From the NCBI GenBank assembly GCA_963842815.1, contig CAWJHU010000001.1, positions 94,497 to 158,496 of the forward strand: 64,000 bases of DNA. Direction: 5' to 3'. Of this stretch, positions 1-64,000 are shown piece after piece; position 1 is the stretch's first letter; each line of letters opens with the position of its first letter. The notes beneath the pieces were generated by a model. The model did no database searches, was not told where the DNA came from, and worked only from the letters and a program-made list of their open reading frames with translations. The stretch comes from Candidatus Nomurabacteria bacterium. GTDB lineage: Bacteria; Patescibacteriota; Minisyncoccia; Phycocordibacterales; UBA9973. The translations under genes were made by a program, and so were the position numbers.

Positions 1-400
1 TTTCTACTCCATAGGCCCCAATATTCTGTACAGGAGCGGCTCCCACAGTCCCAGGAATAAATGACAAATTCTCAATACCCCAATATCCGCGATTAACTGC
101 AAACATCATCAGGTCATGCCACATTTCTCCGCCCATGGCTTTTATAAAAACGTTTTCGGAATCTTCTTTGATTACTTCTATGCCTTTCAATTTATTCAAA
201 ACAACCATGCCCTTAAAATCTTTGGTAAATAAAATGTTGCTTCCTCCGCCCAAAAATAATTTTTCATTATTTTTAAATTCCGGAGATGAAAAAAGTTCTT
301 TCAAATCGGATTCGTTGTTCAATTCGACGAAAAATTTCGCCCGGACGAATATTCCGAAGGTGTTCAATTTGGTCAAATCATAATTTTTCTTGATTTCCAT
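1..400 (-). CDS. murB: UDP-N-acetylenolpyruvoylglucosamine reductase MurB, N-terminal part (gene runs off the window start)
   Basis: Minus-strand translation from ATG at 398-400 gives MEIKKNYDLTKLNTFGIFVRAKFFVELNNESDLKELF...LFLGGGSNILF...NLSFIPGTVGAAPVQNIGAYGVE, which carries the MurB FAD-binding signatures. The plus-strand ORF 135..383 is its shadow. Confidence 0.7.
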   Translation of the reverse strand, partial: MEIKKNYDLTKLNTFGIFVRAKFFVELNNESDLKELFSSPEFKNNEKLFLGGGSNILFTKDFKGMVVLNKLKGIEVIKEDSENVFIKAMGGEMWHDLMMFAVNRGYWGIENLSFIPGTVGAAPVQNIGAYGVE

Positions 401-402
401 AA

Positions 403-1791
403 TTAAGTGAAGATAAAAATTATCGTGCCAAGACTAACGATACACAACAACCCTACTGTAAACCATCCCAAGATATTAGCAACTTTTCTATTTTTAAATT
501 GCCCCATCACTTCTTCGTTAGCGCTTAAACGCAGGATAAAAAACAAAATAACCGGCGAAATGACGCCATTCAAAACAGCCGAATAAATAAGGGTTTTTAT
601 GGGGTCAAGCCCGACAAAATTCAAAATTATTCCCAAAAGCATAGCTACTATTATTACTCCATAAAAAGAAGTGGCCTGTTTTAATTTTCTATACAATCCG
701 TCCTTCCAATTAAATGCTTCGGACAAGGCATAGGAAGCCGAACCGGCTAAAATTGGAATAGCCAGAAGTCCCACACCTAAAATTCCGATGGCGAATAAAG
801 TGAAAGCAAAACTGCCGGCGAAAGGCCGTAATGCCAACGCCGCATCGGCAGCTGTTCCTATGTTCGTGATACCACCGGCAAATAAAGTGGCTGCGCAGGT
901 GGCAATAATGAAAAACATTATGAGGTTGGAAAGAAACATGCCGGACCAAACATCTATTCTCATTTTGTGAATATCTTTATTTGTAGTTAAAGCCCGTCGG
1001 GATTCTTCTGTTTTCTCTCCTTTTAGTATTTGCTCTTCCACCTCCTGGGAAGTTTGCCAGAAAAATAAATACGGGGAAATAGTGGTGCCAAAAGCCGCAC
1101 AAATCAAAATAATTTCATCTTTTGAAAAAGAAATTGCCGGAATAACTAAATGCTTGAACACATCTGCCCAGTTGATGGCCACCGAGAAGGCCGAAAACAC
1201 GTAGGCAAAAAGAACCAGAGACAAATATTTCAAATATCTTGAATATTTCTTATAGGAAACAAAAATTTGAAGACAAAGAGAGAGCACAGCAAAACCTAAA
1301 ACCAAAAAAGTGAATCCCATTTGAGGAAAAATGAGCTGAGCGCCCTTGGCCATAGCTCCCAGGTCCGCCCCGATATTGAATACGTTGGCAAAAAGAAGTA
1401 GTGCGGTGCAAAAATATAAAACTTTTTTTGAAAAATGCCTTTTAATGTTGGAGGCAAGTCCGGCTCCGGTTGCGAGTCCGATGCGGGCACACATTTCTTG
1501 AATAATTGCCATTAAAGGGAAAGAAAAAAGCGAAAGCCAAATCAAATTAAAACCCCGGGACGCTCCCATTTGCGAATAGGTGGCAATGCCCGACGGGTCG
1601 TCGTCGGCTGCACCTGTGGTCAATCCCGGACCCAAGGTTTTCCAATATTCTTCCGCTTCTTTTACCGGCTTTTCGTTTCCAATATCTTTTTTTATTTCCT
1701 GTTCCACTTCCACGCCCCTTTCCAACACTTCCGCCGGCGCGCTAAATATTTTTTCCAAGATGCTTCTTTTCATATTGTAATTATGACACAT
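403..1791 (-). CDS. mntH: NRAMP-family divalent metal cation transporter (MntH-like)
   Basis: GPGLTTGAADDDPSGIATYSQMGA...LMAIIQEMCARIGLATGAGLASNIK matches the NRAMP motifs (compare E. coli MntH IQEMSARLGIATGKSLAENIR); multiple TM helices. Confidence 0.8.
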   Translation of the reverse strand: MCHNYNMKRSILEKIFSAPAEVLERGVEVEQEIKKDIGNEKPVKEAEEYWKTLGPGLTTGAADDDPSGIATYSQMGASRGFNLIWLSLFSFPLMAIIQEMCARIGLATGAGLASNIKRHFSKKVLYFCTALLLFANVFNIGADLGAMAKGAQLIFPQMGFTFLVLGFAVLSLCLQIFVSYKKYSRYLKYLSLVLFAYVFSAFSVAINWADVFKHLVIPAISFSKDEIILICAAFGTTISPYLFFWQTSQEVEEQILKGEKTEESRRALTTNKDIHKMRIDVWSGMFLSNLIMFFIIATCAATLFAGGITNIGTAADAALALRPFAGSFAFTLFAIGILGVGLLAIPILAGSASYALSEAFNWKDGLYRKLKQATSFYGVIIVAMLLGIILNFVGLDPIKTLIYSAVLNGVISPVILFFILRLSANEEVMGQFKNRKVANILGWFTVGLLCIVSLGTIIFIFT

Positions 1792-1805
1792 TTAAAGCAC
1801 TGATT

Positions 1806-2816
1806 CTAATGTTTAGAACTTGCCCGCTCTAGTCTGTCCATAATTGCTACACCAAGGCCTTTTGAGAGGAATTTTTGGCAAAGAATGACATCCACATCGC
1901 GCGCATCAAAGAATCGTAGGGCGCTGTATAGGTTTTTTGATATTTCTTCCAAATTATTTTCATCACCCAAGACAAAAATATTCGGCAGATATTTTTCAAA
2001 AAGATTTTTATTTTGCTCAGTTGCCATAATCCCGACTTTTAAATTTTTATTTTTTAGAATTTCTGCCTGATTTTTCATTTCCTTTTTTGAAACAATTTCC
2101 AATTTGGCTTTGGGCGCATAATGCCTGTATTTCGTGCCCGGAGAAGCCTGCAAATCATTTTTATTTTTCGCAAAAACAACCGACAGAGAAATAACTTTTT
2201 CTATCATTTCTTTTGTGATTTTCCCCGGTCGGAGAATCAGAAGACTATCGTCATTTATTTTTACCACAGTCGATTCTACTCCGATATTTGAAGGCCCCGT
2301 ATCAATAATCATTTCTATTTCCCCGGATAAATCGTCATAAATATCTTGTCCTGTTGTTCCGCTCGGCCGGCCAGAAATGTTTGCCGACGGCGCGGCGATA
2401 GGTACGCCAGCCAATTTAATAAGTTCGTGTGCAAAAATATTGGACGGCATTCGCACAGCAATAGTCGGAAGCCCTCCGGAAACAATATTAGAAATATCTT
2501 TTTTCTTTTCAAAAATAATAGTGAGCGGACCCGGCCAAAATGCGTCTATTAATTTTTTTTGATTTTCTGAAACATTATCCGTTAGTTTTTTCAACTGTTC
2601 TTTTTCGCCAACGTGCACGATTATTGGATTGTCGCTGGGCCTGCCTTTAGCCAGAAATATTTTTGCCAAAGCTTTTTCGTCAAAAACATTCGCTCCCAAC
2701 CCATATACTGTCTCCGTCGGGAAAACCACCAATTCTCCATTTTTTATAATGTTTGCCGCTTTACTCAAAACTTCTTTACTATTTTGTTCCGTAATTTTAA
2801 CAATTTCCGTTTGCAT
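1806..2816 (-). CDS. tsaC: L-threonylcarbamoyladenylate synthase Sua5/TsaC (with C-terminal Sua5 domain)
   Basis: VVFPTETVYGLGANVFDEKALAKIFLAKGRPSDNPIIVHV is the YrdC/Sua5 signature; the 336-aa length fits the long Sua5 form. Confidence 0.85.
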   Translation of the reverse strand: MQTEIVKITEQNSKEVLSKAANIIKNGELVVFPTETVYGLGANVFDEKALAKIFLAKGRPSDNPIIVHVGEKEQLKKLTDNVSENQKKLIDAFWPGPLTIIFEKKKDISNIVSGGLPTIAVRMPSNIFAHELIKLAGVPIAAPSANISGRPSGTTGQDIYDDLSGEIEMIIDTGPSNIGVESTVVKINDDSLLILRPGKITKEMIEKVISLSVVFAKNKNDLQASPGTKYRHYAPKAKLEIVSKKEMKNQAEILKNKNLKVGIMATEQNKNLFEKYLPNIFVLGDENNLEEISKNLYSALRFFDARDVDVILCQKFLSKGLGVAIMDRLERASSKH

Positions 2817-2828
2817 AGAAAAAGTTTA

Positions 2829-3323
2829 TTATTTTAATTTTTTAATAAATTTTTCTTCTATATCCTTGTCATGATGAAGTAAAAAATGGCAATTATGACA
2901 AAGCCAGGCTAGGTTTAAAACGGAATTATTTTTTCTATCGTGGTCAATGTGATGCACTGCCAATACTCTAACATCTTTTGTTCCACAAATCCCGCAAATT
3001 TTAGGAACTTTATACCTATTTAATACACTTCTATACGCAAATTTTCCCTCCTTCCAATTTGCGTGCTTGGGGCCAATAAAAACAGTATTCCGCCATTTTG
3101 TTTGGCAAGATTTTGTACAAAAATAAGTTTTGCTTTTGGAAACACGCAATGCTTTCTTCGTTTTATATACTTCCTTGCCACAAGAATGACAACTCACTAT
3201 TTTCCCAGTTCTACTACCGATACGCATACATTCTTGGGAACAATATTTTGCATGTCCTCTTTTCAGAAAAAAGGGCTTGCCATAGAATTTCTTTGAACAA
3301 ATTTTGCATTCAACTATAGGCAT
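2829..3323 (-). CDS. HNH endonuclease with several CxxC zinc ribbons, free-standing
   Basis: The C-terminus LAVHHIDHDRKNNSVLNLAWLCHNCHFLLHHD is an HNH motif; N-terminal repeated CxxC...CxxC pairs. Confidence 0.6.
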   Translation of the reverse strand: MPIVECKICSKKFYGKPFFLKRGHAKYCSQECMRIGSRTGKIVSCHSCGKEVYKTKKALRVSKSKTYFCTKSCQTKWRNTVFIGPKHANWKEGKFAYRSVLNRYKVPKICGICGTKDVRVLAVHHIDHDRKNNSVLNLAWLCHNCHFLLHHDKDIEEKFIKKLK

Positions 3324-3536
3324 CTAGTAATTTTACCAAGGAAAATGCTAGATGTAAAATATACGGCTTGTGGATTAAAACCACAGAGCCAGTCTTTAAT
3401 AATAAACTTTTTATTAATTGGGAGACATGTGAGATTCGCACTCACGATAACTCCTCCACAGGGAGCTGTGTTACTACTACACTAATGTCTCCATACAAAG
3501 GTATTTATACCAAAAAATATAGACAAATGCTACTTT

Positions 3537-4091
3537 TTATTTGTAGTCCGGACTCTCTTCCCTTATGCCGGATTTATAGTTTGCCAGCCTGGCTAGGGCA
3601 TAAAGAAGGCTGGAAAGACGATTTAAGTATGCCAGAGTAGATTCTTTTACGGAAACTTTGCCTTCTTCTTTCACTTCCACCACTCTTCTTTCCGCCCGGC
3701 GGGAAATAGTGCGAGCAATGTCAAAAACGGTAGCCAATTCAGTGCCCCCAGAAATGAAAAAAGATTTTATCGGAGGCAATTCTTTTTCAATGTAATCTAT
3801 TATGACTTCTATTTCTTTTATTTTTTCTTCATCAATGGACATGGAGGCTCCGGCCAATTCCGCCTGGACAATAAATAAATTTTTTTGAACTTCGTGGATT
3901 GTTGAATCTATTTTTATATTCCCCGATGTTTTAAGTTCTTCTCTTTTTGCTTTTATCTTGCAAAATCCCAGAAAAGAATTTATTTCATCCAGTGAACCCA
4001 GGGCTTCGGCAATGACGGAACTTTTGGAAATCCGCTGGTCGCATCCGAATGTTTTAGTTGTTCCCTTGTCTCCCTTTCTGGTGTAAAACAT
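3537..4091 (-). CDS. ATP:cob(I)alamin adenosyltransferase, PduO-type (MMAB family)
   Basis: N-terminal MFYTRKGDKGTT matches the PduO-type TRxGDxGxT signature; size about 184 aa. Confidence 0.65.
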   Translation of the reverse strand: MFYTRKGDKGTTKTFGCDQRISKSSVIAEALGSLDEINSFLGFCKIKAKREELKTSGNIKIDSTIHEVQKNLFIVQAELAGASMSIDEEKIKEIEVIIDYIEKELPPIKSFFISGGTELATVFDIARTISRRAERRVVEVKEEGKVSVKESTLAYLNRLSSLLYALARLANYKSGIREESPDYK

Positions 4092-4102
4092 TTTATAAAA
4101 AA

Positions 4103-4777
4103 TTAACGTTTTATAATCAATTCTTCTTCGGGAATATCTTTTTTGAGATTTTCTACGATTTTACCGGCCACATAGTCCGGGCTCATAAATTCTCCATAAT
4201 TTTCCGGCTTTTTTTCATCAAATAAATTGGTTTGCATGCCTCCCGGATAAATAGCCATCACTTTGATATTTTTTCCATTCACTTCTTTTCTGAGAGATTT
4301 TGTAAATCCCATGGCGGCAAATTTGCTTGCACAATAAGCTGTTTCATTCATCTTTCCCTCCAAAGCGCTTGTGGAAAGAATATTTATTATAGAGCCAAAA
4401 CCTTGTTTCCTCATTTGGGACAGAGCTACCTTAGAACCATAAACCACACCGAATAAATTAACCTCCATTAAATCATGAGCTCTTTTCCAGTCCGTTGTTT
4501 CAATGGGCATATGTGGCAACCAAATACCGGCATTATTGATCCAGATATCTAATTTCCCAAATTTTTCTTGAACAAAATTAACGATATTCTGCATTTCATC
4601 CTCTTTCGTGACATCCGCTTTTATTCCTATAATATTTTCTTCCAGATTTTTAAGTTCATCATCATTTTTAGAACACACCACAACCCTTGAGCCCTCTTTC
4701 AAAAAACGAAGAGAAAGGGCTTTACCCAAACCTTTTGTTCCTCCCGTAATAACCACTACTTTATTTTTCAGTTCCAT
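4103..4777 (-). CDS. SDR-family short-chain dehydrogenase/oxidoreductase
   Basis: VVVITGGTKGLGKALSLRF Rossmann TGxxxGxG motif, NNAG motif and the catalytic YCASK (YxxxK). Confidence 0.8.
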   Translation of the reverse strand: MELKNKVVVITGGTKGLGKALSLRFLKEGSRVVVCSKNDDELKNLEENIIGIKADVTKEDEMQNIVNFVQEKFGKLDIWINNAGIWLPHMPIETTDWKRAHDLMEVNLFGVVYGSKVALSQMRKQGFGSIINILSTSALEGKMNETAYCASKFAAMGFTKSLRKEVNGKNIKVMAIYPGGMQTNLFDEKKPENYGEFMSPDYVAGKIVENLKKDIPEEELIIKR

Positions 4778-4800
4778 AAGTTAATTATAGCAAATTATTC

Positions 4801-4885
4801 TGGTGCCCAGGGGGGGACTCGAACCCCCATGCCTCTCGGCGCTACCACCTCAAGGTAGTAAGTCTACCAGTTTCTCCACCTGGGC
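4801..4885 (-). tRNA. tRNA-Leu (anticodon GAG), long variable arm, CCA encoded
   Basis: Reverse complement GCCCAGGTGGAGAAACTGGTAGACTTACTACCTTGAGGTGGTAGCG...GGTTCGAGTCCCCCCCTGGGCACCA folds into a cloverleaf with a 7-bp acceptor stem, anticodon loop CTTGAGG and T-loop GGTTCGAGTCC. Confidence 0.8.
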
Positions 4886-4899
4886 AAAACAAAGGGTTT

Positions 4900-5304
4900 T
4901 TATTTTTCTACCTTTTCTGTTTCTTCGTCATCGTCCGCAACGAATGAGCGTAATTTTCGGCGAACGTCTTTTACTGCCTTGGCGCGAACATAGTAAAGTT
5001 TTGATTTGCGAGCTCGAGATTCTTTGGTAATTTCAATTTTATCAACAGCTGGAGAATAGAGCGGAAAAATTCTTTCCACCCCGACCCCGGAAGCAACCCT
5101 TCGGACAGTAAAAGTCGCCCCGATTTCTGTACCATGTTTGCGAGCTAAAACTATGCCTTCAAAAGCCTGAAGTCGTGTCTTCCCTTTTTCATCCAAGACT
5201 TTAGACCAAACACGCACCGTGTCCCCGGCGTTAAATTTAAGCTTTTTTCTTTCTTCAACATTAACAGAAGTAAGTTTCGTTTTATCTATTTTATTTCCTG
5301 CCAT
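4900..5304 (-). CDS. rplS: 50S ribosomal protein L19
   Basis: GDTVRVWSKVLDEKGKTRLQAFEGIVLARKH...VRRVASGVGVERIFPLYSPAVDKIEI is a typical L19 sequence. Confidence 0.9.
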   Translation of the reverse strand: MAGNKIDKTKLTSVNVEERKKLKFNAGDTVRVWSKVLDEKGKTRLQAFEGIVLARKHGTEIGATFTVRRVASGVGVERIFPLYSPAVDKIEITKESRARKSKLYYVRAKAVKDVRRKLRSFVADDDEETEKVEK

Positions 5305-5360
5305 AATCGTTTTAATCTAACATAAACGAATTTCAAAGGCAAATTTGGGTTTTTATAAAA

Positions 5361-6023
5361 TTATTTCAACATTTTCTCAAATTCTTTAGGCAGAGGTGAT
5401 TCTACTTTAGTTTTTTTACCTTTTAAGTCTTTAAATTCTATGGACTTCGCGTGAAGTGCCAGTCTTTTAAAACCCTTTGGACAGGGCTTGCCCGGATTAT
5501 AAAGAGAATCACAGGCCACTGGATGATTTATAAATTTCATATGCACTCGTATTTGATGCGTCCGACCGGTTTTAGGGTGAATTTCTAAATATGAAAATTT
5601 ATTTTTTGAATCTTCAAATCTTTTTAAAACCCTGTATTCCGTAATAGCTTCCCGAAGTTCTCCCCTCACCCCGCGGCCGGCCAGATGCCGACGAAAATCT
5701 TTCGGACTTCGGCCAATGGGTTTGTTTATAGTATCGTGGTCATTTTTCACAAATCCCGAAACGATGGCGTGATAGGTTTTTTTTATTTCTCTTTCTTTAA
5801 ATTGATTTTTCAAAAATTCATAGGCTTTTTGGTTTTTCGCTAAAAGCAAAACACCGGATGTTTCTTTGTCTAAGCGATGAACTATTTCTATTTTGGGATA
5901 TTTTTTGATAAATAAATCCAGAATTGTTTTTTCTCTGCTTTTTTGGTCTGGGTGCACCAAAATACCCGAAGGTTTGTCTATGGCTAAAATATCTTTATCT
6001 TCATATAGGATTTTGATTTTCAT
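5361..6023 (-). CDS. RluA-family pseudouridine synthase
   Basis: HRLDKETSGVLLLAKN catalytic Asp motif; about 220 aa. Confidence 0.85.
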   Translation of the reverse strand: MKIKILYEDKDILAIDKPSGILVHPDQKSREKTILDLFIKKYPKIEIVHRLDKETSGVLLLAKNQKAYEFLKNQFKEREIKKTYHAIVSGFVKNDHDTINKPIGRSPKDFRRHLAGRGVRGELREAITEYRVLKRFEDSKNKFSYLEIHPKTGRTHQIRVHMKFINHPVACDSLYNPGKPCPKGFKRLALHAKSIEFKDLKGKKTKVESPLPKEFEKMLK

Positions 6024-6122
6024 TGATTAACCTTTATTTTAACAGAAATTCTTGAAATTTTCTATGAAAAATAAAAACACTCACAGATCATTGACCTGCG
6101 AGTGCTACTTATCTTAACTTAA

Positions 6123-6968
6123 TCAAAGCTTGAGATATTGCGACAAACTGTCCAGCATTCTTTGATAACTGCTGGGGATGGCAACTTCTCCAATAAAATC
6201 ATTGGAGGGGGTGCATTCCTCCATTGTCTCCATCTTACATTTATCAAGAAGAGTGATGGCCTGGCAACTAAAATGAGTCGCCAGTGCGGTGTTACCATTC
6301 TGACGATAGTGTTCCGAAATTGCATAAGCATATTCCGCAGCGTTTCTAGGATCCGTCTCTTTGCATGCTTCAAAAATTTCCTCAAGATCCGTATATCTCT
6401 CCCAAGAAAAAATTTCCGAAGGATCAAACCAATTGCTAATCTCATGTTTTGCATCAAATGTGTTTTTTGATGCGTGGATGAGATTCATCACCGAACGTTC
6501 CTCTTTGTTCGCCGATATCGGAGAATCAATCGAAAAATCTCCCCTGATTGTGCCAGGCTCCGCCAAATAAGGCAACGTATGCCCAACAATTTTGCGCGCC
6601 GTATCAACGGCATGGACACCCTGAAACACCATCGGCATTATGAGACCGGAAGATAAATAACAGAAATTCCACTTCTTTATCTTTTGTCCGATAACAAATG
6701 GATCTTCGCTGCCAAAAGTATCAACAACATTGGCTTTGTACTTTTGACAAGTTTTCAGAGTATTATCTCCTAACCCGCGAATCCAGTCATCCGTACTGGG
6801 GAAATGCCCTTCAAGTTGTTTTTTTGTTGCAAAAATTAATTTGCAAGCAACCATTTTAAGCCCTGGTTGTTCCAGTCTTTTAATTATTTTACCGACCAAT
6901 CCACGTTTTATTGCATCGGTCTTAATAATTACTAGTGTTTGTTCGCCAATTCCTTGTCGATTTTTCAT
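6123..6968 (-). CDS. ndk: Nucleoside-diphosphate kinase with an internal insert and a C-terminal extension of about 110 aa
   Basis: N-terminal EQTLVIIKTDAIKRGLVGKIIKRLEQPGLKMVACKL, then PGTIRGDFSID...NLIHASKNTFDAKHEISNWF with the catalytic His. At 281 aa it is about twice the normal NDK length. Confidence 0.75.
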   Translation of the reverse strand: MKNRQGIGEQTLVIIKTDAIKRGLVGKIIKRLEQPGLKMVACKLIFATKKQLEGHFPSTDDWIRGLGDNTLKTCQKYKANVVDTFGSEDPFVIGQKIKKWNFCYLSSGLIMPMVFQGVHAVDTARKIVGHTLPYLAEPGTIRGDFSIDSPISANKEERSVMNLIHASKNTFDAKHEISNWFDPSEIFSWERYTDLEEIFEACKETDPRNAAEYAYAISEHYRQNGNTALATHFSCQAITLLDKCKMETMEECTPSNDFIGEVAIPSSYQRMLDSLSQYLKL

Positions 6969-7170
6969 CGATTCCTCCTTTTAATGAACGATTTTTAAAA
7001 CCCTTAATGGATTTCTTCTGATGTGGAACATACCACACTCTATAGTTTTATACAAGAGCTGGCAGGGGTATGTTATTATTCTTTTCTTAAATTGTGCCCC
7101 CTCATGGTCTCGGATATTGTAAGGTGAGACGTTGTAAGGGTTTCTTCAGCAATTTTAGTATATCACAATC

Positions 7171-7190
7171 AGCCCTCTCGGTCGGGTCTG
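7171..7190. repeat. Left copy of a direct repeat (AGCCCTCTCGGTCGGGTCTG); putative attL-side boundary of the integrated element
   Basis: Shares the exact GC-rich core CCTCTCGGTCGG plus TCT with 24502-24520, which sits next to the 3' end of tRNA-Arg(TCT); a GC-rich 12-mer is unlikely by chance in this AT-rich DNA. Confidence 0.5.
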
Positions 7191-7294
7191 AAATAGACAC
7201 AATGCACACTATAAAAAAGAGGTGCGTTTTGAAATGCCAACAAATGCCAATAAAATGAACTTTTGAAGATTCCTAAATATGATAGAATCAATTT

Positions 7295-7912
7295 ATGCAG
7301 AAAGATCAAAAACAAAAAATAACGGTCTCTCGTCACCTAAAAGCCATGAAGCTATATTCTGGTGTAAAAAAGATCCAAGATAATTTCTTAAAAGAGATAA
7401 AGAAAAGGTACACGGACTCAATTAAAAAAGAAATAAAGAATCTATTTAAGAAAGTAAATCCTAATAAGGAAGATTTAGAATTTTTCGGTAGACATCTTAA
7501 AGGAGCAGTATTTCCAGATACAAAAAATATAATAATTCAAATAACAAACGATGCTATTCAAAATGAAATAATAAGAAAGTATTCTGAAAGTAATAAAATA
7601 ACAATTTATCTTTCTAAAAGTGGCGACTTGTATTTAGAACCGAAAGATGAACACTGCTATAAAATGGAAAAGGGCTCTATCCGTCATCAAATTATCTTGA
7701 CTCTAAAAGATAAAGATAATCCATATTCAACACAAGAAATAATGAATGATTCCGAGGCAAAAAACACCAGAGCTATCAGAGATGCAATTGGTCATATAAA
7801 TAAAAACGCTGATAAATTCCTTTCAATTCACAATACAGAAACAAGGAGGCTTATTGTAAACAAAAGTGACGGCTATCAGATTAATAATCTATACTGTATT
7901 TTCGAAAAGTAG
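7295..7912 (+). CDS. Hypothetical protein (Lys-rich, no recognisable domain)
   Basis: 205-aa ORF and the first gene inside the putative island; no motif recognised. Confidence 0.4.
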   Translation: MQKDQKQKITVSRHLKAMKLYSGVKKIQDNFLKEIKKRYTDSIKKEIKNLFKKVNPNKEDLEFFGRHLKGAVFPDTKNIIIQITNDAIQNEIIRKYSESNKITIYLSKSGDLYLEPKDEHCYKMEKGSIRHQIILTLKDKDNPYSTQEIMNDSEAKNTRAIRDAIGHINKNADKFLSIHNTETRRLIVNKSDGYQINNLYCIFEK

Positions 7913-8027
7913 CACATGCCGTCTCGGTGACGTGTTAATAATTCTTAAAAAAACCTTTAAATAAGGTGTTTTTTTGATTTAAGTGGTTAGACAACGTATA
8001 GGAGTGTCGTGGTAATTTTTATTAATA

Positions 8028-9422
8028 GTGGTTGTCCCCACTTTTAATGTTTTAAAAAAAATTATGAATACTAAATTTGTAACAAAAACAAAACTTGTTT
8101 GGACAATGACCAAGCGGAAAGTTAAAGATATTCTCCCAGCTTCGTATAATCCGAAAACCATGACAGAGAATGAACGTCGAGATCTTGAAGATTCAATCAA
8201 GGAATTTGGAACTGCTGTGCCTGTGGTTTTAAATATTGGAAGTCGAAACAATTTTCTGATAAATGGCCACCAGCGTCTAATTATTTATGCTGATCTTGGC
8301 ATCGACGAAATTGACGTCATGGTTCCCAGTCGAGAATTAAGCGAAAAAGAAGAGATGACGTTAAATTTAAGATTGTCAAAAAATTTAGGTTCATGGGATG
8401 AAACAAAACTTAAAGACCTAGATATGAACCTACTTCTTGAGGTGGGTTTCGGAGACGATGAATTACAGAATCTATTCGATAACGTAGATGTGATTGATGA
8501 TGAGTTTGATGTTGGAAAAGCCATCCGAGAAACAAAGATAGCTAGAGTAAAACCAGGAGAAATTTGGGAACTGGGAGATCATAAATTACTTGTGGGAGAT
8601 TCAACTTCGCCGGAGCAAGTGCAAAAATTGATGGCCAACGAATTAGCTGATGTCATTTATTGTGATGGACCCTACAATATAGGGTTAAGCTATTCTGACG
8701 GAATTGGCACTAAAGGAAAATACGGAGGAGAATATGGCAGCCATACAAGAAGAGATGAGGCGAAAGATTTTCCAGATTTGAAATTCAAAAATATGAAAAT
8801 GTCGGACAGTAAAACGGTGCAGAAATATACCGAATTCATGGACAGCTCCATAAAAAATGCCATCAGTGTAGCTAAACCAAATTGTCATATATTTTATTGG
8901 TGCGATGAAAAATATATTTGGCTAATTCAAACATTATATGCTCAAAATAAAATTGAGAATAAGCGAGTTTGTTTGTGGATAAAAAATAATCAAAATTGTA
9001 CTCCGCAGGTAGCATTCAACAAAGCATATGAACCATGCGTTTACGGAGTTATTGGAAAACCGCATCTCAATAAAAATATCAAAAATGCTAATGAAATGTT
9101 AAATCAAGAAATTGGCAGCGGCAACCAGGTGCATGAAGAAATCATAGACATGCTAAATATTTGGCTAGAAAAAAGAGATAACGCTCAAGACTATGAGCAT
9201 CCAACCCAAAAACCGGTGACCCTAAATGAAAAGCCATTGAAAAGATGCAGTGCTCCAGGGCATATTGTGTTTTCTGGATTTGCCGGTGGTGGCAGTGATT
9301 TAATCGCCTGCGAACAACTTGGTAGAAAATGGCGAGGGGTTGAGATTGATTTGATTTTCGCTACGGTTTGTATCGACCGTTGGGAAAAATTTACCAACAA
9401 AACAGCGAAACTAATATCATGA
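8028..9422 (+). CDS. ParB-like nuclease domain fused to a DNA methyltransferase (N6-adenine/N4-cytosine, PF01555-type)
   Basis: N-terminal NPKTMTENERRDLEDSIKEFGTAVPVVLNIG...FLINGHQRL is a ParB/Srx fold; then DVIYCDGPYNIG (DPPY-like motif IV) and HPTQKPVTL. The true start may be an internal Met (around 8064 or 8106). Confidence 0.8.
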   Translation: MVVPTFNVLKKIMNTKFVTKTKLVWTMTKRKVKDILPASYNPKTMTENERRDLEDSIKEFGTAVPVVLNIGSRNNFLINGHQRLIIYADLGIDEIDVMVPSRELSEKEEMTLNLRLSKNLGSWDETKLKDLDMNLLLEVGFGDDELQNLFDNVDVIDDEFDVGKAIRETKIARVKPGEIWELGDHKLLVGDSTSPEQVQKLMANELADVIYCDGPYNIGLSYSDGIGTKGKYGGEYGSHTRRDEAKDFPDLKFKNMKMSDSKTVQKYTEFMDSSIKNAISVAKPNCHIFYWCDEKYIWLIQTLYAQNKIENKRVCLWIKNNQNCTPQVAFNKAYEPCVYGVIGKPHLNKNIKNANEMLNQEIGSGNQVHEEIIDMLNIWLEKRDNAQDYEHPTQKPVTLNEKPLKRCSAPGHIVFSGFAGGGSDLIACEQLGRKWRGVEIDLIFATVCIDRWEKFTNKTAKLIS

Positions 9423-10183
9423 ATATTCAACAAGGAGACATTTATAAATTAGGTGAACATATTATTGCTTGTGGTGACTCACTGGATGCTTCTTTCGTTA
9501 ACCAAGTGATTGGCGACAAAAAGATCAGAGCCATAATTTCTGATCCACCTTACGGAGTTGCATATGTCGAAGGCAAGAAGGCCTTCAATAAATTAGGGGT
9601 GGATAGCGACAAAGTGATCATTGGGGATCAGCTTCAATCTGACGGAGAATACGCCAAATTCAATCAAGTATGGCTTGAAGCAGTAAAACCATACCTTGAG
9701 TCATATAACGCCTGCTATATCTTTAACGGCGACATGATGTATCCTGCCCTACGGGTTGGAATGCAAGAAGCCGGATTCTACTATAGCCAAATGATTATAT
9801 GGCTTAAAAACCATGTGGTGCTGGGACGGAAAGATTATCTGCCAATGTTTGAACTCATCGCTTACGGCTGGCATGGTAGACATAAAATGGAAAGGTCTAA
9901 AGCCAAGAGTGTGATTTTTTATCCCAAACCAAATGCCTCAAAATTACACCCTACTCAAAAACCTGTCGGACTACTCCGTAAACTGATACCAAACTCCACA
10001 AAAATAAACGAATACATTTATGATCCGTTTCTTGGAAGTGGAAGTACTGCTGTTGCCTGTGAGCATCTCGGTCGAAGATGTATTGGCATCGACCTTGATC
10101 CAGAATATGTTATAACGGCAATCACTCGTCTGGAAAAACTAACTGGTAAAACAGCAGAAAAAGTATGGTCGGTGAAAGCATAG
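9419..10183 (+). CDS. DNA methyltransferase (N6A/N4C, PF01555-type), translationally coupled to the upstream fusion gene
   Basis: IISDPPYGV (DPPY) and HPTQKPVGLLRKLI motifs; ATG at 9419 overlaps the upstream TGA (ATGA). The tracked ORF starts earlier at 9368. Confidence 0.8.
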   Translation: MNIQQGDIYKLGEHIIACGDSLDASFVNQVIGDKKIRAIISDPPYGVAYVEGKKAFNKLGVDSDKVIIGDQLQSDGEYAKFNQVWLEAVKPYLESYNACYIFNGDMMYPALRVGMQEAGFYYSQMIIWLKNHVVLGRKDYLPMFELIAYGWHGRHKMERSKAKSVIFYPKPNASKLHPTQKPVGLLRKLIPNSTKINEYIYDPFLGSGSTAVACEHLGRRCIGIDLDPEYVITAITRLEKLTGKTAEKVWSVKA

Positions 10184-10554
10184 ACAATAGAAGATCAGGA
10201 GTCTATAAAAAACAGGATTTTGATTCCTATGTTCTTTGGAAATCCTTACCCTCGGTGTTAAGAGGCCAACCAAGACAAATGCTTGAAAAATTTGGAATCG
10301 ATGATGAGATGGCAATTAGTTTACTGGAAATCAAAACCCAAGCTGAATTTGCCAAACGATTTGATATTAAGGATCCGGCCACACTAACAGACTGGAATAA
10401 AAGAATAGAAAAAGATGGATTGGTTCCCAGTATAAATGAATGGGCTCGAAAATTAACACCAAATGTCCTTCTCTCTTTGTATAAAGCTATTGCAAAAAAC
10501 GGCAAAGCATCAGAAGTAAAAGCTTGGTATCAGATTGTCGAGGGAATTATATAA
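10165..10554 (+). CDS. Hypothetical protein
   Basis: 129-aa ORF overlapping the methyltransferase stop, co-directional with it; no motif recognised. Confidence 0.4.
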   Translation: MVGESIDNRRSGVYKKQDFDSYVLWKSLPSVLRGQPRQMLEKFGIDDEMAISLLEIKTQAEFAKRFDIKDPATLTDWNKRIEKDGLVPSINEWARKLTPNVLLSLYKAIAKNGKASEVKAWYQIVEGII

Positions 10555-10765
10555 AAATATGGAAAATCAAAATACAAAAATGAGTACAGAAGAAATGGCA
10601 AAACTTCTTTCTCAAACCATGAGAGATGTGGTGGCAAGAAAGATTACCCTACGTCATGCCTTGGCAGTTTCTCGTATTGCCACTTCTTTAGCCAGAGTAA
10701 TTGAAATTACAGACTTAAATAAGAGGATTGAATTTTTAGAACAAGTTTTAAAAAAGAGAAAATAA
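10535..10765 (+). CDS. Hypothetical small helical protein
   Basis: 76-aa ORF; overlapping start and stop codons with its neighbours suggest an operon. Confidence 0.35.
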   Translation: MSRELYKNMENQNTKMSTEEMAKLLSQTMRDVVARKITLRHALAVSRIATSLARVIEITDLNKRIEFLEQVLKKRK

Positions 10766-10766
10766 T

Positions 10767-11528
10767 ATGAGAAAATTTGTTAATCTATTTGAAAAAGGAA
10801 ATTTAACCCCCAGAGAACGGTATCTGATGTTGATGCAAAATAACTTCACTAAAGTAATCACTGGTGAAGAATCTTTAACTGTAGCCGATAAAGGTGCTTT
10901 AGAAAGCTGGAAACCAAAAAATAATAGAGAGGTGGATGAATGGAATAAATATGGCGAGGGTGATCTACTGATTAGTAATGCTGGTTTGGAAGTAGAAATT
11001 TTATATTTACAAGCCAAGGCAGAATATTTCAGGAAATTTTCTCTGGATATGCAATTAAGTTTCTATCCTTCTAATCAAAGAATTGAAAATATTTTAGAAG
11101 AATTAGAGATAATAAAAGTTGGAAATGTTAAAGATGACATATTAATACTAAAAACAATTTTCAAATCAATGCAGTTTATCAAGAAAATTGAAGAAAATGG
11201 CGAAACTATTTTGGACTTTACTGAGACAGCAAAAATCATTTTCAAAGAAACACGAGAAAACCTTATTGATTACTATTCTAAATTATTGGCTTTTCAAAAA
11301 ATATTTAAAAGGTTGTCAATAGTTTACGAAGTGGATATGCTTTATTTTATTAATGATCACATAAAAGATGTTACCCGTTTTATAGAAGGCAACAACGACG
11401 CCTTAAACAGGGCAGTTTTGAAGATGAAAGATAATTTACTTATAGACAAAGACAGTATCTTGCCAGATACCGAAACATTGGAAATCTGGACTAAAAAATT
11501 TACTGAGATTTTGGGCGATGAATTTTAG
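10767..11528 (+). CDS. Hypothetical protein
   Basis: 253-aa ORF; its start abuts the stop of the upstream ORF. Confidence 0.4.
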   Translation: MRKFVNLFEKGNLTPRERYLMLMQNNFTKVITGEESLTVADKGALESWKPKNNREVDEWNKYGEGDLLISNAGLEVEILYLQAKAEYFRKFSLDMQLSFYPSNQRIENILEELEIIKVGNVKDDILILKTIFKSMQFIKKIEENGETILDFTETAKIIFKETRENLIDYYSKLLAFQKIFKRLSIVYEVDMLYFINDHIKDVTRFIEGNNDALNRAVLKMKDNLLIDKDSILPDTETLEIWTKKFTEILGDEF

Positions 11529-11539
11529 GGAAAATACTT

Positions 11540-12073
11540 TTATTTAGCGTGAGAAATAAAGTTTATGTTTGCTCCCCAAAAGTGCTTGAAGTCGATACTG
11601 CATTTACTCATTTGCGGATTGTTTGTCATCATAACTTTAAATGGAGACGTCTGCCCGGGCATAATCGGATTATAGTCGATTAAAGAATCCGAAGAATTTA
11701 CAAATTCTCCGGTTTTAGTATATGCAGTGCCCAATGCTTCTACATCCTTTAATGATTGACCGCTGATATTTTTCACTTGCCCAACGATTTGGAAATAATC
11801 ATATTCTTCGTAACACCTATAACTAAGCAATTCTAGCTGTGGTTCATTATTAGCGACGGAGTTTGTTGTCGATTGAGAACTACTAGAACCCACTGGTACG
11901 TTGCTTGAACTACTATTGATCACAATAATGAGAAATACAAAAATAATAATCCCGGCCGTTATCTTTTTACCTTTTGTCCAAACATACATTTTCCCCTGGC
12001 AATGAGGACACCTAGTTGCCATTAAATCTACTTCCTTTTTACAATGCTTGCACAGTTTATTTTTTTCTTCCAT
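11540..12073 (-). CDS. Zinc-ribbon membrane protein (N-terminal CxxC...CxxC, one TM helix, extracytoplasmic C-terminus)
   Basis: CKHCKKEVDLMATRCPHCQGKMY, then the hydrophobic segment IIIFVFLIIVI, then a Ser-rich linker. Confidence 0.4.
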   Translation of the reverse strand: MEEKNKLCKHCKKEVDLMATRCPHCQGKMYVWTKGKKITAGIIIFVFLIIVINSSSSNVPVGSSSSQSTTNSVANNEPQLELLSYRCYEEYDYFQIVGQVKNISGQSLKDVEALGTAYTKTGEFVNSSDSLIDYNPIMPGQTSPFKVMMTNNPQMSKCSIDFKHFWGANINFISHAK

Positions 12074-12189
12074 AAAATTATTTTTTAATTGATAATATTC
12101 GACGACCCACCATCCTAGCTTAGATTGATTGATTTGTGTAGCGGAGTTACCAACAGGTCAAAATATCAAGCACTTTAAGTATTTTTGGG

Positions 12190-13143
12190 CTATTTGTTGT
12201 ATTCATAGCTTTGTTTAATAAGCCCCATAACTTTATCTATGTCCTCTTTTCTTTCAAGTTTTACCTCGTAGTCGCCATTACCCCAATGGCCGATTACTTT
12301 AGGTTTTGTTAGATTACGGGCCATGCCAGCTGGATTATCTAGTTCTCCACTTGGCACATTTAAGAAAATTTTCAGCAAATCGTGCAGAATAACTATGTCG
12401 CAAAAATTAGTGGTTAATTTATAGGCAATATATTTTGATTTAGGTTCTTCGATGATTGATTCATCTAAAGCTGATATCCTCTCTTTAAGGACTGCAAATA
12501 TTTCCTTAACATTAATGTTGGCAGATTTAAGGTGATCATCAATGGTATATTGTATTTTTTCCTTGAATACACTTTTTTGTTTTTCTCCTTTTCCAAAAAT
12601 TTCAGAGGTGGAAATTTTCACTTTGCGTTGGTTCTCTGATTCCACCAGCAGGATATTATTCTCATAGAGCCGGTAATGAAGAAGCTCAATATTCATAGGC
12701 AGTAAATCAGCTGTATCTAAATCGAATTTGTTATAACTTTCCGCAACACAGATTACTCGAGGTGACGCCCAATCAATCTCTATATTAATATTCGCTTTAT
12801 GTACTAATGCCTCAAAAGCATCTTTGTGATCCAACAGCCAACGTAAATATGATAGTCCTTGATTGATGACGTTCTCGTTCTGAGATAATTTATATTCAAT
12901 GATAACCGGTGAGCCGTTGTTATCAATTCCCACCGTATCCATTCTCCCACCGAAGCTAGTTGAATATTCAGTTGCTAAAAATGTAATGTTCAATATCTCG
13001 TCAAGATTTTTCTCGAAGATTTTTTGAATATCCTTTTCAAGACCAACTTTAACGATTGGGATCTTTTTTGCTTTTTCGTTTTGGGTAAAAAATAACGCCA
13101 TGTGTTTATTCCTGGCGTGAGGTTTAAACACTAAACCCCGCAC
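12190..13143 (-). CDS. NucS/DUF91-like PD-(D/E)xK nuclease-domain protein (paralog of 13916..15007)
   Basis: GRMDTVGIDNNGSPVIIEYK...NVINQGLSYLRW shows a D...ExK motif followed by a QxxxY motif, as in NucS/RecB-family nucleases. Confidence 0.5.
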   Translation of the reverse strand: MRGLVFKPHARNKHMALFFTQNEKAKKIPIVKVGLEKDIQKIFEKNLDEILNITFLATEYSTSFGGRMDTVGIDNNGSPVIIEYKLSQNENVINQGLSYLRWLLDHKDAFEALVHKANINIEIDWASPRVICVAESYNKFDLDTADLLPMNIELLHYRLYENNILLVESENQRKVKISTSEIFGKGEKQKSVFKEKIQYTIDDHLKSANINVKEIFAVLKERISALDESIIEEPKSKYIAYKLTTNFCDIVILHDLLKIFLNVPSGELDNPAGMARNLTKPKVIGHWGNGDYEVKLERKEDIDKVMGLIKQSYEYNK

Positions 13144-13273
13144 CAGCTAGGTCTTGCGACCCCATACCAGTTTCCCGATACGGCCCTTGGAAGAGTTGCT
13201 GAACGCGGGGTTCAGTATCTTCCAAGGGTCTTTGGATCATGCCGTAAACTACTTCACGGTTTAGATCACTCAT
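13121..13273 (-). CDS. Possible small ORF (50 aa) upstream of 12190..13143
   Basis: Minus-strand ATG at 13271-13273 gives MSDLNREVVYGMIQRPLEDTEPRVQQLFQGPYRETGMGSQDLAGAGFSV; it overlaps a GC-rich nested hairpin (13184-13228). It may be non-coding. Confidence 0.2.
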
Positions 13274-13375
13274 ATTTAATTTTACTCTATAAATGTATCA
13301 AAAAATGTGATATATGGCAATGATTCTTAGAATTTTTTCGTGGTATTTTAGATGTTTTTTTGTTAGAGTTAACTC

Positions 13376-13897
13376 ATGATTCTTCCACTAGAACTAACAC
13401 CCTCAGACATAATGACTGTACCTTTACCATCTGGAAATACAGTGGACTTGCCTGTTTGTCACCCTACTTTTTCAAGCTGGTCAGAAAAATTGCCAAACTT
13501 TGATTTTGGAAAGAAACCTATCGTGAATTATAAAGGAAAAGGTGTTTTTGCTGAACTTGCTATTTTAGGATTACTTATTGACTCGGGATGGAATGGCATT
13601 TGGGTGGAAACATATGGAGGTATTCACTTTCTAAAAGATATGCCGACTAGTTGGAAATTATCACAACATAATATATCTATAACATTAGACAAAGAAACTT
13701 TACTTAAAAATATTTGGAAAACCGGAAAAACCACAGCTTGTTTTGATGTTTTCGCGTGGAAAGATAATGACATTCTTTTTTGTGAAGGAAAGCATAAAGG
13801 TAAAGATAGATTAACTAAAGCACAAACTAAATTTATTGAAGGAGCGTTGGCTTGTGGAGTACCAATACAATCTTTAGTGATTGTTGAATGGAACTAA
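13376..13897 (+). CDS. VRR-NUC-like PD-(D/E)xK nuclease (putative)
   Basis: C-terminal FDVFAWKDNDILFCEGKHKGKDRLTKAQTKFIEGALACGVPIQSLVIVEW fits the VRR-NUC pattern (D...ExK, Lys, conserved Gln, then G-hydrophobic). Confidence 0.45.
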   Translation: MILPLELTPSDIMTVPLPSGNTVDLPVCHPTFSSWSEKLPNFDFGKKPIVNYKGKGVFAELAILGLLIDSGWNGIWVETYGGIHFLKDMPTSWKLSQHNISITLDKETLLKNIWKTGKTTACFDVFAWKDNDILFCEGKHKGKDRLTKAQTKFIEGALACGVPIQSLVIVEWN

Positions 13898-13915
13898 AAA
13901 GATTTTGTTGTTCTT

Positions 13916-15007
13916 TTATTCATTTAATATATTAATTTCTGGTTCTAAAATTTCGATAACGGTTTTCATTTTATTCACTGCCCAATTTTTTAATTCATCA
14001 GTCATCTTTCCTTCATTTTTTTCTATATACATCCTAGACCAAGTTTTCCCCCAATCTTTTTCAACAATAACTTTTTCATTTGTTGCTTGTTCAATTTTTT
14101 CTTTCAATTTTTCAACTCTCCTAAGGGCTGTTTCATTAAATTGCTTGTTTCCTTTTTCAAAATGAACCTCAACACCAAAACTATTTCGTGGCCTACCGTG
14201 GAATCCCCACTCAAAATGTACTCCACTCACTACTGTTGGTATTTGGCAGTATGATTTTGTGGTTGGATTTGCATTATAGCTCGGAAGAACTGCGTTTAGT
14301 TTATTTTTAAGTTCACTGTAAAAATTAAGGTATTCTTCTTGTGAAAGAGTTTTAACATGTTCCATATTTTCTTTCTTTTCAGATTGAATTATATAGTCTT
14401 TTGCCTCTGGAAGTGGAATTAAAATTGTTGATTCAAAACCGATTGTATCATTATCTAATTCATAAGGAGTTAATTTTATACAAGTTATATCGATTCCAAA
14501 ATTTCTTAACCATAAAACAGATGCCGTAACTTCAGTTCTATATTCTTTTGATACAATAATTATTCTAGGACGATCTGACAGTTCTTCAAACTCATTATTT
14601 TCTATAAAATCAACAATTTGTTTTTTAGCTTCTTCTTCGTTAGTTATTTTCCCTTTTTTAGAAAGATAATTTTGATATTCTCTTACAACTTCACTTAAAG
14701 TTAAAGTGGAGCAATATGCTGCATATTGTATTGCCTGTAATTCAACATTTTTTCCACTATCATCACGTTTTAACTCAACCACAACCAAATTGCCGTCCTT
14801 ATCTAGTGCCAATAAGTCTAATCTTTCATTTGTCTTATCAAATTTATTATACTCAGTACTAATTATTAGCAACTCTTCACCTAAAATATCTGGATAATTT
14901 TCAACCCATTTCTCTATATCTTGTCTTTCAAGAATATTATGAGTTTTTAAGTCTGTTTCATTGTAGGTAGATATTTTTTTTGAGTTTTTATTATATGTAA
15001 ATAACAT
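13916..15007 (-). CDS. NucS/DUF91-like PD-(D/E)xK nuclease-domain protein (paralog of 12190..13143)
   Basis: ERLDLLALDKDGNLVVVELKRDDSGKNVELQAIQYAAY shows D...ELK plus QxxxY, the classic DUF91/RecB-like nuclease core. Confidence 0.5.
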   Translation of the reverse strand: MLFTYNKNSKKISTYNETDLKTHNILERQDIEKWVENYPDILGEELLIISTEYNKFDKTNERLDLLALDKDGNLVVVELKRDDSGKNVELQAIQYAAYCSTLTLSEVVREYQNYLSKKGKITNEEEAKKQIVDFIENNEFEELSDRPRIIIVSKEYRTEVTASVLWLRNFGIDITCIKLTPYELDNDTIGFESTILIPLPEAKDYIIQSEKKENMEHVKTLSQEEYLNFYSELKNKLNAVLPSYNANPTTKSYCQIPTVVSGVHFEWGFHGRPRNSFGVEVHFEKGNKQFNETALRRVEKLKEKIEQATNEKVIVEKDWGKTWSRMYIEKNEGKMTDELKNWAVNKMKTVIEILEPEINILNE

Positions 15008-15024
15008 ATTTTTATTATATCACT

Positions 15025-15156
15025 TTATAATTCTTGCCAAACCTCTAATGCTTCATCTCCCTCAAGTCCTGTTTCATCTTTAAAATCCTGAAGTTCTTCG
15101 GCTTCTTCTAGACTCAAATCATTCTCCTTGGCTGTTTCAAATGTTTCTTCGTCCAT
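15025..15156 (-). CDS. Small, highly acidic protein (43 aa) between the DUF2726 gene and the NucS-like gene
   Basis: Minus-strand ORF MDEETFETAKENDLSLEEAEELQDFKDETGLEGDEALEVWQEL, about 40% Asp/Glu; too short for the provided ORF track. Confidence 0.35.
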   Translation of the reverse strand: MDEETFETAKENDLSLEEAEELQDFKDETGLEGDEALEVWQEL

Positions 15157-15162
15157 GTTTTT

Positions 15163-15675
15163 TTATTTTAATTTCTCTAAAACAAGACGCCTTATTTCTT
15201 CTTTATTAAAATTCCCATTATTCCCAAATCGTAAAAGTGGCAAACCAGCGTCACTTAAAATACGCTCAACTTCTGCATCTCGCATACTTCTATTCTCTTG
15301 TTCGTGTGTTCTATCATCTAATTCAATCGTAAGGAGTGGTTTAATATACGCTTTATCACAAATAACAAAATCAACTGATTTTTCGTCGATATGGCGAAAT
15401 GCGCCCTTCCAATTCTGTCCTACAACCTTATTATCTAAAATAGTTGGTAAATGTATTTGAGGGAAAACATAATATTGAATTCCTACTATATCAACAAGAA
15501 TATCAAAAAATTCATGCTCTGCTCGGCTCATCAAAAAATCTTTTCGCTTATAACGGTAAAAAGGTTTATTTTCTTTGCCCGAAAGTCCTTCAGGAATAAA
15601 TACCTTAAAAGCTATGACGACAACTATTACTAAAACTATAAAAATTGTTAACATTCCCATAAAATTATTTATCAC
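15163..15675 (-). CDS. DUF2726-domain protein (PD-(D/E)xK-like, restriction-associated) with an N-terminal TM helix
   Basis: SRAEHEFFDIL...VFPQIHLPTIL...DFVICDKAYIKPLLTIELDDRTHEQ...RDAEVERILSDAGLPLLRF matches the DUF2726 signature; its start overlaps the res stop by 11 nt. Confidence 0.6.
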   Translation of the reverse strand: MINNFMGMLTIFIVLVIVVVIAFKVFIPEGLSGKENKPFYRYKRKDFLMSRAEHEFFDILVDIVGIQYYVFPQIHLPTILDNKVVGQNWKGAFRHIDEKSVDFVICDKAYIKPLLTIELDDRTHEQENRSMRDAEVERILSDAGLPLLRFGNNGNFNKEEIRRLVLEKLK

Positions 15676-16444
15676 CGAATAAACTGATCAATTCTTTAAA
15701 GTCTTTTGCTTTGTATTTCTCCCAAACCTCTTGTTTAACATATAATGCTTTATATACCGCTCTACTCTGTCGAGCATTCACATCTTCACACCACAACTGA
15801 AGTCTTTCAAATTTAATTTTATCGTCCTCTTCTTCTCTACCTTTCGTTTCAATAATATAAATTGTTTTGTCATTAACTTTAACAAAGAAATCGGGGTAAT
15901 ATGTCGCAATTAATCCTTCAGCATTTTTATACTCAATTCTTAAAGCATTGGCTTCCTTATTGATAAAATTCTTTGCAAAAGAAATAACATCGTCACAACC
16001 CTCTAAAAATTCAGCAAAAACTAATTCAAAATTACTATCACCAGCAATCCTATTAAATACTGACTTCTTAGGTATCAAGAAGGATTTATCATTGACCACA
16101 AATGGTCTTGATTCACTAATCTTTATGTAATTTTTTATTTCTGTATCTCCCTTATCTTTAATAGTCAATTCATTAATAGCTTTCTTGAAAGATTCCTTAA
16201 TTGCCCTAGTGACTTCTATCTCTGATAAATTAGTTAATATATTTAGATCATTTAAATCTACTTCCTTCTCAAAAAGATAATGCTGTATAAATTCTTTTAC
16301 TTTCCCATATAAAACATCATAACAACCGAAAAGACGAAGGTCCCGCATAATTGCTTGCGTAAAGAATCCAACCACTCTTTGATAATCTACATTGATATTT
16401 CCATCGAGTTCCGTCTTGTGATGGAATTCTTCTCCCAACAACAT
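15665..16444 (-). CDS. res: Type III restriction enzyme Res, C-terminal endonuclease part, in a different frame from the helicase part
   Basis: YYPDFFVKVNDKTIYIIETKGREEEDDK is a PD...ExK endonuclease motif. Its frame opens just after a TAA around 16492 and overlaps the end of the helicase ORF. Confidence 0.6.
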   Translation of the reverse strand: MLLGEEFHHKTELDGNINVDYQRVVGFFTQAIMRDLRLFGCYDVLYGKVKEFIQHYLFEKEVDLNDLNILTNLSEIEVTRAIKESFKKAINELTIKDKGDTEIKNYIKISESRPFVVNDKSFLIPKKSVFNRIAGDSNFELVFAEFLEGCDDVISFAKNFINKEANALRIEYKNAEGLIATYYPDFFVKVNDKTIYIIETKGREEEDDKIKFERLQLWCEDVNARQSRAVYKALYVKQEVWEKYKAKDFKELISLFGDK

Positions 16445-18356
16445 CTTTAAAGATAATCTCTCTCTTTTCTTGTTCGCTGAATGTCTTTATTTTTACTTTT
16501 TTAATTTCAAATTTAGACACATCCAAGTCTGAAAGATTTTTATACTCTCTTTGAATTCTTGCTGACATTGCTGGTATCTCAATATCGAGTTTCTCAATAT
16601 CTTTTTTAGGATTATCTTTATCAACCTCAATAACCATCGGAGTAATTGGTTTTGCTCCAGTACCCATTAATCTCTTTTCAAGCAAAACTCCTTCACCCTT
16701 AATAGATTTAACAAAATCCATAAAAGCAGGTGTTCCTATAACACTTACATATTCTTCTACACTCTCATCGCCAAAATACATTCTTCTTAAACCTCTTCCA
16801 AGTGTTTGTTCTGGAAGAATCTTTGCATCAGATGTATATGGACGAAGTCCGACAATAGTCGTCACATTTTTTACATCCCAACCCTCTTTGAGCATCAAAA
16901 CAGAAACAATAACCTTAAAAGGACTTTCCCAACTATCTATTTCATTGGCTTGCTTTCTTAATATATCTAATTCTTCTTTACTCTTTCCAGTTACACTTTC
17001 TGAAATTTCACCGCTTTTATTAGTATGAATAGTTAAAACTGCATCTTTTAAATCAGAGAAACTACCTCTAATATATTCTGCCACATCATCACAATTCTTA
17101 GTATCGTCTGTCATGATAAAAAGAATAGATTTCTTTCCCGTTGGTTTTAGATATTCATATGTTTTTCTCCATTCTTCTACTCCTAAATTTATATAATCAC
17201 GATACTTCTCACTAAACAATGAGCTTTGATTCTCTTTTAATTTTCCACAACTTGCTTCGTCTGGCACAACAGGATTTTTAACAATTCTTTGATGTATGGC
17301 TTCAACTAAAGGATAGTCTGAAATTGTTTGCACAAAAATAGATCCATCATTCTTTTTTGGAGTAGCTGTCATATCTACTTGTAAAGCAAGTTTTGTGCCT
17401 TTACCTTTTAAACGATTGTGAATATCTTGGATAGACTTAAACCAAGCCATCTTTTCATCGTGAATATGGTGAGCTTCGTCGTTGATAATAATAAGCTCAT
17501 CAATATCACGAACAATCATTCCTAAATCAACTTTAGAATCATTTGTTTTTGCAACTGGTTTCTCTCCAAGAAAATACTCACTTGTATCTTCGTCTTCTGC
17601 ACTTGAAACAGAAACATCGCTTTCATAAACTCTGTGTATGTTTGTTAAAAAGATATTACCTGTATCTGAAACACTTTTTAATTCGTCCTGTAAGTGTAAT
17701 GTTATTTGAAAATCATCATTCCAATTTTGTCCTGCATAACCATTCTCTGGCAACACAGGATCATTATGGAATATTTTTAATCCTTCAAAATCATTCTTTA
17801 TTCTTTCGAAGACAATAACGTTGGGCGTTATCAAAAGAAAGTTTTTAGCCAACTTAGAATCTTCTTCATATTTCTTATGGAAATAGGCCCAAGCGATAAC
17901 TAAACTCATTACTTTTGTTTTACCTGCACCTGTTGCCATTTTAACCACAAAACGAAGCCAGTCTTCAGTAAACATATCTGCGCTTAATACTCCAGTAGAA
18001 TTGTATCTAAGTAAATCATATTTATCTTTTACCTTAGCAACTTCATAAAGCCAAATGATAGTTTCCATGGCTTCTCTTTGCGCAAAATAATATCGGAAAT
18101 TATAAAAAGAGCCATCTTTGTTATAGATAATATGTTCTTCTTTAAACCAGTAATTCAAAAGTGCCTTGGATGTATCACTAGCATCTTCGTATTTTTTATC
18201 TCTCCATTCTTTTACTTTCTTTCTAAGGTCAGCAACAAGAGGAGGAATAAGTTTATCAAATCCTTTTTCTCGCAGATCTTCGTCAGCAGGAAACCACCTA
18301 ATGCTAGGGTCTAAGATTGCGTATGGGTCTTTTGGAAAATTTTTATGCAGTGCCAT
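16317..18356 (-). CDS. res: Type III restriction enzyme Res, helicase (SF2) part
   Basis: VVKMATGAGKTKVM (Walker A) and IIINDEAHHI (DEAH box), with helicase C-terminal domain motifs; directly downstream of mod. Confidence 0.8.
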   Translation of the reverse strand: MALHKNFPKDPYAILDPSIRWFPADEDLREKGFDKLIPPLVADLRKKVKEWRDKKYEDASDTSKALLNYWFKEEHIIYNKDGSFYNFRYYFAQREAMETIIWLYEVAKVKDKYDLLRYNSTGVLSADMFTEDWLRFVVKMATGAGKTKVMSLVIAWAYFHKKYEEDSKLAKNFLLITPNVIVFERIKNDFEGLKIFHNDPVLPENGYAGQNWNDDFQITLHLQDELKSVSDTGNIFLTNIHRVYESDVSVSSAEDEDTSEYFLGEKPVAKTNDSKVDLGMIVRDIDELIIINDEAHHIHDEKMAWFKSIQDIHNRLKGKGTKLALQVDMTATPKKNDGSIFVQTISDYPLVEAIHQRIVKNPVVPDEASCGKLKENQSSLFSEKYRDYINLGVEEWRKTYEYLKPTGKKSILFIMTDDTKNCDDVAEYIRGSFSDLKDAVLTIHTNKSGEISESVTGKSKEELDILRKQANEIDSWESPFKVIVSVLMLKEGWDVKNVTTIVGLRPYTSDAKILPEQTLGRGLRRMYFGDESVEEYVSVIGTPAFMDFVKSIKGEGVLLEKRLMGTGAKPITPMVIEVDKDNPKKDIEKLDIEIPAMSARIQREYKNLSDLDVSKFEIKKVKIKTFSEQEKREIIFKDVVGRRIPSQDGTRWKYQCRLSKSGWILYASNYAGPSSFRLL

Positions 18357-18359
18357 ATA

Positions 18360-18992
18360 TTAGTATACTTTTTGGATAAGAGAAATAAATCTATCTAATT
18401 TTTCAATTAATTCATCAACTGATTCTTTTATTACAACATTTTTTGTATATGAAGCATTGGCACTATTCAGACTTTTAGGGTGAATTGTATTTCTTAAATG
18501 ATTTATATCATCAAGGTAAGTTTTCCAACTTTGATTTCTGAAAAAACCCGCTTTATTGAATATATCTAATAAATATCCCAATCCCGTATTTTTATTGCTT
18601 AGTTTTTCAGAAGCAATGACACTACATAAATCATTTTTCTTTTTTGCGTTTGTTCTGTGTTCAAACAAATCAAAAAGCAATCCTTCATATATGGAAGCAG
18701 ACAACTGACAAAGAACAAGTTTGTGTTGCCAACCAAAAGTAAGTCCTGGTTTTAGAAATTCATATACACTTCTATGATAATCTAAACACATTCTTAGTTC
18801 AGCGAGATTATTTCTTAATTCAAAATCTTTTACAAAAGAAAACATAGGACGATAATGACTACCTAAATTTTTACTTATTTTTCTACCATCAGATAATTTC
18901 ATTTTCCAATAGCAAAATCTATCTGGTAAAGATTGCAAATTATCGTGCACTGTCATAAAACAATCTTCGGTTGAATGTTCTACACTACTCAT
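18360..18992 (-). CDS. Hypothetical 210-aa protein inserted between mod and res
   Basis: Overlaps the mod stop by 4 nt and ends 4 nt before the res start; no recognisable domain. Confidence 0.45.
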   Translation of the reverse strand: MSSVEHSTEDCFMTVHDNLQSLPDRFCYWKMKLSDGRKISKNLGSHYRPMFSFVKDFELRNNLAELRMCLDYHRSVYEFLKPGLTFGWQHKLVLCQLSASIYEGLLFDLFEHRTNAKKKNDLCSVIASEKLSNKNTGLGYLLDIFNKAGFFRNQSWKTYLDDINHLRNTIHPKSLNSANASYTKNVVIKESVDELIEKLDRFISLIQKVY

Positions 18993-21112
18993 ATTTTCAC
19001 ATCAATTACTCTAGTAGTATCATTCCCGAAAATATCGACTACTTTTACAGCCACTTTATAAGTTCCCTTAGGTAATTCTTTTGGAGTAGAAACTAATTCA
19101 AGATTTCTTTTCTTCTTGGTTCTAAATTCTTGCCATTCATTGTCAAAAACATAATCGCCAGTCCAAACTTCTTTCTCTTTGCCATCCTCAATAACTTTTA
19201 CAATTTCTTGTCTACTAGAAAAATCATAATCAACTGCCCAATAATCAATCCAATCACTCCATTTTTTAGTCAAAGTTTCTCTTTCCACAAGTTCAGTTTT
19301 CTTATCTTTACTTATCTTTATTACTTGACCATTTTCAACAACAACCTTTGAGCTTCCAGCCTTCAATCCCTCCTCTATTTCTCCAGTATTGTCTTGATTA
19401 TAGAAAACAGAGAAATCTGTTAACTCAATAGAAAGCTCTTTGTTATTTCCTTTACCTTTGATAATTGGCTTTATTTCAATAAACGCAACATCGTAGAATT
19501 TTACTTGTCCTTTTTCTACAGCTCTTTTATCAAACACTTCTCTAGGAATTATTTTGAAGGCAATATCAATTCCTTCATCTTTATATTCCTGGAAATCCAA
19601 ACCCATTTCGTAATCAAAACCAAGCACATCAATTTTGGTAATGCTCTTTTCTTTGCACTCTTTAACTATATCTTTTACTAACTCATGAGAAACAGGAGTA
19701 TTTATTGGACCAACGGCAATCAACCGATCTCTTTTCTTCCCAACAATATTTACAAATGATTCTACTGGTTCAGCTTTATAGGCAGAAATAATTAATTTAA
19801 TAAATTCTCTTTCTTTTCTTTCAGCTTGTTTAGCTTTTTGTTCTGCCCTTAAATCATTATTTAATTCAAGAAAACTTTCTCTTTCATATTTACCAACATT
19901 TAGGATTTCAAAAGCTCTAAAATTCTTACCTTCTTTTTTAAGTTCTCTTTGAACTCCAATAAGTCTCTTCCTTGAGGTATGAGTAGCAAATTTACCTAAA
20001 TCAGATCCAATCCACTTTCTATTGAGTTTTTCAGCAACAGCCATAGTTGTTCCAGAACCACAGAAAAAATCAGCAATTAAATCACCTTCGTTTGAAGATG
20101 CATTTATAATTCTCTCTAATAATTTTTCAGTTTTTTGTGTTGGATAACCTAATCTTTCCTGAGAAGTAGAAATCTGTTGAAACGACATAATATCACTCCA
20201 AACATCCCCAATTGCTTTACCTTTAGCAAGAGTTTCATCTAAATATCTTTTTTCTCCACGACCACCAAAATATCTTCTACCATCTTCATCAATTTTATCA
20301 AATCTATCTATATATTCTTTTCTATGTTCAGTTGATAATTTATTAAAAATAAAAGAATCTTTATTTTTTGAATAAAAAAGAATAGTATCGTGACCCCTTA
20401 TCCAATTTCTTGCAATACTCTTGTATCCACTTAAAACACTTATATCCCAAATTATTTCTCTTTGGAAATTATCTGCCCCAAAAAGCTCATCTAAAACTAA
20501 GCGAATATGGCTATTTACCCTGTGGTCACAATGAACATAAATACTTCCATCTTCTGCAAGTAAATCATACATCAATCTTAACCGTTCATAAATCATGGAA
20601 ATAAAACTATTTGCTCCATTACCCCAAGTATCACGAAAAGCAACCTCTTCTATTACTGAAGGTTTTTTAGTAAAACTTTCCTCTTCCTCACCATCACCAA
20701 TTTTTATATCCATAGAAAAATCTGCCCCAACATCAAAAGGTGGATCAATGTAAACAAGTTTAAGTCCTCCTTGTGCTTCTATCTCTTTTCTAAGTGGTCC
20801 GTTTTTAAGAGAAGAAAGGATAAGCTTGTTATCGCCCCAAATAAGTTTATTAGTCCAGCCAGTTACTTGTCTTCCAGACATATCAAAAAGAGAATCCTGT
20901 AATCCAATTTTATCTTCTCCTCTAGGCTCATCAATTTGTTCAATAGTTTGAAAAGGTAAAACGGTAGTCGTTACGTCATTTGTTTTACCATTCCAAACAA
21001 GCTCTACTTCTCTGTCATCCTTGAATAGCAAAAACCGATATTTATCTGGTAATGACTTACCAGCTTCTAAGAATTTTACTATATCTCGTTTTTCATTGTC
21101 AGATAGTTGCAT
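18989..21112 (-). CDS. mod: Type III R-M Mod subunit (beta-class N6-adenine DNA methyltransferase) with a C-terminal extension of about 250 aa
   Basis: KLVYIDPPFDVGADFS (motif IV, DPPF), then GYPTQKTEKLLERII and FFCGSGTTMAVAEKLNRKWIGSD (motif I); the IV-to-I order marks the beta class. Confidence 0.8.
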   Translation of the reverse strand: MQLSDNEKRDIVKFLEAGKSLPDKYRFLLFKDDREVELVWNGKTNDVTTTVLPFQTIEQIDEPRGEDKIGLQDSLFDMSGRQVTGWTNKLIWGDNKLILSSLKNGPLRKEIEAQGGLKLVYIDPPFDVGADFSMDIKIGDGEEEESFTKKPSVIEEVAFRDTWGNGANSFISMIYERLRLMYDLLAEDGSIYVHCDHRVNSHIRLVLDELFGADNFQREIIWDISVLSGYKSIARNWIRGHDTILFYSKNKDSFIFNKLSTEHRKEYIDRFDKIDEDGRRYFGGRGEKRYLDETLAKGKAIGDVWSDIMSFQQISTSQERLGYPTQKTEKLLERIINASSNEGDLIADFFCGSGTTMAVAEKLNRKWIGSDLGKFATHTSRKRLIGVQRELKKEGKNFRAFEILNVGKYERESFLELNNDLRAEQKAKQAERKEREFIKLIISAYKAEPVESFVNIVGKKRDRLIAVGPINTPVSHELVKDIVKECKEKSITKIDVLGFDYEMGLDFQEYKDEGIDIAFKIIPREVFDKRAVEKGQVKFYDVAFIEIKPIIKGKGNNKELSIELTDFSVFYNQDNTGEIEEGLKAGSSKVVVENGQVIKISKDKKTELVERETLTKKWSDWIDYWAVDYDFSSRQEIVKVIEDGKEKEVWTGDYVFDNEWQEFRTKKKRNLELVSTPKELPKGTYKVAVKVVDIFGNDTTRVIDVKI

Positions 21113-21116
21113 ATAA

Positions 21117-21512
21117 TTATCTAGAACTTGGTGGAGATCTTTTTATAAACATTGGACGATAATTGGGGTCAATTTGTACACTTTTATTTTTACATAAAGG
21201 GCAATCAAAAAAGGCAGGATTTCCACACGGTTGCATTCTTATGGTCTTTTTATTATCATCCCAACAACTAGAACAAAGTGGACCATCTTTCTTGCCATCC
21301 TTAATAATCCAGTATGCATTATTCTCGTAAGCTAGGCTCTCTTTCGTTTCTAATTTTTCTTTTAAAACTCGATTTTCTGTATCTAGCTCAGAAATTTTAT
21401 TCTGCATTTCTAAGAGTTTTTCCTGTATACCCAAAATTTGCTCATATTGTGGGATTTTGTCTGCTTCTCTAAGAGTTCCTGCTATGGATTTTAGTTCGTC
21501 AAAAATTACCAT
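21117..21512 (-). CDS. Hypothetical coiled-coil protein with a C-terminal 4-Cys zinc ribbon; first gene of the mod operon
   Basis: LEMQNKISELDTENRVLKEKLE coiled coil, then CSSCWDD...CGNPAFFDCPLCKN; its stop lies 4 nt before the mod start. Confidence 0.4.
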   Translation of the reverse strand: MVIFDELKSIAGTLREADKIPQYEQILGIQEKLLEMQNKISELDTENRVLKEKLETKESLAYENNAYWIIKDGKKDGPLCSSCWDDNKKTIRMQPCGNPAFFDCPLCKNKSVQIDPNYRPMFIKRSPPSSR

Positions 21513-21636
21513 AATATTTTTATCCTAGCACTTTTTGACCTAAAAATAAAGGAGTTTTTGATGAAATTAGTTACCAACATTTTACCAACTTACCCCTCCT
21601 AGACTCTCAGGCGGGGTTGCGTCATTCCTTAGGTAT

Positions 21637-22956
21637 ATGAATACATCACAAATGCCAGTTGGAGCTATGGCGAGAGAAATACAAGCCCCAGTAAAGGTGA
21701 AATATTGCCTTTATGCTAGAAAATCTACGGAAAGTGAGGAGGCTCAAATACTTTCCATAGATAGCCAGATTAAAGAAATGTTACAGATGGCGGAACGCGA
21801 TCACCTTGAGGTAATAGAAATAAAAAAAGAATCACACTCGGCGAAGGAAGCCGGACAGCGGCCAGTTTTTAATGAAATTGTTGATGAGATCAAACAAAAG
21901 AAATTCAATGGAATCCTAACATGGAACGCAGATCGTATTTCCAGAAACGCTGGAGATCTTGGAAGAATTGTAGACTTGATGGACGCAGGAATATTACACG
22001 AGATACGTACCTTTGGGCAGAAATTTTCAAACAGTCCGAATGAGAAATTTCTGCTGATGATTTTAGGGTCACAAGCTAAATTAGAGAATGATAACAAAGT
22101 AGTAAATGTTAAAAGAGGACTCCGAGCAAGATGTGAAATGGGTCTCTGGCCATGCACTGCCCCGACTGGATATCTCAGCAGTAAAAACACCGACAAACGA
22201 TGTCATGTTGAAATTGACCCACATCGGGCGCCGATTATCAAAAAAATGTTTGAGAAAGTGGCATATGAAAAATGTAGCGGGCGAAGATTGCACGCATGGT
22301 TAAAAGATGAAATGAAATTTAAGACTAGGAACGGAAAAATTTTCAGCATCAGCAATATTTACATAACTCTCAGAAATACTTTCTACTACGGCAGTTTTGA
22401 ATATCCAAAGGGTGGCGGGCAATGGTACACCGGCAAGCATACGCCAATAATTTCTAAAGAATTATTTGATAAGGTACAAGAACAAATGATGGAGTACACA
22501 AGGAATAGTGAACACAAAGAATTTGCCTTTACTAAATTAATGACCTGCGGACTGTGTGGATCGGGCATAACGGCTGATGAGAAATTCAAAAAACAAAACA
22601 ATGGAAATGTGCATCGGTATGTTTACTACGGATGTTGCAGATTCCAGGACAAAAATTGTAAATCGGGTTACATGCGAGAAGAAGATTTGATTGAGCAACT
22701 TGCAGGACTGATGGATGAAATTGACCTTGATGAGATCGGGATGAAGCAGAAGATTAAAGACGAAATTGAGCGACATAAGAGATTCAATATAGGCATACTC
22801 GGACTAAAAGAAGCAACCGTCAAAGTTGCAGATGTTGATATACGAAATTATGCTAAACATGTTCTGCGAGGTGGTAGCCTGGAAGAGAAACGAGAATTGC
22901 TGACTTGTTTAAGAAGTAAAGTGGTTATGAATAATAAAGAAGTAAGAATTAGTTAA
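21637..22956 (+). CDS. Large serine recombinase (resolvase/invertase catalytic domain, recombinase domain and zinc ribbon)
   Basis: YCLYARKSTESEEAQILSIDSQ carries the catalytic Ser; also LTWNADRISRN and C-terminal CGLCGSGITADEKF...CCRFQDKNCKSGYMREEDLIEQ (zinc ribbon plus coiled coil). Confidence 0.85.
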   Translation: MNTSQMPVGAMAREIQAPVKVKYCLYARKSTESEEAQILSIDSQIKEMLQMAERDHLEVIEIKKESHSAKEAGQRPVFNEIVDEIKQKKFNGILTWNADRISRNAGDLGRIVDLMDAGILHEIRTFGQKFSNSPNEKFLLMILGSQAKLENDNKVVNVKRGLRARCEMGLWPCTAPTGYLSSKNTDKRCHVEIDPHRAPIIKKMFEKVAYEKCSGRRLHAWLKDEMKFKTRNGKIFSISNIYITLRNTFYYGSFEYPKGGGQWYTGKHTPIISKELFDKVQEQMMEYTRNSEHKEFAFTKLMTCGLCGSGITADEKFKKQNNGNVHRYVYYGCCRFQDKNCKSGYMREEDLIEQLAGLMDEIDLDEIGMKQKIKDEIERHKRFNIGILGLKEATVKVADVDIRNYAKHVLRGGSLEEKRELLTCLRSKVVMNNKEVRIS

Positions 22957-22972
22957 AAGTATCTGGGCTTTT

Positions 22973-24472
22973 TTGTCATTCCTGCTACAATGCGCTAATA
23001 ACCTGATGAAAATACAAGATGTAAAAATTGGAAGAAACGACCCTTGTCCATGCGGCGAACTTAAACCAGATGGAAAGCCAAAGAAGTATAAAAACTGTTG
23101 CTTAAATAAGGAAACGCCTAATAAAAAGAAAATGGTTAAAATGACGATTAGTAGAAGAGATTTCATATCTGGACCATATAAACAGTGCCCAAAATGCCTA
23201 AGGAAGAGCTCATTTGGGGTCTTTATACCAACCTCTGGTACACATAGCTATTCTAGAGAGTGTGTTGAGTGCGGACACAAACAAGGATACCCATTGCCGA
23301 AAATAAAAAAGAAGATTTTATATTTAGATCAATTTGTAATAAGCAATTTAATTAAATTTCTGGATAAAGATCACCCAAGTCACGAAAAAATTAAAAAGGA
23401 TCCTTTTTGGAAAGAATTATTTATAAAACTGGAAGCTGCTTCAAAATCACAAGCAATCGTTTGCCCGGACAGTTTTTATCACCGAGACGAATCGCTTGTC
23501 GGATCCACTGATTTTAAACTAATGAAAAGACTCTATGAGCATTTTTCAAGCGGAAAAACTCTTCATTCTGGTAACGAGATACAACGAATGCAAATTTATG
23601 AACACTTTGAGAAGTGGTTGCAGGGACAAAAGGCAAAATTTAATTCTGATCCAAAATATATATCTTCAGAAGATTTAGACACTTGGTCGGTAGGATTGCA
23701 TATAACAGTAAATATGCGCCCATTCCCCGGAGAAGTAGATAACCTTCGAGCTACAAACACTAGCACAAGAGAACAACTAAAGAATATATGGTCTATGTGG
23801 CAATCAGAAAAAGATTTCAAATTTACAAATAAAGTAAAAGAAGAAACTCTAGGATTGGGGAAAGGGCTGATAAGCGTAGCTCAAAAATTCCAGCAGAAAA
23901 GAGCTGACGCAATGAAAAAAATGGAATCTGGTGAAGACTATACTCTTGATCTTAACGATATTTTACCACCTGAATCTAACGGAATTCTTGATGATTTATT
24001 AAGACTTTCCAGAACGCATGGTATTTCTGAAGAAAATCTCTTAGGTACTATTATAAAATACTTCAACGATGTTGATGCCCTTTTAGAAATACCTAAAATC
24101 CGTATAAGCTCAGTGATGTTTGCGGGTTTAGCCAGAAGAGCCCAAATGGGTAAGAAAGAACCCCCAAAATCTTTTACGGATGTTGAGTTCATATCAAGCT
24201 ATTTACCATACTGTGATGCAATGTTTGTAGATATAGAATCCGCAACGATTTTAAAAGAACCTCCCAAAGAAATACCATTAAACTTAAAACTAAAAGAATT
24301 CCCAGCAAAAATATTTTCGCTAAATCAAAAGAAAGAATTTTTAGATTACCTTGACCAACTAGTTAAAAAAATTCCAGCGGAGCAAATGGAAATTTTGAAA
24401 GACGTAACCGGCGACAACCATGACAAGCCCTATTGGGATATTATTGAACACGAAAAGAGAGAAAGAGACTAA
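22973..24472 (+). CDS. SEC-C motif / zinc-ribbon protein (499 aa), function unknown
   Basis: GRNDPCPCGELKPDGKPKKYKNCC is a SEC-C metal-binding motif; a second CxxC...CxxC ribbon follows. The start may be the internal Met at 23006. Confidence 0.5.
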   Translation: MSFLLQCANNLMKIQDVKIGRNDPCPCGELKPDGKPKKYKNCCLNKETPNKKKMVKMTISRRDFISGPYKQCPKCLRKSSFGVFIPTSGTHSYSRECVECGHKQGYPLPKIKKKILYLDQFVISNLIKFLDKDHPSHEKIKKDPFWKELFIKLEAASKSQAIVCPDSFYHRDESLVGSTDFKLMKRLYEHFSSGKTLHSGNEIQRMQIYEHFEKWLQGQKAKFNSDPKYISSEDLDTWSVGLHITVNMRPFPGEVDNLRATNTSTREQLKNIWSMWQSEKDFKFTNKVKEETLGLGKGLISVAQKFQQKRADAMKKMESGEDYTLDLNDILPPESNGILDDLLRLSRTHGISEENLLGTIIKYFNDVDALLEIPKIRISSVMFAGLARRAQMGKKEPPKSFTDVEFISSYLPYCDAMFVDIESATILKEPPKEIPLNLKLKEFPAKIFSLNQKKEFLDYLDQLVKKIPAEQMEILKDVTGDNHDKPYWDIIEHEKRERD

Positions 24473-24501
24473 TTCTTTTTTTACAATTAAAAAACACTTT
24501 T

Positions 24502-24520
24502 AAGCCTCTCGGTCGGTCTC
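24502..24520. repeat. Right copy of the direct repeat (AAGCCTCTCGGTCGGTCTC), 10 nt from the tRNA-Arg 3' end; putative attR side
   Basis: See 7171-7190. Confidence 0.5.
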
Positions 24521-24529
24521 ACTAACGTG

Positions 24530-24601
24530 TGCCCCTGGTAGGAATCGAACCTACATCGACGGCTTAGAAGTCCGCAGTTCTATCCATTGAACTACAGGGG
24601 C
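24530..24601 (-). tRNA. tRNA-Arg (anticodon TCT); no encoded CCA
   Basis: Reverse complement GCCCCTGTAGTTCAATGGATAGAACTGCGGACTTCTAAGCCGTCGATGTAGGTTCGATTCCTACCAGGGGCA; anticodon loop CTTCTAA is identical to E. coli tRNA-Arg(UCU), with one A.G mismatch in the anticodon stem. Confidence 0.7.
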
Positions 24602-24602
24602 C

Positions 24603-24678
24603 TGGTGCGCGGTAAGGGACTCGAACCCCTGACCTTCCCGGTGTAAACGGGTTGCTCTACCAACTGAGCTAACCGCGC
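24603..24678 (-). tRNA. tRNA-Val (anticodon TAC), CCA encoded
   Basis: Reverse complement GCGCGGTTAGCTCAGTTGGTAGAGCAACCCGTTTACACCGGGAAGGTCAGGGGTTCGAGTCCCTTACCGCGCACCA gives a perfect cloverleaf. Confidence 0.85.
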
Positions 24679-24699
24679 AATAAACTAAAATTAGCATCT

Positions 24700-25005
24700 T
24701 TACAACGACGGGTCAACGATGGGCGAAGGAGAATTTAATATCTCAGTGGATTTTTTTTCACGTTCTATAAAATATTCCAGCACTTTATCAATTCTTTCTT
24801 TCTTTATCATATCTTGTCCGCTGATATTCGCGACTGGAGAAACAGGTTCTTTATTTATTTCCATAAAAAGATACAGGCCAAAAGCAAAAGCAAAAAGAAT
24901 CAGGATAAAAGTTGCGGAAAGAATATATTTCCAATAAAGATCGGGTTTAATCCAGGTGCCTCCTTTTCTAAATTTTTTCTTCTTTTTTAAAAATTTTATT
25001 TCCAT
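24700..25005 (-). CDS. Small membrane protein, last gene of the pilMNO-like operon
   Basis: 101 aa, one TM helix (ILSATFILILFAFAFGLYLF); operon position only. Confidence 0.35.
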   Translation of the reverse strand: MEIKFLKKKKKFRKGGTWIKPDLYWKYILSATFILILFAFAFGLYLFMEINKEPVSPVANISGQDMIKKERIDKVLEYFIEREKKSTEILNSPSPIVDPSL

Positions 25006-25015
25006 ATTTATTAAT

Positions 25016-25567
25016 TTACTGATTTAAAAAACTCAAAAGATTTATTTGAAAAGTCGCCGTCCATTGCGGAACTTTAGTTTTGCTATTTTTCCCGGCAGAG
25101 GAATCTCCCCCGTTGGCATTCTGAATATCCACCGAAACAAATTCAAGGTCGTAGGGAGAATTTTCCAAAAGGGTTATTAATTTATAAATAACACCAAAAC
25201 TTCCCATTGTTTTCATTTCAACCATAAGCGAAGAATTATCCTTGGCGGGTCCAACGGAAGTAACTTCAGCGACAATTCCCACTTCCTTGGCTAATTTTTC
25301 AATGGTGTCCAGGAAAGGCACAACATCGGAATTTTTTACAAAATGTGTTTCCAATAGGGCTCTTTCGGGCTCTATCACTTTGATGGAATTGGCCAAAGAT
25401 ATTGTATTTTCCCTCTGCGCATTTTCTATCTGCCATTTTTCCTGCGCCAGTTGGGACACTTCTTTAATACTTCTTATATTCGTATATAAAAAGATAAAAG
25501 CAAAACAGGAAAAAACAAAAAGTATTATTGAGAAAATCAGCGCCTTTTTTTGAAAAATAAATTTCAT
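25016..25567 (-). CDS. PilO-like type IV pilus assembly protein (putative)
   Basis: N-terminal TM helix plus coiled coil; located downstream of the PilM and PilN-like genes. Confidence 0.4.
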   Translation of the reverse strand: MKFIFQKKALIFSIILFVFSCFAFIFLYTNIRSIKEVSQLAQEKWQIENAQRENTISLANSIKVIEPERALLETHFVKNSDVVPFLDTIEKLAKEVGIVAEVTSVGPAKDNSSLMVEMKTMGSFGVIYKLITLLENSPYDLEFVSVDIQNANGGDSSAGKNSKTKVPQWTATFQINLLSFLNQ

Positions 25568-25568
25568 A

Positions 25569-26117
25569 TTATGATGGAATTAGGCTTAAATTAAATTTAA
25601 TGTTGGACCCCTGCACAAAATTTGAAATCGGCAAATCCACTTTGGAAAAAGCAGTATCGTCTTCAAGCGCCTGGCGGAATAAAAGCAGAGCTTCGCGGTT
25701 GGGCGCTATACCATGAACATTTATGGTTTCCCCCGTTTGTAAATCCTTTTGGTAGGAAATCCCCACAATTTTAATTTGAGGTGTTTTTTTGAGAATAATT
25801 TCATTTATCACTCTTTGGGAAAAAGTTAATTCATTTTTTTGCGCATTTTCAATCAGAGTCAATTTATTTTTTAAATCTTTAATGACTGTTAAGGTTTTTT
25901 GGTCGGGCAAGATATTGGATTCACTCGCCTGGGATTTTAATTCCGTATTGATGGAATTTTCTTCCGCCGAAGAAATAAAATAGGATGGCAAAATGGCTAT
26001 GGAGGCAATCCACAGAGAAACACTGAGCATTATAAAAACCACCGTGGTAAGTCTAAAATAAAAATCTTTAGACATTTTCTTCTTATCTTCATTTGGAATT
26101 AAATTAATCATGTTCAA
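25569..26117 (-). CDS. PilN-like type IV pilus assembly protein (putative)
   Basis: N-terminal TM helix and about 180 aa; overlaps the PilM stop. Confidence 0.45.
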   Translation of the reverse strand: MNMINLIPNEDKKKMSKDFYFRLTTVVFIMLSVSLWIASIAILPSYFISSAEENSINTELKSQASESNILPDQKTLTVIKDLKNKLTLIENAQKNELTFSQRVINEIILKKTPQIKIVGISYQKDLQTGETINVHGIAPNREALLLFRQALEDDTAFSKVDLPISNFVQGSNIKFNLSLIPS

Positions 26118-27201
26118 AATCCCTCAGGGCAAGCCCCAAAGTGGTGGCAAAGGCCAATGATTGGTTAAATTTCATTTCCGGGGTATGTTTTTCCGTTTCT
26201 GTTATATTTATCCAGACATTGGCCACCTCTACTCCAATTTTCATGCTGGTGGAAAGATATTCCGGAAGCCCTATTAAATTGGAATCGCCACCGCAGAGAA
26301 TTATTTTTTTAATGGGTGGCCTGTCTTTCCCTTCTTCATCTTTGTGGGTATGCCAATATAAAAAATGTTTCATCACTTCATCCCGCAAAACGGAAATACC
26401 ACTTAAAAGCAAGGAGGAAGTTTCAGCACTGCAGGTATTATTTTTCAGTCCACACTCTATTTTCTTTTTTTCCGCTTCTTCAAAAGTTATTTTTAAATCT
26501 TTTTCAAGCATGTTGGTAAGCATCACTCCGCCCATGTCCAAAGTGGAAGTAAATATAACGATGCCATCAGATACGATAAAAATACCTGTGCGTTTTTTCC
26601 CAAAATCCACTATCATGTAGGTTCCCGGGTCGCCCCTTTTTACAACTGCCCGAACAATAGCCTGGGCTTCCAGTTCAAACGATTTGGCGGATATCATGGA
26701 ATTTTTAAAAATAGAAAGATAGCCTTCAATCACATTTTTGGGAATGGCGGCCACCTGCAGTCTTAAATTTTGCTCATCTTCGCTCAATAATTCGTAATCA
26801 AATATCGTATCCTGGGCTGAAATGGGTATATATTCTTCAAGAGAAAGTTCTATGGCCTCCCGAACATTTTCCAATCCCGGCTTCCCCAATTTAAGATTAA
26901 AAAGATATACCTGTTCCTCCGGCAGAGAAACGCGGACAGACCTCAATCCCTCTTCTTTCCGGAGCAGTGTTAGAATTTCTTCCATTTTCTTGGAATCCTT
27001 AATCTTGCCGGATTCAATAATCCCCGGCGGAATTTTTTTCTCTCCAAAACGGTTTAACCGGATGCTGTTTTTTGTTTTAACAAGTTCTATAAATTTAATG
27101 GACTCGTCCGAAATGTCCAGACCGAAAGAGGGCAATACGAGAAATTTAGGCGTTGGGAAAAATCTTTTTAATACGTTTCTGAACATTCTAATATTATACA
27201 A
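26104..27201 (-). CDS. pilM: Type IV pilus assembly protein PilM (actin-like ATPase fold)
   Basis: About 365 aa, starting FGLDISDESIKFIELVK, with the typical PilM/FtsA-like architecture; followed by N- and O-like genes. Confidence 0.65.
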   Translation of the reverse strand: MYNIRMFRNVLKRFFPTPKFLVLPSFGLDISDESIKFIELVKTKNSIRLNRFGEKKIPPGIIESGKIKDSKKMEEILTLLRKEEGLRSVRVSLPEEQVYLFNLKLGKPGLENVREAIELSLEEYIPISAQDTIFDYELLSEDEQNLRLQVAAIPKNVIEGYLSIFKNSMISAKSFELEAQAIVRAVVKRGDPGTYMIVDFGKKRTGIFIVSDGIVIFTSTLDMGGVMLTNMLEKDLKITFEEAEKKKIECGLKNNTCSAETSSLLLSGISVLRDEVMKHFLYWHTHKDEEGKDRPPIKKIILCGGDSNLIGLPEYLSTSMKIGVEVANVWINITETEKHTPEMKFNQSLAFATTLGLALRDFEHD

Positions 27202-27226
27202 TATCTTCTATGTTCCTGCTATTGTT

Positions 27227-27556
27227 TTATCTCGCCTTGGCCCCGGCTGGAATTTCATTGTTCGGCTCCAGAAGAGAAAATTTGCCGTCTTCGGTGGAAA
27301 CCGCCAAAATCATTCCTTGGCTTTCAATCCCACGTATTATTCTCGGTTCCAAGTTGGCCACAAACATGCATTTTTTGCCAACCAAAACGCTGCAATCCGG
27401 AAAATACAACGAAATACCTGAAACTATTTGCCTCGGTTTTTCTTCTCCCAAATCAACGGACAATTTCAAAAGTTTATCTGTCTCAGGAATTTTTTCCGCG
27501 GATAAAATTTTACCCGTCGCAATCTCAATTTTTTTAAAATCTTCAATGGAAATCAT
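27227..27556 (-). CDS. tRNA-binding protein (CsaA/YgjH, EMAP/Myf domain)
   Basis: KIEIATGKILSAEKIPETDKLLKLSVDLGEEKPRQIVSGI is the OB-fold tRNA-binding signature. Confidence 0.75.
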   Translation of the reverse strand: MISIEDFKKIEIATGKILSAEKIPETDKLLKLSVDLGEEKPRQIVSGISLYFPDCSVLVGKKCMFVANLEPRIIRGIESQGMILAVSTEDGKFSLLEPNNEIPAGAKAR

Positions 27557-27557
27557 A

Positions 27558-28001
27558 TTATTTTTTTATATTATTTATTTTATCCAAATATCTTTGCAAA
27601 ATCAACGCCGCCGCCGAGGCATCTATGCGTCCGCTTTTAATTTGCTTTAATTTGCTGTGCGCCTGTGATTGACTTAAGTTTTTTTTAGTATCTCTGGAAT
27701 TACGAGCCTCCACCGAGGTTAAAAATTCTTTCTGCTTATGAACCGGCAGTTCAAATTTATTTTGAAGTTCCTTTATAAAAATTTCAATCCTGGCCGATAA
27801 AACATTTAATTTGCCGGAAAAATCAACCGACTCTCCCACCACAATTTCCGAGATATTTTCTGTTTTTATAATTTCCCCGATTTTTTTAAAACTATTCGGG
27901 TCATTGGCTACAATTTCTTTCGGAAAAGCCAACATACTCTCCTCGTCCGAGATAGCTATGCCGATTCTTTTTGTCCCATAATCAATGCCTAAAAACTTCA
28001 T
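27558..28001 (-). CDS. ruvX: Holliday-junction resolvase-like RuvX/YqgF
   Basis: MKFLGIDYGTKRIGIAISDEE is a typical YqgF N-terminus. Confidence 0.85.
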   Translation of the reverse strand: MKFLGIDYGTKRIGIAISDEESMLAFPKEIVANDPNSFKKIGEIIKTENISEIVVGESVDFSGKLNVLSARIEIFIKELQNKFELPVHKQKEFLTSVEARNSRDTKKNLSQSQAHSKLKQIKSGRIDASAAALILQRYLDKINNIKK

Positions 28002-28047
28002 ACATTGATACTAGCATAAAATTTTACTTCTGGTATAATATATCATT

Positions 28048-28311
28048 ATGAATCAATATAATTTGTTTTTGGCGGGTAATAGCTGGGTACTTATTCCTAT
28101 TATGTTATGGGTCTTGTTTTGGAAAGGCTGTTCTTTGTGGATAGCCGGCAAAAGAGACCAGAAATGGTGGTTTGCAGCGCTTCTTGTGTTTAACACCGTT
28201 GGCATCTTAGAAATCGTGTATATTTTCTTCGTAGCCAAAAAGAAATGGAGCGACATAAAAGAACTCTTTGCTAAAAAAGCACCAGTTCAAAATCCACCAA
28301 TGAATCAATAA
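28048..28311 (+). CDS. Small membrane protein
   Basis: 87 aa with two hydrophobic helices; followed by a terminator-like hairpin plus T-tract at about 28318-28342. Confidence 0.4.
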   Translation: MNQYNLFLAGNSWVLIPIMLWVLFWKGCSLWIAGKRDQKWWFAALLVFNTVGILEIVYIFFVAKKKWSDIKELFAKKAPVQNPPMNQ

Positions 28312-28388
28312 TCTAAAAGCCTCCACAAGGGGGCTTTTTAGTTTCCAAAACTTGTAAAAACTCTTATAATAAAGTAGGGTTATGAAAC

Positions 28389-28470
28389 GGAGGGTTCGCC
28401 TAATGGTATGGCAATAGTCTTGAAAACTATCGGGAGCAATCCTTTAGAGGTTCGACTCCTCTACCCTCCG
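28389..28470 (+). tRNA. tRNA-Ser (anticodon TGA), long variable arm, no CCA
   Basis: GGAGGGTTCGCCTAATGGTATGGCAATAGTCTTGAAAACTATCGGGAGCAATCCTTTAGAGGTTCGACTCCTCTACCCTCCG: anticodon loop CTTGAAA, a long extra arm, and acceptor 3' ACCCTCC. Confidence 0.75.
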
Positions 28471-28761
28471 CAAGCGAAAAACATTATCAAGGACGATATG
28501 GTATAATTCTTAGAGTCTAATATTTTATTAACTTAACCTAACTATAAAAATATGATAAAAGGAAACTTTCTTGGTGCGGCGATTGTTGCGATAATTTACA
28601 CGATTTATATTTTAATGAATCCTGGCGCAATGCATTCAAAAACAGCATTTGTATTGGCATTAGTGATTTTGAATGCTTTGACTATCGTGTTGCTGGCTTT
28701 TGCATTCAAATGACAGATATTTTCAAACAGATATCGCAAATAAATTTGATATAATACAAAC

Positions 28762-29055
28762 ATGAATGAATTTTTAAAGAACAAACAGGAGGACTTGGGG
28801 GCTTTTCACGCCGAAATAGCCATGTTAAAAAAGTTGGAGGAAAGAGAAAATGTAGCCCATCTTCAGAAATGCAATCCAGCCGAATTGGGAGAAGAAGATA
28901 AAAAAATTTATGAAAAATTAAAATCAGGCAGTTTGACCAAAGAAGAATTGTGGAAACACCGGGACGAAGTGTTGGAATCCGGCAATGAAAGTCGGGATGC
29001 CTTGGCTTCCTATGCGGCAAATAAAATTATGATAAAAAATATTTTAAAGAAATAA
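28762..29055 (+). CDS. Hypothetical protein
   Basis: 97-aa ORF ending before the bidirectional terminator. Confidence 0.35.
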   Translation: MNEFLKNKQEDLGAFHAEIAMLKKLEERENVAHLQKCNPAELGEEDKKIYEKLKSGSLTKEELWKHRDEVLESGNESRDALASYAANKIMIKNILKK

Positions 29056-29112
29056 TTATGAAATTTTTATTATCCATAAATTATATTGTTTGGTTTGAAT
29101 ATAAAAAAATAA

Positions 29113-29139
29113 TAAATAAAAAAGACAGACGTACGGCGT
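29113..29139. terminator. Bidirectional rho-independent terminator
   Basis: AAGACAGACG-TACG-GCGTCTGTCTT stem flanked by A-runs and T-runs, between convergent genes. Confidence 0.6.
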
Positions 29140-29168
29140 CTGTCTTTTTTATTTTAAACTAAATTAAA

Positions 29169-29954
29169 TTAAAAACCGAACAAATGCGAGAAGAAGGAAC
29201 CGATTGTGCCGAAGAATCCTTTGTGTTCTCCATTATTTGTTCCCGATGTTGCAACCGGCTTGGTTTGGTCAATGATGCTTGAAGCTGTTACTGAAGTGCC
29301 ATTAATTGCCCCTTGGACAACTATGTTGTCCCCTACTTTAACATTGGAAATTGTGGCGCTTGTTACCCCTATTACAACAAACTTAGCGCTTGAAACATCT
29401 ACCGCATAGGTGATATTGCTTTTATTTGTGATGGTAATAGTGTTTCCATTTATTGCAGTTATGCTTCCTGCAATCACCGGTTGTCCATTGCCAACAATTG
29501 TGGAAAGGTCTTGATTTGGTTTGTCGGTATTATCCGGTTTCTTCATATTGCCCGAAGCGCCATTCATAACGCCATCACGAATTGTCGTGGCCACAATATT
29601 TGTGCCGGTCATTGTCCCTTGCACAGCAATCGTATCTCCTACAACTATACTTGCGATAGTTCCCGCAGCATTATTTTTTGTAATTTTTGCGTTGGTTGTA
29701 TCCACCGTATATGTGGCAGTAGTTGAATTTGCGCCGAAGCCTTGTCTGCCAGCCATGGTTATAATGTTGCCACTTACGGCTGAAACTGTGCCAAACACGG
29801 AAGGCTTCATTGTTCCCCGGCCATGCATTCTTCCGTTAAAAGAAGCGTTATTGCCTGGCTGATTGTCCTCCTGGGCGGAAACAGAAACTGCCCCAGCCAA
29901 GGTTGCTATGGCTATTAAAGCTATTAAGGTATAAACATATTTCTTATTTTTCAT
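29169..29954 (-). CDS. Secreted protein with three DUF5666-like repeats
   Basis: Signal peptide MKNKKYVYTLIALIAIATLAGAVSVSA; repeated ...ITxNxxxxxIxxVxVGDxIxVQGxxNGTxVTAxxI units similar to 43302..43805 and 47480..47965. Confidence 0.5.
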   Translation of the reverse strand: MKNKKYVYTLIALIAIATLAGAVSVSAQEDNQPGNNASFNGRMHGRGTMKPSVFGTVSAVSGNIITMAGRQGFGANSTTATYTVDTTNAKITKNNAAGTIASIVVGDTIAVQGTMTGTNIVATTIRDGVMNGASGNMKKPDNTDKPNQDLSTIVGNGQPVIAGSITAINGNTITITNKSNITYAVDVSSAKFVVIGVTSATISNVKVGDNIVVQGAINGTSVTASSIIDQTKPVATSGTNNGEHKGFFGTIGSFFSHLFGF

Positions 29955-30088
29955 ATATTTTTTTATTAACTAATAATATTGATACAAAATATAGCATATT
30001 CTGTATGTACGGATATATACGTTAAATGGGGCTAAAATGGTGCATAAAAATGTGGATTAAAAACAAATACTGAGGTATAATTAAATTA

Positions 30089-30556
30089 ATGGATCCGAAC
30101 AAAAAATTGGAATGGACTGCATTAGAATACGAGGAAAAGGAACGAGGAAATGATTGGTTCTGGGCGCTCGGCGTTATCGTAGTGGCAGGTTCTGTCGCTT
30201 CATTTATTTACAGCAATTATTTTTTCGGCTTGCTTTTAATCATCGGTGGAATATTGCTTGGGACTTTTGCCGTTAAAAAACCGGATTTGGTTTTTTACGA
30301 ACTGAATGAAAAAGGATTAAAAATAAAAAACCGCCTCTACCCCTACGAAAATATAAAAGCTTTTTGGATAAAGGAAATGGGAGAAAAGCCCGTGCTTTTC
30401 ATAAAATCGGAAAGATTATTTATGCCCATAATCTCCATGCCCATAAAACAAAATCTGGCGGGAGAAATAAAAAATCTGATGCTAAAAAACGATGTCTCGG
30501 AAGAAGAAATGAAAGAACACGTATCCGAAAAAATAATGGATTCTCTGGGCTTCTGA
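30089..30556 (+). CDS. Hypothetical membrane protein
   Basis: 155 aa with two TM helices. Confidence 0.4.
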   Translation: MDPNKKLEWTALEYEEKERGNDWFWALGVIVVAGSVASFIYSNYFFGLLLIIGGILLGTFAVKKPDLVFYELNEKGLKIKNRLYPYENIKAFWIKEMGEKPVLFIKSERLFMPIISMPIKQNLAGEIKNLMLKNDVSEEEMKEHVSEKIMDSLGF

Positions 30557-30604
30557 TTTGAGTTTTTTAATAAAAACTGTTAGTCTTCAATTGCGGAAAA
30601 TAAC

Positions 30605-30679
30605 GCCCTCATAGTTTAATGGATAGAATGCGAGCTTGCGGAGTTTGCGATGTAGGTTCGATTCCTACTGAGGGCACCA
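30605..30679 (+). tRNA. tRNA-Arg-like paralog (my fold gives anticodon GCG; the weak anticodon stem may mean degeneracy), CCA encoded
   Basis: GCCCTCATAGTTTAATGGATAGAATGCGAGCTTGCGGAGTTTGCGATGTAGGTTCGATTCCTACTGAGGGCACCA. The D-arm and the whole variable/T-arm (CGATGTAGGTTCGATTCCTAC) are identical to tRNA-Arg(TCT) at 24530-24601; perfect acceptor and T stems. Confidence 0.6.
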
Positions 30680-30884
30680 TTAGGGAACTCATCGGTTTTT
30701 TGGAAGCCAAAATGCGGGACGCGCGAAGCGCGTCCCAAGGATTCCCGCCGAATTCCCCCAACGAATTCAGAATTTTTGGCGCGCTGGCGCGCACTGTTTT
30801 TTCGCCAAGAAGCAGGTTCGAGCCAAAGATTTCTTTGGCTACAGACCTTTTTAGCAAAAAGGTCGGAATCAGAATGCAATTTTG
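30675..30884 (+). repeat. Repeat X1: GC-rich, hairpin-dense repeat starting at the tRNA CCA (inverted partner at 32394-32558)
   Basis: About 95% identical to the reverse complement of 32394-32558 apart from a 43-nt insertion; contains perfect hairpins GGGACGCGC-GAAG-GCGCGTCCC and GGCGCGC-TG-GCGCGC. Confidence 0.8.
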
Positions 30885-32215
30885 TCCAATGCTTGTGCGT
30901 CTTTTACCCAGTTTTGGAAAGGTTCGAGCCAATCATTTTGCTTGTGTGAAAGAGAAGTCATTTCTTCTTCGAGCGACTTCTTTTGCAAAAGTAGTTTTCC
31001 TTTTTCAGAACGATAAATTTCTTTTTCAATATCTTGGTCAAGATATCCAGTAAGAAGTCGCTCTAATTTTTTTGAAATGAAGATATTTTTTCTTCTTTCT
31101 CTTTCACACAAGCAGTCAAAGACTGGGCGGAATTTTTGTGGTCTTTTTCTGCCATTTTCAATAATTCCTCCGCCCAGTCTTTGGGCAAAGAAACTTTTTG
31201 AATGAGTGATGATAACTGATTATCTAATTTTTCTTGGCGAATACAAGGTTCGGGACACTTCAAACTTTTAGTTTTTCTTCGTGCAGTGATAATAAACATA
31301 TTCGTGAACATTTCCATTTTTCTGTTTCTTCACCTTGTATTCGCCAGTTATCATCATTCCGCATGAAGCACAGGAAATAAGTCCGCAAAAAGGTTGAGGT
31401 TCATTTTTTGGTTTTCGTTCAGGTTGTACCACGTTGTTTCAACATTTCCTGTGCTTCATCAAAAAGTTTCTTTGAAATGATTGGCTCGTGCTTTCCTTCG
31501 TGGAGTTCACCACCATATTTAAATAATCCGATGTAAAAAGGATTTGAAAGAATAAAAGACGCTCTGGTTTTGTGAGATTCTCTTTCCGGTTCTTGAATAT
31601 AATGCCGGTTTTCGCCAAAAAGTTTGAAATATCTTCCAGCCGTATGATTTCCTTTCACGTATTTTCAAAAGCCAAGCGGATAATTTTAGATTTCTTTTTA
31701 TCAACCACAATATGTTTTTGTTCTGCGAATCGTTTAAATATCCCACTGGCGCTTGGCTTGGAAATATTCCCATTTCTAACTTTTTGGCGAAGTCCGCGTT
31801 TCGTATTTTCGGAAAGAGAATCTACATAGTATTTGCTTTGTCCGAAAGCCATATTCAACATAAATTTTCCTTGTGATGTGTTATCACACCAAAATGTTGG
31901 AAATTTTAGGCTCGCAAGTTTCCCTGTGTCGAGGAGATAAATAACTTTGACCTCCGTCCACCGAATTGCGGGCAAGACGATCGGGATTCCATGCGAGAAT
32001 GTTTCCGCCGAATTTTTCAATCTCATCTCATCATTTTATTAAAAATCGGACGACCTGGAATTTTCGCAGATTGTTTTTCAATACTATTCGGCGGAAATTT
32101 CAATATTTTCTCGCTTGGCATACTCCCGCAATTCGGTGAGTTGCGCGTCAATACTTAAAACTTGTTTATCCTCGACATCAGTGGACTTGCGAGCATACAA
32201 AAAGAATTTTTGCAT
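30869..32215 (-). pseudogene. Large serine recombinase pseudogene (at least five fragments separated by frameshifts and stops)
   Basis: Fragments: 32215->32095 MQKFFLYARKSTDVEDKQVLSIDAQLTELREYAKRENIEISAE* (catalytic-Ser region); 32026->31655 ...YVDSLSENTKRGLRQKVRNG; 31658->31419 ...GLFKYGGELHEGKHEPIISKKLFDEAQEM; then 31317->31063 and 31111->30869 (zinc ribbon and coiled coil). All align to the intact recombinase at 21637..22956. Confidence 0.75.
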
Positions 32216-32393
32216 ATATTTTTTTATAAAGCAGAAATGGCTACTCTAGTGTTGAAACCTTAACGAAAAGTTAAGATAGCTAGAATAGCCATTTCTGCTA
32301 ACTTTTCTAATAATCGGTTTCAACATTTCTAGTATACCAAAAAATATTTTATATCAAAAATTCTTTTTGTATTTTCTGACAAAGCAAATTCGT

Positions 32394-32558
32394 CAAAATT
32401 GCATTCTGATTTCGAACCTGCTTCTTGGCGAAAAAATAGTGCGCACCAGCGCGCCAAAAATTCTGAATTCGTTGGGGAAATTCGGCGGGAATCCTTGGGA
32501 CGCGCTTCGCGCGTCCCGCATTTTGGCTTCCAAAAAACCGATGAGTTCCCTTATGGTG
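32394..32558 (-). repeat. Repeat X2 (inverted copy of X1), joined at its outer end to repeat Y1
   Basis: Reverse complement matches X1; its outer end ...GAGTTCCCTTATGGTG abuts Y1. Confidence 0.8.
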
Positions 32559-32873
32559 TCTCTATTGTACCAAGTTAGAACCTATTTTCAAAACAAAGTA
32601 TCCTAGCGTTCCCCCGCGTGCTAAAGCACCTCTGTGCAGAAGCACAGAGCTTTCTCAAAGAGAAAGTGCGGGGAAAACGCTGAACGGCTCAAATACTGGG
32701 AAATGAGCCGTTCAAGAAAAAATGGACTCGGTTTTGCGAAACAATTTTGCGGGAGGAAGGATTCGCAAAACCGAGACTAAAGTTTTTTGAAATTCGGCGG
32801 GATTCGGGTTTCCGCCCCGCAGGAGGGTGCGGGAGGAATGCGGGGCGGGCATTTTGGATTTTTGGGCGGGCAA
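32554..32873 (+). repeat. Repeat Y1: about 320 bp, GC-rich and structured (inverted partner at 34644-34961)
   Basis: About 95% identical to the reverse complement of 34644-34961; hairpins CTCTGTGC-AGAA-GCACAGAG, GAACGGCTC...GAGCCGTTC and CTCGGTTTTGCGAA...TTCGCAAAACCGAG. Confidence 0.8.
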
Positions 32874-32909
32874 GTAGAAAAAGAAATACAAAAATGGTAA
32901 AATCTTTCT

Positions 32910-33299
32910 ATGAAAGATTTTGATCAATGGAATGAGCTAAAAAAGAAAATTGAAGCCGAGAAAAATAATCCTGAAAAATTTCCCAAAGAGGGAGAAGTTT
33001 GGATGAGTAATGTTGGCAAAAATATTGGCTTTGAACAAAATGGAAGCGGAGATAATTTTTCTCGTCCTGTTTTAATTGTGAAGAAATTTAACAATCATAT
33101 GTTTTGGGCTATATCACTTTCTACCAAACAAAAAGATTTTGATTTTTATTTCAATTTTACTGATTCAAATAATCAAAAAGTTTCCGCTATTTTGGCACAA
33201 ATGAAATTGATTAGTGTTAAAAGATTGAAAAGAAAACTTTATGATATTCCAAATGAACTTTTTGATGAAATGAAACAAAAATTAAAATCTTTTCTCTAG
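32910..33299 (+). CDS. PemK/MazF-family toxin-like protein with no adjacent antitoxin
   Basis: GEVWMSNVGKNIGFEQNGSGDNFSRPVLIVKKFNN...ISLSTK resembles Kid/PemK GEIWLVSLDPTAGHEQQGTRPVLIV...VVPVTS; followed by the hairpin terminator GAAACCCCGC-TTTTG-GCGGGGTTTC. Confidence 0.55.
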   Translation: MKDFDQWNELKKKIEAEKNNPEKFPKEGEVWMSNVGKNIGFEQNGSGDNFSRPVLIVKKFNNHMFWAISLSTKQKDFDFYFNFTDSNNQKVSAILAQMKLISVKRLKRKLYDIPNELFDEMKQKLKSFL

Positions 33300-33302
33300 A
33301 AA

Positions 33303-33330
33303 CTCGAAACCCCGCTTTTGGCGGGGTTTC
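33303..33330 (+). terminator. Rho-independent terminator after the MazF-like gene
   Basis: GAAACCCCGC TTTTG GCGGGGTTTC. Confidence 0.55.
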
Positions 33331-33644
33331 TCGGAGCCTTTCGGCACTTTGTATACTAAGTATAGCAAGCCAATAGACAAAGTCAAGCGAAATTTTTGAA
33401 TTACTAAAAGCTTGGCTTTTTGGCTTGTTTTTTATATAATAAAAGCACAATTTAATATGAAGACCTAACCCTTTGTTTTTTCATTGGCATGGTCAAAGAA
33501 ACTCGCTACAAGATAAAAAACTCCTCGTCAGAGTACTTGTAGCGAGTCATAGCTGGAAACGGCTGTGGGTAGTCTTTGGACTATCGGCTGGCGGGGATTT
33601 TTGTCAAAGTTTTCTTCTAGTTAAAATAAAAATCTCGCTACAAT

Positions 33645-34625
33645 ATGAAAAATAAATTTTTAAATTATTGTCTCATTTTTTCCTTAATATTGGTTGGTTA
33701 TTTTTTCTTTATTTCTAAAACATCAGCCGAAGAATCATGCACAGTACAGAATGCAAGTTTTTCACCCAGTGGAACTTTGCCAGATTTCTTAAATTCGGGT
33801 GGTAATATCAGTATTAATGTTGAAACTAATAACTGTGCTGGAAAAACAATTTTACTCACAGTTTTTGGAACACATGAACATTGGATCGGGCAAACTTCAC
33901 TTGCGGGGCAACTAACATCACCACTTGATGTTTCCGGTTTGCATAATAAACCTATTACTGTTCCAAACTCTGAAAACTTTAAAATTGATTTAATTGCAAA
34001 TGAGGAATCTTGTATAGGCCGTAATTCTTTTGTTAGTACATTGGGTGGACAAGCAATATATGCCACTTATGACTGTGCCTATTATTTTGAATTTGGTGGA
34101 GCAACAAATTTTAGTTCAATATCTTTTCCAAGTGGTGGAATAATTTATAACTGTAACGGTGAATGTGAAGATCAACAAAAACCTTGGAGTTTTATTTCAA
34201 TGACTGAACTTACAGCAGGTGGTGGAGGTGGTGGAGGACAAGGAGGTGGTGGTTCAGGTGGAGGTGGAGGAAGTGGTGGTGGAAATTATACTCCACCAGA
34301 ACCTGTTGATCTTTCAACAAGCGGAGGAGGTTTAAGTGCGGCTTGTCCAAAAACTGGATGTGGATTTAATGAATTAATGGAAATGGTTAATAAAGTTATT
34401 CACTTCATACTTTTTGATTTAGCTATGCCAATCGCGGCTATAATATTTGCATATGTAGGATTTTTACTTATTACAAGCGGAGGTAATCCAGAAACAAAAA
34501 ACAAAGCCAAGAAAATTTTTTGGAATGTATTTATTGGATTTGTTATTGCTTTAGCCGCTTGGTTGATTGTTAAAACAATTCTTTCAACTTTAGGATATAC
34601 TGGCACATCTTTTTTGGCTGATTAA
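33645..34625 (+). CDS. Secreted protein with a Gly-rich linker and a C-terminal TrbC/VirB2-like pilin domain
   Basis: Signal/TM at the N-terminus; GGGGGGGQGGGGSGGGGGSGGG linker; C-terminal LAMPIAAIIFAYVGFLLITSGGNPETKNKAKKIFWNVFIGFVIALAAWLIVKTIL is the two-helix VirB2/TrbC-type pilin pattern. Confidence 0.5.
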   Translation: MKNKFLNYCLIFSLILVGYFFFISKTSAEESCTVQNASFSPSGTLPDFLNSGGNISINVETNNCAGKTILLTVFGTHEHWIGQTSLAGQLTSPLDVSGLHNKPITVPNSENFKIDLIANEESCIGRNSFVSTLGGQAIYATYDCAYYFEFGGATNFSSISFPSGGIIYNCNGECEDQQKPWSFISMTELTAGGGGGGGQGGGGSGGGGGSGGGNYTPPEPVDLSTSGGGLSAACPKTGCGFNELMEMVNKVIHFILFDLAMPIAAIIFAYVGFLLITSGGNPETKNKAKKIFWNVFIGFVIALAAWLIVKTILSTLGYTGTSFLAD

Positions 34626-34643
34626 AATAATTTTAATCTTTTG

Positions 34644-34961
34644 TTGCCCGCCCAAAAATCCAAAATTCTCGCCCCGCATTCCTCCCGCACCCTCCTGCGG
34701 GGCGGAAACCCAAATCCCGCAGAATTTCAAAAATCTTTAGTCTCGGTTTTGCGAATCCTCCCTCCCGTAATATTGTTTCGCAAAACCGAGTCCATTTTTT
34801 CTTGAACGGCTCATTTCCCACCATTTGAGTCGTTCGGCGTTTCCCCGCACTTTCTCTTTGAGAAAGCTCTGTGCTACTGCACAGAGGTGCTTTAGCACGC
34901 GGGGGAACGCTAGGATACTTTGTTTTGAAAATAGGTTCTAACTTGGTACAATAGAGACACA
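34644..34961 (-). repeat. Repeat Y2 (inverted copy of Y1); its outer end resembles a degenerate tRNA 3' half
   Basis: Reverse complement matches Y1. The outer terminus GGTTCTAACTTGGTACAATAGAGACAC resembles the tRNA-Arg 3' half GGTTCGATTCCTACTGAGGGCACCA. Confidence 0.8.
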
Positions 34962-34983
34962 ATTTGAAAATTAATTTCTATTT

Positions 34984-37206
34984 TTACTCCGCGTTCATTT
35001 TTATTTTAGTCTTCGCTCCCACAAGACCATCGGCTACCAAGCCTTGGGCTTTTTGCCATTTCTTGATGACAGCAATTGTCTTCGGACCTAGTTTCCCATC
35101 TACCGCCAAGCCCAGACTTAATTTATCATTCAGGAATCTTTGCAATTCCATAACGGCTGCTCCTCTGCTTCCGTTTTTCAAGGTGACCGTACCGAAGTTG
35201 TAAGTAGCTGTTACGCCTGTGCCTGCGTTTCCCGCACAGGATACGCCGGTGGTTGTGCTGAAGCCGGTGGTTCTATTGTCACAGCCGGGGATGGTGGTTT
35301 TCGTACTGAGAGAAGTTGTTGTTGTTGCCGGAGGATAGTACCCTCCTCCACTTCCGCCGCCTCCGCCGCCAGTAGTGGTAGTTGAGGAATTTGTGTTGCT
35401 TCCACTATTATTGCCAGTATTAGTGGTGCTTGTTGAAGTTGAAGGAGGGGTGGTTGTAGTGGAAGAAGGAGGAGTGGTGTCAGTTGCGGGAGGAGATGCA
35501 ACAACAACAGTAGTATTCCCAACCGATTGAGCTACGGCTTCCCATAATGGATTAGAAGTTTGCAAAGTAGATTTATTCGGAAGCCAACCGGCCGGAAAAT
35601 CATAAATCATAAAACCGCCGAAGTTTTTTTGCTTGACCCATTGCATAATTGCGCTGACAGACTGGGGAGTTTGCACGTCATATAAATAATTATTCCACAA
35701 TGCCCAGGAAGCTTCGGCTGAACTGTCCCATTGAAAAACAGCGGATGGGTCGTTTCGCATGTCGTTTCTCGCTTGAACGTAAGCCCAGGAAGTGTATTTG
35801 TCTCCTGGTTTTGTTGCTCCTCCAAATTTTATAGATTCAAAAGAAATTGAAATGGCCATTTTGGACACATCATAGCCCCCGGTGATGAAACTAATTGCAT
35901 TATCATTTAAAGTACATCCTGCCAATCCAAGATACTGGGTTGATTTATATACGGGCGTTCCATATCCGGCGACGGGACCTCCGCAATTAACCCACATGGT
36001 ATAGGTCATCGCATACATTTGGTCTAAATCCGCGTTCATCACAAGCGGGTCGTAAGCATTATGAAATGTTGCCATATCCAAGGACTCAACCAGAATTCCG
36101 CGCGTCGGCCATTTGTTAAGTTCCGTACGATAATCATTCAAAAGATAACTATGCTCGCTTTTAACATTGGGCCATTCCCAGTCAATTTCAATTCCGTCAA
36201 ACCCATTGGCTTGGGCATAGGCGGAAGATTGCTGAACCAGCATATCAATTTTGGCCGGGTCGGAAGAAATGGCATTGAGGTTCGTCCCCGGATATACGCT
36301 CGCGACACTTAGCAAAACTTTCACGTTATGACTATGAGCTGCCGCAATGGTTCGGCTCAAATAGGACCTTCCGGAAGAATCTTTGAAATCCAAACCGGAA
36401 GATGAAAAATATGGAGCGCTTGTAATTACTCCTCCCCCTGTAAACAAAACCATGTGAGTCATGCCGGTCCAATCTATATTTTCCGGGTCCAAAGTGCCCC
36501 ACCACCAATCTGGATAATATCCCACAAGCCACATTCCACTTGAAGATGATGAACTGCCGCCGGAAGTAGTGCCGGAAGAAACAGGAGGGGTTGAACCGGA
36601 ATTCGTGTTGTCCACGGGAGGAGGATTAGAAACCACCGGCGGAACAGTCCCCGAAGGAGCAGAAGACCCGGCCGGGACAAATTGAATTTCATCCAGATAA
36701 AATGTTCTCGGTTGCCCACTTGTCTCGGTAATATAAAAACTATTTATCGGATGATTTTCCGGGTCAAGGGTGCTCATCGGTATATTAAAAAGAGTCCAGA
36801 TATTGGCTGGAGCGCTGGCAGTATATCCAGGGAAAGAATCTCCGGCATCGTTTTCAAATTTAAACTGAAGGGCAGCGCCCTGGGTTCCTCCATAGACAGC
36901 GACGGAAAAAAAAGAATATTGGCTGGAAAGAATATTGTTATGAACCCCCCAATTGCCATTTCTTGCCCTGAAAGCTCCCCAGATGCCGTTGATTACTTTT
37001 ATGGATGTGGTTCCGGCATAGGCCTGTTCGGTACTGTTAATTACCCTGGAGCTGGCATAGGAAACATCCATCCAGGGAGAATTAAGAGATGAATCCTGAT
37101 AAACATAAAGGGGGGCTGTTTGACCATGAACGAAAACAGCCGTTCCTATAAAAATTAAAGTTAGGATAAAAAGAAGCGCATAAAATTTTTTTGTTAATAT
37201 TTCCAT
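34984..37206 (-). CDS. Secreted GH18-like glycoside hydrolase with a C-terminal peptidoglycan-binding domain (PG_binding_1) and Ser/Thr/Gly-rich linkers
   Basis: Signal peptide; NGFDGIEIDWEWP is the GH18 DGxDxDWE catalytic motif; C-terminal GSRGAAVMELQRFLNDK...VDGKLGPKTIAVIKKWQKAQGLVADGLVGAKT is the peptidoglycan-binding repeat. Confidence 0.7.
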   Translation of the reverse strand: MEILTKKFYALLFILTLIFIGTAVFVHGQTAPLYVYQDSSLNSPWMDVSYASSRVINSTEQAYAGTTSIKVINGIWGAFRARNGNWGVHNNILSSQYSFFSVAVYGGTQGAALQFKFENDAGDSFPGYTASAPANIWTLFNIPMSTLDPENHPINSFYITETSGQPRTFYLDEIQFVPAGSSAPSGTVPPVVSNPPPVDNTNSGSTPPVSSGTTSGGSSSSSSGMWLVGYYPDWWWGTLDPENIDWTGMTHMVLFTGGGVITSAPYFSSSGLDFKDSSGRSYLSRTIAAAHSHNVKVLLSVASVYPGTNLNAISSDPAKIDMLVQQSSAYAQANGFDGIEIDWEWPNVKSEHSYLLNDYRTELNKWPTRGILVESLDMATFHNAYDPLVMNADLDQMYAMTYTMWVNCGGPVAGYGTPVYKSTQYLGLAGCTLNDNAISFITGGYDVSKMAISISFESIKFGGATKPGDKYTSWAYVQARNDMRNDPSAVFQWDSSAEASWALWNNYLYDVQTPQSVSAIMQWVKQKNFGGFMIYDFPAGWLPNKSTLQTSNPLWEAVAQSVGNTTVVVASPPATDTTPPSSTTTTPPSTSTSTTNTGNNSGSNTNSSTTTTGGGGGGSGGGYYPPATTTTSLSTKTTIPGCDNRTTGFSTTTGVSCAGNAGTGVTATYNFGTVTLKNGSRGAAVMELQRFLNDKLSLGLAVDGKLGPKTIAVIKKWQKAQGLVADGLVGAKTKIKMNAE

Positions 37207-37276
37207 ATTTTTAAATTATAATATTATTTTTTATTTATTTCCATAAAACTTCCGATATTTGTGTTATATTTAACTT

Positions 37277-37852
37277 ATGTCATTTGATGAAAATGATGAA
37301 GAAATAATTATTTTATATAAAAATGGCGAGGAAGAAGCATTTAAGGGTCTGATAGACAAATACACTCCCCTCCTTTACAATTTTGCCGCACGCTTGACCG
37401 ACCGAAATAACGCCTCTGATGTAGTTCAGGAAACTTTTATAAAAGTTTGGAAAAACTTGCACCATTTTGATTCTTCCAAGGCCAGTTTCAAGACTTGGGT
37501 TTTTACCATTGCCAAAAATACCGCCACCGATTTTTTAAGGAAAAAAAAGAGCCTGCTTTTCTCCGAGATGGACAAGGGTCTGGATAAAGACAACGATGAA
37601 CATAACGTTTCTTTCTCTGAAAATATACCCGATGAAAAATTAATTCCTGATGAAGCTCTGCAAAAATTACAAGATTCGGATTTGCTCAATAAAATACTGG
37701 ATAAACTGCCAATAAGTGAAAAAATTATTCTGGTGCTCCACTATCAGGAAGAGATGACTTTTGATGAAATAAGTAAAATTTTAAGCAAACCTTTAAATAC
37801 AGTCAAAAGCCAGCATCGCCGGGCCATAACAAAACTCCGTAAAATGCTATAA
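37277..37852 (+). CDS. ECF-subfamily RNA polymerase sigma-70 factor
   Basis: The region-2 and region-4 pattern (FKTWVFTIAKNTATDFLRKK...ILVLHYQEEMTFDEISKIL). Confidence 0.8.
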   Translation: MSFDENDEEIIILYKNGEEEAFKGLIDKYTPLLYNFAARLTDRNNASDVVQETFIKVWKNLHHFDSSKASFKTWVFTIAKNTATDFLRKKKSLLFSEMDKGLDKDNDEHNVSFSENIPDEKLIPDEALQKLQDSDLLNKILDKLPISEKIILVLHYQEEMTFDEISKILSKPLNTVKSQHRRAITKLRKML

Positions 37853-37860
37853 TAAACTTC

Positions 37861-38436
37861 ATGTCTTACATTTTGGCTTTGCTCATACAATACAAATATC
37901 TGATTCTTTTCCCGGTTATTGTCATTGAGGGCCCTTTCGCCACAGTTATCAGCGGTTTTTTAATTTCTTTGGGAATTTTTAATGTCTTTATCGCCTATCC
38001 GATAATAATTCTCGGGGATTTGGCTTCCGATTCCATTTTTTATTTTATCGGGAGATTCGGCAGTAAATCAATCAATAAATGGATGCTTTACTTCGGGGTT
38101 ACGCCGGAAAAACTTGAAAATGCAAAAACATATTTTACAAACAACAGCAATAAAGCCATCGTCGCTTCAAAATTTATTCATGGCGTGGGAGTAAGCGGAC
38201 TGATGGCTGCAGGATTATTAAAAATTTCGTATTTTAAATATGCCAGAGTTTGCTTAATCACGGACATATTGCAATTCGGAGTCTTTCTCGCAATAGGATT
38301 TTTCTTCGGCCACGCCTACAAACAGATAGCAATTTATTTGGATAATTATGCTAAGATAGCAAGCATTGTCGCCCTGGTAATCATTCTTTTGGCAGTGGTA
38401 ATATATAAATTCAGAAAAAGAGAAAAAACAATTTAA
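37861..38436 (+). CDS. DedA/VTT-family membrane protein
   Basis: Multi-TM protein of about 190 aa with a DedA-like layout. Confidence 0.6.
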   Translation: MSYILALLIQYKYLILFPVIVIEGPFATVISGFLISLGIFNVFIAYPIIILGDLASDSIFYFIGRFGSKSINKWMLYFGVTPEKLENAKTYFTNNSNKAIVASKFIHGVGVSGLMAAGLLKISYFKYARVCLITDILQFGVFLAIGFFFGHAYKQIAIYLDNYAKIASIVALVIILLAVVIYKFRKREKTI

Positions 38437-38442
38437 GATTTT

Positions 38443-39633
38443 ATGCAAGCTAAGAAAGAGGAGAAGAAAAAATTAAGCATAGCTATGATTTGCGACCCCA
38501 TCGGCAATAATAAATCCGGCGTAGTTGTTTCCACCTTGCGATTCGCAAAATTATTGAAGGAACGGGGACACAATGTCATTTTTATTGCTGCCCGTTCCAA
38601 AGAGCACAAAAAACACAGCTATCACGACGGCATAAAAGCGTATCGCTACAGAAGCCTTCCCGTGCCAAAATCATGCGGATGGTATCTGGCCTTTCCCACC
38701 GTTAAAGAATTAAAAAAAGTTTTTCAGGAAGAAAATATAAATATCGTGCATATTATTTTACCCATGTCCGGCTCAATCATCGCCATAAAGGCGGCTCGTT
38801 CGCTTAATATTAAAATAGTGGCCCACTCCCACTCCCAACCGGAAAATCTTTTCATGGATATGCCGAAATTAATACGACCAACTTTGAATCGCATGTGGAA
38901 TTCATATCTCATGTGGACCTATGGCAAAGCTGAAGCTTTGATTTATCCGTCAGAGATGGCTCGCTCATTATTGAATAAGCTGAGTAAAAAAAATCAGACA
39001 TCGCATGTTATCAGCAACGGTATAAATATAAAAGAATTCAGGCCTCTTCCCATTGGAGATTTTCATGAAAGATTCGGCATTCCAAAGAGCACGATTAAAC
39101 TGCTTTTTGTCGGCCGTTTGTTCCCGGAAAAATCCGTTGATACCATTCTTAGGGCAACGCCTCATATCCTTAAAAAACATCCAAATATTCATGTAATGAT
39201 TGTGGGCGATGGCTATCTAAGGTCAAAACTGGAAAAATTAGCCCGCGGTCTTGGCATAGAAAAATTTATAACCTTTCTGGGATTGGTCAGCGAAGAAGAT
39301 AAAATTTTGGCCTATAATGCCAGCGATATTTTTGTGCTTCCCTCTTTTGCGGAACTTGAAGGAATGGCTGTTCTGGAAGCCAAAGCCTGTGGTAAACCCA
39401 TTATTATTTCCGATTCCGAAATGAGCGCTTCCCGTTTCTTTGTGGACGGCAACGGTTTTCTGTTTGAAACAAAAAATCATGAGGACCTGGCAGAAAAGGC
39501 AATTCAATTGATTGCCAACGCGGAGCTTCGTGAAAAAATGGGGAAAGTGAGTTTGGAAAAAAGCAAGAATTACGACATAGAAAAAAGCGTTGATAAGTTG
39601 GAAGAAGTTTATTGTTTAGTTTTAAAAAAATGA
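38443..39633 (+). CDS. GT4-family glycosyltransferase
   Basis: LFVGRLFPEKSVDTILRA...EGMAVLEAKACGKPIISD is the GT4 EX7E-type signature. Confidence 0.85.
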   Translation: MQAKKEEKKKLSIAMICDPIGNNKSGVVVSTLRFAKLLKERGHNVIFIAARSKEHKKHSYHDGIKAYRYRSLPVPKSCGWYLAFPTVKELKKVFQEENINIVHIILPMSGSIIAIKAARSLNIKIVAHSHSQPENLFMDMPKLIRPTLNRMWNSYLMWTYGKAEALIYPSEMARSLLNKLSKKNQTSHVISNGINIKEFRPLPIGDFHERFGIPKSTIKLLFVGRLFPEKSVDTILRATPHILKKHPNIHVMIVGDGYLRSKLEKLARGLGIEKFITFLGLVSEEDKILAYNASDIFVLPSFAELEGMAVLEAKACGKPIIISDSEMSASRFFVDGNGFLFETKNHEDLAEKAIQLIANAELREKMGKVSLEKSKNYDIEKSVDKLEEVYCLVLKK

Positions 39634-40442
39634 TGCACGAATTATTTTTTAAAGAAAAAGGGCTCTATTACAGGATAAACGATTTCAAAAAAGACAGGCC
39701 GACGATAGTTTTTGTGCACGGCGTGTATGGCAGTTCTTCGGCCTGGGCAAAACATGAAAAAGAATTTTCCCAAAAATATAATGTTTTGAATTACGATATG
39801 CGGGGACACGGAGAATCCCGGGTATATAGAAAATTTGAAGATTATGAAATAGAAAAATTCGTGGAAGATTTGAATGACCTGGTTAAATTTCTAAAAATAG
39901 AAAAATTTATTTTAATCGCCCACTCCATGGGTTCTCTGATAGTCTTGGACTATCTGCTCAAACACCAGGAAAAAGTAATTTCCGCGATACTATTGAGCCC
40001 AAATATAAATACAGGAAACGAATGGCTGAAAATTGTCATTAATAAACCTTTGATGTGTCTGATAACAGCCATAGAAAATAAATTACCCAAATGGAGATTG
40101 GGCGGACATGTTGATTATTCCAAGTACCCGAATTCCAGCGATTGGGCTGTAAAAAGATCTATAGCCGATTTGAAAAATACCGGGCTTTCCACTTATTTAT
40201 ATTGTGTAAAACATTTTTGCGGTTATGACCGCAGAAATTGTTTGGGAAATATAAAAGTGCCGGTTCTTATCGTTCATGGAAGAAAAGATAGCATTTTCCC
40301 GGTAAAAAATTCCATAGAAATGGCCCAAAAAATTCCCAAATCCAAACTTGTCATCCTAGAAAACGCCGACCATATAATTGTCATCAATCATTTTGACGAA
40401 ATTTCTAAGATAATTGAAGGTTTTATAGAAGAGACAAAATAG
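39612..40442 (+). CDS. Alpha/beta-fold hydrolase
   Basis: FVHGVYGSS...IAHSMGS nucleophile elbow (GxSxG). Confidence 0.8.
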   Translation: MFSFKKMMHELFFKEKGLYYRINDFKKDRPTIVFVHGVYGSSSAWAKHEKEFSQKYNVLNYDMRGHGESRVYRKFEDYEIEKFVEDLNDLVKFLKIEKFILIAHSMGSLIVLDYLLKHQEKVISAILLSPNINTGNEWLKIVINKPLMCLITAIENKLPKWRLGGHVDYSKYPNSSDWAVKRSIADLKNTGLSTYLYCVKHFCGYDRRNCLGNIKVPVLIVHGRKDSIFPVKNSIEMAQKIPKSKLVILENADHIIVINHFDEISKIIEGFIEETK

Positions 40443-40557
40443 CTTGATTTTTAAAGGATGTTATCTATTCTATTTGACATTTTGTTTCATGTATGCTATA
40501 CTGTACAAAAGTACATAATAAATAATCATTTCCCACAAAACTCATCATGGAGGTTTT

Positions 40558-40794
40558 ATGAAAAAATCTGAGATTTATATGCAAAAGACAGTAAGCTATT
40601 TCGACAGAAATTGGCTTATTATTATGAGCGGTTCGTTTGGGGTAGGCGGGGCAATTGGAGTAGTAAGAAATGTTGCTTCTGGTGATTACAGACGAATTAT
40701 TTTAGGTCTTGTGATTGGCCTTCTTGTCGGAAAGATTTTAGATGTAATTATAAAAATTTTGATGAGAAGGGAAACCAAAAAAATCGAAGGGTAA
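40558..40794 (+). CDS. Small membrane protein
   Basis: 78 aa with two TM helices. Confidence 0.35.
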   Translation: MKKSEIYMQKTVSYFDRNWLIIMSGSFGVGGAIGVVRNVASGDYRRIILGLVIGLLVGKILDVIIKILMRRETKKIEG

Positions 40795-40898
40795 GCCTAA
40801 TAATAAAATTACCCAAAAAGCTAACAAAAATTTGTTGGCTTTTTTTATTTGTAAAAACTATTATTGATTATAAAGTATTTTAGTAGTAAACTTCAAAT

Positions 40899-42197
40899 AT
40901 GGGAATGGAAAATAATTTTAATAATCCTATCAAAACTAAAGAAAAACCGGAACAAATAACATTTCCTCATGCGGAATACGGTTTGAAGTTATATGAAAAA
41001 GAATATGGGAATAACCCAGAAGAGATCAAAAGAGTAAAAGAAATTTTTGACACTTTTTTAAATCAAGAAATAGAAAATATTAAAATTTATAATTCGGAAA
41101 AATTCGGTGTTTCTCTCCCCTACACCAGCATCAATGCAGGCGATTTTGCAAAAAAGTTTTATGAAAAATACACCGGGGAAAAAGCGGAAATAAAAACTCC
41201 AAAAGAGAGTCTCGTAGTAGAAGGTAATAAAAAACATATAAGCAATGAATATATGTTTCCCGGGGCTCCTCTCAACATGGAATTGCTTGATAATGGTCCA
41301 TTCCACTACGTGGGAGAATCCATGCGCCAATGCATAGAAAAACTTCCTGCCGCTCTTGAAAAAATAAAAAATGGTGAAGAACCCGATGAATTTGAGGTAT
41401 TTACGATGGGCACACCAATCAACGAACTTGGCAAAATGTCGCCGGGATTTTTGGAAATTTTCAAGAAAAATCCGACCGGAGTGATGAGCGAGGTTTTTGC
41501 GGAATTCATAAAGAAAAATAGTGAAACAAAATACAATATGGGGAAATTGGATATTGAACTTTTTGGAATCTCATGGGGAGGAGGTGTTGCTTCAATAGCC
41601 GGTGAAAAACTCTTGGAAACTGGCGAATTTACGCAAGATTCCGAAGAATCAGAAGAAAAAGGAATCCCGAAAATCGCGATAAAAGCACAAAACCCCGTTT
41701 CGCTCAGCCGTTCAAAGATAAAGGGTCCGCAAATTTGGTTTGGTTCTCCTTTAAACGATCCTGTTTCGGGAGATCAGTATGGACCGACTATGGGCAAAGA
41801 AAATCCGGAATTCGCAAAACAAATAAATAAAATCCTGGAAAAACGCGGAATATATGCAAATAAATCCGAAGAACAGCAAAAAATGAAAAAGAAAGCGATG
41901 CTGGATATTATTCTCTCTTTCAGAAAAGGATTAAAATTAAAACCGGAAACAAAAATAACTGAAATCTATGGTTTGCATGATTTGACAACCAAAACTTCCA
42001 GTCTTACAAAAGAAGTAAAAGAGCAAATGAAATCTCATCCTGATTCTCTGGGACAAAATTTGGCAAAACCCCAAAGAGAAAATTCAAGGGTTTTCGGTGC
42101 TGATATGTTTCATGAGTTTCCTTGGTTTAGAGAGACCGAATTAAGAAAAATTAAAAAAGCCGCAGAAAAATTAGAAGAATTAGAAAAATCGAAATAA
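40899..42197 (+). CDS. Hypothetical protein with a GxSxG motif (possible serine hydrolase)
   Basis: ELFGISWGGGVASIAGEKL gives a GISWG nucleophile-elbow-like motif. Confidence 0.35.
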   Translation: MGMENNFNNPIKTKEKPEQITFPHAEYGLKLYEKEYGNNPEEIKRVKEIFDTFLNQEIENIKIYNSEKFGVSLPYTSINAGDFAKKFYEKYTGEKAEIKTPKESLVVEGNKKHISNEYMFPGAPLNMELLDNGPFHYVGESMRQCIEKLPAALEKIKNGEEPDEFEVFTMGTPINELGKMSPGFLEIFKKNPTGVMSEVFAEFIKKNSETKYNMGKLDIELFGISWGGGVASIAGEKLLETGEFTQDSEESEEKGIPKIAIKAQNPVSLSRSKIKGPQIWFGSPLNDPVSGDQYGPTMGKENPEFAKQINKILEKRGIYANKSEEQQKMKKKAMLDIILSFRKGLKLKPETKITEIYGLHDLTTKTSSLTKEVKEQMKSHPDSLGQNLAKPQRENSRVFGADMFHEFPWFRETELRKIKKAAEKLEELEKSK

Positions 42198-42199
42198 TC

Positions 42200-42835
42200 A
42201 TGAAAATCTGGATGCAAAAATGGAAAGACTTGGCGCAGGATAAAGAATTTATTAAATCTTTGATAATTGGATTTCTGCTTCTTGTTTTGAGCCTAATAAT
42301 CAATTATATCGCCGGCACCTACGCCACGGAAAAAGCCAGCCTGCCGGTAACTGATATTATTTTGAGCAACATTCCCGTTTTTGACGTTGATGGCATTTTT
42401 ATTTACGGGTCAATCATTTTTTGGATTTTCGCCATAGTAGTATTTTTTTACAACCCTAAAAAAATCGCTTTTGGTTTAAAGTCTATCGCTCTTTTTGTCA
42501 TCATCCGGTCAATTTTCATCAGTTTGACCCACCTTGGGCCATTCCCAACTCAAATGGTTGTTGACAACGTAAGTCTTTTCAATAAACTCACTTTCGGTGG
42601 AGATTTATTTTTTTCAGGGCATACGGGTCTTCCCTTTCTGCTGGCTCTGACTTTCTGGCAAGAAAAATATTTGCGCTATATTTTCATAATTTCATCAATT
42701 ATATTTGCCGCAGTTGTTTTGATGGGACATCTGCATTATTCCATAGATGTTCTGGCTGCCTTTTTCATTACCTATGCCATCTTCCATATGGCAGAATTTT
42801 TGTTTAAAAAAGATAGGGAGAAATTTTTGAGTTAA
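42200..42835 (+). CDS. PAP2-like membrane protein (PAP2_C / sphingomyelin-synthase-like)
   Basis: GDLFFSGHTG and HLHYSIDVLAAFF motifs within a multi-TM protein. Confidence 0.5.
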   Translation: MKIWMQKWKDLAQDKEFIKSLIIGFLLLVLSLIINYIAGTYATEKASLPVTDIILSNIPVFDVDGIFIYGSIIFWIFAIVVFFYNPKKIAFGLKSIALFVIIRSIFISLTHLGPFPTQMVVDNVSLFNKLTFGGDLFFSGHTGLPFLLALTFWQEKYLRYIFIISSIIFAAVVLMGHLHYSIDVLAAFFITYAIFHMAEFLFKKDREKFLS

Positions 42836-42873
42836 ATGCACCAAAATGAGCTTTCCGCCGTATATACAAACAT

Positions 42874-43278
42874 ATGGAAAAGGAGCTAAAAAAAGTATTT
42901 CAAAAGGCTAAATATGAAGAGAGCTCCGGCTTAGCTTCGGGTATTTGGCAAAACATAGCTATACGTAGTAAACGTAAGGCTCGTTTTGAGTTATGGGCTT
43001 TTTCTTTTATAGGAATTATTTCCTTAACAGGGCTTGTCCCAGCTTTGAAAGCACTGTCGAACAATCTGGTTCAATCCGGTTTTTATGAGTACTTCTCTTT
43101 AATATTCTCTAACAGCAGTTCCCTTCTTTCCTACTGGAAAGAACTCGCCTTTTCCATTGCCGAATCATTGCCGGTAATGAGCATTGTTTTGTCCCTTTCC
43201 CTTGTTTTTATTTTCTTTTTGTCAATCAAATATGCAACCAGGCAAGTTATTAGAGGTCAATTATCATTATCATTTTAA
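42874..43278 (+). CDS. Hypothetical membrane protein
   Basis: 134 aa with two TM helices. Confidence 0.35.
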   Translation: MEKELKKVFQKAKYEESSGLASGIWQNIAIRSKRKARFELWAFSFIGIISLTGLVPALKALSNNLVQSGFYEYFSLIFSNSSSLLSYWKELAFSIAESLPVMSIVLSLSLVFIFFLSIKYATRQVIRGQLSLSF

Positions 43279-43301
43279 TTAAGCAGTTTTCATAAAATAA
43301 T

Positions 43302-43805
43302 ATGAAAAAAATATACGAGGACATAAAGAAAATTTTTGACTCAAAAATTTCAACCGGCATTTTGGCCGCCGTCGGATTTTTTATAATCGCTGTTTTAATT
43401 TTTTCTGCCGGAGTTGCCGTCGGTTTTCACAAAGCCTCTTTTGGCCGGGCCTGGGGAGAAAATTATGAACGCAATTTCGGCATGAGACCCGACCGTCCCA
43501 TCTTGGGCGAAGATAACTTTCCGAATGCCCACGGCGCCATAGGTAAGATTATAAAAATAGAATTGCCGACAATAATAGTGCAGGACAGCAAAGATAATAC
43601 GGAAAAAGTGGTTTTGATAAAAAGCGATACGCAAATACAGAAAATGATGACAACTGCAAAGACAAGCGACCTTTCCATTGATGATTTTGTTGTTGTAATC
43701 GGTTCGCCGGACAATCAAGGCCAGATAGAAGCGAAGTTTATCAGAGTAATGCCGGCCGGGATGCCTGTTCCTCCGCCGTCGCAAACGCCTGCCCCCATAA
43801 AATAA
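43302..43805 (+). CDS. Membrane-anchored DUF5666-like protein
   Basis: N-terminal TM helix; C-terminal TIIVQDSKDNTEKVVLIKSDTQIQ...IDDFVVVIGSPDNQGQIEAKFIRV is a paralog of 47480..47965. Confidence 0.45.
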   Translation: MKKIYEDIKKIFDSKISTGILAAVGFFIIAVLIFSAGVAVGFHKASFGRAWGENYERNFGMRPDRPILGEDNFPNAHGAIGKIIKIELPTIIVQDSKDNTEKVVLIKSDTQIQKMMTTAKTSDLSIDDFVVVIGSPDNQGQIEAKFIRVMPAGMPVPPPSQTPAPIK

Positions 43806-43806
43806 T

Positions 43807-45516
43807 ATGAAAAACTATTTTGATAAAATCAAAGCTTATATTTTTCTGCATAAAGTTTGGAGCGCAATTATTTTGATAGCGGTCTTACTGGTAGGTTATT
43901 GGGGATATGGAAAAATGACAAGCACCAGCGGGGAAACCAGATATGTTTTGGCTGCCGTCACCAAAGGAACTATTATCTCATCTGTTTCCGGAAGCGGCCA
44001 AGTTTCCGCTTCGGATGAAATTAATATCAACCCGAAGGTTTCAGGCACCATTACCAGCGTAAATGTTAATCCGGGAGACCAAGTCAAAGCCGGCAGATTG
44101 CTTTTTGTGATTGACGATACAAATGCGCAGAAAACAGTTCGCGATGCAGAATTAAGCCTGCAAAATGCAAATTTGTCTTTGCAAAAACTTCAAATTCAGA
44201 ATTCGGATACGAATTTGAATGCCAATTTATCAAAAGCCTATGATGACAGTTTCAACACTGTTTCAAATGCATTTTTGGATATGCCTTCCATTATGAACGG
44301 GCTTACCAGTATGTTCTTTCAAAGCGACCCCAAAATTGACGGCCAATGGTATGCCAACTGGTATGCCGGACAAGTTTGGAAAACAGATGTGGATGCTGCT
44401 CTTGTCTATAAGCAAGATTTGATAGACTCATACAATCTTGCTCTGAGCGCATACAATAAAAATTTTAATGATTACAAAGCAATTTCGCGAACTTCGGATT
44501 CGTCTGCCATTGAAAATTTAATATCTGAAACCTATGATACAACCAAACTTTTAGCTGACGCCATAAAGAGCGCCAATAATTATATTGATTTTGTAAATAA
44601 TTCAATGCAAACAAATAGTTTTACCATCCCGGCCATAATAAACACCCACAAGGCCGTGTTAAATACCGACACATCTCAAATTAATTCACACTTAAGCGAC
44701 CTTCTTTCGGCAAAAACAAATATTCAGAGCAGCAAAGACGCCTTTTCAAATTCTGACCTTACCACCAAGACCACCGAGCTCAGCATCAAACAAGCGGAAA
44801 ACTCTTTATCCGATGCGCAACAAAATTTATCCGATTATTATGTAAGAGCTCCTTTTGACGGAGTAATAGCAAGTGTTCCCGTTCAAAAAGGAGACAATGC
44901 AAGTTCCGGCACAACTCTGGGAACAATTATTACCTCACAGCAGGTGGCAGTAATTTCTCTAAACGAAGTGGATGTGGCAAAAATAGCGCTTGGAGAAAAA
45001 ACAACTCTCACTTTTGACGCTATCCCAGATTTAACAATTTCAGGAAAGGTTGTCCAAATTGATTCTTTGGGTACTGTTTCCCAGGGAGTCGTCAACTACA
45101 ACGTAAAAATAAGTTTTGATATGAACGACGCCAGGGTTAAACCGGGAATGAGTGTCAGCGCTGAAATTATTACCAGCGTAAAACAGGATGTTTTGACGGT
45201 TCCCAATAGCGCCATAAAAAATCAAGGAGGCACAAGCTATGTACAAATGTTTGACACCGCCCTGCCCGCTCCGGCAACCGGAGTACAGGGTTCTGTTTCC
45301 GTTACTCCTCCCATAAATCAAACAGTTCAGATTGGCGTTTCTGACGACACCTCTACGGAAATCGTTTCGGGATTGAAAGAAGGCGACCAAGTAGTAACTA
45401 AAACAATTACTTCTGCCACTTCTACAACTTCTTCTACCCCCAGCTTACTTAATGCGGTAAGTGGAAATAGAGGAACAACAGGAGGCGGGGCTACCAGAGT
45501 GCTAAGAGGCGATTAA
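43807..45516 (+). CDS. HlyD/MacA-like periplasmic adaptor (membrane fusion protein)
   Basis: N-terminal TM; KVSGTITSVNVNPGDQVKAGRLLFVIDD biotinyl/lipoyl-like hairpin; long coiled coil; beta-barrel-like C-terminus. Confidence 0.75.
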   Translation: MKNYFDKIKAYIFLHKVWSAIILIAVLLVGYWGYGKMTSTSGETRYVLAAVTKGTIISSVSGSGQVSASDEININPKVSGTITSVNVNPGDQVKAGRLLFVIDDTNAQKTVRDAELSLQNANLSLQKLQIQNSDTNLNANLSKAYDDSFNTVSNAFLDMPSIMNGLTSMFFQSDPKIDGQWYANWYAGQVWKTDVDAALVYKQDLIDSYNLALSAYNKNFNDYKAISRTSDSSAIENLISETYDTTKLLADAIKSANNYIDFVNNSMQTNSFTIPAIINTHKAVLNTDTSQINSHLSDLLSAKTNIQSSKDAFSNSDLTTKTTELSIKQAENSLSDAQQNLSDYYVRAPFDGVIASVPVQKGDNASSGTTLGTIITSQQVAVISLNEVDVAKIALGEKTTLTFDAIPDLTISGKVVQIDSLGTVSQGVVNYNVKISFDMNDARVKPGMSVSAEIITSVKQDVLTVPNSAIKNQGGTSYVQMFDTALPAPATGVQGSVSVTPPINQTVQIGVSDDTSTEIVSGLKEGDQVVTKTITSATSTTSSTPSLLNAVSGNRGTTGGGATRVLRGD

Positions 45517-45533
45517 AATTCTTAAAATAAATA

Positions 45534-46247
45534 ATGATTGAAGTAAAAAATATCACAAAAGTATATAAAACGGGCGATGTTGAATTTCAGGCTCTTGCCG
45601 GAGTAAGTTTTGTCATAAAAGACGGAGAGTTTGTGGCCATCATGGGTCCGTCCGGGTCCGGAAAATCAACTTTGATGCATATCCTGGGCGCCCTGGACAG
45701 TCCCACCAGCGGAATATATTTTTTGGACGGAAAAGATGTTTCCACTTTGTCCGACGATGAACTTGCGGACATCCGAAAAGACAAAATCGGTTTCGTGTTT
45801 CAATCATTTAATTTATTGCCCCGAACAACAGTGCTTCGCAACGTAATCCTCCCGCTTGTTTATGATGGTATAGATAAAAATGAAAGAGAAAAAAGGGCAA
45901 AAAAATCATTATTTTTGGCCGGACTTGATGAAGAGCATTTTCACAATCTTTCCAATCAGCTTTCCGGCGGACAGATTCAGCGGGTGGCCATAGCTCGGGC
46001 TCTGGTAAACGAACCATCTCTTATTTTAGCGGACGAACCCACAGGAAATCTTGATTCTAAAACAAGCGAAATTGTTCTGGGCACTTTTCAAAAACTAAAC
46101 AAAGAGCTCGGACGCACCATCGTGCTCATTACCCATGAACAAGACATTGCCGAGCATGCTGACAGAATTCTTTTTATCAAGGACGGCCTTTTGCTTGAAG
46201 ACCGCACCACTCATGTTAAAAGAATAGCCAATCAAAATTTAAAATAA
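45534..46247 (+). CDS. ABC transporter ATP-binding protein (MacB/LolD-like)
   Basis: GPSGSGKST (Walker A), LSGGQIQRVAIARAL (signature) and ILADEPTGNLD (Walker B). Confidence 0.9.
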   Translation: MIEVKNITKVYKTGDVEFQALAGVSFVIKDGEFVAIMGPSGSGKSTLMHILGALDSPTSGIYFLDGKDVSTLSDDELADIRKDKIGFVFQSFNLLPRTTVLRNVILPLVYDGIDKNEREKRAKKSLFLAGLDEEHFHNLSNQLSGGQIQRVAIARALVNEPSLILADEPTGNLDSKTSEIVLGTFQKLNKELGRTIVLITHEQDIAEHADRILFIKDGLLLEDRTTHVKRIANQNLK

Positions 46248-46251
46248 ATAT

Positions 46252-47475
46252 ATGAAAACTTACGACATTTTACATGAAACATTTTCTTCTTTGACCGCCA
46301 ATAAAGCCAGGTCCGGACTTACCATGCTTGGTATTATTATAGGCATCGCCTCGGTGATTGCCATGACTGCCATCGGCCAAGGGGCGCAAAATTCCATATC
46401 ATCCAGCATTCAATCAATCGGAGCAAATTTGGTTATGGTTATGCCCGGAGCTGCCCGCACTTTTGGCGGACCGAGCGGGGGCCGCGGAGGAGCACAGTCC
46501 CTCACGGTGGAAGATGCCGACGCAATTTCTTCGCAGGTTTCAAACGTGGCCGGAGTGGTACGCGAAGTATCTTCCCGCAAGCAGGTGGTGGCCACCGGAA
46601 CAAATACGAACACAAGCATTATCGGCACAGAACCTTCCTATGAAACGGTTAGAAATGTTTCCATTGACGAAGGAAATTTTATATCGGACCAAAACGTATC
46701 CAATGGAGCGAAGGTGGCCGTGTTGGGGCCGACCACTAGAGATGATTTGTTTGGTGTGGGCGCCACAGGAGTGGTTGGACAAAAAATCCGCATAGCCGGC
46801 ATAGAATACAATGTAATCGGAATAACTTTATCCAAGGGCGGTTCCGGTTTTAGCAACGCCGATGATGTAATTTATATTCCCTACACCACTGCCCAACGAT
46901 ATCTTACCGGAAATAAATATTTAAGCGAGATTGATGTTTCGGCGCAAAGTTCCGATGTCTCGGCACAGGTACAAGCTGACATAACCACATTGCTGACCCA
47001 GAGGCATAATATTACGGACCCGACAAAAGTTGATTTTAATACGCTCAATCAAGCCGATATCATAGCAACCGCTTCAAGTGTTACCAGCACTTTCACCACG
47101 TTGCTTGCCGCCGTAGCCGGCATTTCCCTTCTGGTGGGCGGAATCGGCATTATGAATATGATGCTTACCACCGTTACCGAACGCACCAGGGAAATAGGTT
47201 TGCGAAAAGCCATCGGCGCAAAAAAACGCGACATTAACACACAATTTTTGACGGAAGCGATTCTGCTTACTTTTACCGGAGGATTTATCGGAGTAGTTCT
47301 GGGATGGCTCATATCATTCGGCGTGGGATATTTTAATATTCTACAGGCTTCTGTTTCTCTGTCTTCTATTATTCTTGCTTTCGGAGTATCAGCCCTTATC
47401 GGTATTATTTTCGGTTATTATCCTGCCCGTCGAGCAGCCAACTTAAATCCGATAGATGCTTTGAGATACGAATAG
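46252..47475 (+). CDS. ABC transporter permease, FtsX/MacB-like
   Basis: N-terminal TM helix, a large periplasmic domain, then a C-terminal 3-TM FtsX domain (REIGLRKAIGAKKRDI). Confidence 0.85.
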   Translation: MKTYDILHETFSSLTANKARSGLTMLGIIIGIASVIAMTAIGQGAQNSISSSIQSIGANLVMVMPGAARTFGGPSGGRGGAQSLTVEDADAISSQVSNVAGVVREVSSRKQVVATGTNTNTSIIGTEPSYETVRNVSIDEGNFISDQNVSNGAKVAVLGPTTRDDLFGVGATGVVGQKIRIAGIEYNVIGITLSKGGSGFSNADDVIYIPYTTAQRYLTGNKYLSEIDVSAQSSDVSAQVQADITTLLTQRHNITDPTKVDFNTLNQADIIATASSVTSTFTTLLAAVAGISLLVGGIGIMNMMLTTVTERTREIGLRKAIGAKKRDINTQFLTEAILLTFTGGFIGVVLGWLISFGVGYFNILQASVSLSSIILAFGVSALIGIIFGYYPARRAANLNPIDALRYE

Positions 47476-47479
47476 CTGA

Positions 47480-47965
47480 ATGCCGAGAAAAAATTTATTA
47501 TTAATTAACAAAAATAAAATTATGAGTAAAAATAAAAAAATTGTTTTCATAGTGGTGGGTATTATAGTTCTAGTGGGAGTGTTTTTTATAGGTATGTCTT
47601 TCGGGAAAAGCCAAACAACAGCCGGCGGAGCAAATCGAACCGGCCAATTTAGCGGAATGAACAGAAATAACAGAACAGCCGGCGGAGGATTTGTCTCCGG
47701 GCAAATTATTTCCAAGGATGCCAACAGCATCACCGTGCAAATTATGAACGGAGACCCGACTGCAACCAATACTTCAACCGGGTCAAAAATTATTTTCCTT
47801 GATACGAGTACGGCGATTTCAAAAATGGCTACCGGGTCCTTGAACGACTTGGCAACCGGCACAGAAGTTTCAGTTACCGGCACCACAAATGCCGATGGAA
47901 GTATCACTGCAAAATCCATTCAGATAAGACCTCAAATAAAACCGGGTATGCCAGCTCAGCAATAA
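47480..47965 (+). CDS. Membrane-anchored DUF5666-like protein
   Basis: See 43302..43805; ends TEVSVTGTTNADGSITAKSIQIR. Confidence 0.45.
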   Translation: MPRKNLLLINKNKIMSKNKKIVFIVVGIIVLVGVFFIGMSFGKSQTTAGGANRTGQFSGMNRNNRTAGGGFVSGQIISKDANSITVQIMNGDPTATNTSTGSKIIFLDTSTAISKMATGSLNDLATGTEVSVTGTTNADGSITAKSIQIRPQIKPGMPAQQ

Positions 47966-47999
47966 AAATTAGAGTTAAAAAGTTGTTTTTTCTAAAAAG

Positions 48000-48040
48000 T
48001 CAGCCCCGCCAGCTAAAAAACGGCGGGGTTGACTTTTTTG
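48000..48040 (+). terminator. Rho-independent terminator
   Basis: GTCAGCCCCGCC...GGCGGGGTTGAC stem followed by TTTTTT. Confidence 0.6.
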
Positions 48041-48106
48041 CACGAAATGATATACTGATAGCAGAAAATTATTAATTCTTGTTCATCAAAATGAAAGGGT
48101 TGGTAT

Positions 48107-48853
48107 ATGAAAAATGTCTTTGTTTTGTTGATGTTTTTGGGGATAACACAGTGTTTGTGTTTCACCCAAGAAGAAATAAGGAAACAAAATATGTGGGTGA
48201 CCAAAGATTCTTGTGTTAACGCATATGGATCAAATGCGTATATTTTTTATCAATCAAAAGATTTCCGCAACAAAAGGAAAAACCCCGCAAACGGGAAAGA
48301 TCGAGTGGTAGCTCCCACCACTGAAAATTATGGATTCGAAATGATAACAACCAGCGGTCGCCGGTTTGTAATACTTGAAGCCGGAACTATGTTGCGTTGG
48401 CAAAAACAAAAGGATAATACTTTTATGCCTTATGCAAAAGATGATTGTGGAAACAAAATTTTTTCATATTTTTCACTGACAAATAAGCCGGGGGAAATGG
48501 TAAAAAAAGAAGTTCCTGCAAAAAAATCAAGTGCTCCCCTATTTTCCCATTTTCGGATTCCTGAATCAAAAAATTTTCATAGGGAAAATTTTCACCGAAA
48601 GGAAATAGCTGAGATTAAATCTTTTTCCCCCACCCCGTATATTATTGGAGGGTTGATTGTTGGCGGGATAGTCTATGCTGTTTTAAGTAGTCGTCATCAC
48701 AACAATAACGACTATCAAAATTATTATTCGCCAACTCCACAAGGCCCTGGAGTTATTACTGGGCCAGCAGGCCCCGGAGTAAATACTGGGAGTGCAACAA
48801 AAATATCTCCCAGACCCATCCCCATTTCGGTGGGGATTAGAATAGGTTTTTAA
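48107..48853 (+). CDS. Hypothetical protein with a signal peptide and a C-terminal TM helix
   Basis: 248-aa ORF; hydrophobic at the N-terminus and near the C-terminus. Confidence 0.4.
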   Translation: MKNVFVLLMFLGITQCLCFTQEEIRKQNMWVTKDSCVNAYGSNAYIFYQSKDFRNKRKNPANGKDRVVAPTTENYGFEMITTSGRRFVILEAGTMLRWQKQKDNTFMPYAKDDCGNKIFSYFSLTNKPGEMVKKEVPAKKSSAPLFSHFRIPESKNFHRENFHRKEIAEIKSFSPTPYIIGGLIVGGIVYAVLSSRHHNNNDYQNYYSPTPQGPGVITGPAGPGVNTGSATKISPRPIPISVGIRIGF

Positions 48854-49008
48854 TTTTTAGAGAAGAGTATAGAAAGAAATTTTTAACTCTTCTCTACTCT
48901 TCAAAGCTATGAATACAAAAAATAAGCGCTTGTATCCATATTTTTGAAGAGTAAAAGTTATTTTTACTTTTAATTTTAAAAAATTTTAACAATTTATAAG
49001 AAAAAATT

Positions 49009-52000
49009 ATGAGCACAAAAACAAAATTATTTATAGTCAGTTTGATAACCCTTTGGGGAATTTTTGCCAGCGGGAGCCTGGCTCTTGCCCAAACCGTTGT
49101 TCCAACCTGCAACAGCGCCACAATTTATGGAACGGTCACAACAAATGGCAATCCGACCGACGCTTGGTTTGAATGGGGTCCTACCCAGTCTCTTGGCAAT
49201 TCAACAGCGCACCAAACTTTTTATTCGGATTCAAATTTTAGCCAATCAATTTCCGGCCTTGCCCAAAATACTACCTACTATTACAGAGCAATGGCTTCAA
49301 ATGTTTATGGAACTGCCGTTGGCACTATAAAATATTTCACAACATCTACGTGTTCCGTTACCCCCATAACCAATCCAACCGCTAGTTTAACCGCCGATAA
49401 TACAAATTTGACTTACAACGGTTCCACTTATTTGCATTGGTCATCCACCAACGCTACTTCCTGTGTAGGAACAGGTTTCAATACCAACAACACTACTTCC
49501 GGAAACTATTACACAGGGGCTTTAACCAACACCACAACCTACGGTATCACCTGTTATGGCGGAACCAGTACAACTCCTGCCTATTCTTCGGTAACGGTCA
49601 TCGTAAACCAACCTGTTGTAAATCCTCCAACTGTCACTTTAACAGCGGACAATCAGAATGTTCCCTATGATGGTTCAACATATATTCACTGGACACCTAC
49701 CAATGCCACTTCCTGCACCGGAAGCGGTGGAGCAAATGGATGGTCGGGAACAAAAAGTATTACCGGTGGAAGTTTTTATACCGGCGCTTTAACTTATACG
49801 GCAACCTACAATATCAATTGTACAAACAGCGCCGGGCAAGCAAATGCTTCGGTAACGGTAAATGTGCCCAGCCAATCCATAATGTCCGGAACTCTTGCCT
49901 TAAATCCATCTTCTTGCATCATTCAATCCGGAAGCGGAACTTGTAGCTCAATTCTTTCCTGGAGCACTACTAATCCGCAGGGAACTTCTGTTGTTACTTC
50001 TTCTTATCCCAGCAGCAACACACCCGTTGCCACGGGAAATTCGGGTAGCCAGTCGGTAGCTATTCCATATAGTTCCAGGTCATTTTATCTTTACAATAAT
50101 AATATTCTTCTTGACCAAAAAACGGCGACATCCAGCTGCGCCTCCAATACTTCTTGGAATGGCAGTATCTGCGCGCCTTCCACTTCGCAAAATCCAACCG
50201 TCAGTTTGACGGCGGACAATCAAAATGTTTCCTATGGCGGTTCAACTTATCTTCATTGGTCATCTGCCAATACTACTTCCTGCGTGGGAACAAATTTTAA
50301 TACCAACAGCGCCACTTCCGGAAGTTATTACACCGGCGCTTTAACTAACACAACTACCTATAGTATTATTTGTTACAACACAAATGCTATTGGCAATCCT
50401 TCCATCAGCGACTCGGTAACCATCACGGTAGGAGGCCAGCCCGTTTCAAATCCAACCGTCAGTTTGACGGCGGATAATCAAAATGTTTCCTATAATAGCG
50501 CCACATATCTTCGTTGGTCATCCACTAATGCGACATCCTGTGTTTCAAACGGCGGAAATTGGAACGGCAATCAGGCTTTGTCCGGAAATTTTTACACCGG
50601 AATTTTACTTAACACCACAACCTACAACATAACCTGCACGAACGGCAATGGTTCAGCCACCGCTTCCACAACAGTTACAGTTGACAATCAACCTTCTTCA
50701 AATCCAACGGTCACTTTAACGGCAATCAATCAAAATGTTTCCTACAATGGTTCAACATATATTCATTGGACATCCACCAGCGCAACTTCCTGCGTAGGGA
50801 CAGGATTCAACACAAGCGGAGCAATTTCCGGAAGTTATTATACCGGCGCCCTAACCAACACTATGAATTACGGCATTATTTGTTACGGAGCCAATGGCAC
50901 TTCAGCCAACGCTTCCACAACCGTCGTTGTTGGGAATCAGCCATACGGAAACATAAATATCACCACAAATGGAGCCACCAATGTGGGCACCAGCTATGCA
51001 ACTCTTAATGGTTTTGTCAGTTCCAATGGCACCATTAGTGTAAATGCCTGGTTTGAATGGGGAACGAGTTCATCCTTCGGCAATCAAACAAATCAAATAA
51101 ATTATGGCATGACCAGCGGCACCAGTTACAACTATTATTTAAGCGGCCTCATGCAAAATACAACTTACTATTATCGAGCGGTGGCCCAGGGCAATGACGG
51201 TCAAATCGCTTACGGCAATTCAATGTCTTTTACAACCACAAATGATTACAGCGGATGTACTTACAATTGTTATTCGGGTCAGCCCATGGTGACCACCTAT
51301 TCCGCTACCACAACCAGCACCACCAGCGCTATTTTGAATGGCTTCGTTGACCCAAACGGTTCTTCCGCCACAAGGTGGTTTGAGTGGGGCAATTCTTACA
51401 GTTATTTATACACTTCAACAAATAAAACATATCAGGGGTCCTATGCAAGCAACTTCAGTGAATCAATATACAATCTTGTACCCAATACCATTTATTATTA
51501 TCGGGCAGCGGCTCAGGGCAGTAATGGAGTAATTATTTATGGCAACACTTTGACTTTTACCACTTCTTATTCCGGCGGTATATATAACTATAACAATGTC
51601 TGCGATTCCTACGGCGGCGGTTATTACGGTTATGGTACCTGTACTCCGACAGCTACCACCACTCTTGCCACAAATATTGGACAATCCAGCGCCAGATTGG
51701 GCGGCCTCGGCTTGGTAAACGGTAATATTTACACTTCCGGATATTTTGAGTACGGAACATCTCAGGCGTTTGGAAGCACAACCACCACCATGAGCATAGG
51801 TACTGCTTCATCCAATCCATTTTTCGCAGATGTATATAATCTCGCATCCGGCACCACCTATTATTACCGAGCAGTAGTTACGAATCAATATGGAAGTTCC
51901 TACGGAGATACTTTGAATTTCACCACTCTCAGTCCGACTTATGTTAATTCAAATCCGGGACCTGTTTATACAAAGACAACGGTCGTTACGAATACGAGTA

Positions 52001-52584
52001 CTGCCGGTACCGCGGTAAATTCAAAATCATCTTTGGCGCTACTTTCTGTCAGCCGGGATGGTGAAAATATAACCAAAGGAGACACCGTTGAATATGTAAT
52101 TAATTATAAAAATGTTTCCTCAAAAAATCTTAAAAATGTTGTTCTGCAGGTTGCTATTCCCAAAGAACTGGAATTCGTAGAAACAAACAGGGGTTATTTT
52201 TCCACGGACAACGGCACGGTGATAGCCAATATCGGCGGTCTTAATTCCCAAGAAGAAGGAAGTGTAAGCATTAGAATAAAAGTAACAACCGATGCCCAAA
52301 CAGGAAAGATTGTTGTGATCACAGCGAATCTGGCCTACACAAGAACCGACAATAATACCCAGGAAGAAGTTTTCGCCTATGCTAAAAATACCGTTCAGGA
52401 TTCGGGAGCAGTTCAACAGGGAGCCTTGGCTTTCTTGTTCGGAAACGGTTTCTTGCCAACAACTCTGATTGGCTGGCTTCTGCTTATTTTATTGCTTACT
52501 TTGGTTGTTCTCGCCGTAAAAAAAGCATACTCTGAAGCCAACTTTGTTTTAGCTCCCAAAAGTTCAACAAAGAGCCATAGCTAA
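49009..52584 (+). CDS. Large cell-surface protein: signal peptide, five tandem domain repeats of about 86 aa, FN3-like modules, a DUF11/CARDB-like domain and a C-terminal TM anchor
   Basis: Repeats T(V/A)SLTADNQNV(S/P)Y(N/G)GSTY(L/I)HW(S/T)STNATSC(V/T)GTGFNT...YYTGALTNTTTY(N/G)I(T/I)CY; WFEWG...YYYRA motifs; C-terminal LLGWLLLILLLTLVVLAV. Confidence 0.6.
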   Translation: MSTKTKLFIVSLITLWGIFASGSLALAQTVVPTCNSATIYGTVTTNGNPTDAWFEWGPTQSLGNSTAHQTFYSDSNFSQSISGLAQNTTYYYRAMASNVYGTAVGTIKYFTTSTCSVTPITNPTASLTADNTNLTYNGSTYLHWSSTNATSCVGTGFNTNNTTSGNYYTGALTNTTTYGITCYGGTSTTPAYSSVTVIVNQPVVNPPTVTLTADNQNVPYDGSTYIHWTPTNATSCTGSGGANGWSGTKSITGGSFYTGALTYTATYNINCTNSAGQANASVTVNVPSQSIMSGTLALNPSSCIIQSGSGTCSSILSWSTTNPQGTSVVTSSYPSSNTPVATGNSGSQSVAIPYSSRSFYLYNNNILLDQKTATSSCASNTSWNGSICAPSTSQNPTVSLTADNQNVSYGGSTYLHWSSANTTSCVGTNFNTNSATSGSYYTGALTNTTTYSIICYNTNAIGNPSISDSVTITVGGQPVSNPTVSLTADNQNVSYNSATYLRWSSTNATSCVSNGGNWNGNQALSGNFYTGILLNTTTYNITCTNGNGSATASTTVTVDNQPSSNPTVTLTAINQNVSYNGSTYIHWTSTSATSCVGTGFNTSGAISGSYYTGALTNTMNYGIICYGANGTSANASTTVVVGNQPYGNINITTNGATNVGTSYATLNGFVSSNGTISVNAWFEWGTSSSFGNQTNQINYGMTSGTSYNYYLSGLMQNTTYYYRAVAQGNDGQIAYGNSMSFTTTNDYSGCTYNCYSGQPMVTTYSATTTSTTSAILNGFVDPNGSSATRWFEWGNSYSYLYTSTNKTYQGSYASNFSESIYNLVPNTIYYYRAAAQGSNGVIIYGNTLTFTTSYSGGIYNYNNVCDSYGGGYYGYGTCTPTATTTLATNIGQSSARLGGLGLVNGNIYTSGYFEYGTSQAFGSTTTTMSIGTASSNPFFADVYNLASGTTYYYRAVVTNQYGSSYGDTLNFTTLSPTYVNSNPGPVYTKTTVVTNTSTAGTAVNSKSSLALLSVSRDGENITKGDTVEYVINYKNVSSKNLKNVVLQVAIPKELEFVETNRGYFSTDNGTVIANIGGLNSQEEGSVSIRIKVTTDAQTGKIVVITANLAYTRTDNNTQEEVFAYAKNTVQDSGAVQQGALAFLFGNGFLPTTLIGWLLLILLLTLVVLAVKKAYSEANFVLAPKSSTKSHS

Positions 52585-53237
52585 TGGAAAATCTATATCC
52601 GATGAGGATAAATAAATACCTAGCTCTTAAAAAAATCTCCACCAGGAGAGGGGCAGATGAATTGGTAGAAAAAAAGAAAGTTTTTATCAATGGCAAATTG
52701 GCAATTCTCGGCAGCAAAGTGAAGGAAAATGACGTGGTAGAAATAAAAGGAGCGGAAAAGAAAAAATATATTTATTTCGCTTACAATAAACCCATAGGAA
52801 TTGAAACCGGCTCTCCCAGAGAAGGATTGTTCCCTCTGGGAAGATTGGATAAGGCTTCCCATGGACTCATGATTTTAACCAACGATGGACGTATTACGGA
52901 CCAATTGTTAAATCCAAAATATTTTCATGAAAAAGAATATGTGGTTAAAACTCTGAATAAATTACGTTCAAATTTCAAACAAAAAATGGAAGCCGGAGTA
53001 AATATTGAAGGCTACCTGACAAAAAAATGCAAGATAAAAATCCTGGATGATTTTACTTTCAGAATAGTGTTAACCGAAGGTAAAAAACACCAAATCCGCA
53101 GAATGTGTTCAAATTTATTCCAAGAAGTGGCTGATTTAAAACGGGAAAGAATTATGAATATAAAATTGGGTAATTTGAAGCCCGGTGCTTTGCGAGAAAT
53201 AAAAGGCGATGAATTGGCCACCTTGTTGACAAATTGA
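52584..53237 (+). CDS. RsuA/RluB-family pseudouridine synthase with an N-terminal S4 domain
   Basis: MRINKYLALKKISTRRGADELVEKKKVFING is an S4 domain; GRLDKASHGLMILTNDG carries the catalytic Asp. Confidence 0.8.
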   Translation: MENLYPMRINKYLALKKISTRRGADELVEKKKVFINGKLAILGSKVKENDVVEIKGAEKKKYIYFAYNKPIGIETGSPREGLFPLGRLDKASHGLMILTNDGRITDQLLNPKYFHEKEYVVKTLNKLRSNFKQKMEAGVNIEGYLTKKCKIKILDDFTFRIVLTEGKKHQIRRMCSNLFQEVADLKRERIMNIKLGNLKPGALREIKGDELATLLTN

Positions 53238-53333
53238 TTACAATATACTATACTTATAGGACAAAGTAGGTGCGAAAAGAGTCGATTTCTAAAGCAATCT
53301 TAATTTGTATTTAACAACTTAATTAAAAAATCA

Positions 53334-53531
53334 ATGACTGGTACAATAAAAAGACTCACTGATAAAGGTTTCGGTTTCATCACCGGAGAAGGCCTACAGA
53401 AAGATTTATTCTTTCATAGTAATTCTCTCGTCGGCGTAAGCTTTGACGAATTGCATGAAGGCGATGCTGTTTCTTTTGAAACAGAGCAATCCCCAAAAGG
53501 ATTGAATGCGGTAAACGTTCAGCGCGCATAA
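53334..53531 (+). CDS. Cold-shock protein (CspA family)
   Basis: MTGTIKRLTDKGFGFITGEG...FFHSNSL matches RNP1/RNP2. Confidence 0.9.
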   Translation: MTGTIKRLTDKGFGFITGEGLQKDLFFHSNSLVGVSFDELHEGDAVSFETEQSPKGLNAVNVQRA

Positions 53532-53547
53532 TAACCTTTCCATTAAA

Positions 53548-53575
53548 AAAGCCCCCGCTTGGGGGCTTTTTTAAT
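53548..53575 (+). terminator. Rho-independent terminator after csp
   Basis: AAAAGCCCCCGCTTGGGGGCTTTTTT. Confidence 0.65.
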
Positions 53576-53650
53576 TTTATGATATAATTCTCCCGTGTCT
53601 AATATTATTGAGGTAAAAAATTTAAAAAAGCATTTGATGATTTTGTCGCC

Positions 53651-54399
53651 GTGGATAATATTTCCTTTGAAGTCAAAACAGGGGAAATTTTTGCTTTTTT
53701 GGGGCCAAATGGCGCCGGGAAATCCACCACCATAAAAATGCTGACTACTCTGCTTCATCCGACTTCCGGCGACATACAATTAAATGGCAATAATCCTGTA
53801 AACAATCCTAACGCGGTGCGCCATTCATTCGGCATTGTTTTTCAGGATCCGAGTTTGGATGATGAATTGACCGCTTGGGAAAATTTGGAATTTCACGGAG
53901 TGCTTTACAACATACCCAAGGCCATGCGCCGAAAGCGAATTGAAGAATTGATGAATTTTGTGGAATTGTGGGATAGAAAAGACAATTTGGTTAAAGAATT
54001 TTCCGGCGGAATGAAACGCCGTTTGGAAATAGCCCGCGGTCTTTTGCATCACCCAAAAATTTTGTTCTTGGATGAACCGACCCTAGGGATTGGACCCGCA
54101 AACCAGAAACCATATGTGGACATATTTGGAAGAACTGAATAAAAGCGAAGGCATAACGGTTTTTTTTACCACTCATTATATGGAAGAAGCCAGCCGTATT
54201 GCGCAACGTATTGCCATTATTGACCACGGAAAAATTATTGCCACCGGAACTTCCAGATGAACTTCAAGCTAAAACGGGGACCGCTTCCCTGGAAGAAGCA
54301 TTTTTAAAATTTACCGGCAATGTCATCCGCGACGAAGGGGCCAGTTCCACCGACCGTCTCCGGGCGCACAGGCATTGGCGGGGCGGAGGAAGAAGATAA
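53651..54399 (+). pseudogene. ABC transporter ATP-binding gene disrupted by two frameshifts (around 54084-54092 and 54250-54256)
   Basis: Frame a: GPNGAGKSTTIKML...FSGGMKRRLEIARGLL...LDEPTLG. Frame b, after a shift near [61 protein letters not shown]. Frame c: PDELQAKTGTASLEEAFLKFTG. Confidence 0.6.
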
Positions 54400-54421
54400 T
54401 AAATAATAATTTAAAATTTTT

Positions 54422-55168
54422 ATGAAAACTATTTACATCATGTGGCTTCGGGAAATCAAACGCTATCTGCGTTCCAAATCCAGAATTATCGGTTCGCTGG
54501 GCCAGCCGCTTCTTTTTTTGCTGGCCTTGGGTTATGGATTGGGGTCGGTATTCCAAAAAGCCGGCCAAGGAAATTACATTGATTTTTTAGCTCCGGGTAT
54601 CGTCGGTATGAGTATTATTTTTACTTCTATTTTTTCCGGTATTCAGGTTATTTAGGACCGCCAGTTCGGATTTTTAAAAGAAACCATGGTTGCCCCGGTA
54701 TCGCGTTTTAACATTATGATCGGCAGAACTTTAGGCGGAGCAACCGTGGCTACCATTCAAGGAATCATAGTTTTATTGCTGGCTTTAATCCCCGGCTTTC
54801 GCCCCCAAAATTGGTTTATGATTTTCCCTTTAATTTTGGTAATGCTTTTGGTTGGGACAATGTTCACGGCTCTGGGCACAGCCATCGCATCCCAGCTTGA
54901 AGATATGCAAGGCTTCCAATTGATTATGAACTTTTTAGTCATGCCATTATTCTTTTTATCCGGCGCGATATTTCCTCTCTCGGGACTTCCGCCGGTTTTG
55001 ATTACCATTACAAAATTTGATCCATTGTCCTATGGCATAGATGCGTTTAGAGTTATCTTGTCCAATTCCGGACACTACAGTTTGACCTTGGACATATCCA
55101 TCTTGGCAGTAATTACTTTAGTATTTTTATCTATCGGAAGTTATTTGTTCTCCAAAGTACAAATATAA
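54422..55168 (+). pseudogene. ABC-2-type permease interrupted by an in-frame TAG at 54653-54655
   Basis: ...GIQVI(TAG)DRQFGFLKETMVAPVSRFNIMIGRTL is continuous across the stop; the two ORFs (54422..54655 and 54686..55168) are the two halves of a single permease. Confidence 0.55.
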
Positions 55169-55169
55169 A

Positions 55170-55193
55170 ACGGACGCCAAGCGTCCGTTTTTT
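55170..55193. terminator. Bidirectional terminator between the permease and rpsT
   Basis: ACGGACGC-CAA-GCGTCCGT followed by TTTTTTT. Confidence 0.6.
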
Positions 55194-55444
55194 TATTTAA
55201 CTAGTCTTGCTAAACGGGATTTCTTGCGGGCAGCATTGTTTTTCTTAATAACGCCATTCTTGGCTGCTTTATCTATAATAGCAAAAGCGGGACTCAATAA
55301 TTTAACTGCCTTTCCCTTATCCGTTTTGGCGGTTTTTTCAATCTTTTTGATTACATCTTTCATGGCATGCTTTTGGCGGTCATTAAAGGCTTTCTTTCGC
55401 AGAGAACCGCGAATTGCTTTTTTAGCTGATTTTATTATAGGCAT
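55193..55444 (-). CDS. rpsT: 30S ribosomal protein S20
   Basis: MPIIKSAKKAIRGSLRKKAFNDRQKH... is a typical S20 N-terminus. Confidence 0.85.
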   Translation of the reverse strand: MPIIKSAKKAIRGSLRKKAFNDRQKHAMKDVIKKIEKTAKTDKGKAVKLLSPAFAIIDKAAKNGVIKKNNAARKKSRLARLVK

Positions 55445-55527
55445 CTATGTAATCTAACAGAAAATTTTATAAAATGCAAATTAAATTCGGATGAAACTCT
55501 AACTTTTTTATATGCTATAATTAGACT

Positions 55528-56094
55528 ATGATTGGAAGTATAAAGGGAAAAATAATTCTAAAAACCGACAAGTTTTTGATAGTGGAAACGGGCGGGGTGG
55601 GCTATAAAATAAGCGTATCGCCGGACACATTATCTAAATTAAAGAAAACAAACGAGGAAGTTTTTCTGTGGATCCATACCCATGTGCGCGAAGATATATT
55701 AGATCTTTATGGATTTCTGGACCGCCAAGAGTTGGACTTTTTTGAAATGCTCATAAATGTTTCAGGCATTGGGCCTAAAGGAGCCCTTAGTATTTTAGGT
55801 GTTGCTTCCATTGAAACACTAAAAAAGGCCATCGGCACCGGGGACACGGCCTATCTTACGAAAATTTCCGGTATTGGCAGAAAAACTGCTGAAAAAATAG
55901 TGATTGAACTTAGAGATAAAATGGGTGAAGAAAAAACCGGCTCTTCCCTGCAGGGAGAATTGGATGCTTTGGAAGCATTGAAGTCTCTCGGCTATTCTCA
56001 AAATGAAGCCCGCGAAGCCTTGAAGAAAGTTTCTCCCGAGGCAAATACAAATATCAAAATCCGCGAAGCGCTAAAAATATTATCTAGTAAATAA
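55528..56094 (+). CDS. ruvA: Holliday-junction branch-migration protein RuvA
   Basis: MIGSIKGKIILKTDKFLIVETGGVGYKISVS...LINVSGIGPKGALSIL (HhH motif). Confidence 0.9.
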   Translation: MIGSIKGKIILKTDKFLIVETGGVGYKISVSPDTLSKLKKTNEEVFLWIHTHVREDILDLYGFLDRQELDFFEMLINVSGIGPKGALSILGVASIETLKKAIGTGDTAYLTKISGIGRKTAEKIVIELRDKMGEEKTGSSLQGELDALEALKSLGYSQNEAREALKKVSPEANTNIKIREALKILSSK

Positions 56095-56096
56095 TC

Positions 56097-56978
56097 ATGC
56101 CCGAATTACCAGAGGTAGAAACGACAGTGAGAGCTTTAAAAAAGACAGTTGTGGGTCTTGTTATAAAGGATGTTTGGACAGACCTCAATACAAAAGATAA
56201 ACGCAAGATAGACACGGTTGCAAATCCCAAATATTTTAAATTTTTTAAAAAAGAAGTCATCGGTAAAAAAATTCTATCCGCAGAAAGACAAGCAAAAAAT
56301 ATTTTAATAAATTTGTCCGGCGGCAAAACCATTCTGATTCACATGAAAATGACCGGACATTTGCTTTACAACAACCGCGACAAATATGTTCATGCTCTTT
56401 TTACCCTGTCGAACGGAAAACCCCGAACTAGAGCAAGCTCAGGACAGGACAAGTTTTTGGCTTTTTCGGATATTCGTAAATTTGGCAAGATAACTTTGCT
56501 CCATACAAAAACCGCCCACGACTCAAAGCATCTGGCTGGAATAGGTCCGGAACCTTTGGATAAAAAATTCACCCTACAAGATTTTACAGATAGATTAAAA
56601 AAGAAACCGAATGGAAAAATTAAAACGGTTTTGATGGACCAATCGGTAATAGCCGGCATCGGCAACATTTATTCCGATGAAATACTTTGGAAAACTACGG
56701 TGCATCCGGAAAGAAAAGTTTCAAAAATAAAAGAAAAAGAGTTTAAAGAAATGTTTAAAGCAATGCGAGAAATTCTGGCCAAAAGCATAAAGCTTGGTGG
56801 AGATTCAATGTCTGATTATATAAATCTATCCGGGAAAAAAGGGAAATTCCAGTTTTACCATGAGGCCTATAAGAGAACCAGCGAAAAATGCAGAAAAAAG
56901 GGCTGTAGGGGCATCATAAAAAGAAAAGTTGTTAATGTCCGCAGTGCGCACTTTTGCTCTATACACCAAGTACTCTAA
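56097..56978 (+). CDS. mutM: Formamidopyrimidine-DNA glycosylase (Fpg/MutM family)
   Basis: The MPELPEVE N-terminus (catalytic Pro2 and Glu3) and a C-terminal zinc finger (CRKKGCRG...HFCSIHQ). Confidence 0.85.
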   Translation: MPELPEVETTVRALKKTVVGLVIKDVWTDLNTKDKRKIDTVANPKYFKFFKKEVIGKKILSAERQAKNILINLSGGKTILIHMKMTGHLLYNNRDKYVHALFTLSNGKPRTRASSGQDKFLAFSDIRKFGKITLLHTKTAHDSKHLAGIGPEPLDKKFTLQDFTDRLKKKPNGKIKTVLMDQSVIAGIGNIYSDEILWKTTVHPERKVSKIKEKEFKEMFKAMREILAKSIKLGGDSMSDYINLSGKKGKFQFYHEAYKRTSEKCRKKGCRGIIKRKVVNVRSAHFCSIHQVL

Positions 56979-57438
56979 ACAAAACTATTCCGCAAGCGAC
57001 AGAAACATTTAAAGATTCTTTTTGGCCCCGCATTGGGATTTCGGCGATTATATTGCACTTTTTTAAAATGTTTTTTGGGATTCCAGGCACTTCGCTACCC
57101 AGAATAAAGGCATTCTTCCTTTGCAATTTCACTTTTTTATAATCAATGGAATTTTTCGCCTGTTCCACGCCGATAATCAAATATTTTTTTCGTTTTAATT
57201 TGGCAAGCAGAGCAGAAATACTTTTTTTATATTCCCAGGGCACGAATTTTTCCGCCCCCAGGGCGGATTTGGTCATATCTTTGCGGATTCTGCCAAAACG
57301 GTCCAGCGGAGTAGGCGTATAGCCCGTCAAATAAATTTTATTTATACCCACCGCATCGGCAGTCCGAAACATCGCCCCCACATTGGTCACACTCCTGACA
57401 TTATGAATTATTAAAATATTTTCCTGATTCTTTTGCAT
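56959..57438 (-). CDS. SpoU/TrmH-family RNA 2'-O-methyltransferase
   Basis: IIHNVRSVTNVGAMFRTADAVGINKIYLTG is the SPOUT motif. Confidence 0.75.
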   Translation of the reverse strand: MQKNQENILIIHNVRSVTNVGAMFRTADAVGINKIYLTGYTPTPLDRFGRIRKDMTKSALGAEKFVPWEYKKSISALLAKLKRKKYLIIGVEQAKNSIDYKKVKLQRKNAFILGSEVPGIPKNILKKCNIIAEIPMRGQKESLNVSVACGIVLFRVLGV

Positions 57439-57445
57439 TTTTTAA

Positions 57446-58078
57446 TTAAAACAGCCTGGCTTGAACATCTTCCATTCTTTTCTGCGGTTCAACATTTTTT
57501 CCCTCCACTTTTGTAAAATCGCCCTTGTCTATTTTGGCGAGCGCGCCGGGGATTCTTTTAAAACTTTCCTCGAACATTTTCATATTTTCATTGCCCCGCA
57601 GGGCGGCAGCCGGGTGGAGCAGGGGCAGAATAAAATGTTTTTCAACCTCAAAGAGTTTGCCCTGGTCCCTCGTAATTTTAGCCATGGGTAAAAAATAATT
57701 CATAGAAAATCGTCCGAGAGGAACAATGATTTTTGGATTTATTATTTCTATCTGCTTGGCCAAATACGGTTTATATTTTTCTATTTCTTCTTCATTCGGG
57801 TCGCGATTTTCCGGAGGCCTTCGCTTTACTATATTTGTGATATACACATCTTCTTCTTTCCAACCCAACTTGCGTATATTGGTTCGGAGTAATTGCCCGG
57901 CCCGGCCGACAAAAGGGCGCTTTTGCACGTCTTCATTAAAACCCGGCGCTTCGCCTATAAAGAGAATTTCGCAATCCGGACTGCCTTCGCCAAAAACAAG
58001 ATTGGAGTCCTGCAGGGGTAAGGTTTTGTCTTCCGCCATTTCCTGTTTTAATTTGTCGAGTTCGACAAGTTTGTTCAT
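57446..58078 (-). CDS. Uracil-DNA glycosylase, family 4
   Basis: ILFIGEAPGFNEDVQKRPFVGRAGQLL matches the GEAPG...PFVG.AG.LL signature. Confidence 0.85.
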   Translation of the reverse strand: MNKLVELDKLKQEMAEDKTLPLQDSNLVFGEGSPDCEILFIGEAPGFNEDVQKRPFVGRAGQLLRTNIRKLGWKEEDVYITNIVKRRPPENRDPNEEEIEKYKPYLAKQIEIINPKIIVPLGRFSMNYFLPMAKITRDQGKLFEVEKHFILPLLHPAAALRGNENMKMFEESFKRIPGALAKIDKGDFTKVEGKNVEPQKRMEDVQARLF

Positions 58079-58089
58079 ATTTATTTTTG

Positions 58090-58162
58090 TCCGCCCGCTC
58101 GGGATCGAACCGAGGACCTTATCCTTAAAAGGGATCTGCTCTACCAGCTGAGCTACGGGCGG
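58090..58162 (-). tRNA. tRNA-Lys (anticodon TTT), no CCA
   Basis: Reverse complement CCGCCCGTAGCTCAGCTGGTAGAGCAGATCCCTTTTAAGGATAAGGTCCTCGGTTCGATCCCGAGCGGGCGGA; anticodon loop CTTTTAA. Confidence 0.8.
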
Positions 58163-58184
58163 ATGCTCTCATCCTAACAGATTT

Positions 58185-58832
58185 TTAAAAAGCATCAAGT
58201 AAAAACTGTTCAAAGACTGTTTCCGCATCAAGTCCTTTTTTGCGTGCCTCCGGTAAAAGATAAGAAAGTTTGCGAGCAAATTTTTTAAGTTCCTCCTCGG
58301 AAAACTTGTTAAAATCTTTCTTTAGCATCATATCTTTAACCTTCCAAAAAAGAACCCCGATAAGCGCTTCCATTTCTATTCCCCTTTCTAGCGCCTGCCG
58401 AAAATAAATCCACAGATTAAGCTTGTCTCTGCTGCCAAAGGCATTGGCCAGCAAAAAACTGTTAAATTTTTCTATTTTCCCTTTGGGTAATTCAAAAACA
58501 TTGATCTCCGCTCTGGCTTTTTTAAAAGCGTCCAATATTGATTTGTTTAATTTCCCTTCTAAAAAAATAAAGTCGTTCTTTGATTCGCCCATGAGATTTA
58601 ATTTATTCAAAATGAAATTTAATGTTTCTTCTTTTTCAAAAATATCCGTAAAAATTACCATGCATTTTGTAAAAAAAAGTCCGGAGCCGGAGTATAAGCT
58701 TTCAATTTCCATCGGGTCAAAATCATTTTTGCCTATAAAAAAAGTCTCTGTGCCCTCCGCCACAGATTTTATAAATTTTTCATAACTGGAATGCTTATTT
58801 TTTACATCCTCCCCGCAAAAAAGATAAATCAT
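58185..58832 (-). CDS. holA: DNA polymerase III delta subunit (HolA-like, short form), putative
   Basis: N-terminal MIYLFCGEDVKNK... with a clamp-loader delta-like layout; weak similarity only. Confidence 0.45.
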   Translation of the reverse strand: MIYLFCGEDVKNKHSSYEKFIKSVAEGTETFFIGKNDFDPMEIESLYSGSGLFFTKCMVIFTDIFEKEETLNFILNKLNLMGESKNDFIFLEGKLNKSILDAFKKARAEINVFELPKGKIEKFNSFLLANAFGSRDKLNLWIYFRQALERGIEMEALIGVLFWKVKDMMLKKDFNKFSEEELKKFARKLSYLLPEARKKGLDAETVFEQFLLDAF

Positions 58833-58833
58833 A

Positions 58834-59325
58834 TTAGAATTTTATCGATTTTTTGTATTCCAAATAAGGGGCGCCATACTTTTCCGCAAGAATTTTTTCT
58901 TCTTTTCTAAGAAATACAAACTTGCCTAAAATAAGTGAAATGATTGAAAAAACAACCACAAAAAGGGCGTTGGTTATAATGCCAAAGCCAAACACCAAAA
59001 AGAAAAGTCCCAGGTGCGTTGGACCCCTGGTATAGCGATAGGGACCCTGACAAAATGTTTCTTTGCTCAAATTTTCTTTATCCAAATCCAGAGAAGTTCG
59101 CTGGGCCCAAAATATTAAAAATGTTCCCAGGGCCAAAAAGAAAACACCTGCCAGAGAGAAGGCGTAATTTTCAAAAACTTTAAGCGGGAAAAGAAAATCC
59201 AAAAAAAGGCTGAATAAAAATAAAAGGAAAAAGGATAGGTAGGAATAGGCTAAAACTTTATGCACTTTATTTTTGTGCGAATTCTCAGTCCCCGGTTGTT
59301 CTGTTGTGTTTCCTATTTCCATCAC
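58834..59325 (-). CDS. ICMT/PEMT-family membrane methyltransferase
   Basis: GPYRYTRGPTHLG...FLRKEEKILAEKYGAPYLEYKKSIKF matches the isoprenylcysteine carboxyl methyltransferase family C-terminal motif. Confidence 0.6.
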   Translation of the reverse strand: MMEIGNTTEQPGTENSHKNKVHKVLAYSYLSFFLLFLFSLFLDFLFPLKVFENYAFSLAGVFFLALGTFLIFWAQRTSLDLDKENLSKETFCQGPYRYTRGPTHLGLFFLVFGFGIITNALFVVVFSIISLILGKFVFLRKEEKILAEKYGAPYLEYKKSIKF

Positions 59326-59349
59326 TTTATTGTATCACAAAATATACCC

Positions 59350-61761
59350 TTATTTAACCTCTCCCAGATTATTCCCCGAGCCGGAATGCACTATCAAAGG
59401 AATCTCGGTTTTATAATGCAAATAGGACCGTTCCAGCACCGTTTGCATGGCATTTTTGATTATTTTTTCGGCCTCCGAAAGCGCTTTTTCTTCCACTTCA
59501 TAAACCAATTCATCATGTATTTGAAGCACCAAATGCACCCTGTCCAGAAAACTTTTTCTTTTTAAATCTTCTTCCGCAAATCTTATGGCCAGCTTTATTA
59601 TGTCTGCCGTGGCTGTCCCCTGAACCGGCGCGTTGGTGGCGGTACGCTCGGCCATGTTTTTCAAAAATGGAATTCTGGAATTTATATTCGGGAAATATCT
59701 GCGCCTGCCGAATAATGTTTCCGTGTAGGAATGTTTCATGGCAAAAATTTTTACCTCTTCCAAATAATCCCGCACTCCGGAAAATTGATTAAAATAATTA
59801 TCATAAAATTTCTGCGCTTCGGGACGAGTGCCTCCCAAACTTTTGCGTAAAGAAGAAACTCCCATGCCGTAAATAATGCCAAAATTTATTACTTTTGCCT
59901 TGCGACGCATTTCACTGTCTACTTTGTCCATGGGTACGCCAAAAACAAAGGAAGCCACTCCCGCGTGAATATCTTTTCCTTCGCGGAATATTTGGGTCAT
60001 TTTTTTATCCCCGGAAAGCATGGCCACCACCCGAAGTTCAATCTGGCTATAATCAAAAGCTAAAAGTTTGTTCCCTTTCCCTGCGACAAAACCATTTCGT
60101 ATTTTTTTGCCCAGTTCGGTTTTTATGGGCAAATTTTGCAGGTTAGGGTCCTGGGAAGAAAATCTTCCGGTGGTCGTGCCGTTTTGTAAAAATTTTGCGT
60201 GCAAGCGGCCGTCTTCGCTCACCATTTTAGGGATTACGTCAATGTAGGTGGAGAGCAATTTTTGCAACTCCCTATAAAATAATATTTCTTTTATGATTGG
60301 ATTTTCTTCTTCCAATTCTTCCAATACTGAAACCTTGGTAGAAAAGGAACCGCTGGCATTTTTCTTTTTGCTTGATTTCATTCCCATTTTGCCGAAAAGA
60401 ACTTCCCCCATTTGTTTGGGCGAATTAATATTAAATTCCGTGCTGGCCATTTTATAAATTTTAGCCGTTAATTTGTCCAATTCCTGGTGATATTCTTTTG
60501 ACAAGTTTTCAAAATATTTTTTATCTATGAGAATACCATAGTCCTCCATATCTTTTACTATGGGGATTATGGGTTTTTCTATTTCTTCATATACTTTATC
60601 CAGGTTCTTTTCTTTTAATTGCTTAAAAATATATTCGCGGGCCTTTTCAAAATCATCTGTTCTGGCAAAATGTAAAATATCTTCCAAAGATGGGTTGGTT
60701 ATGTCTGAATTTACAAGCCAAAGAGCGATGGAAGTTTCTTGGAGTTGTATGGGGGAAATTGGAGAAAGCAAAGTTTTCTCGGGTCCTCGGTTCCCTGGGT
60801 CCCCTACCCCAGCCAGACCAGCTCCAAAACTTTCTTTCTCCAATTTCCCAGAAAAAAAATTTTTTAATCTGGCAAACAGGCTTCTAAATTCAAATTCGGA
60901 AAAAACATTTTCAATTTTCTTCAAATCCGCATTTTCCCAAAAAGTTTTCTTGGGCAATTTAAAATTTATGGGCGCGTCGGTGCGGATTTTTGCCAAAGTT
61001 TTCGAAAAAAGCGCCTCTTCCTCATTGTTTTTTATAAGTTCCAGCATTCTCGGAGAAATTCCGCTTTTAACAAAATTATTTTCATCTTTTTTTAACTTTT
61101 TATAAATTTCTTCGATGGTTCCAAAATTGGTAATCAAACTGGTCGCGGTTTTTTCACCGATTCCCTTAATTCCTATGATATTATCCGACGGGTCGCCTCG
61201 CAAACCTTTATAATCCGGCAAAAGTTTCGGCTTAAATCCAAATCTTTCAACTACCTTGTCTTCATCGTATAAAATTGTGTCATTGATTCCCTTTTTAAGC
61301 GTGTATACTTTAACTTTTTCTCCATCTATCAATTGCATCGTATCCATATCGCCCGAGGCAATAATTATATTTGTATTTTTGTCTTTCTTTAATTCTTCTA
61401 CTATCGTACCTAACACGTCATCTGCCTCAAAACCCGGCGCATCATAAATAGGAATATTGAATGCGTCAAAAATCTGTCTGGAATTTTTTAATTGCACCAC
61501 AAGGGCTTCGTCAGCCTTGGCTCTCCCGGCTTTGTATCCCGCATAGGCTTCATGCCTGAAAGTTTTTTGAGGAAGGTCATAGCAGGCTACAATATAATCC
61601 GGTTTTAGGTCGGTAATTATCTTCATCAGCATGGTGGAAAGCCCGTACAAAGCCCCTGTGGGCTCTCCTTTGGTGGACAAAAACTCCGGCAAGGCATGAT
61701 AAGCGCGGTGGATTATCGCATGGGCATCCAATAATACTAATGTCTTGTTTTCTTTAGCCAT
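59350..61761 (-). CDS. polA: DNA polymerase I (5'-3' exonuclease plus polymerase domains)
   Basis: Start at MAKENKTLVLLDAHAIIHRAYHAL (the tracked ORF extends upstream to 61893); the C-terminal polymerase motifs ...RRKAKVINFGIIYG and ...QIHDELVYEV are present. Confidence 0.9.
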   Translation of the reverse strand: MAKENKTLVLLDAHAIIHRAYHALPEFLSTKGEPTGALYGLSTMLMKIITDLKPDYIVACYDLPQKTFRHEAYAGYKAGRAKADEALVVQLKNSRQIFDAFNIPIYDAPGFEADDVLGTIVEELKKDKNTNIIIASGDMDTMQLIDGEKVKVYTLKKGINDTILYDEDKVVERFGFKPKLLPDYKGLRGDPSDNIIGIKGIGEKTATSLITNFGTIEEIYKKLKKDENNFVKSGISPRMLELIKNNEEEALFSKTLAKIRTDAPINFKLPKKTFWENADLKKIENVFSEFEFRSLFARLKNFFSGKLEKESFGAGLAGVGDPGNRGPEKTLLSPISPIQLQETSIALWLVNSDITNPSLEDILHFARTDDFEKAREYIFKQLKEKNLDKVYEEIEKPIIPIVKDMEDYGILIDKKYFENLSKEYHQELDKLTAKIYKMASTEFNINSPKQMGEVLFGKMGMKSSKKKNASGSFSTKVSVLEELEEENPIIKEILFYRELQKLLSTYIDVIPKMVSEDGRLHAKFLQNGTTTGRFSSQDPNLQNLPIKTELGKKIRNGFVAGKGNKLLAFDYSQIELRVVAMLSGDKKMTQIFREGKDIHAGVASFVFGVPMDKVDSEMRRKAKVINFGIIYGMGVSSLRKSLGGTRPEAQKFYDNYFNQFSGVRDYLEEVKIFAMKHSYTETLFGRRRYFPNINSRIPFLKNMAERTATNAPVQGTATADIIKLAIRFAEEDLKRKSFLDRVHLVLQIHDELVYEVEEKALSEAEKIIKNAMQTVLERSYLHYKTEIPLIVHSGSGNNLGEVK

Positions 61762-61799
61762 TGTGTAAATTATACCATTTAAGCTATAATTTATTATTA

Positions 61800-63497
61800 A
61801 TGGCAGACTTTGACGAAGAAAAACAAAATAAACAGCTGGCTGATTTGCGCAGGCAAGAGGAGGAGGAATTGGTGGCAACATTGGCGGAATCAAAATATAA
61901 GCTTCCTTATATTGATTTGGCTCGTTTAGGCATAGACAATGAAGCGCTTCGGGCCATATCCGAAAAGGACGCCCGGGAAATGAAAGTTGCCCCCTTTAAG
62001 CTTTTTGGTAAAAATATTTTTATAGCCGTCCGTTCCCCTTCGGATGAACTTTTGGCAAAAATAAAAGACCAAATAGAAAGAGAAAATTTAATTCCCACTT
62101 TTTATATGGTATCCATGGCCAGCCTGGAAAAAGTTTGGGGCAGATACAAAGAACTTTCTCTGGCTGAAAGCTCAAAAATTGGAGGAATAGATATTTCCGG
62201 AGAAGTTTTGATAGAAATCGCCAAGGACATCAAAACAATGAAAGATATAGAAAAATTAATTCTGGACACGACCCAGGGAAAATCAATCCATAAAATTTCT
62301 CATATGTTGGAAATAATATTGGCCGGAGCCATCGCCATCAAGGCTTCCGATATACACATAGAACCGGAACAGGACAGAAGCAGACTGCGACTCCGTCTGG
62401 ATGGCGTTCTTCACGACCTGATGTTTTTTGAAAATAATATTTATCATCTGCTGAATTCAAGAATTAAACTGCTTTCCGGAATGAAATTAACCACCACCAT
62501 CGCCCAGGATGGACGTTTTAGCATTATGGAAGGAAAAGAAGAGTTGAGTATTCGTACTTCTCTTATTCCCGGCGCCTATGGCGAATCCATAGTGATGCGT
62601 ATTTTGGACCCGAAATCTATTCAGGTAAAACTTGAAGAGCTTGGCATAGAACCTTTTCTTTTTTCCGTCATAGAACAAGAAATTGCAAAACCGAATGGCT
62701 TGATTTTAGTTACCGGCCCCACCGGTTCCGGAAAAACGACCACTCTCTACGCATTTTTAAGGAAAATTTATTCTCCGGAAATAAAAATAATAACCATTGA
62801 AGACCCGGTTGAATATCATTTGAACGGTATAACTCAAACCCAAGTAAATGATGAAAAGGGCTATACTTTTTTGGAGGGATTGCGTTCCGCCCTGCGCCAG
62901 GACCCGGACGTGGTGATGGTTGGTGAAATCCGAGACGCCGAAACGGCCAAGACTGCCATAGAAGCGGCCTTGACCGGGCATATGGTTTTTTCCACTCTGC
63001 ATACCAACAACGCAGCCGGCGTTATCCCCCGTTTGATTGACCTGGGAGCAAATCCTAAAATTATGGTTTCTGCTCTTTCCCTTTCTATCGCCCAACGCCT
63101 GGTCCGCAAACTTTGTCCATTTTGTAAAATTGAAAAAGCTCCTACCGAAAACGAAACGAAAACTATGAAAATGATAATGGACGGAATAAAAGCGGAAGGC
63201 AAAAGTCTTGCCAATTATCATATAAATCCCGACGCACCCATTAAATTTTTCTCGCCTGTGGGTTGCGATAAATGCAATATGACCGGATACAAAGGACGAA
63301 TAGGTATTTTTGAAGCGATTAAAACCGACGAGGCCATAGAAAAAATAATGCCCCAGAATCCGAGCGAACGCGAAATAAAAAAAGTGGCGCGCGTTCAGAG
63401 AATACTTTCCATGCGCCAGGACGGCGTAGTAAAAATTTTAAACGGTATTACTTCCTTTGAAGAAGTGCTAAGTGTGGTTGATTTAAACGAAGAATAG
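61800..63497 (+). CDS. pilB: Type IV pilus / type II secretion ATPase (PilB/GspE family)
   Basis: LILVTGPTGSGKTTTLYAFL (Walker A), the Asp box, the His box and the C-terminal zinc-binding CxxC...CxxC; likely start MADFDEE at 61800. Confidence 0.85.
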   Translation: MADFDEEKQNKQLADLRRQEEEELVATLAESKYKLPYIDLARLGIDNEALRAISEKDAREMKVAPFKLFGKNIFIAVRSPSDELLAKIKDQIERENLIPTFYMVSMASLEKVWGRYKELSLAESSKIGGIDISGEVLIEIAKDIKTMKDIEKLILDTTQGKSIHKISHMLEIILAGAIAIKASDIHIEPEQDRSRLRLRLDGVLHDLMFFENNIYHLLNSRIKLLSGMKLTTTIAQDGRFSIMEGKEELSIRTSLIPGAYGESIVMRILDPKSIQVKLEELGIEPFLFSVIEQEIAKPNGLILVTGPTGSGKTTTLYAFLRKIYSPEIKIITIEDPVEYHLNGITQTQVNDEKGYTFLEGLRSALRQDPDVVMVGEIRDAETAKTAIEAALTGHMVFSTLHTNNAAGVIPRLIDLGANPKIMVSALSLSIAQRLVRKLCPFCKIEKAPTENETKTMKMIMDGIKAEGKSLANYHINPDAPIKFFSPVGCDKCNMTGYKGRIGIFEAIKTDEAIEKIMPQNPSEREIKKVARVQRILSMRQDGVVKILNGITSFEEVLSVVDLNEE

Positions 63498-63794
63498 AAG
63501 AGATAAAAAAACACTAATCTCTAAACAATCCTTTTGGGGCTAAGCCCCGAAAGTAACAAATCATTAGAGGATAGCCCCAGGAACTCGTGAGAGCACCAGA
63601 ACGTCCTACGCAAATTTATATAACCAAAGGCTGATTGCTTAGAGATTAGTATCTTCTTTTTTAAAAAACAAAAGAGATGTAATCTCTTTGTGAAAATAAT
63701 TATACTATGGTTCCAAATCAAGCAAATGCTATAATGTGGATATAGCTGTGGAAAGAGTGTTGATTACCCAACCACATATGAAGCATAGCATAAT

Positions 63795-64000
63795 ATGAAA
63801 AAAATGTCAAGCAAAAAAGCTAAAGAAAAAAAGGGGTCGCCTTTAGAGAAAGAATCCAATATTGGAGACTCTTTTCTGGATCAAGCCCTTCGCCCCACTC
63901 GTTGGGATGAATATATCGGCCAAAAACACATAAAAGACAACGTTAAAATCCTTTTACGGGCTGCGGAAGAAAGAGGACATATTCCGGAACATATCCTTTT
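63795..64000 (+). CDS. ruvB: Holliday-junction helicase RuvB, N-terminal part (runs off the window end)
   Basis: MKKMSSKKAKEKK...LRPTRWDEYIGQKHIKDNVKILLRAAEERGHIPEHIL is a RuvB N-terminus. Confidence 0.75.
   Translation, partial: MKKMSSKKAKEKKGSPLEKESNIGDSFLDQALRPTRWDEYIGQKHIKDNVKILLRAAEERGHIPEHIL

What the first reader, a model, noticed from the sequence alone, without database searches (positions are those of the whole stretch)
7171..24520. About 17.3-kb island bounded by GC-rich direct repeats, next to tRNA-Arg(TCT)/tRNA-Val, with a large serine recombinase at the tRNA end
AGCCCTCTCGGTCGGGTCTG (7171-7190) and AAGCCTCTCGGTCGGTCTC (24502-24520) share an exact 12-mer; the right copy lies 10 nt from the tRNA 3' end. 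Large serine recombinases usually leave only a 2-bp crossover, so a 12-19-nt direct repeat is notable: either the element duplicated part of its attB, or a different integrase created the junctions. Everything between the repeats is accessory (methyltransferases, R-M, nucleases, recombinase, SEC-C protein).
Basis: seen in the sequence. Interest (0 to 1): 0.6.

Follow-up and report, generated by a model that had tools for sequence, protein, structure and literature searches.

The report
Serine-recombinase defence island at a tRNA gene

Summary
The exact 12-mer CCTCTCGGTCGG occurs only at 7174 and 24505 (0.0012 occurrences expected per 64 kb). The tRNAs, the large serine recombinase (LSR) and the accessory cargo are all present.

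The interpretation needs correcting. I collected 139 distinct related LSR loci from Patescibacteria genomes and metagenomes.
- In all 80 loci that have a tRNA downstream of the LSR, that tRNA is convergent, with its 3' end facing the LSR.
- The ~27 nt next to the tRNA, which contain the right repeat copy, are element DNA. They are identical in elements sitting at different tRNAs.
- The left repeat copy lies 78 nt inside a ~125-nt non-coding block. That block is conserved at the left end of ≥29 elements whose left flanks are unrelated.
- Conservation jumps from 27% to 68% exactly at 7093.

So the island runs from ~7093 to ~24532. The shared junction core is short: GTGC across the family and TGTGCCCC here. 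It corresponds to the extreme 3' end of the tRNA, which fits LSR chemistry.

It keeps a constant offset and co-varies between LSR clades, so it is probably a protein-binding site.

Cargo: a Type III restriction-modification system, candidate defence genes PDC-S11 and PDC-S18, and two methyltransferases. No empty site or excised circle was found. tRNA targeting by serine integrases is rarely documented.

The parts
7093..7100 (+). Left junction core TGTGCCCC. It is identical to 24528-24535, the tRNA-Arg 3' terminus plus 1 nt. It is the first base of sequence conserved among related elements.
   Evidence: Pairwise identity among 15 left ends is 0.26-0.28 in the 40 nt to the left and 0.68 from this position on.
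7093..7217 (+). Conserved non-coding left-end block, the proposed P' side of attP. Its parts are: a tRNA-3'-end-like stretch (7093-7117), GTGAGAC..GTAAGGG (7124-7140), a TATATCA motif, motif copy c, and a tandem TAGACAC/GCACAC repeat (7194-7209).
   Evidence: An nhmmer profile finds it upstream of the LSR, on the same strand, in ≥29 loci. No Rfam match. No consensus RNA structure.
7171..7190 (+). It is internal to the element, 78 nt from the left boundary.
   Evidence: Relatives carry a direct repeat of the right-end arm at the same +76 to +100 offset, with clade-specific sequence.
7229..7256 (+). Promoter-like site (TTGAAA-16-TAAAAT) overlapping the tandem repeat AAATGCCAA x2. It is a possible operator/promoter for the first cargo gene.
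   Evidence: consensus match only, not above chance in number. The same tandem repeat is seen in L144.
7295..7912 (+). Hypothetical 205-aa protein
   Evidence: no significant family match.
8064..9422 (+). ParB_N-domain + N6/N4 DNA methyltransferase
   Evidence: Homologues lie upstream of the LSR in about one third of the related loci.
9419..10183 (+). N6/N4 DNA methyltransferase (Type II/orphan)
10165..12073 (.). Four small hypothetical genes: 10165-10554(+), 10559-10765(+), 10767-11528(+) and 11540-12073(-).
12190..13143 (-). DUF5655 protein, matching PADLOC candidate defence gene PDC-S18
   Evidence: E 2.6e-93. An 82% identical homologue sits in the L093 element.
13376..13897 (+). Hypothetical 173-aa protein
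13916..15007 (-). DUF4268/NucS-like protein, matching PADLOC candidate defence gene PDC-S11
   Evidence: E 4.4e-95.
15163..16444 (-). DUF2726 protein (15163-15675) and a TnsA-like/restriction-type endonuclease (15665-16444)
16317..21112 (-). Type III restriction-modification module: Res helicase (16317-18356), a 210-aa hypothetical (18360-18992) and Mod methyltransferase (18989-21112).
   Evidence: MTase_III E 2.5e-113; REase_III E 2.4e-16.
21117..21512 (-). Hypothetical 131-aa Cys-rich protein
21637..22956 (+). Large serine recombinase (439 aa), the integrase of the element
   Evidence: PF00239, PF07508, PF13408; SprA/YokA, TP901-1, A118 integrase; phrog_95 integrase; thousands of homologues; the top 120 are 73-93% identical.
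22973..24472 (+). Hypothetical 499-aa protein with an N-terminal SEC-C-like CPCG..CC motif. It is cargo inserted between the LSR and the right end.
   Evidence: No homologue in the related loci.
24500..24528 (+). Right-end arm of the element, the proposed P side of attP: TTAAGCCTCTCGGTCGGTCTCAC + TAACGT.
   Evidence: It is identical in L093 at tRNA-Arg(GCG), in L105 at tRNA-Lys, and in L012/L096/L100 at tRNA-Arg(TCT). Identity falls from 0.7-0.9 to 0.3-0.4 beyond -30 nt.
24528..24535 (+). Right junction core TGTGCCCC, covering tRNA positions ~68-74
24529..24601 (-). tRNA-Arg(TCT), the integration target. It is intact.
   Evidence: Rfam 68 bits.
24603..24678 (-). tRNA-Val(TAC), a host gene. It is syntenic with the 101-aa gene and PilO/N/M in L012, L096, L098, L100 and L093.

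Best explanation
Window ~7093-24532 is one integrative element of a large Patescibacteria-wide family. Its large serine recombinase (21637-22956) inserts a circular element immediately at the 3' boundary of a tRNA gene, here tRNA-Arg(TCT).

Proposed sites (inferred):
- attB is the T-rich trailer plus the tRNA 3' end.
- The crossover lies in the last few tRNA nucleotides. The shared core is GTGC across the family and TGTGCCCC here.
- The tRNA body stays host-derived and intact.
- attR (24500-24535) is the conserved right arm (TTAAGCCTCTCGGTCGGTCTCAC-TAACGT) joined to the tRNA.
- attL (from 7093) is the host flank joined to a conserved ~125-nt left block. The first ~25 nt of that block mimic a generic tRNA 3' end (GTGC..GG..TCG.A, in register).

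In the excised circle they would lie within ~135 nt of the crossover.
- Because the pair keeps its position and changes sequence together from one recombinase clade to another, it is most likely a binding site for the recombinase or an element-encoded partner.
- It could be an accessory or architectural site, or an operator.

The cargo is a defence island: a Type III restriction-modification system, PDC-S11, PDC-S18, two methyltransferases and nucleases.

Status of the steps:
- Shown: anatomy, family-wide tRNA linkage, conservation boundaries, co-variation of the motif pair.
- Inferred: the exact crossover dinucleotide, the binding function of the motifs, current mobility.
For: Recombinase and its tRNA linkage:
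- The LSR domain set and its homology to solved serine integrases are established.
- Among 139 distinct related loci, the nearest downstream tRNA is on the opposite strand in 80 of 80 cases. Twenty of them lie within 200 nt of the LSR stop. Only 9 loci have a tRNA upstream.

Right end:
- In 16 distinct loci with LSR ≥83% identical, the 30 nt next to the tRNA are 69-92% identical. The next 40 nt are only 30-40% identical.
- The 6-nt spacer type TAACGT occurs next to Arg(TCT), Arg(GCG) and Lys(TTT), so it belongs to the element.
- All target tRNAs start with GTGC on this strand.

Left end:
- The block 7093-7217 recurs upstream of the LSR in ≥29 loci.
- The left flanks are unrelated: a host gene stop codon in L094, a terminator in L017, a tRNA-Lys in L030.
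- Identity steps from 0.27 to 0.68 at 7093.

Junction core:
- The start of the block shares 3-11 nt with the 3' terminus of that element's own tRNA.
- GTGCCCC is kept even where the target is tRNA-Ile, tRNA-Val or tRNA-Leu, which share only GTGC. The crossover must therefore be at or outside GTGC.

Other support:
- Unoccupied tRNA-Arg(TCT) sites in L093 and L050 lack the motif.
- Junctions of the form [right arm][core][left block] in L081, L060, L082 and L066, and remnants in L011 and L084, fit repeated integration at the regenerated site.
- The motif pair sits at a constant offset with clade-specific sequence: CCTCTCGGTCGG here, GCATCTCG(T/A)GC in L058/L087, GGGTCTCAGT.GG in L144.
- Only the LSR gene and the two ends are shared at DNA level with relatives. 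The cargo is mosaic.
- The cargo is made of defence genes.
Against: - No empty site and no circular junction was found for this element or any close relative. Integration is therefore inferred, not observed.
- The reconstructed attP shows no clear dyad symmetry around GTGC, unlike textbook LSR attP sites. The right arm and the start of the left block are direct repeats, not inverted ones.
- One attB half-site would be non-conserved trailer DNA.
- The similarity of the left block to tRNA is not significant in a shuffle test.
- The left block is no closer to its own target tRNA than to other tRNAs (14.4 vs 13.5 of 26 positions).
- L011 and L084 carry displaced tRNA fragments of 21-23 nt, longer than the proposed core. 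This hints at deeper crossovers in some events, or at other elements.
- No recombination directionality factor was identified.
- In the closest host (L093) the tRNA pair is inverted and NDK is absent. The history of the left flank is therefore unresolved.
Confidence: 0.75

Rival explanations
1. The 12-19-nt GC-rich repeats are the recombination junctions (a common core or duplicated attB), so the element is 7171-24520.
For: The exact 12-mer is highly non-random. It is the best local match between the two end regions. Some serine integrases do have common cores of about 8-12 bp (my own recollection, not checked here).
Against: The 78 nt to the left of the left copy (7093-7170) are conserved in ≥15-29 elements with unrelated flanks. 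Under this model that stretch would be host DNA. The 8 nt between the right copy and the tRNA are conserved across different target tRNAs. The two copies differ by two indels, whereas a crossover core should be identical. Unoccupied tRNA-Arg sites lack the motif.
Confidence: 0.07
2. A canonical palindromic LSR site. attP is the right arm (..GGTCTCAC) plus the inverted left motif (GTGAGAC..GTAAGGG, 7124-7146). The crossover is at TAA about 6 nt outside the tRNA (24523-24525 and 7120-7122), and 7093-7120 is host-derived attB arm.
For: GGTCTCAC and GTGAGAC form an inverted pair. TAA(C/G)GTG is shared at 24523-24529 and 7120-7126. By my reading of those sequences, the tRNA end and 7123-7144 match at 11 of 22 positions in register. 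This would give a textbook 46-bp imperfect palindrome.
Against: It requires 7093-7120 to be host DNA, yet that stretch is conserved in elements from different Patescibacteria classes and at different tRNAs. It is absent from unoccupied tRNA sites. The inverted match to the right arm is only 7 nt and is not above shuffles. Tandem junctions contain the core and the tRNA-like stretch between the right arm and the inverted motif.
Confidence: 0.08
3. A nested or tandem history. The repeat copies are relics of the att sites of an older element, and the present structure is a composite of two insertions.
For: Arrays and remnants do occur in the family (L011, L084, L081, L060). A second, decayed recombinase sits at the neighbouring tRNA-Arg(GCG).
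Against: The window holds only one left block and one LSR between 7093 and 24535. The motif pair keeps the same offset in many independent elements and co-varies with the clade. That would need the same nested history every time.
Confidence: 0.05
4. A static accretion island. The recombinase is a domesticated invertase or resolvase, or is inactive, and the genes accumulated next to a tRNA by other means.
For: No excision product or empty site was seen. The tRNA pair is inverted in L093 relative to the window, so inversions do happen in this area.
Against: The LSR is intact and 90-96% identical to copies in hosts whose core proteins are only 52-80% identical. It sits at different tRNAs in related hosts (L093 versus the window). 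Both ends are conserved while the cargo is mosaic. This pattern indicates recent horizontal spread of an integration module.
Confidence: 0.05

Closest known systems
Phage/ICE-type large serine recombinases (SprA of SPbeta, A118/LI integrase, TP901-1, Bxb1, phiC31)
   Same: The same three-domain architecture (Resolvase, Recombinase, zinc ribbon), with detectable homology to the solved structures. The integrase gene lies at one end of the element, and the shared core at the junctions is short.
   Different: Those enzymes typically target protein-coding genes and use ~40-50-bp sites with dyad symmetry. Here the target is the 3' boundary of tRNA genes. One attB half would be unconserved trailer. 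The element ends carry several direct copies of a motif spread over ~135 nt. Sequence identity to characterised enzymes is low (E ~1e-6). The element has no phage or conjugation genes.
tRNA-anchored genomic islands of tyrosine integrases (Islander-type islands; tycheposons of Prochlorococcus)
   Same: Integration at a tRNA 3' end with the integrase next to the tRNA. There are tandem elements and degenerate remnants, and niche or defence cargo accumulates (preprint 10.1101/2020.12.28.424599).
   Different: The recombinase family is different: serine, not tyrosine. The duplicated tRNA segment is only 4-11 nt, against the ~40-nt attachment sites (partial tRNA copies) described for those elements. 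Mageeney et al. 2020 (PMC7192596) found t(m)RNA use by 4.9% of serine integrases and called it previously unreported.
SCCmec-type elements (Ccr large serine recombinases at the 3' end of rlmH/orfX)
   Same: From general knowledge, not tested here: an LSR-driven cargo island at the 3' end of a conserved housekeeping gene, without its own transfer genes, and forming tandem composite arrays delimited by repeats.
   Different: The target is a protein-coding gene rather than a tRNA. The recombinase clade is unrelated, and the cargo and hosts differ.
Serine resolvase res sites (Tn3/gamma-delta, Sin) with accessory binding sites
   Same: Several recombinase-binding motifs flank the crossover, some in direct orientation. 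This is a possible analogy for motif copies a, b, c and d.
   Different: Those are small serine recombinases carrying out resolution. No accessory sites are established for LSRs, and binding was not tested here.

Membership tests
Large serine recombinase (serine integrase) | N-terminal Resolvase catalytic domain with a serine nucleophile | tested here: met
   PF00239 at E 7e-17, residues 25-169. The YARKST motif is visible in the translation.
Large serine recombinase (serine integrase) | C-terminal Recombinase domain plus zinc-ribbon domain | tested here: met
   PF07508 at E 4.8e-15 and PF13408 at E 1.1e-6. The protein aligns to SprA/YokA and the A118 integrase C-terminal domain.
Large serine recombinase (serine integrase) | Simple ~40-50-bp attP/attB with partial dyad symmetry and a 2-bp crossover | tested here: inconclusive
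   The short shared core (GTGC; 8 nt here) fits. No clear dyad symmetry was found around it, and several direct motif copies are present.
Large serine recombinase (serine integrase) | A recombination directionality factor controlling excision | not testable with these tools
   No conserved accessory gene accompanies the LSR in the related loci. These factors are too diverse to recognise by sequence.
tRNA-targeting integrative genomic island | Element abuts the 3' end of an intact tRNA gene, with the integrase gene at that end | tested here: met
   The tRNA is convergent in 80 of 80 family loci.
tRNA-targeting integrative genomic island | Distal end carries a direct repeat of the tRNA 3' segment | tested here: met
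   TGTGCCCC at 7093 and 24528. The repeat is short, and the family range is 3-11 nt.
tRNA-targeting integrative genomic island | Empty site in a related genome, or an excised circular form | tested here: inconclusive
   No close relative exists in the collections (NDK next best 52%). L093 has an unoccupied tRNA-Arg(TCT), but the locus is rearranged. No circular contigs were found.
Defence island | Clustered known or candidate anti-phage genes | tested here: met
   Type III Mod/Res, PDC-S11, PDC-S18 and methyltransferases.
Prophage | Capsid, terminase or tail genes | tested here: not met
   No structural PHROG or Pfam match inside the island. The LSR has only one weak relative in 2.9 million viral contigs.
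Integrative conjugative or mobilizable element | Relaxase, coupling protein or type IV secretion genes, or an oriT | tested here: not met
   None among the island proteins. A T4SS-pilin-like gene exists, but outside the island at 33645-34625.

The most novel reading that the evidence does not exclude
This recombinase represents a large, recently spreading clade of serine integrases, found throughout Patescibacteria, that specialises in the 3' boundary of tRNA genes. Sub-clades are tuned to Arg, Lys, Leu, Val, Gln, Ser, Trp, Asp and other tRNAs. It uses an unusually extended, multi-motif attP: tRNA-end mimics plus co-evolving direct repeats that act as accessory sites. If so, it would be the first well-supported tRNA-targeting LSR family, and an LSR system with architectural sites.
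Probability: 0.4. Interest if true: 0.7.

Novelty: new variant of a known kind. Interest (0 to 1): 0.55.

Why it matters
- Serine integrases are the main tools for inserting large DNA, and they are thought to avoid tRNA genes. The one survey I read (PMC7192596) found such use rare and unproven.
- A family with ≥139 distinct loci, all tRNA-linked, with clade-specific tRNA choice and conserved ends, gives a natural data set of matched recombinase/site pairs. It can be used to study how LSR specificity evolves.
- It also suggests how ultra-small Patescibacteria genomes acquire and exchange defence genes without phage or conjugation machinery.
- The co-varying sub-terminal motif pair hints at accessory sites, which have not been described for LSRs.

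Tried and rejected
- Empty site via the left flank gene. The exact NDK protein is on only two contigs, both carrying the island. A genome-collection scan with NDK found nothing. The nearest NDK homologues are ≤52% identical and share no synteny or tRNA linkage.
- Exact look-up of the LSR protein: not on record.
- Small RNA in the left intergenic block: no Rfam match. RNAalifold on 29 blocks gave no consensus structure.
- Hairpin idea. The two indels in the repeat (an extra C and an extra G) looked compensatory. I dropped this because the family alignment shows no conserved pairing.
- Left block as a tRNA remnant: local alignments to tRNA-Arg in either orientation do not exceed shuffles. Own-versus-other tRNA similarity is not distinguishable.
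- Unweighted repeat search between the tRNA-proximal region and the upstream DNA. It gave clear hits in only 4 of about 50 loci, and the window's 12-mer did not exceed the controls.
- Circular contigs among 160 loci: none.
- Viral origin: one weak hit, uninformative.
- The window's own tRNA-Arg(GCG) as an empty site for the L093 element: rejected, because it is followed by a decayed recombinase.

Full report
**Observation.**
- They share the exact 12-mer CCTCTCGGTCGG. It occurs nowhere else in the window, even with one mismatch.
- An order-1 Markov model of the window expects 0.0012 copies.
- ARAGORN and Rfam place tRNA-Arg(TCT) at 24529-24601(-) and tRNA-Val(TAC) at 24603-24678(-).
- The genes between the repeats are accessory:
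  - a ParB_N-methyltransferase and a second methyltransferase;
  - DUF5655 and DUF4268 proteins, which match PADLOC candidates PDC-S18 and PDC-S11;
  - a DUF2726 protein and a TnsA-like nuclease;
  - a Type III Res/Mod pair;
  - a 439-aa large serine recombinase (LSR) with Resolvase, Recombinase and zinc-ribbon domains;
  - a 499-aa unknown protein.
- The flanks are housekeeping genes: NDK, a pseudouridine synthase and L19 on the left, and a 101-aa gene with PilO/N/M and RuvX on the right.
- The host is a divergent member of Patescibacteria. Its NDK has no relative above 52% identity.

**Search for an empty site.**
- The NDK route failed. Only two contigs carry this NDK, and both carry the island.
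- More distant NDK loci show no synteny.
- The closest host found later is L093 (PilM 80% identical). It has an unoccupied tRNA-Arg(TCT)/tRNA-Val pair, but the pair is inverted and lies between the 101-aa gene and the pseudouridine synthase gene, with no NDK.
- The proposed empty site 'NDK followed by tRNA-Arg' was therefore not found. The history of the left flank remains open.

**The recombinase family.**
- The LSR is far better conserved than the host. Thousands of homologues exist, and the top 120 are 73-93% identical.
- Scans of species-representative genomes and of metagenomes gave 160 loci, 139 of them distinct. Nearly all are labelled Patescibacteria.
- In every one of the 80 distinct loci with a tRNA downstream of the LSR, the nearest such tRNA is on the opposite strand, with its 3' end facing the LSR.
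  - Twenty lie within 200 nt of the LSR stop codon.
  - Upstream tRNAs are rare, in 9 loci.
- The target tRNA tracks the LSR clade: Arg(TCT/GCG/CCT/TCG) and Lys in the window's clade; Leu, Val, Gln, Ser, Trp and Asp elsewhere.
- At DNA level, only the LSR gene and the two ends are shared with close relatives. The cargo is mosaic.
- Only one weak relative occurs in 2.9 million viral contigs, and the island has no phage structural or conjugation genes.

**Right end.**
- I compared 16 distinct loci whose LSR is ≥83% identical. The 30 nt next to the tRNA read (T/A)(T/A)TAAGCCTCTCGGTC(G/T)(G/A)TCTCAC plus a 6-nt spacer.
- These 30 nt are 69-92% identical. The next 40 nt are 30-40% identical.
- The window's 27 nt are identical in:
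  - L093, at tRNA-Arg(GCG) in a closely related host;
  - L105, at tRNA-Lys;
  - L012, L096 and L100, at tRNA-Arg(TCT).
- Unoccupied tRNA-Arg(TCT) genes in L093 and L050 lack the motif.
- The right copy of the repeat and the spacer are therefore element DNA, and the junction lies at the tRNA terminus. All targets begin with GTGC on this strand.

**Left end.**
- Window 7093-7217 is a non-coding block that recurs upstream of the LSR, on the same strand, in ≥29 loci from all clades.
- Its left flanks are unrelated: 13 nt after a host gene's stop codon in L094, a terminator in L017, a tRNA-Lys in L030.
- Across 15 left ends, pairwise identity is 0.26-0.28 in the 40 nt before position 7093 and 0.68 from 7093 on.
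- The block begins with 3-11 nt identical to the 3' terminus of the element's own target tRNA. Here that is TGTGCCCC at 7093-7100 and 24528-24535, the only two copies in the window.
- GTGCCCC is retained in this clade even when the target is tRNA-Ile, tRNA-Val or tRNA-Leu, which share only GTGC. The crossover must therefore lie at or just outside GTGC, which is tRNA positions ~71-74.
- The island is thus about 7093-24532 (17.4 kb).

**What the repeat is.**
- In many elements, the arm next to the tRNA has a direct repeat in the left block at a constant +76 to +100 nt.
- The repeated sequence differs by clade:
  - CCTCTCGGTCGG here;
  - GCATCTCG(T/A)GC in L058 and L087;
  - GGGTCTCAGT.GG in L144.
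- Conserved position together with co-variation argues for function.
- The block has no Rfam match and no consensus RNA fold, so it is best read as a set of DNA motifs:
  - a tRNA-3'-end-like stretch, matching GTGC, GG and TCG.A in register at 12-18 of 26 positions;
  - an inverted GTGAGAC..GTAAGG motif;
  - the repeat copy;
  - clade-specific tandem 8-9-nt repeats.
- I infer that these are binding sites for the recombinase or for an element-encoded partner. That inference is untested.

**Arrays.**
- Several loci show [right arm][core][left block] inside chromosomes (L081, L060, L082, L066).
- L011 and L084 keep remnants made of a right arm plus a 21-23-nt tRNA fragment.
- This looks like repeated integration at the regenerated target. 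It resembles tycheposon arrays and, from general knowledge, SCC composite islands.
- The longer fragments do not fit a single fixed crossover and remain unexplained.

**Weak points.**
- No excision product or pristine empty site was found.
- The reconstructed attP has no clear dyad symmetry around the core.
- One attB half would be unconserved trailer.
- A canonical palindromic model (right arm plus inverted left motif, crossover about 6 nt outside the tRNA) is attractive structurally. It requires 7093-7120 to be host DNA, which the comparative data contradict.

**Literature.**
- Mageeney et al. 2020 (PMC7192596) reported t(m)RNA use by 14 of 297 serine integrases. They called it previously unreported and in need of proof.
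- My searches found no description of tRNA-targeting LSR elements in Patescibacteria.

**Verdict.** The repeat is reinterpreted as a conserved sub-terminal motif pair, and the boundary moves to 7093. This is a new variant of a known kind: a serine-integrase island whose target is the 3' boundary of a tRNA gene and whose ends have an unusual architecture.

Noticed in passing
window 31283-32209 (-), next to tRNA-Arg(GCG) at 30605-30679 (+): A second serine recombinase, 27% identical to the island's LSR over 326 aa, broken into small ORFs. It is convergent with the tRNA, so it is probably a decayed element of a related kind at the neighbouring tRNA-Arg gene. A MazF/PemK toxin gene follows at 32910-33299.
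   Followed up: partly
window 33462-33585 (+): Rfam match to LOOT RNA (RF03000) at 78 bits, above the gathering threshold of 46. A T4SS-pilin-like gene follows at 33645-34625.
   Followed up: no
L093 20292-20443 versus window 24529-24678: In the closest related host, the tRNA-Arg(TCT)/tRNA-Val pair is inverted relative to the pil operon. It abuts the pseudouridine synthase gene, with no NDK and no island. In that genome the same LSR element sits at tRNA-Arg(GCG) instead. Rearrangements between tRNA-Arg sites may be recombinase-mediated.
   Followed up: partly
L011 13299-13370; L084 412-459: Extra copies of the element's right arm fused to a 21-23-nt tRNA 3' fragment, 130-150 nt before the real junction. 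They look like remnants of earlier integrations. The fragment is longer than the 4-11-nt core seen elsewhere.
   Followed up: partly
L028 6578-6653 and L136 6615-6690: ARAGORN calls a tRNA with anticodon TTA (it would read the UAA stop codon) overlapping the 3' end of the LSR gene in Yanofskybacteria contigs.
   Followed up: no
L118 30-386 and 6008-7335: tRNA-Gly(TCC) and tRNA-Pro(TGG) occur as inverted duplicates on either side of a 5.3-kb LSR element at tRNA-Arg(TCT). This is either an inverted duplication or an assembly artefact.
   Followed up: no
window 6123-6968 (-): The NDK protein is 281 aa, with the kinase domain matched in two stretches and a long extension. Relatives with this form are ~300 aa and occur in Patescibacteria. 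The gene is absent from the corresponding position in L093.
   Followed up: partly
window 7234-7253: The tandem repeat AAATGCCAA-C-AAATGCCAA lies in the spacer of a promoter-like site (7229-7256) ahead of the first cargo gene. The same repeat occupies the tandem-repeat position of the left block in L144.
   Followed up: no
window 30680-30820 and L022 11252-11393: A GC-rich hairpin-rich stretch (..GCGGGACGCGCGAAGCGCGTCCC.., ..GGCGCGCTGGCGCGC..) follows tRNA-Arg(GCG) in the window. A nearly identical stretch follows tRNA-Val in L022. It is a conserved non-coding module of unknown role.
   Followed up: no

What the first reader, a model, noticed from the sequence alone, without database searches (positions are those of the whole stretch)
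12190..15675. Cluster of four nuclease-like proteins: two paralogous NucS/DUF91-like, one VRR-NUC-like and one DUF2726, plus small ORFs
12190..13143 and 13916..15007 both carry D...ExK plus QxxxY cores but differ otherwise (317 and 363 aa); they flank the oppositely oriented VRR-NUC-like gene 13376..13897. Together with DUF2726 and the acidic micro-protein this is a dense array of PD-(D/E)xK-fold effectors without obvious sensors. That pattern is typical of uncharacterised defense islands, or it could be a toxin/immunity arrangement.
Basis: partly seen in the sequence, partly recalled or inferred. Interest (0 to 1): 0.65.

Follow-up and report, generated by a model that had tools for sequence, protein, structure and literature searches.

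The report
Defence-gene cargo slot on a mobile element
Four unrelated DNA-cutting enzymes sit side by side because this stretch is the variable anti-virus "cargo bay" of a mobile element in a tiny uncultured bacterium, not because they form one machine; an orphan structured RNA (LOOT) also turns out to sit in front of such cargo genes.

Summary
All ORFs exist as stated and four carry PD-(D/E)xK nuclease cores. They are four different families, not a system.

- **13916-15007:** PADLOC PDC-S11. This family was recently shown experimentally (Madara, MdgA) to be a modification-dependent, Type IV-like restriction nuclease.
- **12190-13143 (true start 13101):** PDC-S18, an untested defence candidate.
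- **13376-13897:** a CPR-restricted family with a FAN1/VRR-NUC-like fold.
- **15163-15675:** a membrane-anchored DUF2726 protein.

The two "NucS-like" proteins share only the N-terminal nuclease module. Their C-terminal domains differ and are the likely sensors.

None of the other three families co-occurs with PDC-S18 beyond one of 80 loci. The genes lie in a variable slot of a serine-recombinase/ParB-methylase integrative element, directly next to a Type III-like R-M operon. That operon's res gene is frameshifted here. Related elements have the slot empty or filled with other defence genes.

One unexpected find is a LOOT RNA (Rfam RF03000) at 13149-13267, just upstream of PDC-S18. Across about 120 metagenomic loci, LOOT precedes highly variable cargo genes.

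Verdict: an ordinary defence island in an unusual host, with a noteworthy RNA.

The parts
12190..13101 (-). PDC-S18 candidate defence nuclease (303 aa from M15; the mechanical ORF runs to 13143). It has an N-terminal NucS-like PD-(D/E)xK domain, a disordered linker and a C-terminal DUF5655 domain.
13110..13148 (-). Conserved GC-rich hairpin between LOOT and the PDC-S18 start codon. It is a 3' extension of the LOOT element that the Rfam model does not cover.
   Evidence: RNAfold gives -20.2 kcal/mol. The 5' arm AGCUGG(C/U)GCGGGG is conserved in 94 non-redundant LOOT loci and the 3' arm covaries with it. The ATG follows at a median of 14 nt.
13149..13267 (-). LOOT RNA (Rfam RF03000), on the same strand as PDC-S18 and 47 nt upstream of its ATG. 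It overlaps the spurious 49-aa ORF 13124-13273.
   Evidence: cmscan gives 84.3 bits against a gathering score of 46.4. In 13 copies, 27 of 39 pairs show changes on both sides and 98% of cells are paired.
13376..13897 (+). VRR-NUC/FAN1-like PD-(D/E)xK nuclease (173 aa) from an uncharacterised family seen only in Patescibacteria. It is divergent from LOOT and convergent with PDC-S11.
13916..15007 (-). PDC-S11 (Madara/MdgA-type) modification-dependent restriction nuclease, with a NucS-like nuclease domain (D64, E78, K80) and a C-terminal DUF4268 domain.
   Evidence: PADLOC PDC-S11 at 4.4e-95 over residues 2-361. Pfam DUF4268 scores 31.6 bits against a cut-off of 27. Catalytic residues are invariant. 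Experimental work on family members is in bioRxiv 10.64898/2026.09.05.749240 and 10.1101/2025.02.28.640651.
15025..15156 (-). Conserved 43-aa, very acidic micro-protein (19 D/E residues, 2 K).
   Evidence: 114 homolog clusters, 70-95% identical, all about 43 aa and from Patescibacteria. Contexts vary: next to an 84-aa GIY-YIG gene, a 143-aa PDDEXK_1 gene, or a ParB-MTase/FtsK-gamma pair.
15163..15675 (-). Membrane-anchored DUF2726 (REase-fold) protein. The probable start is the ATG at 15660 (165 aa).
   Evidence: Pfam DUF2726 at 2.3e-27 and DUF559 at 1e-4. An N-terminal hydrophobic helix is visible in the sequence. The gene is called as 165 aa in L005. Homologs sit next to a serine recombinase (L202) or directly after LOOT (L161, L213).
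15665..18356 (-). Type III-like restriction subunit (BPTD_3080 family: helicase plus C-terminal endonuclease). In the window it is split by a 1-bp insertion at 16437.
   Evidence: Pfam ResIII and RE_endonuc. NCBIfam restr_BPTD_3080 matches both pieces. The gene is an intact 896-aa ORF in the 99.85%-identical contig L005.
18360..18992 (-). 210-aa protein of unknown function between mod and res.
   Evidence: No hit in Pfam, PADLOC, NCBIfam or PHROGs.
18989..21112 (-). Type III DNA methyltransferase (Mod).
   Evidence: PADLOC MTase_III at 2.5e-113. Pfam N6_N4_Mtase at 1e-43.
21637..22956 (+). Large serine recombinase, the integrase of the element.
   Evidence: Pfam Resolvase, Recombinase and Zn_ribbon_recom. 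Homologs of 55-93% identity lie next to LOOT/PDC-S18 in many loci.
8028..10183 (+). ParB-N-fused DNA methylase and a second N6/N4 methylase. These are backbone genes of the element.
   Evidence: Pfam. The same genes occur with the same relative order in L016 (63% and 68% identity) and in L006/L011.

Best explanation
The four nuclease genes are independent, separately acquired cargo genes. They sit in the variable region of a roughly 17-kb integrative element (about 7000-24500) in a Patescibacteria (CPR) chromosome.

**Element layout**
- The backbone is a large serine recombinase, a LOOT RNA followed by PDC-S18, and a ParB-methylase block.
- Between the recombinase and LOOT lies a slot that is empty in some relatives.
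- In this window the slot holds a Type III-like R-M operon (orf131-mod-orf210-res). DUF2726, the 43-aa gene and PDC-S11 are packed onto its 3' end with gaps of 17 nt or less.
- The slot also holds a convergent VRR-NUC-like gene.

**Likely mechanism, gene by gene**
- **PDC-S11:** reads hypermodified phage DNA with its DUF4268 domain and cuts it with the NucS-like domain. This is shown for relatives and inferred here. It would complement the R-M system, which cuts unmodified DNA.
- **PDC-S18:** has the same two-module logic, a NucS-like nuclease plus a YjbR/MotA-CTD-like DNA-binding domain. It probably also cleaves a particular form of foreign DNA (inferred).
- **VRR-NUC-like protein:** an active-site-intact, probably structure-specific DNase (inferred).
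- **DUF2726 protein:** a membrane-tethered REase-fold DNase (inferred).
For: **Family assignments:**

**Experimental precedent for PDC-S11/DUF4268 proteins**
- They work as single-gene systems.
- They restrict glucosyl-hmC T4 but not T4(C).
- The D63A and E77A mutants are dead.
- MdgA degrades T4 DNA in vitro.

**No co-occurrence**
- In 80 PDC-S18 loci with 8-kb flanks on each side, PDC-S11, the VRR-NUC-like gene and acid43 scored 0 of 80, and DUF2726 scored 1 of 80.
- VRR-NUC-like homologs sit in unrelated contexts.
- So does acid43.
- So does DUF2726.

**Backbone synteny**
- L016 has the recombinase 167 nt from LOOT-PDC-S18, then orf76, orf129, MTase2 and ParB-MTase as in the window, with nothing in the slot.
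- L006/L011 (recombinase 92.7% identical) have a Type ISP R-M plus three ORFs of unknown function in the slot.

**Chromosomal setting**
- Housekeeping genes lie on one flank and tRNA genes then housekeeping genes on the other.
- GC is lower inside the island.

**Horizontal transfer**
- PDC-S18 is 50-85% identical across CPR, DPANN archaea, Gammaproteobacteria and Poribacteria.
Against: - No activity was tested for any protein from this locus.
- PDC-S18, the VRR-NUC-like family and standalone TM-DUF2726 proteins have no experimental defence record that I could find.
- Tight co-directional packing from res through PDC-S11 would also fit functional coupling with the R-M system.
- PDC-S18 behaves like a backbone gene in at least 11 CPR loci, where it is linked to LOOT and the recombinase. 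It could therefore serve the element rather than the host.
- The element's borders and att sites were not found.
- res is frameshifted in this assembly.
Confidence: 0.72

Rival explanations
1. The genes form one multi-component system, either a toxin/immunity set or co-operating effectors. For example, the acidic 43-aa protein could be a DNA-mimic inhibitor of the flanking DUF2726 or PDC-S11 nucleases, or DUF2726-acid43-PDC-S11 could be accessory subunits of the Type III-like R-M.
For: Gaps between res, DUF2726, acid43 and PDC-S11 are 4-17 nt on one strand. In three of four contexts the 43-aa gene has a small nuclease gene beside it: DUF2726/PDC-S11 here, a GIY-YIG gene in L235 and a PDDEXK_1 gene in L241. 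Its net charge is about -17.
Against: The neighbouring nucleases belong to unrelated families. In L239 the neighbour is an FtsK-gamma protein, not a nuclease. DUF2726 homologs occur without acid43 or an R-M system. PDC-S11 relatives work as single genes. The families do not co-occur in 80 loci.
Confidence: 0.1
2. PDC-S18, and perhaps the VRR-NUC-like gene, are maintenance or competition functions of the mobile element itself rather than host defence. Possible roles are exclusion of rival elements, resolution of replication or recombination intermediates, or addiction.
For: LOOT-PDC-S18 lies right beside the serine recombinase in L012, L014, L016 and L023, and further from it in L015 and L024. 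It travels with the ParB-MTase backbone in L016. VRR-NUC and Hjc-type folds are classic junction- or flap-processing enzymes. The VRR-NUC-like homolog in L245 also lies in a SerRec/ParB-MTase element.
Against: PDC-S18 homologs are widespread outside CPR with no LOOT or recombinase nearby: 56 of 80 loci have no recombinase within 8 kb. They were catalogued as defence-island genes by PADLOC. VRR-NUC-like homologs also occur away from recombinases (L003, L004). No homolog of the VRR-NUC-like protein was found in viral contigs.
Confidence: 0.13
3. The genes are housekeeping DNA-repair nucleases: NucS/EndoMS mismatch repair and FAN1-like crosslink repair.
For: Weak NucS matches (NCBIfam 1e-4 and 1.5e-8; Pfam NucS_C 1.4e-3) and a FAN1-like fold.
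Against: Scores of 21.5 and 34 bits fall far below the equivalog cut-off of 216. The nuclease domain is N-terminal, with no NucS N-terminal domain. The C-terminal domains are DUF5655 and DUF4268. The context is mobile and the distribution is patchy and horizontally transferred.
Confidence: 0.03

Closest known systems
Madara (PADLOC PDC-S11) and MdgA/MdgB: single-protein modification-dependent (Type IV-like) restriction nucleases
   Same: The 363-aa protein matches the PDC-S11 HMM end to end (4.4e-95). It has the N-terminal NucS-like PD-(D/E)xK domain with D64/E78/K80, at the positions of the experimentally essential D63 (Madara) and E77 (MdgA). It also has the C-terminal DUF4268 domain. Like Madara beside BREX, it sits next to a methylation-based system, here a Type III-like R-M.
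   Different: The host is a CPR bacterium and the gene is packed onto the 3' end of an R-M operon. Substrate specificity is unknown. I could not align it directly to the published Madara or MdgA sequences.
PADLOC PDC-S18 (DUF5655 proteins, COG 'predicted transport protein')
   Same: Full-length HMM match (2.6e-93) and the same two-domain layout.
   Different: PDC-S18 is only a computational candidate. Here, and in at least 11 other CPR genomes, the gene is preceded by a LOOT RNA. No LOOT was detected upstream of the non-CPR homologs in the 80 loci.
NucS/EndoMS mismatch endonuclease
   Different: There is no NucS N-terminal DNA-binding domain. Scores fall far below the family cut-offs. The partner domains and genomic context differ.
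VRR-NUC domain / FAN1 nuclease domain
   Different: The Pfam VRR_NUC model does not reach threshold. There is an extra N-terminal beta-hairpin region of about 50 aa. The family is confined to Patescibacteria and was not found in viral contigs.
Defence islands / cargo hotspots of integrative elements
   Same: Variable defence genes accumulate at one position in a conserved backbone next to the integrase.
   Different: The backbone here is a serine recombinase, a LOOT RNA and a ParB-methylase in CPR bacteria. I found no paper describing this element type. My searches targeted the gene families and LOOT, not the element type as such.
LOOT RNA motif (Rfam RF03000; Weinberg et al. 2017, metagenomic orphan sRNA)
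   Same: Full-length match at 84 bits with strong covariation.
   Different: Rfam classes it as a free-standing sRNA gene. Here it lies 47-60 nt upstream of protein genes on the same strand, and it has an extra conserved 3' hairpin.

Membership tests
PDC-S11 / Madara / MdgA | Full-length match to the family profile | tested here: met
   PADLOC PDLC04913 at E 4.4e-95, covering residues 2-361 of 363.
PDC-S11 / Madara / MdgA | N-terminal NucS-like PD-(D/E)xK domain with catalytic D...ExK | tested here: met
   D64, E78 and K80 are invariant in 28 homologs. NucS_C and NucS give weak matches. The positions match the essential residues D63 and E77 in the papers.
PDC-S11 / Madara / MdgA | C-terminal DUF4268 (putative modification reader) | tested here: met
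   Pfam PF14088 scores 31.6 bits against a cut-off of 27, residues 226-347.
PDC-S11 / Madara / MdgA | Restriction of modified but not unmodified phage DNA | not testable with these tools
   Requires phage challenge or an in vitro nuclease assay.
PDC-S18 | Full-length profile match and a DUF5655 C-domain | tested here: met
   PADLOC PDLC04946 at 2.6e-93. Pfam PF18899 scores 45.3 bits against a cut-off of 24.
PDC-S18 | Anti-phage activity | not testable with these tools
   No experimental paper was found.
NucS/EndoMS | Score above the equivalog or Pfam cut-off | tested here: not met
   NCBIfam NF003270 scores 21.5 and 34 bits against 216. Pfam NucS_C scores 19.1 against 24.
NucS/EndoMS | Two-domain layout with an N-terminal DNA-binding domain before the nuclease | tested here: not met
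   The nuclease core starts within the first 30 residues in both proteins. The matches are to the C-terminal half of the NucS model only.
VRR-NUC (PF08774) | Pfam model above the gathering threshold | tested here: not met
   The window protein has no hit. 6 of 41 homologs hit sub-threshold, best E 7.3e-4. A profile search against PDB sequences found nothing.
VRR-NUC (PF08774) | VRR-NUC / FAN1 nuclease fold | tested here: met
VRR-NUC (PF08774) | Catalytic D...ExK with a downstream conserved Q | tested here: met
   D124 is at least 90% conserved. E137, K139, D144 and Q150 are invariant.
DUF2726 (PF10881) | Pfam model above threshold | tested here: met
   95.6 bits against a cut-off of 24.7.
Type III R-M (BPTD_3080-type Res plus Mod) | Intact Res and Mod genes side by side | tested here: inconclusive
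   Mod is intact. Res is split by a 1-bp insertion at 16437 in the window but is an intact 896-aa ORF in the near-identical contig L005. Both Res pieces score below the NCBIfam equivalog cut-off (223 and 59 bits against 800).
LOOT RNA (RF03000) | Covariance-model score above the gathering score | tested here: met
   84.3 and 78.2 bits against 46.4. Covariation is confirmed in 13 copies.
One multi-gene defence system | Components co-occur in other genomes | tested here: not met
   Co-occurrence is 0 of 80, 0 of 80, 0 of 80 and 1 of 80.

The most novel reading that the evidence does not exclude
LOOT, with its conserved 3' hairpin, may be a cis-acting leader or cassette-boundary element of a previously undescribed family of serine-recombinase mobile elements in CPR bacteria.

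Under this reading it sits directly in front of interchangeable cargo genes and controls or marks them. The cargo includes PDC-S18, the VRR-NUC-like gene, TM-DUF2726, secreted SNase-like proteins and small membrane proteins. The arrangement would resemble an integron: a structured nucleic-acid element, a recombinase, and swappable genes that are often defence genes.

A lesser variant is that the 43-aa hyper-acidic protein is a generic DNA-mimic regulator of neighbouring nucleases.
Probability: 0.15. Interest if true: 0.75.

Novelty: new member of a known kind. Interest (0 to 1): 0.42.

Why it matters
- **Defence in CPR bacteria.** Ultra-small CPR bacteria appear to stack several single-gene nuclease defences. 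A Type IV-like enzyme sits next to a Type III-like R-M system, in one exchangeable slot of a serine-recombinase element.
- **PDC-S18.** The locus gives it a structural rationale: a NucS-like nuclease joined to a YjbR/MotA-CTD-like DNA binder.
- **A new testable candidate.** The CPR-only VRR-NUC-like family has an intact active site and can be assayed directly.
- **LOOT RNA.** The orphan LOOT motif now has a concrete genomic setting, which makes its function testable.
- **Annotation corrections.**
  - PDC-S18 homologs are often labelled 'transporter'.
  - LOOT is often called as a 49-aa protein.

Tried and rejected
- **LOOT as a dedicated RNA partner of PDC-S18 (guide, antitoxin or riboswitch).** Rejected. 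LOOT lies upstream of PDC-S18 in 11 of 80 genome loci. A reverse scan of 120 metagenomic LOOT loci found PDC-S18-like genes downstream in only 11, and dozens of unrelated genes in the rest. Homologs outside CPR showed no LOOT in the 80 loci searched.
- **The LOOT 3' hairpin as a recombinase att site marking the island border.** Not supported. There is no second copy of the motif and no flanking repeats in the window. GNRA-type loops and G-U pairs favour an RNA. The idea is not excluded.
- **Whole-length paralogy of the two NucS-like proteins.** Rejected.
- **Sequence-level link of the 173-aa protein to solved structures.** None was found. Only the fold search worked.
- **The VRR-NUC-like family in viral contigs.** None was found.
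- **Phase-variable homopolymer as the cause of the res frameshift.** Rejected. The insertion is in a TT dinucleotide.
- **The afdb50 fold library.** It was unavailable.
- **Text on LOOT function in the source paper.** The supplements were not held.


Full report
**Observation**

The ORFs named in the finding are all present.

- The 317-aa ORF (12190-13143, minus strand) has D69...E83-Y-K85...Q95xxxY99.
- The 363-aa ORF (13916-15007, minus strand) has D64...E78-L-K80...Q91xxxY95.
- These residues are invariant in alignments of 26 and 28 homologs.
- The 170-aa ORF is a clear DUF2726 protein (Pfam E 2.3e-27) with an N-terminal hydrophobic helix.
- The 43-aa acidic ORF is a real, conserved micro-protein. 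It has 114 clusters, 70-95% identical and nearly all exactly 43 aa, from Patescibacteria.

**Identity of each nuclease**

*The 363-aa protein.*
- It matches PADLOC PDC-S11 end to end (4.4e-95) and carries DUF4268 above the Pfam threshold.
- A 2026 preprint renamed E. coli PDC-S11 'Madara'. It showed that Madara restricts glucosyl-hmC T4 but not cytosine T4, and that D63A abolishes defence. The authors modelled it as a NucS-like nuclease joined to an EVE-like reader.
- A 2025 study found the DUF4268 proteins MdgA and MdgB to be modification-dependent nucleases. MdgA degrades T4 DNA in vitro and E77A is inactive.
- D64 and E78 of the window protein sit at the same positions.

*The 317-aa protein.*
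- It matches PDC-S18 (2.6e-93) and DUF5655.
- Homologs are 303 aa and start at the residue that is M15 here. The upstream 42 nt of the mechanical ORF lie inside an RNA hairpin.
- Its AF2 model (pLDDT 77) has three parts: a NucS-like nuclease domain, a disordered linker, and a C-domain.
- I found no experimental work on PDC-S18.

*The 173-aa protein.*
- It hits nothing in Pfam, PADLOC, NCBIfam or PHROGs.
- It has 115 homologs, all unannotated and from Patescibacteria.
- E60, E137-x-K139, D144 and Q150 are invariant, and D124 is at least 90% conserved.
- The AF2 model is confident (pLDDT 93).
- Six of 41 homologs give sub-threshold VRR_NUC hits.
- 'VRR-NUC-like' is therefore right at fold level but not proven at family level.

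**Are the two NucS-like genes paralogs?**

Only in their nuclease module.
- BLASTP gives 28% identity over 96 residues (E 6e-4).
- Profile-profile alignment covers about 140-175 N-terminal residues (72% probability, E 3e-5). It does not align the C-terminal domains.
- Neither protein is NucS proper. The scores are 21.5 and 34 bits against a cut-off of 216, and the NucS N-terminal domain is absent.

**Context**

- The genes lie in a low-GC island (about 0.30-0.35).
- On one side are ribosomal protein L19, a pseudouridine synthase and NDK. On the other are two tRNA genes and then pilus and RuvX genes.
- Directly abutting the finding is a Type III-like R-M operon on the same strand: orf131, Mod (MTase_III, 2.5e-113), an unknown 210-aa gene, and a BPTD_3080-type Res.
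- DUF2726, the 43-aa gene and PDC-S11 follow res with gaps of 4-17 nt.
- A large serine recombinase lies at 21637-22956. A ParB-methylase and a second methylase lie at 8028-10183.

**Do the four nucleases form a system?**

I fetched 80 genomic loci of PDC-S18 homologs, each with flanks of up to 8 kb, and searched them with all window proteins.
- PDC-S11, the VRR-NUC-like protein and the 43-aa protein were found in none.
- DUF2726 was found in one.
- VRR-NUC-like homologs sit in unrelated neighbourhoods: one defence island with Mrr, NERD and Type I R-M genes, and two non-defence settings.
- The 43-aa gene sits beside a GIY-YIG gene, a PDDEXK_1 gene or an FtsK-gamma gene.
- DUF2726 homologs sit beside a recombinase or alone.
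- The cluster is therefore a one-off juxtaposition.

**What the region is**

- The serine recombinase recurs in 24 of the 80 loci.
- In L016 the recombinase is 167 nt from LOOT-PDC-S18. The same orf76, orf129, MTase2 and ParB-MTase block follows as in the window.
- In L006/L011 (recombinase 92.7% identical) a Type ISP R-M and three ORFs of unknown function lie between the recombinase and LOOT.
- In the window that gap holds 8.3 kb: the R-M operon, DUF2726, the 43-aa gene, PDC-S11 and the VRR-NUC-like gene.
- This is a variable cargo slot in a conserved integrative-element backbone.
- PDC-S18 homologs are 50-85% identical across CPR bacteria, DPANN archaea, Gammaproteobacteria and Poribacteria. 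That spread is a strong sign of horizontal transfer.

**An unexpected RNA**

- Rfam finds a LOOT RNA (RF03000) at 13149-13267 on the minus strand (84.3 bits against a gathering score of 46.4). It lies 47 nt upstream of the PDC-S18 start and overlaps the 49-aa ORF 13124-13273. A second copy lies at 33462-33585.
- A covariance model built from four copies found LOOT in the same position in 11 of the 80 PDC-S18 loci. All 11 are from CPR.
- In 13 copies, 27 of 39 pairs change on both sides and 98% of cells pair. With the 3' partners slid by one column, only 44% pair.
- Upstream is a promoter-like sequence that recurs in the 13 LOOT copies compared by eye. A simple -10-like pattern (TGWTAY) was found in only 13 of 94 metagenomic loci.
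- Downstream is a conserved extension, AGCUGGCGYGGGG..., which forms a hairpin with a covarying 3' arm. The ATG follows at a median of 14 nt, and only 21 of 94 loci have a U-rich tail.
- I tested whether LOOT is specific to PDC-S18. All 76 of those re-searched with the covariance model matched it.
- Only 11 of these have a PDC-S18-like gene downstream.
- The rest have secreted SNase-like proteins (9), a Zn-ribbon family (5), methylases, a subtilase, TM-DUF2726 (2) and many small membrane proteins.
- LOOT also directly precedes a VRR-NUC-like homolog in L245-247.
- A divergent serine recombinase often starts 130-220 nt upstream of LOOT.
- LOOT is therefore a general feature of these elements, placed in front of interchangeable cargo. 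It is not a partner of one nuclease. Its function remains unknown.

**Side observations**

- The window differs from a 14.6-kb contig from another sample (L005, 99.85% identical) at 15 positions, all inside res.
- Fourteen are substitutions (11 synonymous, 3 not). One is a 1-bp insertion at 16437 that splits res at codon 640 of 896.

**Verdict**

- The ideas of a sensor-less effector array, a toxin/immunity set and recent paralogy are not supported.
- The locus is an ordinary kind of thing in an uncommon host.
- Three points are worth follow-up: an untested VRR-NUC-like family, a structural rationale for PDC-S18, and a genomic setting for the orphan LOOT RNA.

Noticed in passing
window 13149-13267 (-), plus hairpin 13110-13148: A LOOT RNA (Rfam RF03000, 84 bits) lies 47 nt upstream of the PDC-S18 start. 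A conserved extra 3' hairpin, not in the Rfam model, follows it. The 49-aa ORF 13124-13273 overlapping it is spurious, yet gene callers call it (L005, L009, L010).
   Followed up: yes
window 33462-33585 (+): A second LOOT copy (78 bits) with the same 3' hairpin. It lies 59 nt upstream of a T4SS-pilin-like gene (33645-34625) and just after a PemK/MazF toxin gene (32910-33299).
   Followed up: partly
L115-L234 (metagenome), L112 (IMG/VR), L245-L247: Across about 120 LOOT loci the downstream gene is highly variable: NucS-like nucleases, SNase-like secreted proteins, TM-DUF2726, the VRR-NUC-like gene, methylases and many small membrane proteins. A divergent large serine recombinase often starts 130-220 nt upstream. 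Some contigs carry two LOOTs (L149, L176/L177). The layout resembles a cassette or leader system, but its function is unknown.
   Followed up: partly
window 16139-18181, insertion at 16437: All 15 differences between the window and the 99.85%-identical contig L005 fall inside res: 11 synonymous, 3 non-synonymous, and a 1-bp insertion that frameshifts res at codon 640 of 896. The other roughly 8.6 kb are identical. This could be a real inactivation, a recombined allele or an assembly error.
   Followed up: partly
window 15025-15156 (-); L235-L244: The 43-aa hyper-acidic protein (19 D/E, 2 K) belongs to a conserved Patescibacteria micro-protein family. It often sits beside small nuclease genes of unrelated families (GIY-YIG, PDDEXK_1, DUF2726). 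It could be a DNA mimic or regulator, but this is untested.
   Followed up: partly
window 12190-13101; P0122, P0138, P0139 and others: PDC-S18/DUF5655 proteins are widely annotated as 'transporter' or 'predicted transport protein' in public records, although they have a NucS-like nuclease fold and no membrane segments.
   Followed up: partly
window 18360-18992 (-) and 21117-21512 (-): Two genes of unknown function (210 aa between mod and res; 131 aa upstream of mod) are embedded in the Type III-like R-M operon. The 210-aa protein has no hit in Pfam, PADLOC, NCBIfam or PHROGs. The 131-aa protein was checked only in Pfam, with no hit.
   Followed up: no
window 11540-12073 (-): A Zn-ribbon, TM and FxLYD-domain protein lies just downstream of PDC-S18. 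Similar Zn-ribbon membrane proteins appear directly after LOOT in other loci (L133, L112/L136), so it may be another recurrent cargo type.
   Followed up: no

Follow-up and report, generated by a model that had tools for sequence, protein, structure and literature searches.

[quoted passage not shown] The X family is absent from Pfam, NCBIfam and PADLOC and recurs beside the methyltransferase genes of three R-M types. On balance, the locus is probably an ordinary Type III R-M operon (mod followed by res) lying on a serine-recombinase island beside tRNA genes, with X as HEPN-like cargo, and X is judged to be a probable defence effector nested in an R-M system, of the same kind as PrrC or HEC-08, not a part of a new composite system. 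Patescibacteria have tiny genomes and are mostly uncultured, and to our knowledge few of their defence systems have been characterised. Defence genes nested in R-M, BREX, DISARM and Hma operons already serve the discovery of immune systems, and the window locus (Table 1) extends this nested-defence pattern to the Type III operons of Patescibacteria.

Table 1. Genes of the operon and adjoining features, with positions in the window
Feature	Position	Strand	Evidence or setting
cc131, coiled-coil hairpin at the N-terminus, then a 4-Cys zinc-ribbon domain	21117..21512	-	first operon gene, before mod
mod, Type III DNA methyltransferase (beta-class N6/N4)	18989..21112	-	PADLOC MTase_III, Pfam N6_N4_Mtase
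X, 210 aa, HEPN-like fold, uncatalogued family	18360..18992	-	between mod and res
res, Type III restriction subunit (SF2 helicase and C-terminal PD-(D/E)xK nuclease)	15665..18356	-	ResIII, RE_endonuc/TnsA-like, BPTD_3080
DUF2726 protein, nuclease-like fold related to DUF559/Vsr, N-terminal hydrophobic helix	15163..15675	-	Pfam DUF2726 2.3e-27, DUF559 1e-4
43-aa acidic protein, 18 D/E and 2 K/R	15025..15156	-	real small gene, not operon-specific
NucS-like nuclease domain and DUF4268 (PADLOC PDC-S11)	13916..15007	-	PDC-S11 4.4e-95, DUF4268 1.9e-7, NucS_C 1.4e-3
Large serine recombinase	21637..22956	+	Pfam Resolvase, Recombinase, Zn_ribbon_recom; divergent from operon
tRNA-Arg and tRNA-Val	24529-24678		beside serine recombinase

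The preliminary description had placed seven genes in one tightly packed minus-strand operon, and an ORF check of the window finds all seven at those coordinates, co-directional and spaced by no more than 17 nt. The 4-nt gap between cc131 and mod, the 4-nt overlap (ATGA) of mod with X and the 11-nt overlap of res with the DUF2726 gene are as described there; the gap between X and res is 3 nt, not 4 nt. The DUF2726 gene is followed after 6 nt by the 43-aa gene, and this after 17 nt by the NucS-like gene. Scans with Pfam, PADLOC and NCBIfam uphold the domain calls for mod, res, the DUF2726 gene and the NucS-like gene. The tight spacing makes a single 7.6-kb transcript from all seven genes plausible. 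No terminator-like site lies between them, the sole site found being inside mod against 3.1 expected by chance, and a promoter scan gives sites no more numerous than in shuffled sequence. A search for simple repeats that might put mod or res under phase variation was negative. The GC content is 0.30–0.35 over 7–21 kb of the window, and the low-GC mobile island, about 17 kb long, has the serine recombinase and the tRNA genes at its right end; a search of the window for direct or inverted repeats marking island or cassette ends gave nothing convincing. A literature search on LOOT RNA returned nothing of use.

ATP-dependent cleavage by Type III R-M systems needs two inversely oriented unmethylated sites. 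Mod matches PADLOC MTase_III over residues 37–560 (2.5e-113) and Pfam N6_N4_Mtase (1e-43), is 57–80% identical to the Mod proteins of 68 related loci and, with its DPPF and FCGSG motifs present, appears to be intact. Res had been described as one ORF but consists of two overlapping ORFs in different frames, 16317–18356 (679 aa) and 15665–16444 (259 aa). It has a ResIII domain (4.3e-19) and a C-terminal RE_endonuc/TnsA-like domain, and NCBIfam BPTD_3080 is matched over 69–399 by the first ORF and over 763–947 by the second, at 223 bits against an equivalog cut-off of 800. The helicase ORF is separated from the nuclease ORF by one extra T in GTTGTTGGG, at about 16438–16441, which produces a +1 frameshift. 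In a DNA alignment with the intact relatives L024 (97% amino-acid identity, 896 aa) and L025, this T is the sole indel in the res gene of the window; res is uninterrupted in relatives that are 93–97% identical and also in L004 (897 aa). The frameshift may stem from the assembly or reflect a genuine loss of function, and since res is frameshifted in the assembly, restriction at the window locus may be inactive.

The mod–res junction is hypervariable in related operons. Of 68 relatives, 25 have mod and res side by side, with a gap of 5–12 nt, and the other 43 carry cargo in 39 arrangements; at the window locus the 633-nt gene X intervenes. The cargo types of the relatives include NYN, Fic, DUF3800, Old-like, PIN and GmrSD proteins, and the cargo genes match known embedded defence candidates, with hits to PDC-M04A (1e-61), PDC-S13 (4e-133), SoFic (1e-37) and Old (7e-24) as well as to PDC-S05, NYN, PIN_12, GmrSD_N and SLFN AlbA_2. 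The junction in this lineage probably serves as a cargo slot in which different genomes keep different defence-type genes, and it could be mined systematically. Some cassettes end in a conserved DnaA-box-like element, and the AAGTCAAAGTTATCCACA element is a possible marker of cassette boundaries.

The preliminary description had raised the possibility of a HEPN or Abi-like fold for X, and the fold is HEPN-like, with a four-helix up-down bundle. In an alignment of 42 sequences with a mean column identity of 20%, E103, R167 and H171 are invariant and N168 is nearly so, and the three invariant residues are also kept in two remote cargo homologues, L065 and L090. The canonical catalytic motif of HEPN proteins, which act as metal-independent endoribonucleases, is Rx4-6H. 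The X motif, R167-N-T-I-H171 (RNxxH), is Rx3H in all 42 aligned members and both remote homologues, so that its spacing is one residue short of the canonical range, whereas its R[N]..H character and its position fit HEPN. Scans of Pfam, NCBIfam and PADLOC give no match for X, cc131 or the 43-aa protein. Profile searches do not link X to described HEPN families, the best hits being DUF4145 (E 0.013, in 2 of 42 members) and RiboL-PSP (HEPN_RiboL-PSP, 0.077); hhalign of the X profile with the Ymh HEPN protein adjoining X in L022 does not align the motifs, and Foldseek against the PDB finds nothing significant (best E 1.5). Searches of PDB sequences, run with X by itself and with the 42-sequence profile, bring up only a weak hit to the NRG1 coiled-coil domain (E 0.0048) and to SecA helical regions, a resemblance judged to be generic to helical bundles.

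The distribution of X indicates that it is cargo and not a Type III component. The neighbourhood check recovers the mod-X-res order in four separate lineages (the window, L004-7/L021, L009/10 and L016/17). X lies in Type III operons in the window, L004-7, L009 and L016, in Type I operons in L011, L020 and L022 and in Type IIG operons in L008 and L014, and it stands beside a Type II Tsp45I gene in L001. It is embedded in Type III, I or IIG operons in 10 of 12 distinct contexts, its start usually overlaps the methyltransferase stop by 4 nt (six contexts), and its subclades follow the R-M type. L018 and L023 carry X without a recognisable R-M system. X accompanies only 1 of 80 res genes that are 70–97% identical to that of the window. 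These observations support the view that X is a genuine conserved gene and, because it occurs in operons of three types, beside a Type II gene and in so few res relatives, not a known Type III subunit. A specificity subunit and a controller protein were also considered, and both were rejected because X has no TRD or HTH similarity and is spread across R-M types.

From these features we infer that X may be a latent endoribonuclease forming a second abortive-infection layer. X would be co-produced with the methyltransferase through 4-nt translational coupling, would remain silent in healthy cells and would cut host or phage RNA once infection passes or disables restriction. E103, R167 and H171 are the predicted catalytic residues, and their active site would probably span a dimer, as it does in other HEPN RNases. 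The trigger may be autonomous sensing, which has a fair claim though one short of even, in which case embedding would serve only co-transfer and co-expression; more tentatively, it could be a PrrC-style release upon inhibition of the partner R-M complex. X has no visible antitoxin or sensor domain, which counts against a silent free RNase. The points counted against the proposal are the Rx3H spacing, the lack of a HEPN profile link and of a significant Foldseek match, the presence of X at the two loci without R-M, and the great divergence among Mod, HsdM and the Type IIG methyltransferases, which disfavours one physical interaction shared by X with all of them. If X is an RNase triggered by restriction failure, it would amount to a minimal guard of the PrrC kind that does without an ATPase domain, and such a guard would offer a tractable model for the coupling of R-M systems and abortive infection.

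A more far-reaching version of this proposal holds that the mod–res junction of Type III systems in Patescibacteria is an integron-like slot exchanging defence cassettes and that X is a new clade of HEPN-like RNases, with a short Rx3H motif, held latent by binding the methyltransferases of three R-M types and freed on their inhibition. This version is unlikely. If it were true, the slot, occupied in 63% of the operons examined, would be a rich, unmined source of new defence genes.

X might instead be a HEPN-like regulator of the MtlR/YggD sort, without catalytic activity, that tunes R-M expression or activity, for instance through a C-protein-like delay of restriction following transfer. This is improbable: an invariant E...RNxxH in a family of such low mean identity is typical of an active site, X lacks a DNA-binding domain and occurs at loci without R-M, and in sister loci the slot is taken by genes that are clearly effectors (NYN, PIN, Fic and Old). 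It is still more doubtful that X is a selfish addiction toxin or mobile-element passenger, stabilising the island or riding along with no role in phage defence. The serine recombinase of the window is 60–62% identical to those adjoining X in L009 and L014, X lies next to Rep and recombinase genes in L018, and the family is small and patchy, the closer alignment A1 finding only 5 loci among GTDB species genomes, all in keeping with such a passenger. However, X has no cognate antitoxin next to it, searches of IMG/VR viral contigs, GenBank phages and PLSDB plasmids did not find it, it is coupled directly to the methyltransferase gene in the same way whatever the R-M type, and defence candidates make up the other occupants of the slot.

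The seven genes had also been described as a composite or novel defence module. That mod-X-res recurs and that X is no known Type III subunit both stand, but the seven genes are not one co-evolving system. It is very improbable that they form one integrated system that obligately joins Mod and Res with X, cc131, DUF2726 and the acidic peptide: although the five-gene array cc-mod-X-res-DUF2726 recurs in L004-7/L021 (identities of 61, 73, 48, 85–70 and 31%) and every junction is at most 17 nt, this reading is largely refuted by the distribution of the components, since among close res relatives X occurs in 1 of 80, a cc131 homologue in 3 of 49 and a DUF2726 homologue after res in 3 of 59 evaluable loci (only L026, L051 and L057), a large minority of mod–res pairs are directly adjacent, the parts assort independently (cc131 with other cargo in L039 and L047; DUF2726 without X in L051 and L057), X also accompanies Type I and IIG systems and a Type II gene, and the acidic gene occurs in unrelated contexts.

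The genes for cc131 (zinc ribbon) and the DUF2726 protein (nuclease-like, membrane-tethered) are occasional accessories, one at either end of the operon and neither of them obligatory. Neither these two proteins nor the 43-aa protein has a PADLOC match, and only neighbouring genes match PADLOC models (PDC-S11 and PDC-S18). The 43-aa gene is found in Patescibacteria as 114 clusters with 70–95% identity; it is chromosomal and widespread, with 9, 14 and 94 substitutions at codon positions 1, 2 and 3 and with flanking DNA unrelated between loci. Elsewhere it stands before a GIY-YIG gene or after a PDDEXK_1 gene. The suggestion that it encodes an Ocr-like anti-restriction protein is not borne out: it has no family match, its contexts are unrelated and not specific to R-M or phage, and nothing connects it with Ocr-like anti-restriction. 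The PDC-S11 gene is a separate single-gene defence candidate, and it and the 43-aa gene are independent neighbours of the operon. The PDC models derive from a guilt-by-embedding study (10.1101/2024.01.29.577857).

Among known systems, canonical Type III R-M (EcoP15I/EcoP1I) and the BPTD_3080 family share with the window the mod-then-res order, a beta-class Mod and a Res made of an SF2 helicase and a C-terminal PD-(D/E)xK nuclease; the window operon differs in the cargo gene between mod and res and in the frameshift of res in the assembly. PrrC is the worked example among no fewer than 16 HEPN clades with links to R-M operons (PMC3710099). PrrC, of the EcoprrI Type Ic operon, and RloC share with X the nesting of a HEPN-type effector gene in an R-M operon, and PrrC is likewise proposed to act as a back-up RNA-targeting layer once restriction is neutralised (PMC3710099). 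Unlike PrrC, X is short and has no ABC-ATPase regulatory domain, nor any other ATPase domain or motif, shows no sequence similarity to PrrC and has the Rx3H motif; its gene also comes directly after that of the methyltransferase, in operons of Types III, I and IIG.

HEC-08 and the PDC candidates, like X, are single genes embedded in modification-based defence systems. HEC-08 is an embedded HEPN protein validated as a defence gene; it consists of a DUF3644 HEPN domain, whose match to SO_3166 it shares with X, and zinc ribbons, and its motif histidine is required for defence (10.1101/2024.01.29.577857). The systems analysed in the embedding study (Payne et al. 2024) were Hma, BREX, DISARM and Type I R-M, with Type III outside its scope (10.1101/2024.01.29.577857). 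X matches none of the HEC or PDC models of PADLOC-DB v2, whereas sister loci of the window operon hold PDC-M04A, PDC-S13, PDC-S05 and SoFic in the same slot. Compared with the HepT/MNT-HEPN toxins (SO_3166, PDB 5YEP; 8XDJ; 7AE2), X has no adjacent MNT antitoxin gene at any locus examined, its neighbours in the window being mod and res; it has about 55 extra N-terminal residues and a two-helix insertion, its motif spacing is one residue shorter, and the sequence identity is 10–16%.

Seven genes, all in the same direction on the minus strand, occupy 13916-21512, as the preliminary description had proposed, and from cc131, the Cys-rich coiled-coil protein gene 5' of mod, to the NucS-like gene they are separated by a gap of 4 nt, an overlap of 4 nt, a gap of 3 nt, an overlap of 11 nt and gaps of 6 and 17 nt (internal res split excluded). 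The close spacing fits the proposal of one operon, and because the sole terminator-like site sits inside mod (3.1 expected by chance), a single transcript across the seven genes is plausible, as a prediction. The earlier assignments of mod, DUF2726 and a NucS-like nuclease are upheld by the matches tabulated here. The res gene likewise encodes a ResIII helicase and a C-terminal restriction-endonuclease-like domain, but not as the one ORF described: the N-terminal part of NCBIfam BPTD_3080 is matched by one ORF and the C-terminal part by another in a different frame. Aligned with res of two relatives in which it is intact, L024 (97% amino acid identity) and L025, the window's res shows a single indel, an additional T in GTTGTTGGG at about 16438. 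This sequence comes from one assembly only, and the frameshift may be genuine or an assembly error. An ATG exactly at the shift site (aagATGttgttggga, 16444, minus strand) opens the downstream nuclease-domain ORF, which might theoretically yield a separate 259-aa nuclease fragment of res; nothing resembling a Shine-Dalgarno sequence is seen before it.

Features of the array and of the surrounding island
Feature	Position	Strand	Match or property
ParB_N-N6_N4 methyltransferase fusion (464 aa), overlapping a second N6_N4 methyltransferase (271 aa)	8028-10183	+	
253-aa ORF and 177-aa zinc-ribbon protein (predicted membrane segment)	10767-12073		no family match
PDC-S18 gene	12190-13143	-	PADLOC 2.6e-93; NucS-like N-terminus, DUF5655
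LOOT RNA	13149-13267	-	Rfam RF03000, 84.3 bits, E 3.8e-15, full-length match
173-aa ORF, convergent with PDC-S11	13376-13897	+	no family match
NucS-like gene	13916-15007	-	PADLOC candidate PDC-S11, 4e-95
43-aa acidic ORF	15025-15156	-	18 D/E
DUF2726 gene	15163-15675	-	DUF2726 2.3e-27; hydrophobic N-terminus
res	16317-18356 and 15665-16444	-	two ORFs, different frames
X	18360-18992	-	between mod and res
mod	18989-21112	-	Type III methyltransferase; PADLOC MTase_III 2.5e-113
cc131	21117-21512	-	
Large serine recombinase	21637-22956		

The HMM searches suggested for X, cc131 and the 43-aa ORF gave no match in Pfam, NCBIfam or PADLOC. The family of X, the 210-aa protein, is small: 1.84 billion proteins contain 55 representatives at 50% identity, and the 27 close homologues mostly carry Patescibacteria or Saccharibacteria labels. 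Viral contigs, phages and plasmids lack X. Across 42 sequences with a mean column identity of 20%, Glu-103, Arg-167 and His-171 are invariant and Asn-168 almost so, and two remote homologues found by a family HMM search keep these residues. The resulting RNxxH (Rx3H) motif is one residue short of the canonical Rx4-6H. No sequence profile connects X with described HEPN families (best DUF4145, E 0.013), and Foldseek returned no significant match, the top one being a HEPN toxin. The comparison list for X contained TTHA0636, MtlR and YggD, and YutE, AF0298, HI0074 and TT1696 in its upper part, and AbiA, Csm6, RnlA, Las1 and HepS in its lower part. X quite probably has a HEPN fold, from which we infer that it may be a catalytic RNase; that it is instead a non-catalytic regulator is unlikely.

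Twelve distinct neighbourhoods of X were read, and the mod-X-res triplet recurs beyond the window (L004-7/L021, L009/10), with a mod-DUF6864-orf-X-res variant in L016/17. In Type I systems the orders are hsdM-X-hsdS-NYN-hsdR (L011-13), hsdR-hsdM-X-hsdS (L020) and hsdR-hsdM-X-Ymh (L022). X follows the RM gene of a Type IIG system (L008), lies 5' of a split MmeI-like methyltransferase in a Type IIG-like one (L014) and adjoins a Type II Tsp45I gene (L001-3); L018 is without a recognisable R-M system, as is L023, where a Schlafen-type helicase adjoins X. In six contexts the start of X and the stop of the methyltransferase gene share 4 nt, and X subclades track R-M type.

The best-supported reading is that a standard Type III backbone carries X as an embedded HEPN-type RNA-targeting effector, which would be co-expressed with the methyltransferase and would act as a back-up or abortive-infection layer. 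This role is suggested by the precedent of PrrC/EcoprrI, by the at least 16 HEPN clades tied to R-M operons (PMC3710099) and by the validation of the embedded HEPN protein HEC-08 in the guilt-by-embedding study (10.1101/2024.01.29.577857). X may be physically restrained by the R-M complex, as its 4-nt coupling to the methyltransferase and the tracking of R-M type suggest, or it may sense infection by itself, which is favoured by how varied its partner methyltransferases are and by the two loci that lack R-M. A selfish addiction toxin is improbable, slightly more so than a regulator, and both are less likely than the embedded effector.

A metagenome scan with the helicase part of res yielded more than 584 relatives, of which 80 loci at 70-97% identity were kept, and 68 of these show both gene ends at the mod-res junction. 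The two genes are 5-12 nt apart in 25 of the 68 and 599-3580 nt apart (median 1109) in the other 43, where nearly all junction contents are co-directional ORFs, in 39 arrangements and about 45 protein clusters. Homology between loci breaks off precisely at the stop codon of mod and the ATG of res, and cargo genes begin either across that stop codon or no more than about 10 nt from it. The cargo comprises NYN with KTSC (11 loci), Schlafen AlbA_2/HATPase_c_4, DUF3800 (PDC-M04A, 1e-61), Bro-N (PDC-S13, 4e-133), Fic (SoFic, 1e-37), an Old-like ATPase, PDC-S05, PIN_12 and GmrSD_N, and is, judged by these matches, the known repertoire of embedded defence genes. Of the 80 loci, one has X itself and two others have remote X-like proteins, while a cc131 homologue precedes mod in 3/49 and DUF2726 follows res in 3/59. 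The components thus sort independently, and the window's array represents one of many combinations rather than the composite seven-gene module first proposed; an obligate composite system is very improbable, well behind the embedded effector.

A DnaA-box-like 9-mer, TTATCCACA (context AAGTCAAAGTTATCCACA), recurs just before res, where cargo cassettes of different kinds (NYN, DUF3800) have their 3' ends, in L025, L027-L029, L032, L036/37, L049, L069, L080 and L088. It has 23 matches in 748 kb, where about 5.7 would be expected, and 12 of the 23 precede a res ATG by 21-116 nt; it may be a cassette boundary or regulatory element; the operon in the window lacks it. Another, shorter Type III-like operon (L112/L113, 7001-12125; methyltransferase 546 aa, ResIII 741 aa) holds an unannotated 285-aa gene between methyltransferase and helicase, so embedding there is not confined to one Type III family.

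cc131 comprises a coiled-coil hairpin and then a 4-Cys zinc ribbon. A homologue opens the L112/L113 operon, overlapping the methyltransferase start by 8 nt; another lies between trmD and rpoB. Across Patescibacteria, the 43-aa ORF falls into 114 clusters (70-95% identity), with 9/14/94 substitutions at codon positions 1/2/3 and unrelated flanking DNA, a pattern indicating a true gene under strong purifying selection and among the most conserved of the region. It is always a self-contained ORF beside varied small nuclease genes, DUF2726/NucS-like in the window and elsewhere (L104-L111) before a GIY-YIG or after a PDDEXK_1 gene, and therefore does not belong to the Type III module as had been supposed. 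Its product could be a putative nuclease inhibitor or DNA mimic.

The array lies in a low-GC island at about 7-24.5 kb, whose right edge carries the serine recombinase and two tRNA genes. The stretch 21637-24678, with the recombinase, a 499-aa protein without a Pfam match, tRNA-Arg(tct) and tRNA-Val(tac), is probably the integration end, and no att repeats marking the island ends were found in the window. The window's serine recombinase shares 60-62% identity with those adjoining the X-bearing L009 and L014, and L009 has a similar ParB-methyltransferase alongside (28% identity). The PDC-S18 gene is two genes left of PDC-S11, beyond the convergent ORF, and thus the island stacks several nuclease-type candidates. 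The LOOT RNA lies directly 5' of the PDC-S18 gene, which suggests a structured leader or sRNA tied to this candidate.

The concept of defence-gene embedding is already known, and the backbone, PDC-S11 and PDC-S18 are already catalogued. The guilt-by-embedding study covered Hma, BREX, DISARM and Type I only (10.1101/2024.01.29.577857); new here are a HEPN-like family that is uncatalogued and has an Rx3H motif, evidence of embedded cargo in Type III operons, and a mod-res slot that is often occupied, with diverse contents, in this Patescibacteria lineage.
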